Below are positions 1 through 64,000 of a DNA stretch of 64,000 nucleotides, one piece after another (positions within the stretch are counted from its first letter, which is position 1; each line of letters starts with the position of its first letter). The stretch covers positions 54,188,001-54,252,000 of the forward strand of contig NC_043014.1 in assembly GCF_006345805.1 (NCBI RefSeq), read 5' to 3'. Origin of the DNA: Octopus sinensis (lineage: Eukaryota). The notes below the pieces were generated by a model. It was given only the letters and a program-made list of their open reading frames with translations, ran no database searches and was not told the origin of the DNA. The position numbers and the translations under genes are program-made.

Positions 1-125
1 GTTGTAGAAACCTTGCCAGATCAGATTAGAGCCTGGGGCAGCCTCCTGGCTTGCCAGTCCTCAATCAAACCGTCCAACCCACACCAACATGGAAAACGGA
101 CATGAAACGACAATGATGATATGAT
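1..125 (+). mobile_element. RTE 3' UTR end, tail-to-tail with the 141-1212 copy
   Basis: Reverse complement of the 141-270 region, ending in gatgat. Confidence 0.75.
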
Positions 126-140
126 TGTGTGTGTGTGTGT

Positions 141-1212
141 ATCATCATGATCGTTTAACGTCTGTTTTCTGTGCTAGCATGGGTTGGACGGTTCAACTGG
201 GGTCTGGGAAGCCAGAAGGCTGCACCAGGCCCAGTCTGATCTGGCAGTGTTTCTACGGCTGGATGCTTTTCCTAACGCCAACCACTCCATGTGTGTAGTG
301 GGTGCTTTTTACATGCCACCGGCACAGGTGCCAGACAAGGCTGGCAAATGGCCACAATCGGATGGTGCTTTTTACGTGCCACCGGCACGGAGACCACTCA
401 GGGCGGTGCTGGCTAAGGCCATGTTCAGATGGTTCTCTTACATACCACCGGCACTGGTATCACAGCTACAAATTCCATTGATGTTGATCGATTTCGATTT
501 TCACTTGCCTCAACAGGTCTTCACAAGTAGAGTTTTGTGTCCCAAGAAGGAAAGGTATGCATAAGTGGACTGGCTATATCCCAGGTAGAGGCCACTGGTT
601 ATGGCCTCACTTGTCCTACCGGGTCTTCTCATGCACAGCATACTTCCAAAGGTCTTGGTCTCTAGTCATTTCCTCGGGGAGACCTAAAGTTCAAAGGTCG
701 TGCTTCACCACCTCATCCCAAGTTTTCCCGAGTCTACCTCTTCCACAGGTTCCCTCAACCGCTAATGTCTGGCACTTTTTCACACAACTATCTTCATCCA
801 TTCTCACCACATGACCATACCAGCGCAAACATCTCTCTTGCACACCACAACTGATGCTTCTTAGATCCAACTTTTCTCTCAAGGTAATTACACTCTGTCG
901 AGTATGAACACTGACATTACACATCCATCGGAGCATACTGGCTTCATTTCTTGCGAGCTTACACATATCCTCAGCAGTCACAGCCCATGTTTCACTGCCA
1001 TGTAGCATAGCTGTTTGTACACATGCGTCATACAGTCTACCTTTTACTCTGAGCGAGAGGCCCTTTGTCACCAGCAGAGGTAAGAGCTCTCTGAACTTTG
1101 CCCAAGCTATTCTTACTCTAGCAGTTACACTTTCAGCACACCTGCCCCAGCTACTGACTTGGTCACCTAGGTAACGGAAGCTATCAACTTTATCTAGTTT
1201 TTCTCCCTGGAA
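141..1212 (-). mobile_element. 5'-truncated RTE-clade LINE (ORF2 C-terminus, 3' UTR and (GAT)n tail)
   Basis: The minus-strand translation has VDSFRYLG, LHGSETW, MLRWMCNV, LRWYGHVVRM and GRGR..KTWDEVV, typical of the RTE ORF2 C-terminus. The 3' UTR is shared with other copies in the window. Confidence 0.9.
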
Positions 1213-1214
1213 TG

Positions 1215-1246
<32 letters not shown>

Positions 1247-4194
1247 AGAGATAGAAAGAGAGAGCTAACATCTAGAAACCATCTTGACTGTCTCAGATCT
1301 CGTATTCTTCTCCTGCTACCTGATGAGATGGGTGCCTCTACACACCCACAAAACTTTAAGTCAGACAGTCAAACTGCTATTTAAAAATATATGTGACTCT
1401 TACCAAATAAGTTGAATGCCATTTTTGTTTGTTTATTTATTTAAACACACACACACACACACAGATCTATGATCAACTGATTGGAGTTTTGCTGAGCTGG
1501 AGCAGCTAAATAATAACAACATTTAAGTTGTTTGCATTCTTGTTGGAGGAGGAAGAAGTTGACATTTTTGTGTGGAAAGTTGTCTGAGTTGTAAAGAATA
1601 TTATATCTTCTTAGCACTGCTATTTTATCTGCTCCCCACCCCAACCACCAAAAAAAAAAAAGAAGAACCCCAGTGAAGCTGTGTCCAGTAATTATTCAGA
1701 AGAAACTCACCCTTGCTTCATTTTATTAGCTTCAACAACAATTCCTCCTTCAGATTTTCCCTGCTTGCTTTGCTTTCAGCGACACCATTTAACATTTTAT
1801 ATGATTAATGATGTCAGATATGAAATGTAACATTGCAATATCCCGGTGAGCGTATCTCCATCTTGATATCACATAACAATATATCTTGTCTTATCAATGT
1901 CTGGTTTTATATAGGGTTACAGATATAAAATGGATATAAATTTTGAACTTGTCTTATCATAATTTCTCTGACATTTGTTCTGTGTATCACAACCGGAATT
2001 ATGACAAAGTAGGTAGTGAAACCCTTTGACTGGATGCAGACTACAAGAGGATGAACCCAACATTAACAGTGATACCTCAAACGGTACACACCAAAGATGA
2101 CTGGCATTCTCTCAGTTATGATGACCAGTGTTCCATATGATCCAATCAATGGAACAGCTTGCTTGTACACGTGGCCGAGTACTCTACACACGTGTACCCT
2201 TAACATAGGTCTCAGGGAGATTCAGCCTGACACAGAATGCAACAAGGTTGGCCCCCAATGAATTACAGGTACAATTCGATTTTCCCAGCTGAGTGGACTG
2301 AGGCAGTGGAATAAAATGTTTCTTGCTCAAGGCCCCCACCAGGAATCAAACTCACCACCCCGCCATGCACCCTTCACACACAAACACAAAATATAAACGT
2401 TAGGTTAGTGACACATCAAATTGAAGAATCGATCGATCGATATTTTTCAGCAGAGTCGCATTTATCTCTTTTATTTTTACAAGCAAAGGGTTGGCAATTG
2501 TTTTGCAATCTAAGCTGCCTAACCTTCATTCGACTGTCTGATAGAAGTTGCATAGCTGAAACTTTGAAGTTACTGTCAACCTTTTCGTTATAAAACTACA
2601 AAATGATTTCTTAGTGACATATTGCCTGTCAACATTGGACGACGTTAAAACTGTTGACATGGTGTATAGCATGGTGTATCATACATCTTGTTGCCATGGT
2701 ATCATGGCATATCATTTTATCATGTGATACAGTATTACATAATACAGCATCATAACACATCTTGTAATATGATAATGATATCACAAAAAAAGATTTTTCA
2801 GTTTTATTCTTCGTCTGATAATTATATTTTTTTTATTAATGGTTTTGGTTTATTAATTAGAATCCGTTCAATGATTGGATTATCTGGAGAATATCCTTTG
2901 ATCCAGAACCGTTAGAATGCCAAGGCAAAATAAAATCTCTTGTGGCATTTTGTTTGTCTTCCCGTTCTGAGTTCAAATTCTACCAAGGTTCACTTTACCT
3001 TTCAGGGTCAATAAAATAAGTACCAGTTACACACTGGGGGGGGGGGGGTCAATGTAATCAACTTACCCCTTCCCTCCCCAAACTTGCTGGCCTTGTGCCA
3101 AAATTTGAAACTAATATCATCGGTTCCAGGTTTTGTTTTGTTTGTGTTTTGTATTAGGTGAGGGGGGGGGGGTTATTTTAAAATTTTTGTTTTGTTTTAA
3201 TCACTCCATAATGTGGTTAGTATAAAAAAAGAGGTAAGTTCTTACTTGACCAGCTGAGACTACAATACAGTTTCAATTCCCAGCCGAGGACAGTTCAGTT
3301 CACTATGTTTATATTGTCCATGGGGTAAAAAAAAGAAAAAAACACTTCAACACTTCTCTTACGCAGCCCTCTTCCTTCAAGACTTAATAACAGATATTTG
3401 TCTGTCTGTCTCTGATATTAAAAGAAGTCTGCATTCTAACAATGGCAGCAGTAAACAAAAAACAATAAAAAAAACGTATTTTTGACTGTTGTTGTTGTTA
3501 TAGTAATGTTTTGACTCCGAGTATAATTGCTGAGGGGCAAGATTGGAAGCAGTTAAGCAGAGAGATTGGGAAACCTGAAGGAGATAATTACTGACCAGCT
3601 AATTACCAGATTCTGGTGGCAGAGCTGGATAAAAGTTATGCATTACCAGTGTCACACCTGTAGACGTTAGGGTATATTAGGATCTAGAGAAGAAGGGTTA
3701 GGGTTAGGGTTCAGGATTTAAACAGGAAACAGATTTCAAATAAGACAATGCATCTGTTTTAGCTCCAGGGTAACTCTATCATCAAAACTATTGTTTGTAA
3801 CAATCCTTCCTATTTTTAGATATTGTGTACCTAGGACTACATTATCTAATGTTTCCTTTCATCTTTTAATAAAGTAGTGTATGGTTTGAGGGAGATTTAG
3901 CTGCTGTTTCTTGCAAATCAATTAAGAGATTCCCTTGGTGACTCGTTTTATATGAGTATTCAATACAGGTTTTAAAATTGTAGCCTTTCTTAAAAGTATT
4001 TCCTAAATACCAACCCACATGGTGCCAGGACTTCTGGGACTTTCCCAAAATTGTGGCTACGGTGTTGCCTTTGATATGCTTTCTTTACAATTTGTTTTCG
4101 TTAATCTGTTCAGTCAGTGTTTGACATTCTTGAAAAATAATAAATATAATTACTGTAGCCATTTTCATATCATGCTATATATACACCTTTGATG

Positions 4195-4431
4195 GGCCAA
4201 TTACTGTGGTGAGATAACACTTGTCCTGAGATAACATATTTTATAGTTGTGCTGTTAAAAACACAGAAAATATCAGAGGAAGATGAAAATTTGTCCCAAA
4301 AGTGGCCAAAATGCATCTGGTGTCCTCACTGGCCATTGCTGGAATGGATTTTCGTCTCCCTCTCATATTTGTTGTTTTTAATATAACCCATAACTGATGT
4401 TATCTCAGGACAAATGCTACAGTAACTGGCC
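4195..4431. repeat. Foldback/MITE-like imperfect palindrome
   Basis: Outer arms ggccaattactgt..ttgtcctgagataacat versus atgttatctcaggacaa..acagtaactggcc, plus inner complementary arms. Confidence 0.75.
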
Positions 4432-6032
4432 TACCAACAGTGTATGTATTCATTAAATATGATAGAGAGGTGGCTATTTTAATTTAATACTGCTTCAGTT
4501 GCATATACCAAATAATTTACTGTGTTAAGCTACCCTTTATCTACCCAAATATGTCCAGTAATATTCTCCAGACTATCTTGACTGGATCCATCCAAACATT
4601 GGATCTAAAGAGACTTGTATTTCTTCATTAAAATCTTTCGAGTCCAGCTTTCTAACCCTTTTGATGCTCTTCGAAAACCTCTGTTTAACTTTTGAACTCC
4701 TTCCTATTCCATGTAAATAAATAAATGCTTTCTAACCCCTTTCTGTGGCTTCACTAACTAAACCTGCTAACTTTCCATTCTTCTGCTCACATCACAATCA
4801 TCTGAACACCCAAGTGTGGCTGGTTCAGTCCGTGTAGGGGCTGTGGGTTATCCATTGTGATCCGATGGGTTTCTGGTGTGTATCTGTGAGGAACTCTGAA
4901 CTAATATTAATTCATAAAGAATGAACTAAGAAACAACTTTTGAGTTTTCTCTTGGAGGAAATGCTGCTGCTGCTGCTGTTATGTGGATGAAGATTCAAAC
5001 ATTCCAAAGTAAAAACAAACAAGAGAGAAAATCCCACCTGCAACAAAGATACCACCAGGTGGCAGTAGTATGACTGGATGGTTAAGAGGTTTGGTTTGAA
5101 AACCTCCAATTCTTGGCTCAGTCTCACTGCCGTCACCGTGGGCAAGTGTTCTTCTATCATGGCCATGGGTTGACCAGTGCCTTGGGAGTAGAATTTGGTG
5201 ACAGAAATTGTGAAAAGCCTTCCACATATGCATGTGTTCTATCTTCTGGCAATTTATAAAAACAAAATGTGTAAATGTTGGCAAGAAAATCAATAAACTG
5301 GTGCTTTTGAACAAAAGTACCTTGTGGTATTTGTTGAGTTACACAGTTACTCCATTGTCACTCTCTTACCATTGGAAATGGAGTAAACCAATGGCCTCTT
5401 GGAAACCTCTGACCAATGATGCTATTGGTCGACAAATGGGCTATAAAATATAGAATCCAAAATTGTTGATTGCTGTAATAAATCTCATCACAAAGTAGGC
5501 CTTGAAGGATTAATTTCTCCCTAATCTTAAAACAGATGAGCTGCAGAATGTTAGGTCTTACGGTTGAGGTTAACTCATATAAAGGGTTAATAACTTACCT
5601 GAAAGAAGCGGAACAAAACCCTTCTCTCCAAGATCCAGTTCCTGATGTTGTTCCACCTTAGGTTGCATCTGGTGGAGCAGACATATAATTGAAGGTTTTC
5701 CACTCATGATCATTCTGCCTTTTTAGATATAGCTTATTTTGGACCACATTAATCATCCAATATACCCCTCACATTTCGTTGGGGTTTTTTTAAATAATAG
5801 TTTGACTTAGAATAAAGAAATAAAAGATATATTTTAAGAAACGTTCACTTTTACAGCATCTAAAAATTCTCGATGGCTTTCAGAATGTATCATAAAAATT
5901 CTGTAAAATACGGAATAAAATACATTTTCCCTTTTCAGTTTCAGCCCTGAACTCTTTGTCCACCTCTGACCTGTCTAACCCCTTTTTATTTTGCTTCTCC
6001 TCTAACCTACTAACCACCTCTTCCCTTTCCAG

Positions 6033-6826
6033 GTATCTACACTTCATCCATTCGCAATATTTCTAATATCTACGCTACAGGATTCTCGCCTGCAAACTGG
6101 ACTTTCAATATCTGGTATGCCGTCTACGTATGGATGGCTGCCTGGCTTCTCTTCTGTGTGTCTACAATCTGTACTGTGAGCGGCGATAGTTACCTTTACC
6201 TTGAACCCGATGTGTTTCCCTCTAAGTTCTATCTGATCTTTGCCATCACCCTCTGCCTCAACATCAGCTGGTTCATCCTTTACGACCGATCCTTCTTCAT
6301 TGCTAGCTTCTTCGTGGCACTCACCATGACCGTCTTCTCTTTCACCACCCTTGGCATATCGATCTACTATCTCTACCTCTACGGGGACACACTAATTAAG
6401 AGCAGCTTTGGCACTCAGGCCTGTCTCATCCAGCTGCTCGTCCATAACGGCATTGCCTTCTTTGGCACCTGGGTCGCCTTGTTGATGCACATGAACCTGG
6501 ACATAGCCCTATACTACAGATGGGAGGTGAGCCGTTACATCAGCGACCTGGTTCCGCTCTGCATCCTGGTTGTTCTCATAGTCACCTGGTTCACCTTGGA
6601 CATAGCCATCCTCGACACCTTCACCCGGTATCTGCTCAGCCCTTACATCATGTTGGTGATTGTCTTCTCCGGGGTCGTTCATAAACAAGTTGATGTCAAC
6701 AGCATCGACAGAATTGGGATTGTTGTTCTGGTGATGCTAATTCTTAGTTCTGTGACTTTGGTGACCAAATTCCTTTTCATGATCTGGAGGCATTTCAATG
6801 GCCCACAGACTAGTCTCGCTGTGTAA
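6033..6826 (+). CDS. G1: terminal coding exon of a multi-pass membrane protein, TspO/MBR-related family (first exon not found)
   Basis: A TACTAAC branch point (6008-6014), pyrimidine tract and ttccag|GT ATC TAC give a phase-1 acceptor. The frame is open from GIYTSSIRNIS...SPANWTFNIWYAVYVW to TAA at 6824-6826. It has 7 hydrophobic segments and aligns almost without gaps to G2-G4. AATAAA occurs at 7501 and 7512. Confidence 0.9.
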
Positions 6827-6990
6827 AATCTCATGACTACTGAAACATGGAAAATACAATTTAAAACTGAAAAAGGACAATCATTCACTTATTAAGGTTT
6901 CAAAAAAAATTGTGAAATTCTATCTATATTTTTACTGAATTCCATTAATTTTTCCTATTATTATTATTATTATTATCATTATTATTATTA

Positions 6991-7443
6991 AGGTGGTGAA
7001 CTGGCAGAAACCATTAGCACGCTGGACAAAATGCTTAGCAGTATTTCGTTCATTGCTGTGTTCTGAGTTCAAATTCCAGCGAGGTCGACTTTGCCTTTTC
7101 ATCCTTTCGGGGTTGATAAAATAAGAGCCAGTTGAACACTGGTGTCAATGGAACTGACTTACCCCCCACCTTCCCCAAGTGCCCTTGTGGCAAAAATTTG
7201 AAATAATAATAATTATTATAATTATAATTAAGCTGGCAGAATTGTTAACATGTCAGACAAAAAATGCTGAGCAACATTTCTTCCAGGTCTTTACATTCCA
7301 AATTCAAATTCCACCAAAGTCGACTTTGCCTTTTTATTTTCCTTACAGAGTCAATAAAATATGTACCAGTTTTCTACTGGGGTTGATGTAATTGATTTAC
7401 CCCACCTCCCCCAATATTGCTGTACTTCTACCAAAATTTGAAA
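6991..7443 (+). mobile_element. Two tandem SINE family B copies with (ATT/AAT)n tails in the G1 3' region
   Basis: Two consecutive family B bodies at 6991-7205 and 7231-7443. Confidence 0.8.
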
Positions 7444-10400
7444 CAGTTATTATTGTTATTATTATTATTATTAATGCTGTTTTATTAATTTTTTTTAGTA
7501 AATAAATATAAAATAAACTTCCCAAATCTTGAACTTGTGTATTTTTGTGACAAATTAGTTATTATTGAAGTGGGTGCTTTTAATGTTGTTGCAGTTGTCT
7601 GCTATAAATTAAGGTTTTTATGCTATTGGGACAACAAGATTCTGTGTGTGTGTGTGTACGTACATATAATGTTACTGATTAGATGTTGTTGTTGATGTTG
7701 TGCATGTTGGACTGCTGTTTTCTTCTCTGCTTCTGTGGTGTTGGCATTGTTCTATGCATGTTTCTTCAGTAGTTGTGTTATATACATGCATGTATGCATG
7801 CACACATGCTCGCATATACATGTGTGGACTTTCTTTTTTCTAATCTACTCTGCAAACTACACTTTGGATTGTTCAACAGTTTGATTTGTGCAGTTCGGGC
7901 AGCCTTGATGAAAGGCATTTAACAAATGAGGAGCTGTGTTACCTCTTGAGAGTAGAGGTAGCTTTGAGGAATATGTCAGCTGAAATAAAGAAACATTTTG
8001 AGGAGCAAAGATGGCTAGGAAATTTATATAAAAAAAAGAGAAAATGCTTTAAGAATTTTATGAATAAAAAGAAAATATTTTTACAATTTAATCTAAATAT
8101 GCTACCGGTTTCAATACTTTTAAACCAATTTAGTCATGCTGTAAGAGAAAAAGAAATTACTATTTCATATATTCGGGAAGTCCACTTGTTTTTCTTAGAA
8201 AATTCTCATGGTACTGGTTGTTGTCTCCTTCTGATGGCTGCTGGATTGTAATATATATATATATATAAAGCTATAAAGTGACTCAAATGTTGAGTGTCAT
8301 GCATGGCATTTATGATCAGTGTAATGTATGAAAACCTCAGCCCTTGAGTCAGTTAACCCCAGGTCAATCTAAGCCACATGATTTGCTAGATGGAAAGTGA
8401 AAGAAAGCCATTGAATGTGGGTGTGTCTGCTTGTCTTGATGTCATGTGATAACTGTAAATGAGCCTCACCAGCATACAAGTCAGGTTGTTTGTTTCAATT
8501 CTTCCATAGAAATTTGTTCAGTGAATGGGAAATATTGCCATGCTTGGAAATAGGTGAGAGTTGGCAACAGGAAGGACATTTTGCCACTGAAAATCTGCTT
8601 CAACAAATTCCTTTCACCCCATGCACGCTTAGAAAAGGGACATTAAAATCATTATATATATATATGTATGTGTGTATATATATATATATAGATATGTAAT
8701 CGTAAGATCTAGGTATCTAGGTGTAGGAAGTGAGTAAGCTTCAAGCAGTCCGTGGTAGGTATAAAAAAATACAACTTTCAGAAATAATAATAGTTTAATG
8801 ACATGGAAGGTTGTAGGTTTTTTTCATATCAAAGTTCAATAAGCTGAAAAAAGTGTCTTTATAGTTTCCAGCAAGTAGGATTGCCATGAATGCAAATGAA
8901 AATCCAAATTGTGGCAATGAAGCAGGTAAAATCCTGACTACATATGTTTCCTGGCTAGCAGATCCTCGAAAGTAATAATTACTCAATAAGAGGGACTCCA
9001 CTAACGACTTTTAAATTATATCTCTGGCGAGTTAACTTGGGATTCCTTAATGACAATGTAATCTCCATTTAACTAAGGTATCTTCAGCCTGATGAGTAGC
9101 TAGTGGAGGACCCCCTCATTGAGTAATCATTACTTCCAAGGGTCTACTAGCTGGGAAACACATGTAGCCTTTTTTGTTTTTTACCTGCTCCATTCCCTCT
9201 ATTTGGATATAGATATATATATATATATTCTCTGATGAAGGGGGTTCTGCCTGAAATGCTTAACATTTCCCCCTTATTACAGAAAACCAGTTGATTCCTT
9301 TTTAAGAACTGTTTGGATTCACTAACTGCAAACACTGATCCTCGCTAGTTTCCTTGGACCCAAACATTTACTTCAGAATCCTCATATATTCCTGTAATGA
9401 ACAGGGTTGAAAAAGAATTGGTTTGGCTAGAAAACCCTGAACATCTAAGATTTCCTGCCTATTTAATAAAATTCTGTTGGTATTATGTATGTTTTCTGGT
9501 GGTGGGGTTTAACCCCGCACATCAACGCTGACCAAGCAGATCTATGATCAAAAGCATTCCAATCATGATGACCATCCCATCGTGTTTTTAAGATGGTACA
9601 GTGCTGTTTGAGGAAGAAGCTCAAGGGGTTTCTTTTTTCCCCTTTAAGAGAAATTTGACAAATTGAGCAAATCTCTCTCAGTCCTTTAACTTAAAGTCTG
9701 TCCAAGATGGAATGAAAGAGGAATAAACTTATAGAAAGGTCGGTGGGGGTGAGGCTCTGAATAATTAGCCTAACGAGGGGATGGGAGATTGTGTAAAGTG
9801 GCTTGTGTTATTAGTAGATAGTCTGATAGTTGCTCTAATTGCATACAACCTGTTTCAAAATAAAATTAGTAGAAGACCAGAGAGTCTTAAGTTTTACAGC
9901 ATCTTAGTGGCCACCACTTCAAAATCAGCAAATGATGATGATGGAGATATTGTAATCATATCTTAAAGATTTCATTGGCCATATTAGTTGGTGCCAGGAA
10001 ATTGAAAATGGTAACAGTTGTTGTTTAGCCCTGGGTCAATCCTGATTGAGGAAACCTATAACCAAAGACATTCCTGTCAGTTTCATCTTGATTATAACAA
10101 ACCAAGGGTCACATGATTCAACATGTATTTCTTTAGATTGGAACTTGAGGGAAATTTGGTTGCTATTTCTGGCAGGTTCACTCGTTGACTTGGATTCACT
10201 GAGTGAAAGATGTGATTTTTATCTTTTTCAAGTGGTTGTCCATTTTTAATATTAATAAAAATATTAGAAAATAAATTCAAAGATGGTAGACCCAGGGTGG
10301 TTAGAAATAGTAAGAGGTCAAGGGGTGTTTATGATAGCTATCATCATCATTTAACATCCAATTTTCCACGTTTGCATGGGTTAGACAAAATTTGTTGAGA

Positions 10401-10739
10401 CAGATTTTCTATGGCCAGATGCCCCCCTCCTGTTGTCAATCCTCACCCGTTTCCAAACAAGGTCATATTTCCCCATGACCAGATAGGTTCGTTGTGGAAC
10501 GTTCAAAATGAACAGCCTCACTTGTATGATGATGATGCTCATTTATAACTATCATGTGATGTCAGGACAACGGTACAAATCCCCACACACAATGGGCATC
10601 TTACAGTGTCTGTCTACTAAAGCCTTTGGTTGGCCTGGGGCTACAGAAAAAGGCACTTGCCCAAGGTGCTGCACAGTGTGCCCATTGAACCCGAGACCAC
10701 AGGGGTGGAAAGCAAGCTTCTTAACCACACAGCTATGTC

Positions 10740-10945
10740 TCATCATCATCGTTTAACAGCCTTTTTCTATGCTGGCATGGGTTGGACGGTTTGACTGAGG
10801 TCTGGAGAGTCAGCGGCTGCACCAGGCTCCAATCTGATCTGGCAATGTTTCTACAGCTGCATGCCCTTCCTAATGCCAACCACTCTGAGAGTGTAATGGG
10901 TGCTTTTTATGTGCCACTGGCACAGGAGCCAGTCAGGAGGGCCTG
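10740..10945 (-). mobile_element. RTE 3' UTR fragment
   Basis: catcatcatcgtttaac...ctgcatgcccttcctaatgccaacc matches the 3' UTR of the 141-1212 element. Confidence 0.8.
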
Positions 10946-12330
10946 TCATCGATCACATCCCTAATAAATCTTAAATTTAAATCCGTTACAAAACATTTGA
11001 TCCACACCCTTAATCCTATGTCCTTCAATTCATCTAGCTGTTGGGAGCAGAAATTGGGTCCCCAAGGAAGTGTTTCATAAGAAAGACTGGCACTAGTCCT
11101 TTTATGGTTGTTTGTCCTGTTAGAAACAGTAGCCAAATCATCCTGAAATGGCATCCTACCATAAAAAAGAAAGAAAGACACATTGGATAATGGAGTCTTG
11201 TAGGAATAAGCAGCGGAGAGTAGGAACATCTTTGACCATGGAGTTACTCCACCAGGGCTGACCAGGGGTTATACAACAGCTACCACCAGAATCTTAGGAA
11301 TTATTTATACAGGTGTGGGTATGGCTGTGTGGTTAAGAAGCTCACTTTGCAACTACCTGGTTTCAAGCTCAGTCCCACTATGTGGCACGTTGGTCAAGTG
11401 TTTTCTAGAATAAACCAGTTCCTTTTGAGTGGATCTGGTAGAGAGAAACTGTGTGGAAGCCTGCCATGGTTTATATATCCATGACTGAAACCAGTAAAAG
11501 ATAAAGAAGATACAGCAATGCATGTAAATGGCAGGTGTTGGATAAGAAAGTGTAGTGAAGGGTCAATGGAGAATTGGCTGAGAAAAGCTGAGGGGCTCTG
11601 AGAATTGAGTTTAGGGTTAGTCAGATGGACTGAGAAAGATTTAGGTTAAAATTATCGGAGGGGAGAGTTTGAGAAGTTAATGTTGGTAGTTGAATGTAAG
11701 GAGGACCGACTAAAAATGATCTGGGATGAGATGGTCAGCGTTAGGACCAAATAACTCAGAATAATAGAGAAGGTAGGAATTAGTTGAGGAAGCAAGGAGA
11801 GAATGCAGTTGGATGAGGGAGGAGGAAATTGAGAGGTCACACGATGTCAATCTAATAACAGGTAAGAATGAGTGCTGGTGAATGTTTTTCTATTGAAACC
11901 ATTCCACTGCAAAGACAGCAACAAATATTGAACCAATGGTGATGCTAATGGGTGTTAATATGGTAATTAAACTAAGGTGGCAAGCTGGCAGAATCGCTGG
12001 TTTGCCAAAATGCTTGGAGGCATTTCATCCAAGTTCAAATTCTGCTGAGGTCAACTTTGACTTTCATCCCTTTTGGGGTCGATAAAATAAGATCCAGTTC
12101 AGCATTGGCGGGGAAGGGGGTCAATGTAATTGACTTACCACCTTCCTCTGAAATTACTGGCCTTGTGCCAAAAATGGAAACCAAAATGGTAATTAAAGTA
12201 AAGTACAGGACATAATGAGAGAGAAGGGGGCAGCTGTTTGGATGTTGATGATTTGATAAAGCAGACTGGATGCTCAACCGGTTCTTGTGACAGCTAAACA
12301 CACACACATACATGTACAGAAATATATACA

Positions 12331-12663
12331 TAGGTGCAAGCATGGTTCAATCCCACTGCGTGGCACCTTGGGCAAGTGTCTTCTACTATAGCCTTGGGCC
12401 AACCAAAGTGTTGTGAGTGAATTTGATAGATGGAAACTGAAAGAAGCCCATCATATATGTGTGTGTGAGTGTGTGCCATCACAGCTTGACAACCAGTGTT
12501 GGTGTGTTTATGTCCCCATAATTTAGCAGTTCAGCAAAAGAGACTGATAGAATAGGCACCAGGCTTTTAAAAAACAAAAGAAAATATGTAGTGAAGTTGA
12601 TTCATTTGACCAAAGCATTGCCCCAGTATGGCCACAGCCTAATGACTGAAAAGAGTAAAAGAT
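12331..12663 (+). mobile_element. Older SINE family A copy
   Basis: Same modules as the young copies, more diverged, with a deleted head. Confidence 0.75.
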
Positions 12664-13026
12664 GAAAGGTGTAGAGGTAGAAGGAACATTTATATGTGTA
12701 AGCACAACTGGATGCTCACGCATAAGCAGAGAGGGAGGGAGAGAGAGAGACACCTATTGCAGTTTATTAAGGAAGGACAACTGGCAGGAACACTTGCCTG
12801 CCCCTGCTCAGAGACACAAAGAGAAATATGCTCAGAGGGAGAGAAACAGTAAGAAATGTGTCAGGTACGTCTGCGATGCCAACCAAGTGGTGCCAAAGCA
12901 TCTCAGATCCCTAGTGTAGGGGTTCAGCATGTACCCATTCTACTCTAGGCACAAGACCCGAAAATTTGGTGGGGTGGTGGTGGGGGTAGTCAATAAGATC
13001 AACCCCAATATGCCACTGGTATTTAA

Positions 13027-13248
13027 CCCTTTCATTACCAACCCAGCTGAATCCACTTCTGGCTCTGTAGTACAAATGTCTTGTTTTCATAAGTTCTGAA
13101 TTAAAAATCTCCCACCAAACCTTAGTCACAATTTATGTTCCTAACTCCAGTTTCATGATAATGAAGTTATTTTACTAAATTCTTTGTTATATTTAAAGTA
13201 ATTGAAAGAAACACATAGCATCTCAAAATAAATACAGTAACAAAAGGG
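13027..13248. mobile_element. piggyBac-type MITE, second family
   Basis: TTAA|CCCTTT...AAAAGGG|TTAA, 222 bp, the reverse of 63434-63653. Confidence 0.75.
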
Positions 13249-13669
13249 TTAATTTATCGACCCTGAAAGGATGAAAGGCAAAGTCGACCTCCACAGAATT
13301 TGAACTCAGACCGTAAGCATTTCGCCCGGTGTGCTAACGCTTCTGCTCAGCATAATGTTAGGTGAAAGAAGTGAGAGAGATGAAAATAAATATGTGGTTC
13401 ATTCGTCAGTGAATGGACTGAAAATGTGAGGTTGTAATCAAGTGAGCAAAGAGGAACTTGAGACAAAGAGTCAGGTGCTGAATGTGCAACTGATAGTTCA
13501 TTGCCAGAAGACTGAGGGGGTGGTCGTGGGTAGGCTTTGATGTACTGGTAGGGAGAAGTGGGTGCATTTCTTGGCTGTGCTCAATGGCAGTGTGACCTGG
13601 AATACGTGTTGAGGTAATTCTAGGTTGATAGCAGTTACACACACAAGCACAGGTGTGGCAGCGTGGTTT

Positions 13670-14065
13670 AAGAAGTCTGCTCCCCAGTTGCAGGGTTCCT
13701 GGTTCAGTCCCACTGCATGGCACCTTAGGCAAATGTCTTTTACTATAGTCCTGGGCCGACAAAACCTTTGAGTGAATTTGGTTGACAGAAACTGACAAAA
13801 GCCTGTCATGTGTGTGTGTGTGTGTGTGTTAAGTGTCTCCCTGTATTGACACCATGTAACAGCTGTAAACGAGTGTCACTGTCATACAAGCAGTGTCATT
13901 CATTTCCAATATTCTGTAAGAACAAGTCTGGCACTGGCAATGAGGAAATATTTACCTTGCTTGGAAGCATGTAAGGGTTGGCAACAGGAAGGGCATCCTG
14001 CCATAAAAAATATGCATTGGTAAAGTACAATCAAACCATGCAAGCATAGAGAAGTGGACATCGAA
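13670..14065 (+). mobile_element. SINE family D (family A head plus RTE-like 3' tail)
   Basis: The head is as in family A. A different body ends in ggcaacaggaagggcatcc...catgcaagcatagagaagtggac...gatgat. Relatives lie at about 8340-8650 (+), 10340-10740 (-), 38077-38465 (-) and 58430-58840 (-). Confidence 0.75.
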
Positions 14066-14623
14066 ACACTGATGATATATATATATATAACGTAAAGTAT
14101 AAAAGCCATCTCAATATGGCTAACCACAAAGTGGGGGTGTTACTGTAGCTTTTAGCCCCAAGAGATCGACGTCTCCAGCTGGCTTTAGACACACTTTCTG
14201 TACCCTTCAGGTATTTGCAAAGGGAAGCCATCCCTTCCTCGTAAGCCTTAGTGATACGCACCGCGCTCTGAGATTTAATAATGCTATATATATAAACTGG
14301 CCGAGTGTCCAAAGTTTATATATATATGTATATATTCACGTTAATACTGAGCAGTGAGAAGTGCTGAGCACCACATTGGTGGATTTTTTTTTCTTTTTCA
14401 TAGGATATCTGGACTCCCATTGCTTCCATTGAAGTCTGTCACAAGGTGTTTTATCCAAGATAGAGATGAACACCAGCATCCCATGTGACAGACATGAATA
14501 GCTGTTGAGAAATATCTCTCTCAACATGGAGGCAATGGTAGTCTGACTATCACACAAAGTATAGATACATTGCTAATATACGACATAAATATCAACCTAC
14601 TGGTGTGTGTGTGTGTGTGTGTA

Positions 14624-14826
14624 CAAGGTGGTGGTGAAAAGTTTCTGGCTTTGGGTAAAAGAAAATAGAGGAGGTTGAGTTGATTATGGTTTTATTCAAC
14701 ATAATCCCACACTTATTGCAGCAGTCCTTCAGTTTTTCTATGCTCTTTAAAAGAACTGAGAATATGGGCCTCCAACCAGGCCTTTTGCGATAGCCTTAAA
14801 GCCAGGAACTTTACAGCACCCCACTC
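14624..14826. mobile_element. Mariner-type MITE
   Basis: Imperfect terminal inverted repeats: ggtggtgaaaagtttctggcttt versus aaagccaggaactttacagcacc. Confidence 0.65.
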
Positions 14827-14850
14827 AAATATGTATCATATATATATATA

Positions 14851-15139
14851 CTAGCAGTATCACCCAGCGTTGCTCGGGTTTGTAAGGGAAATAACTATAT
14901 AAGCATTTTTAGAGAGTTATTTCCCTTATATAACCCGAGCAAAAATCATTAAAAATGCGGAAAAATGATGGTAAATTTTTTTAAAATCATAGACTCATCG
15001 TAGACGCGCGCTAATACCCAGATGGGCTCGATGTGAATGATGACTATAAGATACCTGGTTTTGGTTAAACTGCACCGCAAAATGTGGGAGTAGTTAGGAA
15101 TCTAAATCGGAGGAGACAGAGTCCCACACACACAACTTC

Positions 15140-15145
<6 letters not shown>
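14851..15145 (-). mobile_element. Second copy of the same Helitron family
   Basis: It has a CTAG|T end with hairpin acccg-agcaacgc-tgggt, and its body closely matches 36502-36898. The 5' end runs into (TA)n. Confidence 0.8.
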
Positions 15146-15185
<40 letters not shown>

Positions 15186-15511
15186 TAACACACATACGTG
15201 TATATATATATAATAACAGGCTGAAAAGAGAAATGAGATTTGGGACAAATTCAGGATGGCTTCTAGATGTTCGGTTTCTTTTGTCAACTCAGGTCATGTA
15301 GTGATATTGCTGTTGAAGTGACTGGGGTTCTTTTCTTTTGTTTCTTAGGCCCTCATGCTTGAATAGGATGTTGGCAGGTATCTGTCACCACTATGTCTGC
15401 AGGCTGTAGTATAGTGTAACCAGCAACACCTGTTCACTGCATTTCATACCACACTTGGTAAGGTGGGGCATTGTTGTGTTAGTAGCTCTGTGGCTTCTCA
15501 ATGGAGCTTAA

Positions 15512-15730
15512 CCCTTTACTGTTCACATTATTCTGCCCAAATTAATGCTTTTTTTATCCACATTGTTTTGAACTAATCAGGCATTAATCTTGGTGCTAGA
15601 TTTTGATGAGGTAGCTGTAATTTTTAAAACGATAGTGTAGGGTTGGTGTGAGAGACCAGATCTGGCTAGTTTGAACATAAAACAGGCAGAATACTTTTGG
15701 CCGGATATGGCCAGTTTAAATGCTAAAGGG
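15512..15730. mobile_element. piggyBac-type MITE, family G
   Basis: TTAA|CCCTTT...AAAGGG|TTAA, 219 bp, no coding capacity. Confidence 0.8.
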
Positions 15731-16139
15731 TTAAATACATTCACAGTAGTCTTTACGTAGGAGTAACCAGATTTGATGTTGCTAGGTTAAAGCTTGAGGC
15801 TGGATGGTCAGCATGAGTGGGGTTGTAGTCTATACAAGCAGCAAGGGTTAACTACCCTACCCTTGTATGTGGGGAAACCAGGTGCAGAGTGGTATATATG
15901 GACTGTCAGCTGCCAGCAGCTGGTAATTCCTTAAGCAGTGTTGACCAAGAGAAGCCTTCTTGAGTTTCCCTCAAAACCCATTGCTCTTTTCTTGATATCT
16001 AATAAGATGGGTTTGTTCTATGAACCCACAAAACTTTAAATCACATGGAGCTAAATCAAACTATCATTAAATAATATAGGTAACACCTATCAAATGTGTA
16101 GAGTGCCACTTTCTTTCAAATATCTATATATATCACCAT

Positions 16140-16395
16140 TGTCATCATCGTTTAACGTCCATTTTCCATGCTAGCATGGGTTGGACGGTTCAACTGGGGT
16201 CTGGGAAGCCAGAAGGCTGCGCCAGGCCCAGTCTGATCTGGCAGTGTTTCTACAGCTGGATGCCCTTCCTAACACCAACCACTCCGAGAGTGTAGTGGGT
16301 GCTTTTTACGTGCCAGTCAAGGGGTACTGGCATCGACCACGTTTGAATGGTGCTTTTTACATACCACTGACATGGGTGCCAGTCAGGCAGCAAAA
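16140..16395 (-). mobile_element. RTE 3' UTR fragment
   Basis: Near-identical to 141-400. Confidence 0.85.
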
Positions 16396-16542
16396 ATGAA
16401 TACAGGTGTATTAGTTTGATGCTTATGAAGGTGAGAAAGTCTTTTGTTTAGAGCCTACGCTCTTCAAAAGAAAGGAACACGAGGAAATAAACAGAGAGAG
16501 AAAAAAAAAATCTTGTGGATTTAGCTGCCAATCATACATCTA

Positions 16543-17781
16543 CAGGGTGCATAAGGTATTTGAGGATAGATTTATGTTTATAAAAAAGCAGCTATATAAT
16601 AACAGATAATAACTTTACTTATCAAAAACTGCTATAAGGATAAAAATAAACCTTCTTTTCTATAATGTTATTCAATAAAGCCATCTTCAGCTCCAACAAC
16701 TGCTTCTAAATGAGATCTAAATCATCTACATGCTCGAATCAAGTGGTCCTGGTTCATTTTGAACATTACTCTGACTATGGCAGCTTTCAAAGAATCTTTG
16801 GTGTTATGGGTATGTTCATTGACCTCTCTCTCGACAATGCTCCACATGTAATAGTCCAATGGATTGAGATCTGGGGAATTAGGAGGCCAAATGTTAGGCG
16901 TTATGTGATCACAAATATTTCCAGCCATCCATTCCTGTGTTACTAGAGCCATGTGTGATAGTGCAAAGTCTTACTGAAACACATACGGCCTTCCATTGCA
17001 TACACTGTCTATCCAGAGCTAAACAATTATTTCCAAGATCTCAATGTTAACTCTAAGACCTTGTGGAAAGAAGTAAGGAGGTATCACAGGTCCTTCATTG
17101 CTGACAACTCTAAAAACCTTGACAGTTGCAGGAAATTTTGTATGCATAACACTTGGAACTTCAAAAGGGTCTGCACATAACCATGTCATTATTTCTGTTA
17201 ACTTTTTGATCTTGGTCCAAGTTTTTCTCATTTGAGAACAACCAAATCAAATCTTTTTCTGCTGGATTTTTCAGTTTGTTTAAGAGCCTTTTAGATCTGA
17301 TGTAGTGATTTTCTTTTGCTTTTTCTGACAAAGTAACCTTTCCTCATCATATAAGACTTATATCTGATGTCTTTGTGGCCAACATTTCTGATTGTTCCTT
17401 CTGCCATGTGGAGATCTTTTGCAATTGACCTCATGGACTTTCTGGGATAGTAATCAATGGTCTGTTGAACTTGCTGGATAAATTCAGGTATATGCTCTGA
17501 TTTCAGAGCATATAGAATGCTTTTTATGTTTTGATACGTTTCCATCTTTAGTCTCTAACTCCTTACAAACTTTGAAGATGAAAGATCTGGTAATTTTTTT
17601 AAAAATCGAGATATTTCTAAATCGTTAGGCTCAACCATAACCACAATAACAGTATGTCTCTTCATTTCTTGAGTAAGCTGAGGGCCTACCATTATTATTT
17701 TCTGAAACAAAGATTACACAGAATGAGCAAAACATGCAGCAATGACCTGAAAAAGGTATATCCTCAAATACTTTATGCATC

Positions 17782-17784
<3 letters not shown>
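16543..17784 (-). mobile_element. Tc1/mariner element of the DD37D (maT) family, non-functional
   Basis: 26-bp TIRs (16543-16568 and 17759-17784, 2 mismatches) are each flanked by TA. Transposase fragments include an HTH (KSMRSIAKDL), FSNEK, YVFQ*DFALSH and WPPNSPDLNPLDY, with 37 residues between the 2nd and 3rd Asp. Frameshifts and a stop are present. Confidence 0.92.
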
Positions 17785-17811
<27 letters not shown>

Positions 17812-17818
<7 letters not shown>

Positions 17819-18163
17819 GCATCCTTTTTGTCTCGGGAGACAATGGAGTTGCGCATAAAGTAGTCTAGTCCGGCTTTTACATTTCATGTCCTGATACATT
17901 TCCTGCTGTGGCTGTGTAGTCCTATCCTGGACAAACACTCCCTCTGGCAGGTACCGCAAATGTAGCGAAGACTGTTCCTGGCTGGTTGTAATGCCATAGT
18001 TTCTTGTTGACGTCTCTTCTTTTCTTTCCATTTCTCCTCTCTCTGTCACTCCTTTGTATTCCCTTTTACGGTACGTCGCCATTCTCCACGGTTGCCGGCA
18101 ACTGCCTCCCAACCACTAATATTGATGTTGCAGGCCTTCATGTCCCTTTTGCAAACATCCTTG
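17812..18163 (-). mobile_element. 5'-truncated RTE LINE of a second family
   Basis: The minus frame KDVCKRDMKACNINISGWEAVAGNRGEWRRTVK matches the RTE ORF2 C-terminal pattern (KDxxKRDLKA...W...A..R..WR). Confidence 0.75.
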
Positions 18164-18329
18164 TATATACATATATATATATATATATATGTGTGTATAT
18201 ACACACACACACACACGTGTGTGTTCATTGACCTCTCTCTCAACAATTCTCCACATGTAATAGCCCAGTGTGTGTGTAGTATGTTGGTGTGAAGTAACAT
18301 CATATCTGTCATAGAAAATATGGCTCTTA

Positions 18330-18530
18330 GTTCCCTATTCCAAGGAAGAGAGAATGCCTTTGATAATAGAGGTCTTCTTGAAATGAGCAGTCCAGGTGTA
18401 ACTCTTACCCAGCCTTACATTAACCACTCTATCCAGTCCTTATTCTTCAGAATGTTATCCCTCTGGAACTCCCTCCTCGTTGCAGTTTCAGAACATCAAT
18501 CAAGCATATTCGTCTCACTGACCTTGTGAA
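18330..18530 (+). mobile_element. Decayed LINE ORF2 C-terminal fragment (CR1/L2/Jockey-like)
   Basis: NHSIQSLFFRMLSLWNSLL resembles the conserved SFFxRxxxLWNSLP terminus. Confidence 0.45.
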
Positions 18531-18856
18531 GGCCTTGGCAAAGCCCCTTCTTCAAGATTGAACCAGTTAATAAACCAAAAGTCTTTATCTCTATTTACTT
18601 TTTAATTGTTGTTCAATGTTGTTTTCTTCCAAAAGTTTCTCGGCACAATCAATATCCTAACATCTGTTTCGAATGCATCATGATGTGGCTTCTAGTCTTT
18701 TTAAAAAGACACTGGGTTTTATTTTTGCATGTGTTTGTGGTTTTGCTCCAGCATGGCCAGTTTTCACTATGTAAAAAAATAAAAAACAATATTTTCCTCC
18801 TTAGTTGATTACTTTGTCCTTCCTGATATTTGTGTCTTTCTTTTTCGTCTTTCTAG

Positions 18857-19641
18857 GTATCTACACAGCCACCATGTCAAATGTATCTAATGAGTTTATG
18901 ACTGGGGTCACTCCAGCTCGATGGACCTTTGGCATCTGGGGAGTAATCTACTTCTGGATGGCTGCCTGGATCATCTACTGCCATGCTGCTATCTTCATTA
19001 AATGGGATGGTGATTACTTGTATAAACATGATGTATTTGCACCTAGCATCTTTTTCATCCTTTACAGCATCAACTTGATCCTCAATTTCACTTGGCTCAT
19101 TCTCTTTGACAGAAAGCAAATTGTTGCTGCTCTCTTTGTTCTCCTTGCATTGGCAATAACTGCCGTTGCATGCCTATGCATAGCTATGTACGCGTTCAAG
19201 AAGGGAATGCAAAACATAGCCCGAGAGGAATTCAAGCTTCACTTCTGGCTCATCCAACTCCTAATGTTCAACGGCATTGCCTGTTATGCTACATGGTTGA
19301 CCGTAGCCACAAACCTGAATCTCAATATAGCTCTGACTTATGCATGGGGCTTTAATGGAGATACAGTTATCCTTATCATCCTGCTTTTTATTGGTGCAGC
19401 AATTATTTCAGCAGACATGATTATCTTTGAGAAACATACTATTTACGTCATCACACCTTATATAGTACTGGTGGTTGCCCTCTATGGCGTTGTTGATGAA
19501 CATGTTGATATAGAGGACTTGTCTCGTATTGGTATATTCATGATAGTTGTACTGGCCCTCTTCTGTGGTGGTCTTCTATATAAAATTGTTTCAACAATTT
19601 GGAATCACTTCCGATGTCGACGGCCTGCAGCACTAATCTAG
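18857..19641 (+). CDS. G2: terminal coding exon, same family
   Basis: A long pyrimidine tract and ttctag|GT ATC TAC give a phase-1 acceptor. The frame GIYTATMSNVS...TPARWTFGIWGVIYFW...NGIACYATW...KIVSTIWNH is open to TAG. It is 3 codons shorter than G1. The ORF-track start at 18805 is intronic. Confidence 0.9.
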
Positions 19642-20729
19642 AACAGCTTCCTCAAGTCTTTGTCTCTCACCCATTTCTTTGCTTGCACTATTTTTAATTC
19701 TATAAAAACTCCTGGTAACCAAGATGGTATTTTATTCGGGCTTTCTCCGCCATTCTTAGCTTCTTCTGTCTCTTTCTCAATGGTATCATTTCCCATCAGT
19801 AAAGCTTTGTCATTTTAATCTCATCAAAAACATACATACAAAAAAATTTTATTTTTTTAATGAGTAATTACTATATTTAGTGGCATACACTTACTTCCAA
19901 AGAAATATTGTCTCAAAGTATCATCCAGGGTCTACATGCTTTAATACACTAAATGCTTTTTTTTCTGACCATGTGCTGTCAAAATTGGGAGTGCATTTAA
20001 GATGGTCAAGTGTCTTTTATGCCAACAAATACATTACCTTATTATTGCTTTTATTTCGGAGTTTTGGGAGTATTTTTGGGTTTTTTGGTTTCAACTAGAA
20101 AGACAAGTTGCTTAATTTCTTCGATTATGGAATATTAAGTGCAAATTGTTAAAATTTATAGATTTGCACTTTGTATTTTCTGAAAGCTTGCAACTTTCAC
20201 ATCATTCTTCATTTGTTGCTTCAATCAATTTCACAATCTTCTTAATTACCTGTCCTTCACCTTGACATAATAATGGCTTCGCTCTCTTTAACTCAATTGT
20301 CTCAATTCTGACACAAATTACATACACTAAATTACTGAAATGTCTTTAACTCAAGTTAAAAGTGTGTGTAGATGTGTGTGTGTGTGTGTGTGTGTGTGTG
20401 AAGGCATGTGGCCTACTAATTAGGGAATTGCACTCACGAAAGCTAGATTGTGGGTTCAATTCCTGGACTAGGTGGTACATTGTGTTTTTGAACAAGCAAT
20501 TCATTTCATGTTTCTCTAGTTCACTCAGGTGCAAATGAGTCACCCTGCAATGGGCTAGCCTCCTAATCAGGGGGAATGTTGCCCTGTTTGCTTAGCTAGT
20601 GGGGTAGCAATGAATTGATTGCATCGCAATCCTTAACATTTACGTATTAACTTTGTTGGGTGCTTTACTAGCAGTATATTGGATATATGTTATCCCATGG
20701 AGGGTTGCATTTACAACCCTATCTCAATT

Positions 20730-20765
<36 letters not shown>

Positions 20766-22668
20766 GTGTGTTTTTATGTCAAGAGATATATAAAAACCAT
20801 TTAACAGTAAACTGAAGAATTGTTTAATATTTTATAATTGAGTAAATGTTTGTTAAATTTTTACAAAGAAGAGGTTAACAGTAACTTTGAAGTTTTGGTT
20901 TGTTCACCTCTGTCAGACTGTCTGACAAAGGTGAGGAAACCAAAACTTCATAGTTACTGTTAACCTTTCCCTGGTAAAAGTTATACACACACACACATAA
21001 ATATTGAGTCATTGTTGAGCAATTGATGTTTTCATTATAGGTCTGTTTAATCAGGGTTGACTTGGTGCTATACACGACATTTCTATCTCATCCATCATCT
21101 GGCTTTCCTCTCTCATCATAATGTCCATTTAAAGCCAGTGAAAGAGGGAACCACCATTCTGCAAATTGTTCTGGTTTTATCTGAGATTATTCTAACTCTT
21201 AACATTGTTATCGTTGGGCTTGTGCTGTCCAAATCTCACCATGCTTGATTTTGTTTTTCAACTTGCCAGGGTCAATAAAATAAATACCTGTCTGTCATGT
21301 ACTGATTTCAGTTTAGCCAACCATGCCCTTCCCTTACAAATTTGTATAATTGTATTCCTACAATTATTATTAGCAGCTTTTATTTTTCTAAAGTCAGTTT
21401 TTCTCATAACTTTTCCTTTTCTCTCAAAGTCATCTATTTTTAATGTATTGATCTTTTCTAAATTACTCAAAGCTGAAGAGAATTCCTTTTAATCCTTTCC
21501 AATATGATTCTCAAACAATAAAGATGGAACACGGAACTAGAAATCGGGAAATTCTTTAACCCATTTTGGACCATATTCCTAAAAAACAAAAAAGACGCTG
21601 TCCAATTTGTTTTTGAGCTAAATTTAAAAGCAATTAATTAAACAAAATTACGATATTTGCTGGTATATAAGACACACTCTCATGTAAGATGCATCTCTAT
21701 TTTACAAATATATTTTGCAGAGAAAAACACATGTTTCATCACAAGCTTATTTGAAGACATTTTTAGATTTTGTGGGCAGGGTGGGGCAATGCATGATTCT
21801 GTGCAAGTAGATACAATACGGTGGCAGTATACAGGAATAAAGTTTGGAACTATAAATAAACTGTTATATAAGTATTGTATTTCAAATTTATCTCGCTTTA
21901 GTTCGTGTGTATATTTGTTCAAAAAACTGATTGTGATGTTTTGTGTTACAACAATCTGCCACCAGGGTGCTGAACCACTGCTATGATTCTGGTGTCATCC
22001 ACTCATTGCAAAATCCTGATGGGCGCATGAAAGGTTAACGAAACACTCCTTTCATCTTTCTTGGGGAATTTCCACTTAAATGGTAACAAAAAGAAACATT
22101 CTTCAATGTAACGCAGTCCTTAAATAATACAAGACATATATCAGGTGTGGGTTATGCATGCAGGGGGAAGGATGTATGAGTTGATGTAACCACTTCACAG
22201 GGGCAGTTTTTTTTTAATAAGTTTAGAAATAAAAAAAAAAAACATTTCTTATACACTGGCAAATACCAAAACATTTGTTTATCAAGTTGGTTTTTGGAAC
22301 ATAACATAATGGGGGAGAAAGTTCTGATGTAAAATTGTTAGAATATAAATATTTAAATTAAACGGCCCCGAATTACAGGACACTTAATTGAAACTCCTCA
22401 GAGCTAGTAACATTCTTTCAAAAACCTGAAGGTAGTGTCAGACAGGACTGACTCCATTTATTTCATTATAGAAATCTTGGCTATTTTGTTCTGTTATCCT
22501 CTCTTGTTTTTTTTCATATCTTTTTATATTCTTTTAAAGTTGTAACTTTAAATATATTTTTATATTTTCTATGTATTTTATAAATCCTCATGTTGACTGT
22601 TCTGTAACTACATGTGTATGTGAACCTGCACTAGTTTATATACCTACTATCTACTTACATATATATAT

Positions 22669-22808
22669 TTTATTTAAAGCAGCAGAAAATTCTACAAAAC
22701 CTGTTACTCTGAGTTTCCCGTTGCCGTTCTAACAAAAACTGTCCGATGAACGGGAACAGAAAACTCAGAGTAACAGGTTTTGTTGAATTTTCTGCTGCTT
22801 TAAATAAA
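22669..22808. repeat. 48-bp inverted repeat (47/48), Penelope-like terminus with a hammerhead-like motif
   Basis: The arms at 22669-22716 and 22761-22808 are reverse complements with one mismatch. An inner cccgtt/aacggg pair is also present. Confidence 0.85.
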
Positions 22809-22876
22809 GCATATTACTCTACCACTGGTATTTGAGTGCTCTTTTTTCCACCTTGTTTCGCACTTATGTGTTTACT

Positions 22877-22929
<53 letters not shown>

Positions 22930-23346
22930 TACTAATATAGGATGAAGTTTTTTACAGAAAAAATTTCATCAAAAAGTGGCAGCATATTAAAATACCTTTT
23001 AAAGGTTAAAATTATAAACAACTTATAAACAAGGGCAAAAGAAAATTATTTTTATGCCAATATGCTGGTAACAGACTTTTAAATCGTCAATTTCCACATA
23101 TTATTATATACCTACTACAGAAATATGTTGTACTGAAATCAGGAAGCTAGTCAACAGAATTTTAAAAAAAAAGTTCGTTATTTCTTTATTTGAATTCATT
23201 TCGGAATTGATCTCATAGATTTTTTCCTCTTCAGTAGAAAATACAATAAGAAATAAATGAAATACTTACATGCGCCCATGGAAAAAACCAATGTTATCAG
23301 CATATTGGCATAGAAATAAATTTTCTTTTGCCCTTTTTTATAAGTT

Positions 23347-23387
<41 letters not shown>

Positions 23388-24044
23388 ATTATATTTGTGT
23401 ATATGTGTATATTAATTTATCATATTTACTTCTGTGTACCTGACTCCGCCCTCTCTCTCTCTCTCTCTCTATTTTATATGTGGATGTTTCTTAATATCCA
23501 TTACACGGTAATGTAAGATTAAGACGTATGCTTTATTAATTCAGTTTTATTTCATCACCAAAATATCCATGTTGCCTTAAACCAATCTAAATGGACATAT
23601 AAAATTCATATAGTTTATTTCTTCTTGTGGCTGCTATCAATACAATTATTTATTTATTTATAATTATTAACCATGACATAACTGAAATCTCTCGCATTTT
23701 ACTCTGACAGAGAACCCACTCCAGCACATACATCACACCACTTTTACATATTTTGGACAACTTATAAAAATAACCTCCACTTTTTTTTCTTCCTTTATTT
23801 GGCTTTTTGTGCCTTGGGTTTTGTCTTACTAAATTCTTTGTATCTGTTCCCTTTTTTTTTTCTACTTGGTAACATTATGCCTTCTGCAATCAGGCATCAA
23901 ATACCACAACCTTAAAACTTCTCTATTTTGTCAGAAGAATAACCAAGACAATTGCAATCTCATCTCAAACATAAGAGACTGGAATATAAAGGCTTGAAAA
24001 AGTATTTGACTTTGCATTTATAAACTCTATTTGTGCATTCGTAT

Positions 24045-24190
24045 GTATGTACACACATATCTACATGTGTGTATGTATACACACACACACACACTCACAT
24101 GTACACACATATCTACATGTGTATATATACACACACTCACATGTACACACATATCTACATGCGTGTATGTATACACATACACACACACTG
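24045..24190. repeat. Compound minisatellite (tgtacacacatatctacatg...)x3
   Basis: Three tandem ~40-50-bp units built from CA/TA dinucleotides. Confidence 0.85.
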
Positions 24191-24782
24191 GCCCCTGTCA
24201 AACTGTCCAATCCATGCCAGCATAGAAAATGGATATTAATTGATCACACACACACACACACACACACGACAACAGAACAGACTGCATATTTGATTATCTT
24301 TATTCTTGGGGGTTTTTTTCTTGAAAATAATATAGAATACGTTATTATTCTCAAAAGAAAAAAAAAATTACTTTCTACGGCAGCATCTGATAGAGACTTT
24401 GTGCTAATACAATAAAACGTCTCTGATCTTTTATTCCAAAGAAACAACCATCAACTTAGGTATATACAGCTAGACATCTCTGTTATCTCAAGCACTGCTG
24501 TCAGGTATAAAGGGAGGGAAAGACACCACAAGGCATTTTGCTCAATCTTCTAACAATGGAATATGGATAGAGTTGCCATGTAAATGACATGAAATATTTG
24601 CAGCACAGTTGCAAAAGTGTTGTAAAAACTAAATTTAAATTGATTTTTTTCTTTCTCATAAAGGTAGTCAATTATGTCTCCCATGCTGTGAGGTGTGTGT
24701 GAGCACATACACACACACATATGTATACATACATACCATCCAAAAACAGCCGTTTAAAGGGATGATGATGATGTGTGTGTAT

Positions 24783-24818
<36 letters not shown>

Positions 24819-26129
24819 GGCGGTGCCTCAGCATGGCCACAGCTCATGAGCTGAAACTAGAATCAATCAATCATATATATATATATATATATATATGTAT
24901 GAATGTGTATATATATGTATGAATGTGTATATATATGTATGAATGTGTATATATATGTATGCATGTGTATATATATATGTATATATATATATATATATAT
25001 ATACACATACACACACACATCCAGTTTACCTTCTCCATTTTCTTTTTCCATTTCTTTCTCCTCTTGTCTATCCTTCCCTCTTTTCAGAAGAAGAGTGAAT
25101 ACTCAAAACATAAAAGACATGCTCTTCTTTTTTTGCCAGTTCTTTATTGTCAACCTCTTTTTTGTCCCCTTTTTTTTTTTAACTCTATTGTATTTTTTGC
25201 ACCATACACACACACACACAAGCTTTTTGTATAACTACAAACCTATATTTGTATTTCTAATTTGGTTTGGCAATAAATATTCTGATGCACAGACGATGAT
25301 ATTGTATTTGTTTTTTCACTTTGATACCCCTGTGGCAAATAAAAGAAAATTGTTTTATTACTTTTACTCATTCATTCAAATTTTTATATTCTGAACTCAT
25401 TTCCTCCCGAGGTTGACTTTGCCTTTCATTCTTTCAGGGTCAATAAAATAAGTACCAGTTATGCACTGGTGGTTGATGCAATCGACTTACCACTCCCTCT
25501 AAACTTGCTGGCCTTTGGAACAATTATTATTATTATTATTATTATCAACGTGGTGAGGTAGTAGAACCGTTAGCACATCAGGCCAAATGCTTAGCAGCAT
25601 TTTGTCCATCTTTACATTCTGAGGTCAAATTCCGTCAAGGTTGACTCTGCCTTTCATCTTTTCGATGTCAACGGAATCAATTTACCTCCTCCCTCAAAAT
25701 TTCAGGCCTTCTGCCTATAGTAGAAAAAATTACTATTATCATTATTATTATTCGTGATCTGAGTAATACATGAAGAGATTTTTTTCCTGACCCAGGAACC
25801 TAGGTACATCTTGGAGCATGAATATGCAGAGAAGAGTCCAAGGTTAACAAAGGAGTTCATGAGTAAAGAAAATGTCCAAGGGTATCACAGCATGTCCAAC
25901 ATTAACAAATATTCTGTGTTATAAAGCCCTAACAATGTTTACAGATCTTCGTACTGCTGTTTTCAGGAACATGCCTACGCCCACCTTAGAGGGAATTTAT
26001 CAATGCCCTTACAGAAATAGTTATGTATCACTCCAGTTTAACTAATTACCTATATGCTCATTAGACGCAAATTAACAGCTAGGTTGGGGTCATTGAGCTT
26101 CTTTCAACTCCCATAATCACTTTTATATT

Positions 26130-27230
26130 TAACTTTGTCAAAGATTGATGTACTTACAGCCCATGGTGAGGAGTTTTGGGACCATATGCAATGTCATGAG
26201 TGTTGCCAGAATTTTAGGGCAGGAAGGACATCTACCAAAGATGATTGTATGTGTGGATGGCTTTCTACATTAACAGACGAGGATGACATTGTGAAAGTGT
26301 TTGTGGGGAACCATGGAAACCATGACTTATTATCCATGGAGTTTCCCAAGAAGCAGGCATTCGTACAAGTCCATGGCACATAAGTTTAAAAGAAATATTG
26401 AAGATGCATCGTGTCACTGCTAAATTTGTGCTGTATCTGATGACAGATGAACAAAAAAGAGAACTGGGCCACATTCGAGTGCTGATGAGAATTTTCTGTT
26501 GAGTTTCCTAAATAGCGCAGGAGTGGCTGTGTGGTAAGTAGCTTGTTTACCAACCACATGGTTCCGGGTTCAGTCCCATTGCGTGGCACCTCGGGCAAGT
26601 GTCTTCTGCTATAGCCCCGGGCCGACCAAAGCCTTGTGAGTGGATTTGGTAGACGGAAACTGAAAGAAGCCCATCGTATATATGTATATATATATATGCG
26701 TGTGTGTGTTTGTGTGTCTGTGTTTGTCCCCCTAGCATTGCTTGACAACCGATGCTGGTGTGTTTATGTCCCCGTTACTTAGCGGTTCGGCAAAAGAGAC
26801 CGATAGAATAAGTACTGGGCTTACAAAAAGAATAAGTCCTGGGGTCGAGTTGCTCGATTAAAAGGCGGTGCTCCAGCATGGCCGCGGTCAGATGACCGAA
26901 ACAAGTAAAAGAGTAAAGAGAGTAAAGGTAATTAAACATGGCTGCATGGAAGTGTGGCAGTAATGTTGGAATGGTGAGGCAGCCATTGTAGTAAACTGGA
27001 TCCTCATCAAAGAAGAATAAAGCATATCAAAGTCGCTCAAGTGTGACGGTGATGTTGGTCTTTTAATGAATAGAAAGGTCGTTGTTCATCATGTGTTTGT
27101 TGTATGGAATCAGGGAATCAATAAGGCAAGGTGCAAGGGATTTCTTTATTCCACAGGTTTTTGACAGCAAAGAATGACATGGGGGTGTCAGCACTGGCAT
27201 CACCTCACTCAAGAGGTTCAGGGTACAACA
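26130..27230 (+). mobile_element. Decayed mariner transposase remnant split by a SINE (26515-26926)
   Basis: The fragments NFRAGRTSTKDD, LKMHRVTAKFVLYLMTDEQK and RSSVTVMLV resemble mariner FKxGRTSxxDD, RVxAKFVPxLLTxEQK and KxMLxVFF. Confidence 0.75.
26515..26926 (+). mobile_element. tRNA-derived SINE family A, young copy
   Basis: A-box-like tggctgtgtggt and B-box-like ggttcagtcc, followed by a ggcaccttgggcaag-like core, a central (TA/TG)n and an (aaagagt)n tail. Confidence 0.9.
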
Positions 27231-27400
27231 TAAACACACACATTTCTATACATATTGGGTGCATATTGTGGATCCATTAATCTGAACATTTTGTTGCTTT
27301 GTGGTACCTTCTTATCATTAACAGGGTCATGATAATGAGCAGGAATGTTGAATTCCATGTGATTCTGTTGTCTTCACAATTTCTTCAAGAATACACACAT

Positions 27401-27791
27401 GCCCATAGTGGCTGTGTGGTAAGTAGCTTGCTTACCAACCACATGGTTCCAGGTTCAGTCCCACTGCATGGCATCTTGGGCAAGTGTCTTCTGCTATAGC
27501 CCCGGGCCGACCAATGCCTTGTAAGTGGATTTGTTAGACGGAAACTGAAAGAAGCCTGTCGTATATATGTATATATATATGTGTGTGTGTGTGTGTTTGT
27601 CCCCCTAGCATTGCTTGACAACCAATGCTGGTGTGTTTACGTCCCCGTCACTTAGCAGTTCGGCAAAAGAGACCGATAGAATAAGTACTGGGCTTACAAA
27701 GAATAAGTACCGGGATCGATTTGCTCAACTAAAGGCGGTGCTCCAGCATGGCTGCAGTCAAATGACTGAAACAAATAAAAGAGTAAAAAGA

Positions 27792-27793
<2 letters not shown>
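27401..27793 (+). mobile_element. SINE family A
   Basis: Near-identical to 26515-26926. Confidence 0.9.
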
Positions 27794-27828
<35 letters not shown>

Positions 27829-28044
27829 GTAAATCCAAAAAAGAACAAACAGCATGAGGATGTGGTACATGTAAAGTATTAGCAGACGTTTAGGGAAGGA
27901 AAGAAAGATAGTTTAATATTTCAAGCAAAAGCTCTTCTTCGGAATCTTCAGAAACAGAGGAAAGTCCAATAGAAAGGAAGACAGAGAAAGAAAATCGACA
28001 ACGATTCACATGTGGTTACATATGTATATATGTATATATATATA

Positions 28045-28435
28045 CTAGCTGATGTACCCAGTAATTCCCAGGAAAGCGGGGCTTATCACTTGGTTCCGTT
28101 CTCATAATTGTTTCGCTAATCCAGTAACAACAATACAAAGTATGTAGCCCTTAAAACAGTTGTGCATTTACAGAGAAAACCAAACTGTCTTACAAAGGAT
28201 CTTGTTTCTAGGAATTCCCAATAAGTTATGAATACCGAAATTATGAAGTCAGTTATGTAATAACATGAAATTAGTTACCCGATAGTAAGAATTCAAATTA
28301 AGTAGTCCCCAAAAGGGCTTTAATGTGTTCCCAGAGTATATAGAACATAGGAGGAAATACTAAGGTATGTATACCAAAATTCTGAAGCATGTTACGTAAT
28401 AAATGATTGTAGTGCAAACCATTTGGATAAAAAAA
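28045..28435 (-). mobile_element. Probable Helitron-like element of another family, truncated by a SINE
   Basis: The a|ctagctgatgtaccc terminus sits in a (TA)n context, the same layout as the other Helitron ends. Confidence 0.4.
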
Positions 28436-28583
28436 GTGTGGTAAGTAGCTTGCTTACCAACCACATGGTTCCGGGTTCAGTCCCACTGCGTGGCATCTTG
28501 GACAAATGTCTTCTGCTATAGCCCCAGGCTGACCAATGCCTTGTGAGTGGATTTGGTAGATGGAAACTGAAAGAAGCCCGTCG

Positions 28584-28616
<33 letters not shown>

Positions 28617-28847
28617 ATGTATGTGTGTGTATATGTTTGTGTGTCTGTGTTTGTCTCCCTAGCATTGCTTGACAACCGATGCTGGTGTGTTTACGTCCCC
28701 GTCACTTAGCGGTTTGGCAAAAGAGACCGATAGAATAAGTACTGGGCTTACAAAAGAATAAGTCCCGGGGTCGAGTTGCTCGATTAAAGGCGGTGCTCCA
28801 GCATGGCCGCAGTCAAATGACTGAAACAAGTAAAAGAGAAAAGAGTA
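28436..28847 (+). mobile_element. SINE family A (slightly 5'-truncated)
   Basis: Near-identical to 26515-26926. Confidence 0.9.
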
Positions 28848-29850
28848 GTGTACACTTGCTTTTTTGTATTGAGTACTACATATGAACGTAATCAACTTCA
28901 ATTGAACCAATTTCAGTGAAGACATGAAGTGTGTGTGTGTGTGTGTGTGTGTGAACTATTTGATAATATAGTTTCTATTGTCAGATAACTCTAACATACG
29001 TAACACTGGGTGTATATATATATATATATAACTACAGCTTTATAAGTCCTGGCTGTGTAGAACAATAGGAGCTGCTGCTGCCATTTGAGTGGTTTATTGT
29101 TGAAAGCCAGCGACATCAGTTACATAACAGCTTGTGAACAATACTGGTTACGTAAACGTTTAACTTTGATCTTACATAACAACTGTTTTCCACCCGAATG
29201 TTCTGGAACCATTTAAATCGGGTGGAGAGTCAGACAAAAAAACACACACACTGTGCTATTTTATTTACGTTCACCAATCTCCTGTCCAAAAGTTCAAATC
29301 CTGCCCAAGTCAAACTATGCCTTTCAGCTATATTTACTTGAGCCCTTCGTGCTCCCTTATGGGGCACAGAGAATTCTGGGTCGTCTTTTTTGCTTCCCTC
29401 CAGTTGGATCCCTGTTTTTCGCTCTACTTCTCTATTATCCTACCTCCAGTTCTTCTTTAGGGTTTCCTCTCTTCGTCACCCTTGCAGATTCTTGACCGGG
29501 GGCCTAAACGTGTAAATAACGATTCCTTGATGGAAGCTCTTCCTATCTCTCACAAATCTTGTTAGTCTTCAGTTATCCATTAACAGTGACTAGGGACGAC
29601 TTTCGGAACAGCTGCCCCTATAAATTGAAATTTCTCCATTTTGGCCAGGATTTTTCCAGATTAAATTTTTTTATATATATTACACATTTTAAAATTAAAA
29701 CAAAAAGGAAATTATTTGGCGATCCTTCGGTATTGGTCTACAGAGTATGGTCTGCATGAGGAGACCATTATTCACCGTCTTTTCCATCCTTACTTCTGTC
29801 GTTCAGAAAAGTTGAGGACGAATGGACGTCGTCGACCATTACCGAAGGAT

Positions 29851-30059
29851 TACTCTTTTACTTGTTTCAGTCATTTGACTGCGGCCATGCTGGAGCACCG
29901 CCTTTAATCGAGCAACTCGACCCCGAGACTTATTCTTTGTAAGCCCAGTACTTATTCTATCGGTCTCTTTTGCCGAACCGCTAAGTAACGGGGACGTAAA
30001 CACACCAGCATCGGTTGTCAAGCAATGCTAGGGGGACAAACACAGATACACACACACAC

Positions 30060-30134
<75 letters not shown>

Positions 30135-30298
30135 TACGACGGGCTTCTTTCAGTTTCCGTCTACCAAATCCACTCACAAGGCTTTGGTCGGCCCGAGGCT
30201 ATAGCAGAAGACACTTGCCCAAGATGCCACGCAGTGGGACTGAACCCAGAACCATGTGGTTGATAAACAAGCTACTTACCACACAGCCACTCCTGCGC
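29851..30298 (-). mobile_element. SINE family A
   Basis: Reverse complement of family A with a long central (TA)n. Confidence 0.9.
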
Positions 30299-31828
30299 CT
30301 ATTTTGCACAGATTTTTGCTTGAAGCATCGCATTTTTCTCCTTTTAACGATATCTTTCATTTTATTGTTGCATTCCATATTCTGAAATATTTGGAATTCG
30401 AATTAAAATGAAATTTTTTAAATTCCTACTTCTTCCTACTCTGATCATACATTTCGCAATTAAAATTTTTTTTTTCTTCAATTTTGTTTTCTTTTTTCAT
30501 ACTTTTGCCATTCCAGCCCAAGTGACCATCCACACCGAAATTATTTCCTCATAACTGTCAGAAAGAATACAGAAAGACCTTGGTGGTTGCAGACAGACAT
30601 ACACTTTCATTTTGTAGATATTCGTGTGTTTCTTTTTACATTAAATTACTTCTATATTCGTAATCTTCTCTATCTGGAAAGTAATTGTAAAATTTCATTA
30701 AAAAATCATCCATTTTCAGAAAGTTACGAGGAAGGAACATTCGGTGGTGAAGGTCACTTGTGTTGGAAGGCCAAGCTTTTTTTTTTTTCTATACGGCATA
30801 AAAATTGAATAAAGAGAATTAAAACAAGAATATAATAACACTTACCTTATTTAGTTGACATAATTCTCATCAAATTTAATTTCATAACTCGTTTTTCTCA
30901 CCTTCCACACAAAACTAAACAGAAAGACATAAACAGTTTTGTTTTTCAGTCAGAGATGTTTTGGGGCCTCATTTTGCTTTTCTTCAATTAAAAAATATTC
31001 TTTTCTACATTCAAAATGACTGAGATTGTCATTTTATAGATACTTCTTTCAAAATGTTATTTTGTTTCGTCATTTTTTGTGGCAGAAACAAAACAAAAAA
31101 AGAGTCGTCCTTCGTTTCTAATCAGGAAGAAAGATACAATGGCGCGGGGGAGGGGGAGTGTAAAGATCGAACCAGCTTTTTTTTGTTTTTTTGTTTTCTA
31201 AAATAATTCGTATTCCAAAAATTTCAGAATGTAGATTAAATATAATAAAATGGCGTGAAATAAATTAAAATGTATTTAAAAAAAAAAAGAAAACTATAAT
31301 GGTGATTGTTGTTCTGAAGAGACACGATAAGGTGATGGCGGTGGTTGGGGGGGGGGAATATGGATGAATTTTTTTTCCTTTTAAGTTGTTCCCCATCTTA
31401 TTGTTATGAAATATGTATTAAAAAGATATTTGGATAACTTCCAACTAAAACAGAAATGTTCTATCGTATGTAGGTCAGGTATTCCAAAAGTCAACCCAAG
31501 TCAGAGACTGAGGTCGATATTGACTCTAATCCTTCACCAAATTTACTGTCCGTGAAAGAAACTGGGAAGGTTTTTGGTTGATATTTGCAAAGGGATTGAT
31601 AATGAAACCCAAACAATACGGGAGGAATATAAAAAATACACTTGCGTAACCGGAGTAATACTTAAAAGTCACTGATTAAATGCCATTGTTACTCATTTTC
31701 TAAAAACTGTTGTACAAACATCGTACAAAAAGAATGCACTTCTTATAAATATATTTGAAAGTAATTGCAAATTGAAAACTTATTTAAATACCCATGCAGA
31801 CGTATTTACTATATTATGTAGATAGATA

Positions 31829-32050
31829 AGGCGGCAGAAACGTTAGCACCCCGGGCGAAATGCTAAGCAGAATTTCGTCTGCCGTTACGTTCTGAGTTCA
31901 AATTCCGCCGAGGTCGACTTTGCCTTTCATCCTTTCGGGGTCGATAAATTAAGTACCAGTTATGCACTGGGGTCGATGTAATCGACTTAATCCCTTTGTC
32001 TGTCCTTGTTTGTCCCCTCTATGTTTAGCTCCTTGTGGGCAATAAAGAAA
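31829..32050 (+). mobile_element. tRNA-derived SINE family B, young copy
   Basis: ggcagaaacgttagcac head, gagttcaaattcc B-box and cctttcatcctttcggggtcgataaattaagtaccag core. Confidence 0.85.
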
Positions 32051-32602
32051 TATATATATGTAGATAGATGGTGAGAGAGAGACATATATGCACACACTTT
32101 TTGTCTCACAAACAAGAGAAAGAGTTCTAGATAGATGTTTGTGAGTTTAGTGATTGACTCCTTTGCTTTTTAAATTTTGTTGGTGGGATCTTTTAGAAGA
32201 CAACAATAACAACAGACCATTTTTGTTATTTATAATTATAAGTTTAAAAGCAGACTTTTGTGAGGAGAACCACCATTATCCAAATTACTAATTCTGGTTA
32301 AAAACAACAACAACAAAAGATAATGGGAACAACTGTGAAATTTTAATGTAAATTAATTGAATATAAAATACAGTTGGAGAATAAGTCTGACATTCTAACA
32401 GGATAAGTTTCAATGTTATTGGACCTCATCAGCTAAGCATGGTCTAACTATTACTGCGGAACTCAAACGATTAGAGCAGTAAATCATATGGTTCTGTATG
32501 AACACATCCTTCATCCACTTTACTATCAAGTTTTCATGCAGCAGAAACCCTGCATATTCCCCCCAGTCATTTCATGTGTGTGTGTTTATATATATATATA
32601 TA

Positions 32603-33025
32603 TCATCATCATCATCATCGTCCATTTTCCATGCTAGCATGGGTTGGACGGTTTGATTTGGGTCTGTCAAGCCAGGAGGCTGCACCAGGCTCAGTCTGAT
32701 CTGGCAAGGTTTCTACAGCTGGATGTCCTTTCCTAACGCCAACCACTCTGAGAGTGTAGTGGGTGCTTTTTACATGCCACCAGCACAGGAGCCAATCAGG
32801 CGGCACTGGTACCAGTCACATGTTACCTGGTACAGAAGCCAGTCAGGGCGAGGAGAGCTAGCACCCGCCACGTTCGGATGGTGCTTTTTACATGCCACTA
32901 GCATGGGGAGTTGATGAGGCGGCACTGGCAACGACCCACACATGAATGGTGCTTATTGCATACCACTAGCCAGTGTCACCTGACTGGCTCCCCATGCAAG
33001 TGGCACATAAAAAGCACCATTCAAC
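32603..33025 (-). mobile_element. RTE 3' UTR fragment with an expanded internal repeat and an inverted 5' end
   Basis: Matches 141-460. The gtgctttttacatgccac-like unit is repeated, with one inverted copy at about 32995-33022. Confidence 0.8.
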
Positions 33026-33061
33026 AATAAAGTATATATGCTATTTATCTCTCTCTCACTT

Positions 33062-33094
<33 letters not shown>

Positions 33095-33114
<20 letters not shown>

Positions 33115-33116
33115 AA

Positions 33117-33172
<56 letters not shown>

Positions 33173-33230
33173 TAGATAGAGAGAGAGAGAGAGAGATAGA
33201 AAGAGAGTGAGAGAGATAGAGAGAGAGAGA
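33095..33230. repeat. (TA)n-(GA)n microsatellite
   Basis: Direct reading. Many other (TA)n, (CA)n, (GA)n and (AAT)n tracts occur, e.g. 15143-15180, 22878-22925, 45566-45622, 46190-46270, 50900-50962 and 59450-59640. Confidence 0.95.
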
Positions 33231-33683
33231 TTGAGTAGACCTAATATCAAAGGCATGCTGGCCTCACCATCCTCATCTATTTGTAATTCTTGGACTTCCC
33301 TTTTCCAATGTGTCCTTCTTGTTTTAAGGCTATAGAATGGGATCTGTGGACATTTCATTGTTATTACAAACCAATCAAACAACAACATAAAGGCTCCTTC
33401 GTTGGCAATGGTACAATGGACCTTCAAGGAACCTTGTGGCATTGTCTGTTAGCCACACAAATTAGGGGCCCAGGAAGGTTCCAATAGGTGTTTCTGACAC
33501 AGAAATAGGTACAGCATCCCACACTCAATACAAGAAAGGTAAAAGGTAATGGCATAATTGTGTTTTGATTAGATTTTCTTTGGTATTTTTCTTGTTGTTG
33601 TTTTCTAATTCCTCTATTGATGTCTTTTCCCTTCCTTCCTTCCTTTCTCCATACTTACCTGCCTCATTTTGATTTAATTTCAG

Positions 33684-34474
33684 GTATTTACACGACTGAA
33701 ACAGGAAATGTGTCTGATTTTTACCCAACCCGACTCACACCAGCTGGCTGGACCTTTAGCATTTGGGGTTTCATCTATTTCTGGATGATTCTGTGGCTTG
33801 TATACAGTATAGTGGCCATCTTTTTGAAAGTCGGCAACGAATACGTTTACACCAGCATCATCTTCATGCCATGCCTTTTCTTCTTCATCTATTCCGTCAA
33901 CCTGCTCCTCAATATCTCTTGGCTCATTCTCTTCGACCGGAAGCTGTTCATAGTCAGCCTTTTTGTGGCGCTGTTCATGTTCGTCAGTGCGGTCACCTGT
34001 ATCAGCATTTCATGCTACGTCCTCACCAACAATTATGACCTCATCAATGAAACAAAGCTCTTTGTCCACGTCTGGCTCATTCGCTTTTTCGTGCAGAATG
34101 GCATCGCATTTTATGCGGCATGGCTGTTAGTTGCCACTCACTTAAACTTAGACATCGCAATGCGTTACTCCTGGAAAGTTGACCCGGATACCTGTGACCT
34201 CACTGCCATCATCATGATCCTCGTCATCATCTCCACCTGGTTCCTTCTCGATGTTATTGCCCTTGACAACTACACACGTTACCTGTTCAGCGAGTACATA
34301 GTGTTCATCGTTGCCTTCTGTGGTGTGGTCTACAAACAGCTGAATACAGATGTCTATGACCGAATAGACGTTTTGATTCTGATCTGTTTGTCTGCCAGTG
34401 GGGCATTCTTTGTTTTCAAGATGGCCATTCTCCTCTGGAGACACTTCAGGAAGTCTTCTTATATAACATATTAA
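33684..34474 (+). CDS. G3: terminal coding exon, same family
   Basis: tttcag|GT ATT TAC is a phase-1 acceptor. The frame GIYTTETGNVS...TPAGWTFSIWGFIYFW...QNGIAFYAAW...KMAILLWRH is open to TAA. AATAAA occurs at 34691. Confidence 0.9.
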
Positions 34475-36501
34475 TTTCAGCCACACAGGTTTCCATTACT
34501 TTCAGCTCTGACGTTCCAGTGTAAAAGTTTGAAAAAAAAATTACATGAGTTAAAAATGTAAATATTGAACATGTGGTAATAATATAAATTTTAAATATAA
34601 AAAATATGAAAACATGTAACACAAAAATCTAAAAATTTAATGCGAAGAGCAGATTTAAAAAAAAAAAAAATTTTAATTTAACTACTTTTTAATAAAAGTT
34701 TTATAGCCTTTTCTACAAAACAATTCACATCAAAGCTAAACCCAGGTCTGACTGAATATACATTTTGTAACACTAGAGATATATATACATCTATGTCTGT
34801 CTTTGTGTGTGTGTGTGTGTGTGTGCCATACAATACATCTGTCTGTCCACCTTTGCCATATTCTCTGGTTACTTTGGATGCCTTTTGTCACATACTCATT
34901 GAGAAGAGTTTGTTTGCACTTAGACCAACAATGTCTTTGAAGAAGGGAGCACTGCATGAGATCACCCCCACCCACATGTGACTCTTTTACGGCCAATTCT
35001 GGGAGAGACAAAAAGAAGAGTCGACCCAGTACATTACTGGTATTTTATCAACCCCAGAAGTATGCAGAGCAAAGTCAATTTTAGCAGGTTTTGAACTCAG
35101 AATGCAAAACCCAAACTCAACTGACTCCACTCGTTGACTGCCATCTGTCCCCACCTCCTCCCTCTATGTGTATTCATAGAATGTTGTTGTTTTATTGACT
35201 CCCCCTCCCCCCATACTACGTTGGGGTTTCCACCTTCATGTAGTGACTCAACTGAGGAAAATCAGACAGAGTTGTGACTGTCATGCCTCACCACGTTATT
35301 AAGTATAACTGGAAAATGTTGGTGTGAGGAAAGTCAAACAGAAAGGTGGAGTTCTGATTTGGGTTTTGTTTTAGTGAGAGAGAGAGGGGGGTCTTTATAT
35401 TGTTATGCAACATGCTAGAAATGGCAACTAAATCTCCTGTCTCACACCCTACCATCTTGAAAACTTACATCATAAGCAAATATATAATCCAGTAAGAGAG
35501 TGTCTACACTTTTGTGCAATTTGCTAGAAATAACAGCTAAATCTCCTTTATATTCCTACCATCTTAAAAGGGGAATAAGTACAAACTGGGTGATGTGATC
35601 CTGGATACGGCACACTGTCTGTGAAAATAGAATGCTTTTCATCACAGGCTTACTAGAGCACAGCTGTTCTAGGGCTAAACAACAACATTATGCATGTAAT
35701 ACAGGTTTATATAAGAGTGGGTGTATTGCTCTTAATACAGAAATATATAAACACTGGTTCCGTGGGTCACTGCATCTGAAGCTGATCAGTAAACCCTGTA
35801 CGAGTTACTTCTGAATTTCCCAATCAGTGTTCTTTGAATATCAATCAAGACTATTTTTGCATTATTCCAAGTCAATGTAGACTCAATAGTAGAGTGCCAA
35901 ACCAAAGGAGCCTCTACATTCTCATTCAACTAGCTAGAGACAGCAGCCAAACTCGGCCTCAACTTATATCCTTCTGTCATACAAAAAGAAGAGAGGCATT
36001 GGATGTACTATAGACCTAAATATTGTATGTCACATATATGTGTGTGTGTGTGTAAAAAAAGGCTTGATGGCCACAGCTGGAACACCTTTGATTATATGAT
36101 TACTCAATCATTGCTGACATAAAGCTAAATAAAATAATGGCCTGTTCCTAACAGCTCATCTACCTCTTTCTACTGCTTTTAAATTGTTTATTTTTCTAAT
36201 AACCAGTAAATCTAAATTTTTTCCTAATCATAAAAGAAAAGAAATGAAACACCGAATGTTATTTGAAACAACTTCAAGAAACTGTTGAAGAACTCTCTAA
36301 AGTTCCTGTAGAAGAATCCTCACCAATTCCAAACATCTGAATTCATAACCTACCAAAATTGGATAATCAACTTGCTCAATATATCAGTCCATCTCCTCTC
36401 AACAAACATTTTATTATTTAAGTCTTGGCTTTTTGGTAATCCTATTCATATATCCTTCTCCCCCATCAGTCTCTCTGTATTTTATCATATTTTATATTCT
36501 A

Positions 36502-36898
36502 CTAGCAGTATCGCCCGGCGTTGCTCAGGTTTGTAAGGGAAATAACTAAATAAGCATTTTTTGAGAGTTGGCCAAAATATAGCAAAAAATGCATTAAAAA
36601 TGGGAAAAAAATTATGGTAAATTTTTTTTTAATCGTTGACTCATCGTAGACATTTTTAGAGAATTACTTCCCTTATATAATAGCGAAAAAATGCATTAAA
36701 ATGGGAAAAAATGATGGTAATTTTTTTTTTAAATCGTAGACTCATCGTAGACGTTTGCTAATACCCAGAAGGGCTCAATATGAATCACGACTATAAGATG
36801 CCCGGTTTTGGTTAAACTGCACCGCAAAATGTGGGAGTAGTTAGGAATCTAAATCGTAGGAGACAGACAGCACACAACCTCACTTTTATATATAAAGA
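36502..36898 (-). mobile_element. Non-autonomous Helitron
   Basis: On the minus strand it reads A|TC...CTAG|T with a GC-rich subterminal hairpin and no TSD. It has an internal ~90-bp tandem duplication. Confidence 0.8.
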
Positions 36899-38076
36899 TT
36901 ATATCAGATATTATATTATACTATGTGGCCATATATTGGTCAAATGTTTACTTGGAATCCCAGCATCATTTGGCCAGTCACTGCAGAGGACACAACTTGT
37001 ATTTATCTTGTTCTGGCTGACTCTACAAGGAAGTCTAACTCATAACTTTCAAAAATTAGCAATACTTCAAAAGAAAAAACAAAAGAAAAAATTTTAAAAA
37101 CTGTTGCAAACAGCCATCATGATTTCAGCACAAACAACACCTTCAAATGGATGCTTGATGGGTGGAATAACTTTGAAGCAGTCATAATCATTATCAGCAA
37201 ATATAGATACATATAGATATGTGTGGGAGCTGTCTGCTCCTTGCAGCACTTGATCTATCTTTCTCTCTATAATTGCTCTTTCTTAATGTAAGATCTTAAA
37301 TGACTTTTGAGCCCTGAAAGGCATTTAAAGAGCTGATAACACCTAATACCTGCTTAGAACGAGATAAACATGGTCATTGATAAGTGTCTTGGCCAATGGA
37401 TACAGTCCTGTGTCAATGAGAGGAGATCAACAGCCAATCCTTCAAATGGTTGGCCATTACCCTTATCAACCCAGCTACTTATGGTTTTCAGTTTCTCTTC
37501 ATTTGTTCATCTTTAATTCTGTTGGCAAATGACAGAAAGATGAGCAAAATTTATCGATCGTGTCAGAAATGGAATTCTGTTGGACAAAGTCTTCTCAAGT
37601 TTGACATTTAACTATTTAAGATTATTAAGGCCACCCTTGAAACCATTCCATCAACCTACAGCTTAGATCTGTGGCCTAAAACTAAATCTCAAGGTCTTAG
37701 CCCTCTTTGATACAATCCTGCTTGAGACAAATTCTGGTTCTATAAAAAAAAAAAAAGAAAGAGAAAACACTTTTCATTTTAAAGTGTTCATATTTTAATT
37801 AAAAAATTTTTAATCTGTCATAATTTTACGAAAAAACAAAAACCTCGTTAAAGACACCAGTCTAATAATGACAAAGTTAATTATTTTACTAAATCCCTCC
37901 AAATCCTTGATTGTCTTCAAATGGACCTGGAACATACAGGCAATGTATTTTGTTACAAATCTGACCGTGAAAAGGGTTTTATGGGGAATAAATTTGTGAT
38001 GATAAGGAAACAACAAAAAGCCTGTGATGTACTCAACCCCAAAGTCATGAGCTGTATTCCTCATTTTAATATCCAT

Positions 38077-38465
38077 TGATTTTTAATGCTTGCATGGGTC
38101 AGATGGAATTTGTTGAGACAGGTTTTCAATGACTGGATGCCCTTCCTGCCACCAACCTTCACCTGTTTGAAAGCAAAGTATTATTTCCTCATTGCCAGAC
38201 ATGTTTTCATGGAAGACTGGGAACGAATGACCCTGCTTGCAGGATGCTGACACCCAACGACAACAGTCACCCAATGTCAAGACAAGGAGACGCAAAGGCA
38301 TTCACTCTTGGACAGGTTCCTTGGTTTTCAACTGCCAAGTACCTTCACAAGGCTTTGGTCAAAGCAGGGCTATAGTAGAGGACACTTGTCCAAAGTGTCA
38401 CACGGTGGAACTGAAACCGAAACCAATGTGCTTGGAAAGCAAACTTCTTCATCAAACAGCCGCCA
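38077..38465 (-). mobile_element. SINE family D
   Basis: Reverse complement of the 13670-14065 layout. Confidence 0.7.
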
Positions 38466-39036
38466 CACCAAATTCTCTTTTTAAATTCTTGTGAAATACC
38501 TTCTCTCAGCAAAGCAGTTCTTCGATACTCCATAACTTTTTTCTATTAAGTAATTAACAGAGGTTTTAATTAAAGGTAATAAATTATTATTTCATAGAGG
38601 AAGGAATTTAATCCTTGATTTCCTGAGATTTTATTCTGCTCACTAATTAAACCCTTCCAGCTTTAAGTTAATTAATGCAAGAGAGTGCAGCACTGCATTT
38701 TTAATTAGTACCATGTTTGGCACCAGGGTTCTTTAGAGTTGGTTCTGTATGGTGAATGTTCTTGACTGGTTGAGACTGGCAAGGTTCATGCATTCACAGT
38801 TAATTTCCATGCTTTGTTGAAGGCAAAATAATTCACTGCAGCAGTACAGAGCCACCCCGCCCCTCTTTCCCCTTCAAACCCTGCCGTACATCCACTACAC
38901 AATAAATAAACTGTATGGCCCCTTAGAAAGTCCTCTGTTCTGATGCATACACTACAGTCACTTTAATGGACAATAAGACCCAGATCCCAAGAAGATTGCT
39001 GTCCATAATTCCTCTTCTACTATTGAACACTTACAA

Positions 39037-39377
39037 TAAAGGGTAAAGACCCCCTTTGGTCATGAATGACCATGGGATTGCACCTAGAAAGTTACCCTCC
39101 TAGACACAAGTCCGGGCAAGTTGTTTATGGAAGACCAGCAGTCGCCCATGCATACCAGCCTCCCCTATCCACGCCACCAGTGTTATCCAAGGGAAAGACA
39201 AAGGTCGATACAGCTTGGCACCAGTGACGTCGCAACTCATTTCTACAGCTGAGTGAACTGGAGCAACGTGAAATAAAGTGCCTTGCTCAAGAACACAACA
39301 TGCAGCCCGGTCCGGGATTCGAGCTCACAACCTCACGATCGTAAGCTCGACGCTCTAACCACTGAGCCATGCGCCTT
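39037..39377 (-). mobile_element. tRNA-derived SINE family E, full length with TSD
   Basis: The minus head ggcgcatggctcagtggttagagcg...gagctcgaatccc has clear A and B boxes, followed by gttcttgagcaaggcac. The 9-bp direct repeat cacttacaa flanks it (39028-39036 and 39378-39386). Diverged relatives lie at about 20398-20610 (+) and 2140-2385 (-). Confidence 0.85.
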
Positions 39378-40863
39378 CACTTACAAGAAACAGGATGTTA
39401 ATAAAAGTCTGTTGGAAATACTATAAATAACTTGAAACGAATTCATCTAATTAATGTATCATTTCTGTGTCATTAGGCTACCATTTAAAAAAATCTCTAT
39501 TTGTGTCCACACATTGGAGACAAAAAAAAATATTATTTTAAGATACTGATGACCATTTTCAATTCTCTCCTCATTTCAAATCTGGTTACATTTTTTAAAT
39601 AAGCCTTAAATTTTTTTTGTATTTTTTTTAATCCAAGAGCCCTTTAGAACTTTTAATACTCAGAGTATCTGTAAATATCCTGGTCTCTGAATAAAATTTT
39701 ATCTGCTACAATTTGCATGTCAGTTTGTCTTGTTTATTTTAAAGTTCACTTTGCCCTGGGTGAAAGGAAACTGCGGAGGTGGATGTTTCTGCGGCCGGAT
39801 GCTCTTCCTGTCACTAAACTTCACAGATAAGGTTTCACAGACACTTTTATACTTTTATCATGTAACATCAAGGTTAAACATTTTGTCTTGCTATGACAAC
39901 TGCACACACACATGCTAAGGATGGGGCTTTTACATGGTTATTTTATCTGCTAGAAATAGCCCCCCAATCTCAACTGATTGTCTAATCCTTTTCATATCTA
40001 CCTGTCTGAGACTGCCACCTGGTCCTATTCTACAAATTTCCTGTTTTAAAGGGATCAAAATTATAACCTTTCACCAAAATTTCTTAATCTGCGTCCCAAT
40101 CACCAACTTATTAATAGCAAAGTGATTTTTATTAAATACTTTATTCTACTCAAAATTAAGCAAAACGAAACACAATTTATGTTAATGACCCCAGAAAGAA
40201 GAAAGGCAAAGTTACCACAGACATTATTTGATCTCAGGACAACCATTGGACAATGTAGTCATAAACAGATTATGCCTAAGGACAAAAAAGAAAAAAAATG
40301 GTATGATCCCAAAAGACAGGTCTTTGAACATGGATCTTTCTAATTACAACTGGCCTGGAGTAGAACACCTACACATTTGTTCTTTTCTACAATTGTCACA
40401 CATAGAACATTCCAGATTATCACAATATAAAAATGTCTATTAGCTCATAATTATTTCTAGCTGCGCAAAAACGAGTCTCTTTTATGTCAACTTAAACATG
40501 GTGACATAACATGGTTACATAACATGTTGAAACTCTATTCATTTCTTGAAGTTATTTTTGACTCCAGTTATATAATCTTGTCTGACAAAATATCACCTTC
40601 ACCCCGTATCAGGTAATATCAAATCGTGTCTGACTGTTGACTCACATTGTCACCTTCTTTGTTCATTTTATGAAGACACTTTAAAACTAAATACAAATAA
40701 GTGCCACACCTCTTACTTATATAACAGCAACACAAATACCTGTTTGAAAGTTTCTATTAAACCACTTGACGAAATATCCAAAGTTTTTCAGGAAACTCAA
40801 GTCATTACAACACAAGAAAGTCAATATAAATCATACTGGAGCAGTGTGTGCGATAACCTCAAG

Positions 40864-41228
40864 ATTATTACGTCCACCTTGGCGAAGGCAGAGGTATTGT
40901 TTTCAGTCGTGTTTGTTTGTCTGTGGACAAGATATCTCAAGAACTGCTGGATGGATTCGGATGAAACTTTCAGAGATGTTTGGCCTTGTGAAGGGCATGA
41001 ACTGATTAGATTTTGGGATCGATCCAGTACCAAACAAGGATTCTGGATTATTTTTCCAGTTTTTTACTTAATTTTTAAGAGCAGTTGAGTTCATTTTCAG
41101 TGTTCTTGTTTGTGAGAGCAGTCAAGTTTATTTCAGATATTCTCATTTTAAAAATCACCTCCAGCTAATTGTTGAGAGGATGTTGGTGTTGCTTTGATGG
41201 AGGTTTGTGCTCTCTGAATGCTCTTGTT
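40864..41228 (+). mobile_element. Helentron/HINE-like non-autonomous element
   Basis: The 5' attacgtccaccttggcgaaggcagagg and 3' gatggaggtttgtgctctctgaatgctcttgtt ends match a layout I recognise from memory. Confidence 0.45.
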
Positions 41229-41579
41229 ATTAAGGTAGCAAGCTGGCAGAATCGTTAGCATGCTGGACAAAATGCTTAGTGGCATTTCGTCTGTCTTTGT
41301 ATTCTGAGTTCAAATTCCACTGAGGTCAACTTTGCCTTTCATCCTTTCAAGGTTGATAAATTAAATACCAGTTATACACTGGGGTCGATGTAATCAACTA
41401 GTTCCCTCCCTCTAAATTTCAGGCCTTGTGTTTTCAGCAGAAAAAATTATTAATGCAGCAAAATGACAGAATTGTTACCATGTGGGACAAAATGCTGAGT
41501 GATATTCTCGCGCTCTCTGTTCCCCAACCTTGCTGAGACTGATTCTTTCACATCAGTGGATTCTTCAAATGTAGGAATT

Positions 41580-42170
41580 ATCATGTCAACATGTAATGTC
41601 TGTTCTCCACGCTGGCATTGGTTGGCTTGACAGGAACTGGCAAGGCTGGAGACCCCCACCTGGTTCCATATTGTGTTTTGGTTTGGTTTCTAGAGCTGGG
41701 TGCTTTTTACGTGGCACCAGCACCAATGTTTTTTTTTTTACATGGCCCCTTGGTATTAGGATCTCAATTGTTGAGGTGAGCAGGTTTTCTCGAGTACGAC
41801 CATATATCTAGGTCCTCTGTCATCTCCTTTGTAAGGATCAGTGTTTTATGTTAATAACTCTTCCTAATTAGGCAAAAGGCCAACAATTTTGAGGGGAGAG
41901 GGACAAGTTAATTACATTGACTCCAGTATTCTATCAATCTCAATTTGTTCGACCATGTCTCGTCACAACATCAAGGGCCTACATTCTTTAGCTTAGTTAT
42001 GTCATCCCTAATATTCTTTGATCTCCCTGAAACTCTTGTACTTTCCATGGCAATTTTAATCCACTTCTTCCTCTCCTGTCCATTCTCATTATTGTCCAGA
42101 TGTTGGCATCAAGTCAGCTCTGTAACAATGATATCTTGTTCTTTCTTCAGTTCAGTTCTATCAGCTTAAA
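41580..42170 (-). mobile_element. Decayed RTE 3' region interrupted by a SINE fragment
   Basis: The 3' UTR motifs (ctgggtgctttttacgtggcacc) are followed by degenerate ORF2-like sequence. Confidence 0.5.
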
Positions 42171-44828
42171 ATCCTTTTATTACCATATTTCAATTTAAAA
42201 ACACCATTTACACAATTCTAATCAATTTTTAAAATAATCAAGAATTTGAAAACATTGAGTGAAAAAAAAAAAGCATTTTCATTATTAAGCTGATGTTTGG
42301 AATATAATTTACTTAAAAGGTTTTTGATAAAATCTGAAAGATCTAAATTAAATTTTGAACATTTCAAAAGTGCATCTTGCAGTAATAAATTATTAAAAAG
42401 CACAGAAAACATTTTAAAATAATAAGAAAATACAAGTTTGTAAGTTTTTCATCATTTTATTTACTTTTATGGAAAAATATAACTTTTTATATACCAAAAG
42501 AAGCAGGTTTCTTTTTTTACAAAAAATATTACCTCACCACTCTTCACATTTTAAATCATATTTTTTCAATTAAGAAATTATTGTTTCATCTGTATTCATT
42601 TAGTCTGGCTGCTTAAAACACAAGCTATTTCATATTTAGTTGTTTATGTTAAAATTGTAAAATTTATCAAAGACTATCTTTGTAGAATATAAACGACCAA
42701 GTTTGAGATGTCTGAAGAAGGCTCTTCATTCATTCAACCAAACAACTATTTAAAGAAATATTACTGGAGTGAAGAAGTCACTAACAGTGCAACGTGTGTC
42801 TTTAAATGGTGAAAGAAAGGGGTGGGGAGACTATTCAGAAGCAACAATATCGGTTTTAACAGATTCTCAGAAATCTTACCAAAGAAACAAATCTTCAGAA
42901 AAAAAAAAATCCACAAATACCAAAGTCAATAATGCTTTCTCTGCAATGAAGACATTGCTTTTAGTGCCAATACAATTGGAACTGAATGAAAGTGTGTGTA
43001 ATCTTGAAGAAGAGGAAGACAGAAGGGTGTATGGTAGACGGTCTGAGAATGGTCATGGATATAAACCAATTATTGTTTGAATTTTGTTTTACTAAAACTG
43101 GAATAGAAATTTTTACAATTCAACTGAAAAGAAATTCAAAAAATAGATTGAAGGAAAAATTTGGTATTCAGTTAATTTAAGAATTTAGATACTAATGTCT
43201 TTATTTATATATATATATATATATAATCAAAATAAGTAACAAGGATATCCAAGGTAGAGTGGTACAATTGTTTCATGCTACTTCATGTACTACTCTACCT
43301 TGGATATCCTTGTTACTTATTTTGATTATAATCACCCCATTTGATTTATATGGATAATACCATACAAAATTCTGGTGCCTTGACTTAAGTACCATATTCA
43401 TCTGAATATATATATATATATGTTTGTTTGTTTGTAAAGGAAAAACCTTATTACCATAAGCACACTCAGAGATAACCAAACTATAGCACTATGGAATGGC
43501 ACCAAAGACAGAAATATAGCTTCTCCATTATGTTTCTAACAATCTGACAAGCAAACGGATTTTGTTCAAGGGTTAAAGGAATAGAAGCAACCTAGCTTTT
43601 GTTCTTGTAAGCAGACTGACAAGAAAGCCGAAACATTTCTGGAGAACTGACGTTTACTGACCAAAGATCAGATTAAATTAACATTAGTCTTTCTGCTAAT
43701 GATATCTCTCGCTTAATCGTATGCATAATTTGCATTTTAATCAAGATTTTGGAGGCTTTGCTGCTTGTCATGTCCTGCTCATATTTGATCTTACTTAGGG
43801 GGTCGTCTCTGTCGAGACCAGATTTAAGTATTGAGTCCCCCCCCCCTCACTGCAGGGGATGGGGAAGTCCCAAACAAAATGTTGCTTACTACAATCAAGC
43901 TTCTTAGTATCAACAAAAGCTTAGAGGTTTTGCTACAAAGTTAAAACTATCTTCAAGCTTTTGCTCTGAGCAATGTTTTCAAGGAATGCAAGATGTTGGA
44001 AATTGGACATGTTCACTAAAGCATCCACTCATGCATGCACAGCAGCACAATTCTTAGAAATTCATCAACAAAAAGCAATGTTCAAACTCAATTCCGTACA
44101 GGGAATGTTGTAATAATAACAATAACAATATTTAACACCCATTTTCAGTCCCGTTTGTTGACATGGTGATTTAAACAAGAAAGCATTGCTGAGTCATAAA
44201 AAGGCATTGATATAATTTACACAGTTGGCTGGCTACATTGTACTAACACACATTAGCTTAGTTGTTAGGTCAAGCTAACCATGACCAACCAGACAGGTTT
44301 TATGCAAACAAAAGTCAGCCACAAATTCAACAAACCCAGCAAAACACCTTCAAATACAAAACGTTCCACACAAAATGTCTTGTCTTCACTCAACAATAAA
44401 CATTTCTACAGAGAGGAAAGTGAGAGTTAATAGAACCAGCTCTCCCCAGTATGCAACTGGTACTTTATTTTATAGGCTTTGCAAGAATGGCAAACAAATG
44501 TCAACTCCATAAATATTCAAACTTCATTTTTTTTTCTATTTTTATTTAAATGTCTGACGAGGAAAAGTAGCCCCAATGATTTTTTTTTTACAAGTGAGGT
44601 GTGGAAATCATTGTCAGATTTGGCCTGTACGCTTGTGACCGAGGAGGACACTGCTAAAGGCATGCAAAGGGCCAAATGGAGAAGTTCAAGCAGGAGATGG
44701 ACTGAGTAAATAACAGTGTGAAACTAAATACTGCAAAGCATTTAGTCTGGCGCTGGGCTGTTTCTGTAGACTCAATCATTTTAGAATATCAAATGTAATA
44801 GCAACGATGAAGGAGAGCTTGATATTAA

Positions 44829-45170
44829 GTAACAAGATTCAGCTTGTAACAGACCATAGCATGTTTCCCCTTGTAACAAGGGACATCCTCTAACAGAAAA
44901 TAAAGAGATTCACCATGTAACACATTGTGACACATTGTAACAAGATTCACTCTAAATGGAACCAGATTCACCCTGTGGAAGGTACAGATATATTCACCAC
45001 GTGTAACACATTGTAACAAAATTCACCTTGAAACAGATTGTAACAAGACTTCATCCTATATAATACATTGTAACAAACCTTAAAAACATTCATTTTGTAA
45101 CAGACTGTAACAGAATTCCCTTTGTATCACACTGTAACAAGATTCACTTTATAACAAATATATGTAACTT
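44829..45170. repeat. Degenerate minisatellite built on (cat)tgtaaca(agattcac)
   Basis: More than 10 tgtaaca-type cores at irregular spacing. Confidence 0.7.
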
Positions 45171-45564
45171 GTATCCAGAAGTATAAGAGCCATTGAATAG
45201 ATTTCTCAAAATAGCAGCCAAATCTCCCTCAAATTATACCAAAACCATCCTACAAAAACAACAAAGAAACAAAAATAGTCCAAGACGTTTAATGCTAGAT
45301 AAAAAGTAAAGGATGGTCATGGTTGGAATGACTGACCATGTGTCTGTTTAGTTAGATCTGGCCTGGGGTTAAATGACAATAGATACAACAAAAATATTCA
45401 CCACCACCTCCACCGGTACAGGACAATTCTAGTCACAAGCCAATGATGGAGCCTCTATGTGGTCACTTGACCAGCTAGAAATAGAAGTTAAAATCTATCA
45501 AAATCAGATTCATAGAAAAATATCAGTAATGAAGCTAAGTGCAATTAAACTTAAATGCCTTGCC

Positions 45565-45626
<62 letters not shown>

Positions 45627-46008
45627 GGGTGGAAGAAAACCCAAAATATAATTGTCCAAATATAGAAAAATTACGAAATCTCTTTTTCTTTGAAAAGTTA
45701 ATCTAGGATTAGAAACACGCAACTAGATACAGTGAAGATTAACGTTGCTTCCGTCAACTCTGCAATAAACCCAGCATCCCACTTCAAACCCCCACAAAAG
45801 AATTTGCCTCACCAGGTTCAAATAGAAGGAACACAAACAAGGCTTCACCTACCTCCACAATTATACAAACATTCACACACACAAACAGACACAGAGACAG
45901 ACAGAGAGAGAAAAACAGAGGCTGGACTTGTTTAACAAAACTTTGAAAGCAAATTTACAAACCATAAAACAAAGTTTATTCCAAAAGCAAAGGTGACTCA
46001 AATATGCA

Positions 46009-46048
<40 letters not shown>

Positions 46049-46205
46049 TAATGCAGAAACTGGGGAATAAATACACAATATGTGTACTCAGAGTTTATTT
46101 ATTCATACGAAGTTGATAATTCACATTGTTGCTATTCAGAGTTTCTTGTGCTACGTGTGAAACGAATAGCAACAAAGTGAGATATCATTTATATATATAT
46201 GTATA

Positions 46206-46259
<54 letters not shown>

Positions 46260-46435
46260 TATATATATATGTGAGAGAAAGAGAGAGACAGGGAGAAGAA
46301 TATAGGCAAGATAATTCGTCAATAAATGGTTAGAAGGATGACATCAACAAGAATATTAACAACAATATTTACATACCTTAAACTTCCTCATAACAAAAAT
46401 AAACTTGTGTACATGTGTGTGTGCATGTATATATG

Positions 46436-46485
<50 letters not shown>

Positions 46486-46543
46486 GGAAGCTAATTGAGT
46501 AAGTACCACAAATTTGTTCGTCTTTTCTGGTTGCTTCAGATTA

Positions 46544-46997
46544 TCAATTCATGTTATGAGTTGTCGGCAGAGCGTATATCGGTGCTTTTATGATGATCGG
46601 TTGGTGCGAGTGGAGCCATGTGACTGTGATGAACTTACAGAGAAGCATCAGAGCCGACAGGACCAGCAGAACACACGTCAAGATGGAATTCCTTGGATGG
46701 AGAGACAGGTCAAAGTGCTGCACCATTATTCCGGTGAAGGCTACGATCAGCACAACGTACGGTGAGAATGTATAGCGGACATATTTGTCAAGAATTATGC
46801 AATCAAGCATGAACCACAGCAGCATGAAGAGAGCCGCAATTCCAAGTGTAATTGTTCCAGCCATATTTTTATTGATGCCACCACTGTCATTGAGTACAAT
46901 GGCAAAGTTGAGCAGTGTGGCGAAAGTACTCCAAGTTGCGTAGAAAGACAATCCATTCTGGACCAGGATACGCATCAACCAGACATCAGTGCCAAGA
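46544..46997 (-). CDS. G4 coding exon 3 (terminal)
   Basis: ttctag|T CTT GGC is a phase-2 acceptor that completes Asp. The exon reads LGTDVWLMRILVQNGLSFYATW...KFITVTWLH... to TGA. The joined CDS is 106+373+454=933 nt, or 310 aa. A minus-strand AATAAATAAA lies at 46094-46103. Confidence 0.9.
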
Positions 46998-47354
46998 CTA
47001 GAAAAATGGAGAAAAAGAAAAGAAAGAGAAAAAGAAATGATTAAAACAATTGGAAAAAAAAGAAAACTGATCAATAATAATTTAAAAAAAAAGATTTTTA
47101 AATGCAGTTTCTTTCATTTTCACACAAGACACCATTTGTGAAAAGGATTTAGTTGACCAAATCGACAGACTCCAGCAGATTAGAATTTTGTTGAGAGGGA
47201 TTTGGTTGCTATATCTAGCGGATTGTGGAATCCTGGCCACCTTTGTTGGCTTCAATGTAAGCAAGTGAGAACTCCTGTGAATATAAAGTCTGAAGAATGT
47301 GGAATCCTTCTGGAAATTCAACTGAACTCACAGAACTACTTTTGACATTTTATA

Positions 47355-47703
47355 CATTTATATTCGTTTTAGTCACTGAACTGCAGCCATGCTGGAGCAC
47401 TACCTCGAAGGGTTTAACTGAACAAACCAAATTTTTTTACCTAAAGTTTGGTATTTATTCTATCAGTCTCTTTTGCTGAACTGCTGGGTCATAGAGGTGT
47501 AAACAAACCAACACTGGATTGTCAAGTAATGCAAAAACAAAGACAACCATACACACACACGGATGGGCTTCCACACAATTTCCATCTACCAAATCCATTC
47601 ATAAAGAGGCATTGATCAACCTGAGGATATGAGGAGACACTGGGCCACTGTATAATTGAACCTCAAACCAAATGGTTGTGAAACAAACCTCTTAACCACA
47701 CGG
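47355..47703 (-). mobile_element. Older SINE family A copy
   Basis: Diverged reverse complement of family A. Confidence 0.7.
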
Positions 47704-47949
47704 CCAGGTCTCTGGATTGCCTCTGATGAAATCCAGGACAATTCTTACAGTACGTAATAAAAAATTTCAACTTACAAAGACAAAGGAAAAACAAAAAGGA
47801 CTCCCCCCTCCTCTACATAACCCGCATATACCAGAGGTCAAATGCTAGCAAGGTAGTCTTCACATGGTTATTTGACCTGTTAAAGATAGCTAAATCTCCC
47901 CCAAAAGTACAAATTACTCTCAAACGGGGAAAATACTCTTAATAATCTT

Positions 47950-48157
47950 ATCTACTCTAGGCACAAGGCTCGAAATTTTGGGGGAAGGGGAAAATCGATT
48001 AGATCGACTCCAGTACGCAACTGGTACTTAATTTATCGACCCCCAAAAGGATGAAAGGCAAAGTTGACCTCGGCGGAATTTGAACTCAGATTGTAAAGAC
48101 AGACGAAATACCACTAAGCATTTCGCCCGGCGCGCTAACGTGTCAGCCAGTTCTGCC
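47950..48157 (-). mobile_element. SINE family B
   Basis: Reverse complement of 31829-32050. Other copies lie near 2905-3112, 11975-12185, 13253-13350, 25405-25730, 41232-41448, 61748-61950 and 62240-62690. Confidence 0.8.
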
Positions 48158-49885
48158 GTCACTATGTCAGAAAATATGATGAAATGGTCACATCTGGAAT
48201 GCCTTTGGTTCTTTGGTCATAAGATATGTTGTTGCATTGCTTATGATGATGATGATGGACAAAGATTTATGTAGGTGAGAGGAAATGAAAATACAAACAA
48301 AAACAAGAAAAAGGGAAAATATTTATGTGGCCTTATTTTAAACTAAATATAAATCAGTACCACACCTCTTTCTCAGTTGATGAGGGATGAGGTGGTGGTG
48401 GTGGTGGTGGTAGTAGTAAGGAAATGGACTGTATCTGTCTATCATCTATCTATGAAAACACCTGATCAAACAACCACACTTTGCCAAAATCTTCACAACC
48501 ACAGAAACACAGAAAAATGAATGCGAAAATAGTTTTTTTTTTGTTTTGTTTTCTTCTGAAAAGTCTGAAGACTTTTGCATTACTGAATAAAAAAACAAAA
48601 TGGAATATACTTCATAAAACTATTTTCCAGCTGATTAACCTCATTCCTAGAAATAAAACATTAATCTATGCTCAAGCTATCATTTCTAAACTAAAAGATA
48701 AAAAAATGTTCTTATCCTCTGGGCCAGCAAATACCAAACTCAATTTCGTCAGGGAACCATCAAGCAGATTGGCAAGTCTCTTCTAAAATGGGAATAGGCA
48801 CAGAGCCCCTCTACAGCAAGAAACCGGTTCTGCTTAGGTCCAGTCTTTCATACTCTAACCCTCGTCTCCGAGCATAAAGTTACCCCCACCACCTTACTGG
48901 CACTTTGGGTGCCATTAGTGTTGCAAGCCCCCAGAGTAGGCCACTGGCTTCAGAATCCCTTTATCCTTCCTGCCCTCTTGTCAGTTTTGAAGGATTAAGG
49001 GCATTGCCTTCCCTCCAGTCTTGAAAAAAAATTTTTTTAATCACAGAACCCATATCTTCAGATAACATCTGCATCCCTAATTCAAATTAGACATTAATTG
49101 AAAAACCATTTCAGACTGAGAGAGAAAGAGAGAGAGAGTGCATGTGTATACACACTCGCACCCATAACAGCATTATTTTAAAATGGTGAATCCCTTCCTT
49201 TGGTCAATTTTACGTCCCTTTTTCCATGCTGGCATGGGTTAGATGAATTATATTATTGATGCATTGTTTTTCTTCCGGATGCTCTTGTCGCTAATCCTTC
49301 AAGTAAGGGATCACTCATTTCACACATCTTCAAAGGTTAACAAGAGAAATGATAAGATCACTGCTTGGGGCTTGGGATATAACCCTTTTGATAACACACC
49401 ACCTGAGACCATTTCTCTCTTCAAATGATTTGAATTAAAACTTCCCATCAAAATTCCACATTAATTTATGTTCCAAACACTAATAATAACAAAGTTGTTT
49501 TACATAATTTTTCATTAATTAAAAAAAAAAGGTAGTTTCAATATAAATCTAGTAACAAAAGGTTCGGGATGAGGCATAAATGCTCAACACCCAGATGCAC
49601 ACATCATGCTTCTTTCAGTTTCCTTCTACCAAATCCACTCACAAGGCATTGCTTGGCCTGGAGCAGTAAGACAAGACACTTGCCCGAATTCAATGAGAGA
49701 ATTGAACTTAAAACCATTTGGTTGGGAATTAGGCTTTTTAACTACACAGGTACGTTTGTACCTATAATATTTCTGAAATAAATTTTCATTTCATTAAAAT
49801 CCCCTTCACCTGACTCACCTCACAGAAACCCCAAAAGAGCTTCATCAAATACTTGTCTAAGCTATTAACTCAGGCACATTTAGTA

Positions 49886-50084
49886 TACTCTTTTACTTGT
49901 TTCAGTCATTTGACTGCGGCCATGCTGGAGCACCGCCTTTAGTCGAGCATATCGACCCCGGGACTTATTCTTTGTAAGCCCAGTACTTATTCTATCGGTC
50001 TCTTTTGCCGAACCGCTAAGTGACGGGGACGTAAACACACCAGCATCGGTTGTCAAGCAATGCTAGGGGGACAAACATACATGC

Positions 50085-50117
<33 letters not shown>

Positions 50118-50270
50118 CGACAGGCTTCTTTCAGTTTCCGTCTACCAAATCCACTCACAAGGCATTGGTCAGCCCGGGGCTATAGCAGAAGACACTTGCC
50201 CAAGATGCCATGCAGTGGGACTGAACCCGGAACCATGTGGTTGGTTAGCAAGCTACTTACCACACAGCCA
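49886..50270 (-). mobile_element. SINE family A (G4 intron 2)
   Basis: Reverse complement of family A. Confidence 0.9.
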
Positions 50271-50304
50271 ACTTTTTTCATTTCTAACAAGGTTAAGAGT
50301 TTAA

Positions 50305-50464
50305 TCTTTTAGCATTCAGAAAATCCTGTCAAATATAATCCTTATCTGTTCACATTGTTTTGAGATGCAACTGTTTATTTGTAGAATGACATTGTAGGGT
50401 AGGTGTGAGAGGCTGAAACAGGGAGAATATTTGGGCCGAGGTGGCCAGCTTAAGCACTAAAGGA
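50305..50464. mobile_element. piggyBac-type MITE, family G, internally deleted (G4 intron 2)
   Basis: TTAA flanks both ends and the body is homologous to 56349-56567. Confidence 0.7.
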
Positions 50465-50504
50465 TTAAACAAATACAATCTGTAACATTAAAAGATATAC
50501 TCAC

Positions 50505-50877
50505 TCTTCTTTGTAAAGTAAGTTGAGGAACTTGTAAAGGTTTTTGAAGGAACAATAAAGGGATAGATAGAGGGAGATTACAGAAGCGGCAAGCATGGCA
50601 AGGGCCACTTGTATCATCTCATGAATCCAAACAAAAGTCCAGGCAATTGTGAATATGTTGTTGACAGCGAAAGCAACATAGAAGGTTGTTGACAGGATTG
50701 GTGGGAAGACATAGAGGTAGTGGTGGGAACGTCTCCGACAGATCAAAGACATTCCGTAGAGCAGCCATACGACTTGCCACAGGTAGATTATGGACCAAAT
50801 GAAGAAAGTCTGAGAGGCAGGAGTGATGCTGGAGGAATATTTTCTTGACACATCTGCAATTGTTTGATTAAAAAGTC
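50505..50877 (-). CDS. G4 coding exon 2
   Basis: tttcag|GA CTT TTT is a phase-1 acceptor. The exon reads GLFNQTIADVSRKY...TPASQTFFIWSIIYLW... and ends GA|GTGAGT (phase-2 donor). It is homologous to the first half of G1-G3. Confidence 0.9.
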
Positions 50878-50908
50878 CTGAAAACATAAAACATAAAAAT
50901 AAATATAA

Positions 50909-50964
<56 letters not shown>

Positions 50965-51131
50965 GCACCAGTGACTGAAAAAGACAGGAATAAAAAGGAA
51001 AACAGTAAACAATATTACTTAACATTTACAAGGAATCAAGATTTGAACAGAACCAACCATCTTAGTTCACAGGAAGTGAACAGCTGTAGAGAAATGGCAC
51101 CAAGCTGAGTATACCTGAGAGGTTATTGGTT

Positions 51132-52045
51132 CAAATTTTGGTACAAGACTGGCAATTTTGGAAGGACGGGGTTAGTCAATTACAGAAACGTTAGCACGAG
51201 CTGGCAGAAACGTTAGCACGCCCGGCGAAATGCGTAGCCATATTTCATCTGCCGCTACGTTCTGAGTTCAAATTCTGCCGAGGTTGACTTTGCCTTTCAT
51301 CCTTTCGGGGTTGATAAATTAAGCACCAGTTACGCACTGGGGTCGATATAATAGACTTAATCCGTTTTCTGTCCTTGTTTGTCCCTTCGGTGTTTAGCCC
51401 CTGGGGGGTAGAAAAGAAATAGATTACATCGACCCCAGTGTTTCATTTGTCCTCCTTATTTTGTCAATCCTGAAAGGATGAAAGGCAAAGCTGACCTTGG
51501 TGGGATTTGAACTCAAAATGTAAAGGACCAGAAGAAATGCTGTCAAGCATTTTGTCCCACGCACCGATTCTGCCTGCTCACTGCCTTCCTTTAATAATCT
51601 TTTTTATAGGCAAGAAAGCCTTGAATTTGGTGGGGTGGGAGACGGATGGTCAATTACACTGACCCCAGGGTGGGCTCAACTGCTATGTGTTTTATCAAAG
51701 GATGAAAGGCAAAAATCGACCTCAGCAGAATTTGAACTCAGAACATAAAGCTAGAAGAAATGGTGCCAAGCATTTGGCCTGGCATTCTCACCATTCTGCC
51801 AGCCCAACGCCTTCCTTTACTAATAATAATGGTTTCAGATTTTGGTACAGGACTAGCAAATTTGGCAGTAAGGGAGGGGGGACTAGTCCATGAGATTGAC
51901 CCCAGTACTCAACTGGTACCTATTTTACTGACTCTGAAAGGATGAAAGGCAAAGTCAACCTCAACAGAATTTGAACTCAGAATGTCTAAAAACGCATGTA
52001 ATGCCACATTTTTCTATGCTAATGATTCTGCCAGATTCCCTCCGT
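51132..52045. mobile_element. Cluster of four SINE family B copies, one nested
   Basis: A plus copy at 51185-51422 sits inside a minus copy at 51132-51590. Two further minus copies lie at about 51615-51800 and 51838-52045. Confidence 0.8.
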
Positions 52046-52375
52046 CTTTTAATAATAATTCCTTTTATTTGCCAGAGGGGTATCAACTAAGAAGACAGTT
52101 TACAGATCTGTGTGGTGGGATTTAAAGGAAGGAAAAAGGAGATGAAATAAAAAGGATACATTGTGCACAAAACAAACTCTTTTTTTTTTTAAATACAGCT
52201 GTTTTCTTAACAAAAAAGTTAATTTATGAATACTTGATAGGATCTTTTGTGCAGACAGCAGCAGCAGCAAGTAGGAACTGCTTTTCTTAAGGCATCAAAA
52301 CCAGGAAATGAGAGAATTAGCAGAGGACTTAGGAGAAATAACAAGGGAATCGAGAAGGAAATGGTTCTCAGTTAC

Positions 52376-52416
<41 letters not shown>

Positions 52417-52818
52417 AGACGGTGGGGATGTTATGACAGTTGAAAGAGCCAATTGGGTGAGATACTTGGCCACAAGGGCTGTACTTCACTGCTGAGGAAA
52501 AGCCAAATGTAGTAAGATTTGAAATCTAAATTGATGAAACTAAAGAACACTAAAAAATTCCGTCCGAAACCATCGACTTCAAACTCCCATATATTTTGTT
52601 TTATTTATGATAAAATGACAGCCCCCCCCCCTGCTTCATATCAAAATATTTTCTTTTGTTAATGTTTTATTCATGTCCTGGAAAATGAATTCCTGGGTTC
52701 AAATTCCAGCTGTAACACTGTACCAAACACATCATGACAACCAACCTTTCATTATTGTTGGTTGGTCAGTATAAAGTAGGGACCTCAAACAACCCCAAAA
52801 GGACTATTTAACCCTTTA

Positions 52819-53409
52819 CTATTCAAACCAGTCAGGTCTGACCCAGTTTTGTGCAAACTGACCACACCTGGCTTCTCACACCTGACCAACATTATTGTTC
52901 TGAAAGTAAACAATCACATCCTTGAAATCTCAAAGCTATGAGAAGATACTCTTTTATTCTTTTACTTGTTTCAGTCATTTGACTGCGGCCATGCTGGAGC
53001 ACCGCCTTTAATTGAGCAACTCGACCCCGGGACTTATTCTTTTGTAAGCCCAGTACTTATTCTATTGGTCTCTTTTGCCGAACCGCTAAGTAATGGGGAC
53101 GTAAACACATCAGCATCGGTTGTCAAGCAATGCTAGGGGACTAACACAGACACACAAACACACACATGCATATATATATATTTCAGTTTCCGTCTACCAA
53201 ATCCACTCACAAGGCTTTGGTCAGCCCGAGGCTATAGCTGAAGACACTTGCCCAAGATGCCATGCAGTGGGACTGAACCCGGAACCATGTGGTTGGTAAA
53301 CAAGCTACTTACCACACAGCCACTCCTGCGCCGATAGTTCATGATTAATTGAAAACAATTTGAATAAATAAGCATTGTGTGTTTGGGAGAGAAATCTGGA
53401 TGTGAAAGG
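52819..53409. mobile_element. Family G MITE in reverse orientation, interrupted by SINE A (52947-53331)
   Basis: TTAA|CCCTTT and AAAGGG|TTAA ends. The pieces on both sides of the SINE match the reverse complement of family G. Confidence 0.65.
52947..53331 (-). mobile_element. SINE family A (G4 intron 1, inside a MITE)
   Basis: Reverse complement of family A, with a possible GATA target duplication. Confidence 0.9.
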
Positions 53410-54540
53410 GTTAAATGTTGAGCCAACTTGAAAGAATCTCCATATTGTTGCAACATCAGAAACAATTTTCACCAGAAAGGACAACAACCAGGGTCAACCC
53501 TGGTCAAGCATTCCATGACCAAACAATACGTCCAGGAAAACTACATTGTTCAATGAGTTCTTCATATTTTAGGATGGTAAAATATGGCTTGAAAGTGAAT
53601 TGTGTTGCTATATCTAGCAGGCAGAGTGACCATGTAGAACCATTTGGAAGGAATTTGTTGAGTTGGCTGTAAAATTGGCACCGAAACTATATTTTGAGCC
53701 GAGTAATTCATATCCATCCGTCCATCCGTTCATTTCTTCCACCCACTTTTCCTGAGAGAGTCATTGGAAGTAGCGGGGGAGGGGTCCTCAGACACCACCT
53801 CCATAGCCTCCGACCAGAAGCAATCATTATGCTTTTTGGCTGGATTCCCAGCTTGACCAACTGAGACTATGGATAATAATCCAACCATCTCAGACTTGAC
53901 CTCACCCATGGTCCCCTGCCAGTTGGCTCAACTGCAAGAATCCATTTTTTCCTGCAGTAAAAATTTTTTTAAAAGTATTTTACTAATGTCATGAGCTTCC
54001 GACTCCAGAGCCACTGGGAACCAAAACCACATCATCATTCACCCCTCCAGGGTCACTAAAGGAATTACCAGTTACATAATAAGGACAATTCCAAAGACAT
54101 TAATTCCTCTCTCTCTCTTTCTCTCTGCCCCACCTCATCTTCAAAAGGAATTTCACATGTTAAAAAACCCAAAAACCCCGAAACCCAGTCACCTTGTATT
54201 TGTATGTTTACATTTGTTGCAAAGATATTTGGATGTGAAGAAGAGATCTTGTGTTGATTTAAGGAGAAAAATAAGAAAATTCTTCCAGAAATTTCCATTA
54301 AAAACAGAATGAGGAGAGGGAGTTCATCAAAGCCAATTATAAAGGCATTAGAGAGAGACGGGGGAGTGAGAGAAGGTGGGGTGAGAAGAGGGTGGGATAA
54401 AGTTGGGTCAGAGAAGGGATGTTTGAGGTCCATCTCCCTACCAGTTAGTCACACACACACATATACAGAAAGAGAAAATGAAAGAGATGTGTGTATATGA
54501 TGATAATGATATACACACACACACACACAACCTCCAACCC

Positions 54541-54578
<38 letters not shown>

Positions 54579-55254
54579 TTTGCATTTCTTAAAAATTCAG
54601 CCTGAAAACAAAAATATATATAAAAAAAAGCCTCCACCACACAACACAGACCCCCCACCACCACTCCTGTTTGCTGAAATAGCAAAGAGAGGGTAGGGTG
54701 GGGTTCAGGGGAATAGATAAAACATCAAAGTGATGATTTAGAGTCGGGCGGGGAGGGGGCGGGCTCTCCTCCCACCCCAATGCCCCCTCCCCCATTTTTC
54801 TCTCTCTTAATATTTATAGTCTGGGTGGGAGGAGGAGGGAGGAACAGAACTGTTAAATGTGATCTCTCAATGTCCAAATATCAGAGCCATTGTCTTATGT
54901 AGGGCAGAGAACATAAGCAGACTCGGGTTACTTCCAGTCTAATCAGGTTAGTGTCATCATAACTCAATAACACCCCCAACCCACCCACAGATGAAATTCA
55001 ATTAATTAATAACATAATTAGTGAAAAGGTCATCCTCTTCAGTGAAGTTGCTGCCACTGCAATTACTTTAATTATAATTCTTTCTAATTTTGGCACAAGG
55101 GCAGTGATTTTGAGGGGAGGGGGAAGTCAACTAAGTCCACTACAGCAACTCCCAGTGCCCTTGAAAGGATGGAAACCAAACATCAGCAGGAATTAAACTG
55201 AGAATGGAAAGTGCTGGAAGAAAGGCCGCAGACCATATGTATATTTGAATATTT

Positions 55255-55445
55255 ATTAGGGGCCAGGTTCTACGTAAAAAGCACCCAGTACACTCTGTAA
55301 AGTAGTTGGCATAAGGAAGGGCCTCCAGCTGCAGAAACCAGGCCAAAACAGACAATGGAACCTGGTGTGGCACTTGTCCTTGTCAGCTCCTGTCACACTG
55401 TCCAACCCATGCCAGCCATGGAAAATGGACTTTAAATGATAACAA
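55255..55445 (+). mobile_element. Older RTE 3' UTR fragment
   Basis: aaaaagcaccc...ggaagggcctccagctg...tccaacccatgccagccatggaaaatggac. Confidence 0.7.
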
Positions 55446-55483
55446 CACACACAGAGGAGCAAGTTTTTTTTTCTACAGCCAAT

Positions 55484-55881
55484 GCACAGGAGTGGCTGTG
55501 TGGTAAGTAGCTTGTTTACCAACCACATGGTTCCGGGTTCAGTCCCACTGCATGGCACCTTGGGCAAGTGTCTTCTACTATAGCCTCGAGCCGACCAATG
55601 CCTTGCGAGTGGATTTGGTAGATGGAAACTGAAAGAAGCCCGTCGTATATATATATATATATATATATACACGCGTGTGTGTGTTTGTCCCCCTAGCATT
55701 GCTTGACAACTGATGCTGGTGTGTTTATGTACCCATTACTTAACGGTTCGGCAAAAGAGACCGATAGAATAAGTACTGGGCTTACAAAAGAATAAGTCCC
55801 GGGGTCGAGTTGCTCGATTAAATGCGGTGCTCCAGCATGGCCTCAGTCAAATGACTGAAACAAGTAAAAGAGTAAAGAGTA
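55484..55881 (+). mobile_element. SINE family A (G4 intron 1)
   Basis: Full-length family A. Confidence 0.9.
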
Positions 55882-56348
55882 AATGCTCTTTCTGTGGCCA
55901 GTCCTCACCTGTTTCCAAGCAAGCCAATATCTTCCCTAGTTCTTTGAGCCTGGCTCAATGGCCATAGGTTTTCAAAGATTCTAGACAAATAACAATTTTT
56001 ATATGAATGCTGACTATTTAGAGTCAGCATGCAATTCTCAAAGAAGCACACACACACACACAACAGGCTGCTCTACAGTTTCCCTCAAGGCTTTTGGTTT
56101 CAGATAAATTACAAGATTCAACTGCTAATACTACCAGGTCAGTCAACCTCAGACTGGCCTCCTCTCTTTGGTTCAAGTTAATGCTTAGGTGAAATAAAGA
56201 GATGGATGGAGGAGGGGGACTTTATATGATTTTGGAAAAAGAAAAATTCTCAAGAACTTAAAAAAAGAATCAAAAACTGCCTCATCCATCCTGAGCTAAG
56301 TGGTTGGGAAAGAGTTTTAAAAGAACCCATTTCTTTGGAGAGGTTTAA

Positions 56349-56567
56349 CCCTTTAGTGTTCTGATTATTCTATCAAACATAATGCTTATTGATTCCCATT
56401 GATTTGAATTAATCATGCATTATCTCATATCTTCAAGATCTTGATGGTGTAATTACTTAACGTAGAATAACATTGTAGGGTAGGTGTGAGAGCCTGGATC
56501 TGGTCAGTTTGAACATAAAACAGATTAAATATTTTGGCCGGATATGGCCGGTTTAAATACTAAAGGG
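56349..56567. mobile_element. piggyBac-type MITE, family G (G4 intron 1)
   Basis: TTAA|CCCTTTAG...CTAAAGGG|TTAA, 219 bp, homologous to 15512-15730. Confidence 0.85.
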
Positions 56568-56594
56568 TTAAGGAATCAAAATGGTTTTACTTAC

Positions 56595-56700
56595 CACAGT
56601 GAATCTTTGGATTCCCAGCTAATGTTGCGATGATTACTGAGAGAATGAACATCAATGTCGCAAACACAATGGCGAAAAGACGAATGTAGTTTTGCCTCAT
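56595..56700 (-). CDS. G4 coding exon 1 (TM1: MRQNYIRLFAIVFATLMFILSVIIATLAGNPKIHC-G)
   Basis: ATG at 56700 lies 5 nt after a possible acceptor (ttccag|gcaag, exon start 56705), which implies an unlocated 5' UTR exon. The exon encodes a hydrophobic helix and ends in G|GTAAGT, a phase-1 donor matching the phase-1 acceptor of the next exon. Confidence 0.8.
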
Positions 56701-57110
56701 CTTGCCTGGAAAAATACAAGAATAAAATTGACAACAAAAGGAAAAACAAACAGAACAACAGCTGCAATCTACATACAACAACTTACGGACTTAAATAAGA
56801 TTGTAAATATTATGGTTTACCAACAGCAAACATTCATCTTATAAGGCTACCAATGGTTTCATGTAAAGAGATTCTTTACAGTTGTTTAAGCATCCGTCTC
56901 CAAAATGGAGACAAATACCAACAGTCCCATGTAGTATGCTTGGACAATTGGTAAAGAGGCTCTTTACAGGAAACCATTGGTAGCTTTGTTAATCCACAAA
57001 CAAAGAAAAAGCATTCAGTACACTGAAGTAATTGTCATTAGGAAGAGTCTCTGGCTGTACAAAAATTATAGCAAGTCCCCAGCCGTCCTAGGGTAGTATG
57101 GAATAAACTT

Positions 57111-57147
<37 letters not shown>

Positions 57148-57203
57148 TAGCCAGCAATAGTCCACGGCCAAAGAAAAACAGGCTGATTCTCACACATAAA
57201 TAT

Positions 57204-57249
<46 letters not shown>

Positions 57250-57961
57250 CATCTCATTTAACGCCCATTTTCCGACACAAAGAGATAGAATGGGTAGAAG
57301 AGGGAAAGGGAGAGTAAGAGAAGAGAGACATGGAGAGAGAGGAGAGAGATACACACAACATGAAAACCTTTTGTAATTCCAACCTACTAAGTGTCTGTGT
57401 GTGTGTGGGGGGGGGTACATAATTTTTCCCAAGAAATCTTTGTATAAAATTAACTCCCCCAAACAATAGCTGTTGTGATTTACAATTATTTGTCTGGCGT
57501 TGATTAAAAACTAGGTTAATCATGATAATTACATTGAGTAACATTAGGCATAATTCCATTTATGAAATTAACAAGACAAAAATAGTGGCAGCGAGGTTCT
57601 TGTGTTGGATTTTAGAGAACATGGTCCTAAGTTCCATCTTTGGTGTTGCTCTGCTGAGAGAAATTACACAAATCAAGGCCTCTGCCTTCCTAACCTGGCT
57701 AAGCTGAGTGAGAAACTGGTTCCACAGGGGGAACCTGCTTGTGGTCAATATAAACAGATCCACTAGAAATAGCTGACAATTACCCCAAACAGCAAAGAAG
57801 AGTTCCTGCAGCCTGGGTGGGTGGGGGGAGTGACAACGAAAGCAAAACACCAAGGCAGGTCAGGTAGGCACCTGATTAGGGGACATCTAGTGTAGAGGAT
57901 AGGGGATGTGTGTTAGGAAGCTGGTAGGGGTTAGCCTGAGAAAGGAGACAATATAAGTAAC

Positions 57962-58002
<41 letters not shown>

Positions 58003-60224
58003 TTTTGAAGATATGTTATGTGTAAAAGAGATAAAACTAGTTGTTCATGGAATTAGGATATATTCCACAGACATTTGAGCAATTAACATAATCCTGAGAA
58101 TCCGTTTGATGGAACTGGGCCTTTGAATTACAGGAACAGCTCCCAAAGACATTCTCACAGAGTTTCTGACAACTCAATTTCTCTTACAAGAAGAGAAGAT
58201 AGAAGACATTCAAGGAACTGTGCAATGAAACTGAACTCAGAACCTTGTGATTGGGAAGCAGGCTTCTTAACCACGTGTGTGCGTGCGCATGCACATGCAC
58301 GTGCCCATACATGCGTGCACACAGGTAGCTTCTATATAGGATCTTGGTTTGCTCAGTCAGGCCTGATTTGGGTCTGAACAGCACCACACATACCTCCACC
58401 CAATGAGGGAACCTCTATAAAAGGTTGCTCAACTCAATGCAAATAACCCCAAACTGCTTTCAAGTGGCACCACCATTGTCATTATTGTTCCAATGTCCAC
58501 TTTTTGCGTGGGTCAACCTGAATTCATTGAGGGATTTTCTACAGCCAGATGTCCTTTCTGCCATCGACATTCACCTTGGCCAGACAGGTTTTTTATGGAA
58601 GATGGAAAACAAACAACACCACTTGTATGATGTTAATGCTTGCTTTAACTAACATGTGATGGCAAGAGGGGAGACACACACACATAGGCTTCTTTCAGTT
58701 TCCATCAACCATGTTCACACACAAGGACCTGGTCAGTTGAAGATTATAATAGAAAACACTTGCCCAAGGTGCCATGTAATGAAACGGAACCTAAAACCAT
58801 GTGGTTTGGAAGTAAACTTAACCACACAGCAATCTATGAGTCTCCTTACTATTTTTTAACAAAAAAAAAAGACAGAAAAAGAAAACACCGAATATAAAAA
58901 AAAAATGAAACCATCATGGCCAGAATGCTTCTGATCCTGGACCTCATTAAGGGTTACCCTGGGGTCTAAACAAGTAATGCTGGATTCAGTCATAAATACT
59001 CAAACCTCAAGAGAAGGAAGGTGTAATCATGACTGAAATACCTGTCCAGTCACAACTGACCTGGGGCTAAACGATAATCGCAACACCATAAGGGTCCCCA
59101 AGGGCCTAATTTCACACCAATCCTAAATAAATGAGGCCATGGCGCCGTATAGTCATTTGTTTATTCATAATTTCTGGTATATTTGTGAGACTCTAGAAAA
59201 AACTCATTGGCTGTCCATCATCAGCCATGTCCCAATGGGCAAACGAGTGATGTGCCTAAGCACATCACTCATTTACATTTTTAATAAGTAACCTTCAGCT
59301 TTCAGTCCTCAGCATCTGGGGAGAGGGGGGAGGGGGAAACACGGAAGAGCTGTTAAATGACAAATGGAGCTGGGTGGTTCCATCCTCACTCCAAGTTGCT
59401 AAAAGTACCTCACGCACATCCATCTATGTATGTGTGTGTGTGTGTGGAGAGAGAGAGAGAGAGAGTGTGAGAGAGAGAGAGAAGGCGAAGAGAGAGAGAG
59501 AGAGAGAGAGGGCGAGAGAAGGGCAATGAGAGAGAGAGACAAGGCGAAAGAGAGAAAGAGAGAAGGCAAAAGAGAAAGAGAGGGCGAGAGAAGGGGCATG
59601 AGAGAGAGAGCGTGAGAGAAAGAGAGAAAAAAAGAGAGAGTGCTATATCTCATGAGTTCATTTAGCATCTGTTTTCTATGCTGTCATGGGTTGGATGGGT
59701 TTAATAGAATTATGGCAAGCCAGAGGGCTGCATGAAGCACCAGTGTCAGTTTGGGGGTGGATGTACGCACGAGGGAGAGAGAGAGAGAGAGAGAGAAAGG
59801 GTTTAGAAACCTGGTATTTATGTGTTACATTATGAAATTGTGAAACGAGAGCAATGTAAACAAAGAAGTGAAGAAGCATCTGTCGGCTGAAGGAGATGAA
59901 ACAGAAAAAAGGCTGACATTCAGCTGAAAAATCGGTGGCAGAAGATTATTAGAAGGATTCGGTGGAGAAGAGAGAGATTCTAGGGGCTAACATTTGGTTA
60001 CCTATTGACCCCAGACACTCAGTAAAGACAGCGGCCTTTAAAACTCACACCCTAACACACAGACATAAACACCACATATGGATGCACTAATAACCATAAC
60101 AGACTTACACCCACATGCATTCTCATACACACACACAGACTCATCTAGCACCATAGTAACATACATATACACGAGAGCCAAGGAAGAAGGATGTGATGGG
60201 GTGGGGATTCAATGCAGATACTCG

Positions 60225-60410
60225 ACCTGCCAAAAATAGCAGCCAAGTCTTCCTTGAATTACCATTCCACAGTAGTTTAAAAAAAAAGGGGAACATTGGA
60301 TTATGTAGCCCTAGATATACTGTGTCTGAATAAAAGACAGGAAGGTCACAGTTGGAGTGTCTTATCATAGGTTTCCTTGATCAGGGTTGGCCTGGAAGTA
60401 GACAACGTAT
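60225..60410 (+). repeat. Old dispersed repeat family H (representative copy)
   Basis: The modules ctagaaatagcagccaaatctcc... and ...ggtcatggctggaatg...ctggggctaaacaac recur, degenerately, near 3890 (rc), 9520 (rc), 10020 (rc), 11120, 35413, 35521, 35931, 45205-45380, 53480 (rc), 59040 and 61550 (rc). Confidence 0.6.
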
Positions 60411-62004
60411 GCACCGCCGCCAACATACATACACGTGTGCGTATATAAGTAGAGACATCCATTATGTGGAAGGTCTGTCGAAAAAGGTCCCACATGGAGT
60501 TGGTGGAGACTGCTTTGACAGATACACATGCAGACACAAGCACACACACACACACACACACACTGTAAGCAGGCACAACCTAAACCCAATTACAATTTGG
60601 CAAACACACACACACACACACACACATGAAACATGCACACACTGACACAAATTACACTGACCTCCCCCCTTCTCCTCCCCTAAAGGAAGGACAGTCATTA
60701 CCTAGGTAGGGAGGGGTGATGAGGGATGTTGTCAGCGGTGGAGGAGGGTGTGTGTGGTGGGGGGTGTATATGGGGGGGTAGTCTACCCAACTGCACCCTC
60801 CCCGCCAAATGCATCCCCCCCCGAAACCCCTCCCCTCAGAGGCTGACTGCAAATGTAAACAAAATCTATTAAATGATGTAGGATGGTGGAAAGCTGGGGG
60901 GGGGGTAAGTCGTGTGTGTGAATATAAGTGGGTCAGCTGAGACGAAGAAGAAGAAGAAGAAGAAGAGGACAAGGGGGTGAAAGGGGAGGGGGTGGTGGGG
61001 TTTGGGATTCTGCAAGATAATGAGGAGAGAAAGTAAGCAGAGATGTAATATATGGGATGGAGAAAGACAGCGAAGAATGTGGGGGTGGGTGGAGAGAGAG
61101 TAGGGGTTTATTACACACACACACACACACACACATACACATACATATACATATATATCAGTTACAAGAGAGAGAGAGAGAGACTGGGGGCAGAGTAAAA
61201 TAAAGGAAAAATTGCTAAAAATAGTATTAAATTAGGCAGATATTTGGTGGTGAGTGGCATGGATGAGGAGGGGGAAGAAGAAATAATAAATCTTGTTTTT
61301 ATATCATAATTATTGGGGACGGTGAGAGGGGGGGGGATGTCTTATTGAACAATGATAGGGATGTCCATGATGATGATGATGAGATGATGATGATGACCGA
61401 TATACATAGAGTCGGAAAATAAATGCCCCAGGGTAGAAGACATTAATTGGACCTGGGTATCAAGCTGAAAGGGTTTTGAGTTCAAAACTACTTGAGGAAT
61501 TCCCAGTGCAACATTTGGGCAGTGGATTCAAAATGCCTGTCATCACTGCTGTTGTTTAACCCTAGGTTCAACCCAGCCAAGCAGACCTTCAACCAAAAGC
61601 CTTCCAGTCATGACAACCCTGTTTGAATGCAGGCTTCTTTCTTTAAACCCTTTTGTTACCATATTTATGGTTGAAATACTCTGCCATTCTTTTGACTAAT
61701 TTTGAAAATAACAAAGAATTTAGTAAAATAATTGTCATCTTAATATAATTAGGCAGAATCGTTAACATCTCAGACAAAATGCTGTGGAATTTCTTCCTGC
61801 TTTACGTTCAGAGTTCAAATCACATTGCGGTTGAATTTGCCTTTCATCCTTTTCTTTTTTAGAGTCCAAGTTAGTCCCAGTTGAACACTGGGACTGATGT
61901 ACTCCACTTTCCCCTCCCCTCAAAATTACTGACTTAGTGTAAAGAATTAGAATTACTAAGCATAATACTAACTCAATTTTGAAATGAAATTCAGATCACT
62001 TTAA

Positions 62005-62226
62005 CCCTTTTGACACAAAAACCAGCCTGAGATTGCTCCTGGGCCTAATGATATAAGCTTTTTATTTTTTTGTGATCTAAATTAAAACTTTCCATCAAAA
62101 TTCAATGTTAATTTATGTTAATTTATGCTCCTAACACCGCATTAATAACGACCAAGTTACTTTACAAAATTCTTTGAAACAAAAGGTAAAGGATTTCAAA
62201 TGAAATATTCTAACAAAATGGTTAAA
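62005..62226. mobile_element. piggyBac-type MITE, third family (degenerate right end)
   Basis: Starts TTAA|CCCTTTTG. A partial relative lies at about 49380-49565. Confidence 0.5.
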
Positions 62227-63433
62227 AGAGGAAACATTACAGAAGTCAGGGTTGTCTCTAGTAGACTTGTATAAAATTGTTCCAACTTTTGGCAAAAGGC
62301 CAGCAGTTTTAGGAGAGGGGTATAGTCAGTTACAGTGGCTCCAGTACTATAACTGGTATTTTATTATATCAACCCCAAAAGGATGAAAGGCAAGATCAAC
62401 CAATGCAGGAATTGAACCCTAAGAGAAATTTTACAAGTCATTTTTCTGACGTGTAAGGGTTCTGCTAATGCACCAACCCTTTTATAATCCTTTCTCTTAG
62501 CAGCAAAAGGCCTGAAATTTTTTAAGCAGAGGGAACTAATTGTTTAGATTGACTTGACTGTTTTATTTCATTGACCCCAAAAGGATGAAAATCAAAGTCC
62601 ACCTTGGCAGAATCTGAGTCTGAAGACAGACAAAATGCTGTTAAGAAATCTGTCAGGAACACCAACAATTCTGCCAGCTTGCTGCCTTAACAGTGACAAT
62701 AATGGTAATAATAATATGTGCAGGCATGATTGGGTGGGACAAAAGCATGCTTAGCACTCTTGTGATTCTGGGTTCAATCCCACTGCATAGCACCTTGGGC
62801 AAGTATTTCTTACCAAATACCTTTAAGTGCTTTAATAGCACTGCTAACACAGGTAGGACAAAGTTTTCATTTATAAAGCTTTAACATACTTTGCAGTAGT
62901 ATCATAGGATTGCATAATGAGATCCAGGGTCCCTACCAGCAATTGATCCTCTCCCTACAGAACCAAGCCATATGAGGTGGGGGTGGGGGGCAGAGACTGG
63001 GTGGACACCTGTTAAACAGAGTGTACCTACTGCAATGTGGTAGACTTAATTCATCGGTCAGTTTAGCACAATCATCCAGGGCTTGGGTGTTTCTTTAGCA
63101 GAGGATCCACATTATTGCAAGCATCAGATCGAGTCTTATCTGAAGATAATCATGGTTCAAGGTTTTTCCCTCCTTTTCTTCTACCAATTTTAGAAACTCT
63201 ACAGAATGCAGTTCTTCCTCTTCTGACTCAGCCATAAAACAAAAACAGAGAAACTTCTTTCTAGTCCCAGGGTGGCAGCCAAACCATCATCTGCCAACTG
63301 GTCATTGCCCTTAATATGGAAACATGCCAAGGTTTTTGGTATCCATCTGAGACTACCTCTGGTTCGTAGGATATGAAACTTATTTTAAAGTGTTCGTATT
63401 TACATCAAAGTTTCCTCTCATAATTTTAATTAA

Positions 63434-63653
63434 CCCTTTCGTTAATATTATTTTGAGAGCTCTTGTGTTCTTTTAATTACTTTAAATATAACAAAAAATT
63501 TAGTAAAATAACTTAGTTATCATTCAGCTAGTGTAGGAACATAAATTGCGACTAAGGTTTGGTGGAAGATTTTAATTCAAAAACCTTATGAAAACAAGGA
63601 CATTTGTATACAAAGCCAGAGGCGTGTCAGCACCGGGTTGGTAATGAAAGGGG
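63434..63653. mobile_element. piggyBac-type MITE, second family
   Basis: TTAA|CCCTTTC...GAAAGGGG|TTAA, 220 bp. Confidence 0.75.
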
Positions 63654-64000
63654 TTAAGAACCTTTTGTCAAAATACGGTTTCAAAACTGCTAACGAGGAG
63701 GAACTCTTCAGAAAATTTCTTTAAAGAAGGAGAAAATTGGATGGGTCAGACATGTGACATGATGCCATGACACTGAACATTTAGGGAGTTTAGAGATGCA
63801 TGGATATCTCCTCCTCCTCCCTGTAAGAGAGGGATGGAGGAAAATTAGAAAGAGGGGGGGGATGAGTGATAAGAAGGAATGAAGAAGAATGAAGAGGAAG
63901 GAGCTGCCAGAAAATGTGAGAGATGAAGGTGGGAAGTTTGTGTCTTGCTTAAGCCGAGGATTTTGAGTGAATGCACCGTGTAAATTGAACTACATCCCTC

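What the first reader, a model, noticed from the sequence alone, without database searches (positions are those of the whole stretch)
6033..34474. Three intact ~790-nt terminal exons share one phase-1 acceptor position but have no visible first exon: possible alternative-last-exon array
Seen: G1, G2 and G3 all begin ag|GTAT(C/T)TACAC (G-I-Y-T) at the position homologous to the G4 intron-1 acceptor. All are open and end in their own stop, and G1 and G3 have nearby AATAAA. G4 shows the family needs a ~106-nt TM1 exon ending in G|GT. I scanned 1-6032, 6827-18856 and 19642-33683 by eye for an ATG-hydrophobic helix-G|GT exon and found none. Inference: one first exon upstream of the window may be spliced to any of three divergent 7-TM bodies. 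That would be the mirror image of clustered protocadherins (constant 5', variable 3') and would give mutually exclusive membrane-protein isoforms. The simpler alternative is that short, diverged first exons exist and I missed them.
Basis: partly seen in the sequence, partly recalled or inferred. Interest (0 to 1): 0.75.

Follow-up and report, generated by a model that had tools for sequence, protein, structure and literature searches.

The report
Octopus gene with three alternative bodies
One octopus membrane-protein gene joins a single small exon, encoding the first membrane helix, to any one of three diverged end exons that each encode the other seven helices; cuttlefish relatives share the arrangement, and public gene models already show it.

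Summary

- **Source.** The window is Octopus sinensis CM016876.1.
- **Units.** G1 (6033-6826), G2 (18857-19641) and G3 (33684-34474) are intact, 38-41% identical reading frames. Each starts at a phase-1 acceptor (ag|GTAT) and ends in its own stop.
- **Missing exon.** It lies 6.74 kb upstream of window base 1. It has 106 coding nt (MEHRPAKIAV...SSS-G) and ends G|gtaaga.
- **No other first exon.** It is the only exon of this type that a family profile finds in the 67 kb upstream and in the window on the + strand.
- **Existing models.** RefSeq models (O. sinensis LOC115221323 X1-X5; O. bimaculoides LOC106877552 X1-X3) already join this exon to each body.
- **Conservation.** Argonauta keeps the same layout: one first exon, three bodies in the same order, and G4 convergent.
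- **Transcripts.** Cuttlefish-type transcript contigs with different bodies share a 128-nt stretch (this exon with a few flanking bases), identical base for base.
- **Selection.** The bodies are under purifying selection (dN/dS 0.07-0.18) and keep every family-invariant residue.
- **Protein.** It is an uncharacterised 8-helix membrane protein with a weak TspO/MBR match.

This is an alternative-last-exon array, a known kind of architecture in an unusually extreme form. It is annotated but has not been described in the papers searched.

The parts
6033..6826 (+). G1: proximal alternative terminal coding exon (263 codons plus stop). It encodes TM2-TM8. It is the body of RefSeq isoforms X1/X4 of LOC115221323.
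   Evidence: Acceptor ccag|GT preceded by a ctactaac branch-point-like motif kept in three octopods. 94% identical to O. bimaculoides isoform X1. Argonauta ortholog 78% identical, dN/dS 0.07. The intron from the shared donor is 12,776 nt.
18857..19641 (+). G2: middle alternative terminal coding exon (260 codons plus stop). It is the body of isoform X3. It evolves fastest and was found only in octopods.
   Evidence: 100% identical to XP_036366977.1. The only unit with a Pfam TspO_MBR match above the cut-off (28.9 bits against 24). dN/dS 0.18 against another octopod. Argonauta ortholog intact, 51% identical. The intron from the shared donor is 25,600 nt.
33684..34474 (+). G3: distal alternative terminal coding exon (262 codons plus stop). 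It is the body of isoforms X2/X5.
   Evidence: 93% identical to O. bimaculoides isoform X2 and 75% to the Argonauta protein. dN/dS 0.07. AATAAA 217 nt after the stop. The intron from the shared donor is 40,427 nt.
56595..56700 (-). G4 exon 1: own TM1 exon of the convergent paralog, a separate gene. It is the structural template for the missing exon.
   Evidence: ccag|GCAAG ATG ... TGT G|gtaagt, 106 coding nt. Best TM1-profile hit in the window, E 0.056.
50505..50877 (-). G4 exon 2: first half of the body. Its acceptor is at the position homologous to the G1-G3 acceptors.
   Evidence: tttcag|GA CTT TTT. tblastn hits of G1-G3 residues 1-111/124. The donor GA|GTGAGT is inferred.
46544..46997 (-). 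G4 exon 3: second half of the body, with the stop. G1-G3 have no intron at this position.
   Evidence: tctag|T CTT GGC. tblastn hits of G1-G3 residues about 123-257. Argonauta ortholog 86% identical on the minus strand downstream of its G3.

Best explanation
G1, G2 and G3 are three alternative last exons of one gene, O. sinensis LOC115221323.

How it works:
1. Transcription starts upstream of the window.
2. A 111-nt internal exon lies 6.74 kb before window base 1. It carries the ATG and the first transmembrane helix, and it ends G|gtaaga in phase 1.
3. Its single donor is spliced in cis to one of three acceptors 12.8, 25.6 or 40.4 kb downstream.
4. Each acceptor opens a roughly 790-nt exon that encodes the remaining seven helices, its own stop and its own 3' UTR.
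5. Use of one body therefore excludes the others by construction. None of the bodies needs a donor, and no constant exon follows them.

The products are three 296-299-residue, 8-helix membrane proteins. They share only 36 residues and are 38-41% identical over the rest.

Shown here: the exon layout, the single TM1 exon, conservation of the layout, purifying selection on all bodies, and spliced transcripts for the G1-type and G3-type junctions in a decapodiform.

Inferred: the choice depends on competition between splicing plus polyadenylation at the proximal unit and continued elongation to the distal ones, and it is regulated by tissue or cell type. The biochemical role is unknown. The family is a conserved metazoan group (zebrafish si:dkey-29d8.3) with a weak TspO/MBR-like signature.
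For: - The window equals L001 at offset 67016, and three called products share one start.
- The TM1 exon is at L001 60162-60272, with a consensus acceptor and donor.
- O. bimaculoides isoforms X1, X2 and X3 have an identical N-terminal peptide, MLEHRPAKIAVIVVTLIIFIVTAVLNAYASQPDSSSG, on three different bodies. O. sinensis X1-X5 do the same.
- There is only one TM1-profile hit per locus in O. sinensis and in Argonauta.
- Argonauta keeps exon 1, G1, G2, G3 and a convergent G4 within 26 kb.
- The acceptor position and phase are conserved in four cephalopod genomes.
- Transcript contigs L002 and L017 are 100% identical over about 128 nt spanning the TM1 exon. They diverge on both sides of it, into a G3-type and a G1-type body.
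- A decapodiform genomic contig has the two bodies 17 kb apart with no TM1 exon between them.
- dN/dS is 0.07, 0.18 and 0.07.
- All nine family-invariant residues are kept in each body.
- The tree places the G1/G3 split before the octopod-decapodiform split.
- The AlphaFold2 model has pLDDT 92.7 and 8 helices.
Against: - No octopus RNA reads could be examined. For O. sinensis the junctions rest on RefSeq models whose read support I cannot see.
- G2 has no decapodiform ortholog in my data. Its junction is supported only by gene models: RefSeq X3 and O. vulgaris CAI9738014.1. The O. vulgaris pipeline also used protein alignments (PMC10700109).
- The two decapodiform transcripts come from different sequencing runs. 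That they are from one species is inferred from the perfect exon identity.
- Poly(A) sites are unverified, and the first AATAAA after G2 is 1.6 kb from its stop.
- Regulation and function are inference.
Confidence: 0.87

Rival explanations
1. The units are three separate genes. Each has its own short, highly diverged or non-homologous first exon between the units, and the shared-exon isoforms are gene-model artefacts.
For: RefSeq and EVM models can chain an orphan exon to the nearest compatible donor. G4, the neighbouring paralog, does have its own TM1 exon. That exon scores only E 0.056 with the family profile, so a more diverged one could escape.
Against: - There is no + strand profile or tblastn hit between the units in O. 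sinensis, Argonauta or the decapodiform contig.
- No colinear conserved DNA or translated block lies between the bodies of O. sinensis and Argonauta. Only dispersed repeats match.
- Decapodiform transcripts carry the same exon, identical base for base, on two bodies.
Confidence: 0.05
2. The isoforms are made by trans-splicing, as at Drosophila mod(mdg4). The bodies are transcribed from their own promoters, and their acceptors are joined in trans to a separately made 5' transcript.
For: - The architecture, common 5' exons plus variable 3' exons, matches mod(mdg4), where the variable exons have independent promoters (PMC6237743, PMC13490949).
- The introns are long (12.8-40.4 kb).
- The decapodiform G1-type and G3-type transcripts differ in their 5' UTRs.
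Against: - All three bodies lie downstream of the donor on the same strand in every genome examined, so ordinary cis-splicing suffices.
- No conserved intronic element was found between O. sinensis and Argonauta.
- The only opposite-strand copy, G4, has its own first exon.
Confidence: 0.05
3. Only one body is really used. The others are unexpressed relics of tandem duplication that annotation pipelines pick up.
For: I saw no expression data for the octopus. G2 evolves fast (51% identity to Argonauta).
Against: - All three frames are intact in O. sinensis, O. bimaculoides and Argonauta.
- dN/dS is 0.07-0.18.
- The invariant residues are retained.
- Both decapodiform body types occur in transcript assemblies from many runs.
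Confidence: 0.03

Closest known systems
Alternative last exons (splicing-coupled alternative polyadenylation), as a general class
   Same: One upstream donor and several downstream terminal exons, each with its own acceptor, stop and 3' UTR. The exons exclude one another without any special mechanism.
   Different: Typical cases change a C-terminal tail or the 3' UTR. Here the alternative exons are ancient tandem duplicates, and each encodes about 88% of the protein, seven of eight membrane helices.
Drosophila mod(mdg4) and lola (common 5' exons plus many alternative 3' exons)
   Same: A constant N-terminal module is joined to one of a tandem series of homologous variable C-terminal modules (PMC6237743, PMC4387717).
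   Different: - Those are nuclear BTB proteins with variable FLYWCH or zinc-finger ends (my knowledge).
- mod(mdg4) isoforms arise by trans-splicing from independent promoters, some on the opposite strand.
- Here there are three units, all in cis orientation, and the constant part is a single membrane helix.
Clustered protocadherins, UGT1A and insect Gr28b/Gr39a (variable 5' exons, constant 3' exons); from my own knowledge
   Same: A tandem array of large, homologous, single-exon variable units is spliced to a constant part, one unit per mRNA.
   Different: The polarity is reversed. There the variable exons are first exons with their own promoters, and choice is made at transcription initiation. 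Here the variable exons are last exons, and choice must be made at splicing and polyadenylation.
Anopheles gambiae GSTD1 (aggst1-alpha), one 5' exon with alternative 3' coding exons; from my own knowledge, not retrieved
   Same: A shared 5' coding exon is spliced to one of several tandemly duplicated 3' coding units, giving enzymes that differ over most of their length.
   Different: It is a soluble enzyme in insects, from an unrelated family.
TspO/MBR family (PF03073)
   Same: G2 and 6 of 51 family members match the Pfam model, best E 5.7e-06. The match covers model positions 32-143, a Trp-rich membrane core.
   Different: - The predicted protein has 8 helices, against 5 in TSPO (my knowledge).
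- G1 and G3 do not reach any Pfam threshold.
- There is no PDB hit by profile or by fold.

Membership tests
Alternative-last-exon gene architecture | A single shared upstream exon and donor serves all the alternative units. | tested here: met
   One TM1 exon at L001 60162-60272 ends G|gtaaga. It is the only profile hit in 67 kb upstream plus the window on the + strand. Argonauta also has only one.
Alternative-last-exon gene architecture | Each alternative unit starts with a 3' splice site and cannot supply its own conserved start or first exon. | tested here: met
   Canonical acceptors sit at the same phase-1 codon in four cephalopod genomes. In-frame stops lie 22-118 nt upstream, and there is no conserved ATG.
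Alternative-last-exon gene architecture | Each unit ends in its own stop codon and polyadenylation site. | tested here: inconclusive
   Own stops are confirmed. AATAAA hexamers lie 527, 1633 and 217 nt downstream, but no 3'-end data were available. Decapodiform transcripts show separate 3' UTRs.
Alternative-last-exon gene architecture | mRNAs exist that join the shared exon to each alternative unit. | tested here: inconclusive
   This is met for the G1-type and G3-type bodies in decapodiform transcript contigs. For Octopus, and for G2, there are only gene models: RefSeq X1-X5 and O. vulgaris CAI9738014.1. Reads cannot be mapped with these tools.
mod(mdg4)-type trans-spliced locus | Variable 3' exons are transcribed from their own promoters, some on the opposite strand, with a conserved intronic element that promotes trans-splicing. 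| tested here: not met
   All three units are co-oriented and downstream of the donor. No conserved intronic block exists between O. sinensis and Argonauta. Own promoters cannot be tested here.
Dscam-type mutually exclusive internal exons | The variable exons are flanked by constant exons on both sides, and docking-selector RNA pairing makes the choice. | tested here: not met
   No constant exon follows, since each unit ends in a stop. The duplex energy between the post-donor region and the pre-acceptor regions is no better than for shuffles, a crude test.
Protocadherin/UGT1A-type variable first-exon cluster | The variable units are first exons with their own promoters, spliced to constant 3' exons. 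| tested here: not met
   The variable units begin with acceptors and end with stops, and the constant part is 5'.
TspO/MBR (PF03073) | The sequence matches the Pfam model above the gathering score. | tested here: inconclusive
   G2 scores 28.9 bits against a cut-off of 24. G1, G3 and the two G4 fragments give no match. 6 of 51 homologs match at E<0.1.
TspO/MBR (PF03073) | The protein has a five-helix TSPO fold. | tested here: not met
   The AlphaFold2 model has 8 helices. Foldseek against the PDB gave no hit with E below 0.4 and no TSPO entry among the 50 matches listed. The PDB profile search found nothing.

The most novel reading that the evidence does not exclude
The array is an ancient, coleoid-wide device for switching the identity of an 8-helix membrane protein cell by cell. 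In this reading the choice of terminal exon is coupled to the choice of 5' exon or promoter.

In the decapodiform data all 14 G1-type transcript contigs carry one 5' UTR. The single G3-type contig, from what looks like the same species, carries a different one directly upstream of the shared exon. That would make the locus a natural cis-spliced model of promoter-dependent last-exon selection. The exchanged part would be almost the whole protein.
Probability: 0.15. Interest if true: 0.6.

Novelty: new member of a known kind. Interest (0 to 1): 0.45.

Why it matters
- **Extreme case of a known kind.** Alternative last exons normally trim or swap protein tails. Here one small exon encoding the first helix is shared by three seven-helix bodies. 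By the tree, the bodies diverged before octopuses and cuttlefish or squid separated, and they are still under purifying selection.
- **Reversed polarity.** It is the reverse of the protocadherin/UGT1A design. It applies the lola/mod(mdg4) design to a multi-pass membrane protein, apparently in cis.
- **Experimental use.** It is a compact system, 16.5 kb in Argonauta, for asking how a splice donor chooses among distant terminal exons. It could also show whether cephalopod tissues use the choice to diversify an uncharacterised, widely conserved membrane-protein family.
- **Annotation.** Gene finders that lack the shared exon report truncated 230- and 255-residue proteins, for example UniProt A0A0L8GDF9 and the A. 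pharaonis entry CAE1283133.1.

Tried and rejected
- Own first exons between the units. tblastn with five N-terminal peptides and two TM1-exon profile HMMs on all six frames found only the upstream exon and G4 exon 1.
- Conserved exons or regulatory blocks between the bodies. blastn and tblastx of O. sinensis against Argonauta intervals gave only dispersed repeats.
- Docking-selector RNA pairing. RNAduplex on 600-nt regions was no better than shuffles. The test is crude, with mononucleotide shuffles and long global duplexes, so it is weak negative evidence.
- Octopod transcript evidence from Logan contigs P0002 and P0084. Both proved to be genomic contigs with the intron attached, from run SRR11869385. 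They served only for acceptor conservation and dN/dS.
- The same isoform type in bivalves and a chiton. Their 'isoform X1/X2' pairs fall in one 90% cluster each and differ only in N-terminal length, so they are not alternative bodies.
- Function. Searches of NCBIfam, PDB sequences and PDB folds gave nothing usable. Rfam and tRNA scans of the window were empty.
- Literature. No paper in the library mentions LOC115221323, LOC106877552 or dkey-29d8.3.
- O. vulgaris and Dreissena loci could not be fetched.


Full report
**Where the window comes from.** Forty-base probes from five window positions match locus L001 exactly, all at one offset (window p = L001 p + 67016). L001 is Octopus sinensis CM016876.1:54,120,985-54,217,641. 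The G2 body is 100% identical to XP_036366977.1, 'uncharacterized protein LOC115221323 isoform X3'.

**The observation.** It is correct.
- The three + strand units begin ccag|GTATCTACAC (6033), ctag|GTATCTACAC (18857) and tcag|GTATTTACAC (33684).
- They read open for 263, 260 and 262 codons, each to its own stop.
- They are paralogs at 38-41% protein identity.
- Each frame is closed 22-118 nt upstream of the acceptor.
- G1 has no ATG before body codon 34. The ATGs available to G2 (body codon 6) and G3 (33620, in the polypyrimidine tract) are not kept in Argonauta.

G4 is a convergent minus-strand paralog.
- Its own TM1 exon is 56700-56595, 106 coding nt ending G|gtaagt.
- Its exon 2 acceptor (50877) sits at the homologous phase-1 Gly codon.
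- It has one further intron that G1-G3 lack.

AATAAA hexamers follow the stops at 527 nt (G1), 1633 nt (G2) and 217 nt (G3).

**Where the missing exon is.** Full-length homologs all carry about 36 N-terminal residues that form a membrane helix before the conserved Gly.
- tblastn of the O. sinensis N-terminus finds it at L001 60158-60274.
- The sequence there reads tttcttttgcag|CCAAC ATG GAA CAC ... AGT TCG G|gtaagac.
- It is therefore an internal exon, L001 60162-60272, with 106 coding nt in phase 1.
- It lies 6.74 kb upstream of window base 1.
- The introns to G1, G2 and G3 are 12,776, 25,600 and 40,427 nt.
- RefSeq X1-X3 add one more coding exon about 50 kb further upstream (MASSPRD...). X4 and X5 start at the MEHRP methionine.

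**Is it the only one?** I built a profile HMM from the TM1 region of non-cephalopod homologs. I ran it on every stop-to-stop fragment of at least 20 codons, in six frames, of the window, L001, the Argonauta locus and a decapodiform contig.
- It gave three hits: L001 60071-60334 (E 5e-10), Argonauta L016 9872-10144 (E 3e-12) and G4 exon 1 (E 0.056).
- Everything else was noise at E of about 1 or more.
- No further body copy exists between L001 10001 and G1, or on the + strand after G3.

**Gene models.**
- O. bimaculoides LOC106877552 X1 (G1 ortholog, 94%), X2 (G3, 93%) and X3 (G2) share the identical peptide MLEHRPAKIAVIVVTLIIFIVTAVLNAYASQPDSSSG and then diverge.
- O. sinensis X1/X4 carry G1, X3 carries G2, and X2/X5 carry G3. 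The three called products share one start.
- An O. vulgaris model (CAI9738014.1) joins the same exon to G2. That annotation used Iso-Seq, RNA-seq, protein alignments and ab initio prediction (PMC10700109), so it is only partly independent.

**Comparative genomics.** Argonauta hians keeps the whole layout in 26 kb.
- Exon 1 is at 10001-10109.
- The G1 ortholog is at 13731-14519.
- The G2 ortholog is at about 19117-19921, taking the acceptor read and the ORF.
- The G3 ortholog is at 25744-26535.
- The G4 ortholog lies on the opposite strand.

All three bodies are intact there. Between O. sinensis and Argonauta only these exons are colinearly conserved. The other matches are dispersed repeats, at DNA and at translated level.

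The acceptor stays at the same codon and phase in O. sinensis, a second octopod (genomic contigs L022 and L026), Argonauta and a decapodiform contig. G1 keeps a ctactaac-type motif upstream of its acceptor in the three octopods.

The decapodiform genomic contig (ENA ERZ21867824 ctg116473l) has a G1-type and a G3-type body 17 kb apart on one strand. No TM1 exon lies between them or in the 9.9 kb upstream.

**Transcripts.** Short Logan contigs that encode full-length proteins are spliced mRNAs from decapodiforms. The cluster of P0003 contains an Acanthosepion pharaonis protein.
- L002 carries a G3-type body and L017 a G1-type body.
- They are identical at every base from 4-5 nt before the ATG, through the TM1 exon, into the first 12 nt of the body, about 128 nt in all.
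- They are unalignable upstream of that stretch and about 70-75% identical downstream of it.
- The ortholog from a closely related species (L003, 97% protein identity to L017's product) differs at several sites within the same exon. Perfect identity therefore argues for one species and one exon.
- This is direct evidence that one exon is spliced to two bodies at the orthologous acceptors. The identity break 4-5 nt before the ATG matches the exon's own acceptor in Octopus.

**Are all bodies functional?**
- dN/dS is 0.07 for G1 and 0.07 for G3 against Argonauta, where dS is saturated. It is 0.18 for G2 against the second octopod.
- All nine residues that are invariant in a 51-sequence metazoan alignment are present in G1, G2 and G3.

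**Age.** In a neighbour-joining tree with 200 bootstraps:
- the array bodies of octopods and decapodiforms form a clade that excludes G4 (100%);
- G1 groups with decapodiform body 1 (94%);
- G3 groups with decapodiform body 2 (64%);
- G2 is octopod-only in my sample and its position is unresolved.

The G1/G3 duplication therefore predates the octopod-decapodiform split. Bivalve and chiton 'isoforms' differ only at the N-terminus, so I have no sign of the array outside cephalopods.

**The protein.**
- AlphaFold2 on the alignment gives a confident model (pLDDT 92.7, pTM 0.89) with eight long helices. Helix 1 comes from the shared exon and helices 2-8 from the body.
- G2 passes the Pfam TspO_MBR cut-off (28.9 bits against 24), and 6 of 51 relatives match weakly.
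- The PDB holds no detectable relative by profile or by fold.
- The family includes zebrafish si:dkey-29d8.3, amphioxus, brachiopod, annelid and mollusc proteins.
- It has no paper in the searched library.

**Mechanism.**
- Shown: one donor and three co-oriented terminal exons, each with its own stop.
- Inferred: ordinary cis-splicing, in which commitment to a proximal acceptor and its poly(A) site competes with elongation to the distal units. This gives one body per mRNA with no special exclusion device.
- I found no conserved intronic element and no better-than-random RNA pairing between the post-donor and pre-acceptor regions.
- Trans-splicing as at mod(mdg4) (PMC6237743, PMC4387717, PMC13490949) is not needed and has no positive support. 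It is not excluded.

**Verdict.** The feature is a real, conserved alternative-last-exon array. The kind is known and the locus is already modelled this way in RefSeq, but the case is extreme: about 88% of a multi-pass membrane protein is exchanged. I could find no description of it in the searched papers.

Noticed in passing
L002 1-111 versus L017 1-365 (decapodiform transcript contigs); also L003-L011 and L018-L021: All 14 G1-type transcript contigs, from two close species, carry one 5' UTR type. The single G3-type contig that shares the identical TM1 exon carries an unrelated 5' UTR directly upstream of that exon. This could mean that 5' exon or promoter choice is coupled to terminal exon choice, but it rests on one contig.
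   Followed up: partly
window 6975-7400, with copies near 2960-3116, 12032-12175, 25383-25664, 31833-31989, 41224-41394, 47987-48153, 51198-51985, 61773-61891, 62280-62654: A dispersed element of about 160-170 nt occurs in a dozen or more copies on both strands at 66-87% identity. It starts aaggtggtgaactggcagaaaccattagcacgctggac and often sits next to (ATT)n runs. It looks like a SINE. ARAGORN and Rfam do not call it.
   Followed up: partly
window 13406-13798(-), 26386-26748(-), 55256-55699(-): Three long ORFs share the peptide ...[11 protein letters not shown](K/E)VP(C/R)(S/N)GTEPGT... They belong to another dispersed repeat that also matches Argonauta introns at several places. They have no Pfam match and are not exons of the gene.
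   Followed up: partly
window 691-1071(-): A 126-codon ORF (MTKGLSLRVKGRLYDACVQTAMLHGSETWAV...) resembles, from memory, the C-terminal part of retrotransposon reverse-transcriptase proteins. Pfam gave no hit.
   Followed up: partly
L001 10001-10096 (about 57 kb upstream of window base 1): RefSeq isoforms X1-X3 add a coding exon (MASSPRDIPNARAQTKPNGNNPNLVPSTVAS) 50 kb upstream of the TM1 exon. It is absent from the O. bimaculoides and Argonauta models. It may be a real alternative 5' exon or a model extension.
   Followed up: no
window 50880-50990(-) and 6956-6995(+): Long (ATT)n/(AAT)n microsatellites lie directly upstream of the G4 exon 2 acceptor and in the G1 3' flank. The one upstream of G4 produces the poly-Leu stretch in the mechanical ORF 50501-51025.
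   Followed up: no
public protein records for this locus: Several database entries for this family are truncated at the first in-frame Met of a body because the shared exon was missed. Examples are the 255-residue A0A0L8GDF9 (O. bimaculoides G2) and CAE1283133.1 (A. pharaonis).
   Followed up: partly
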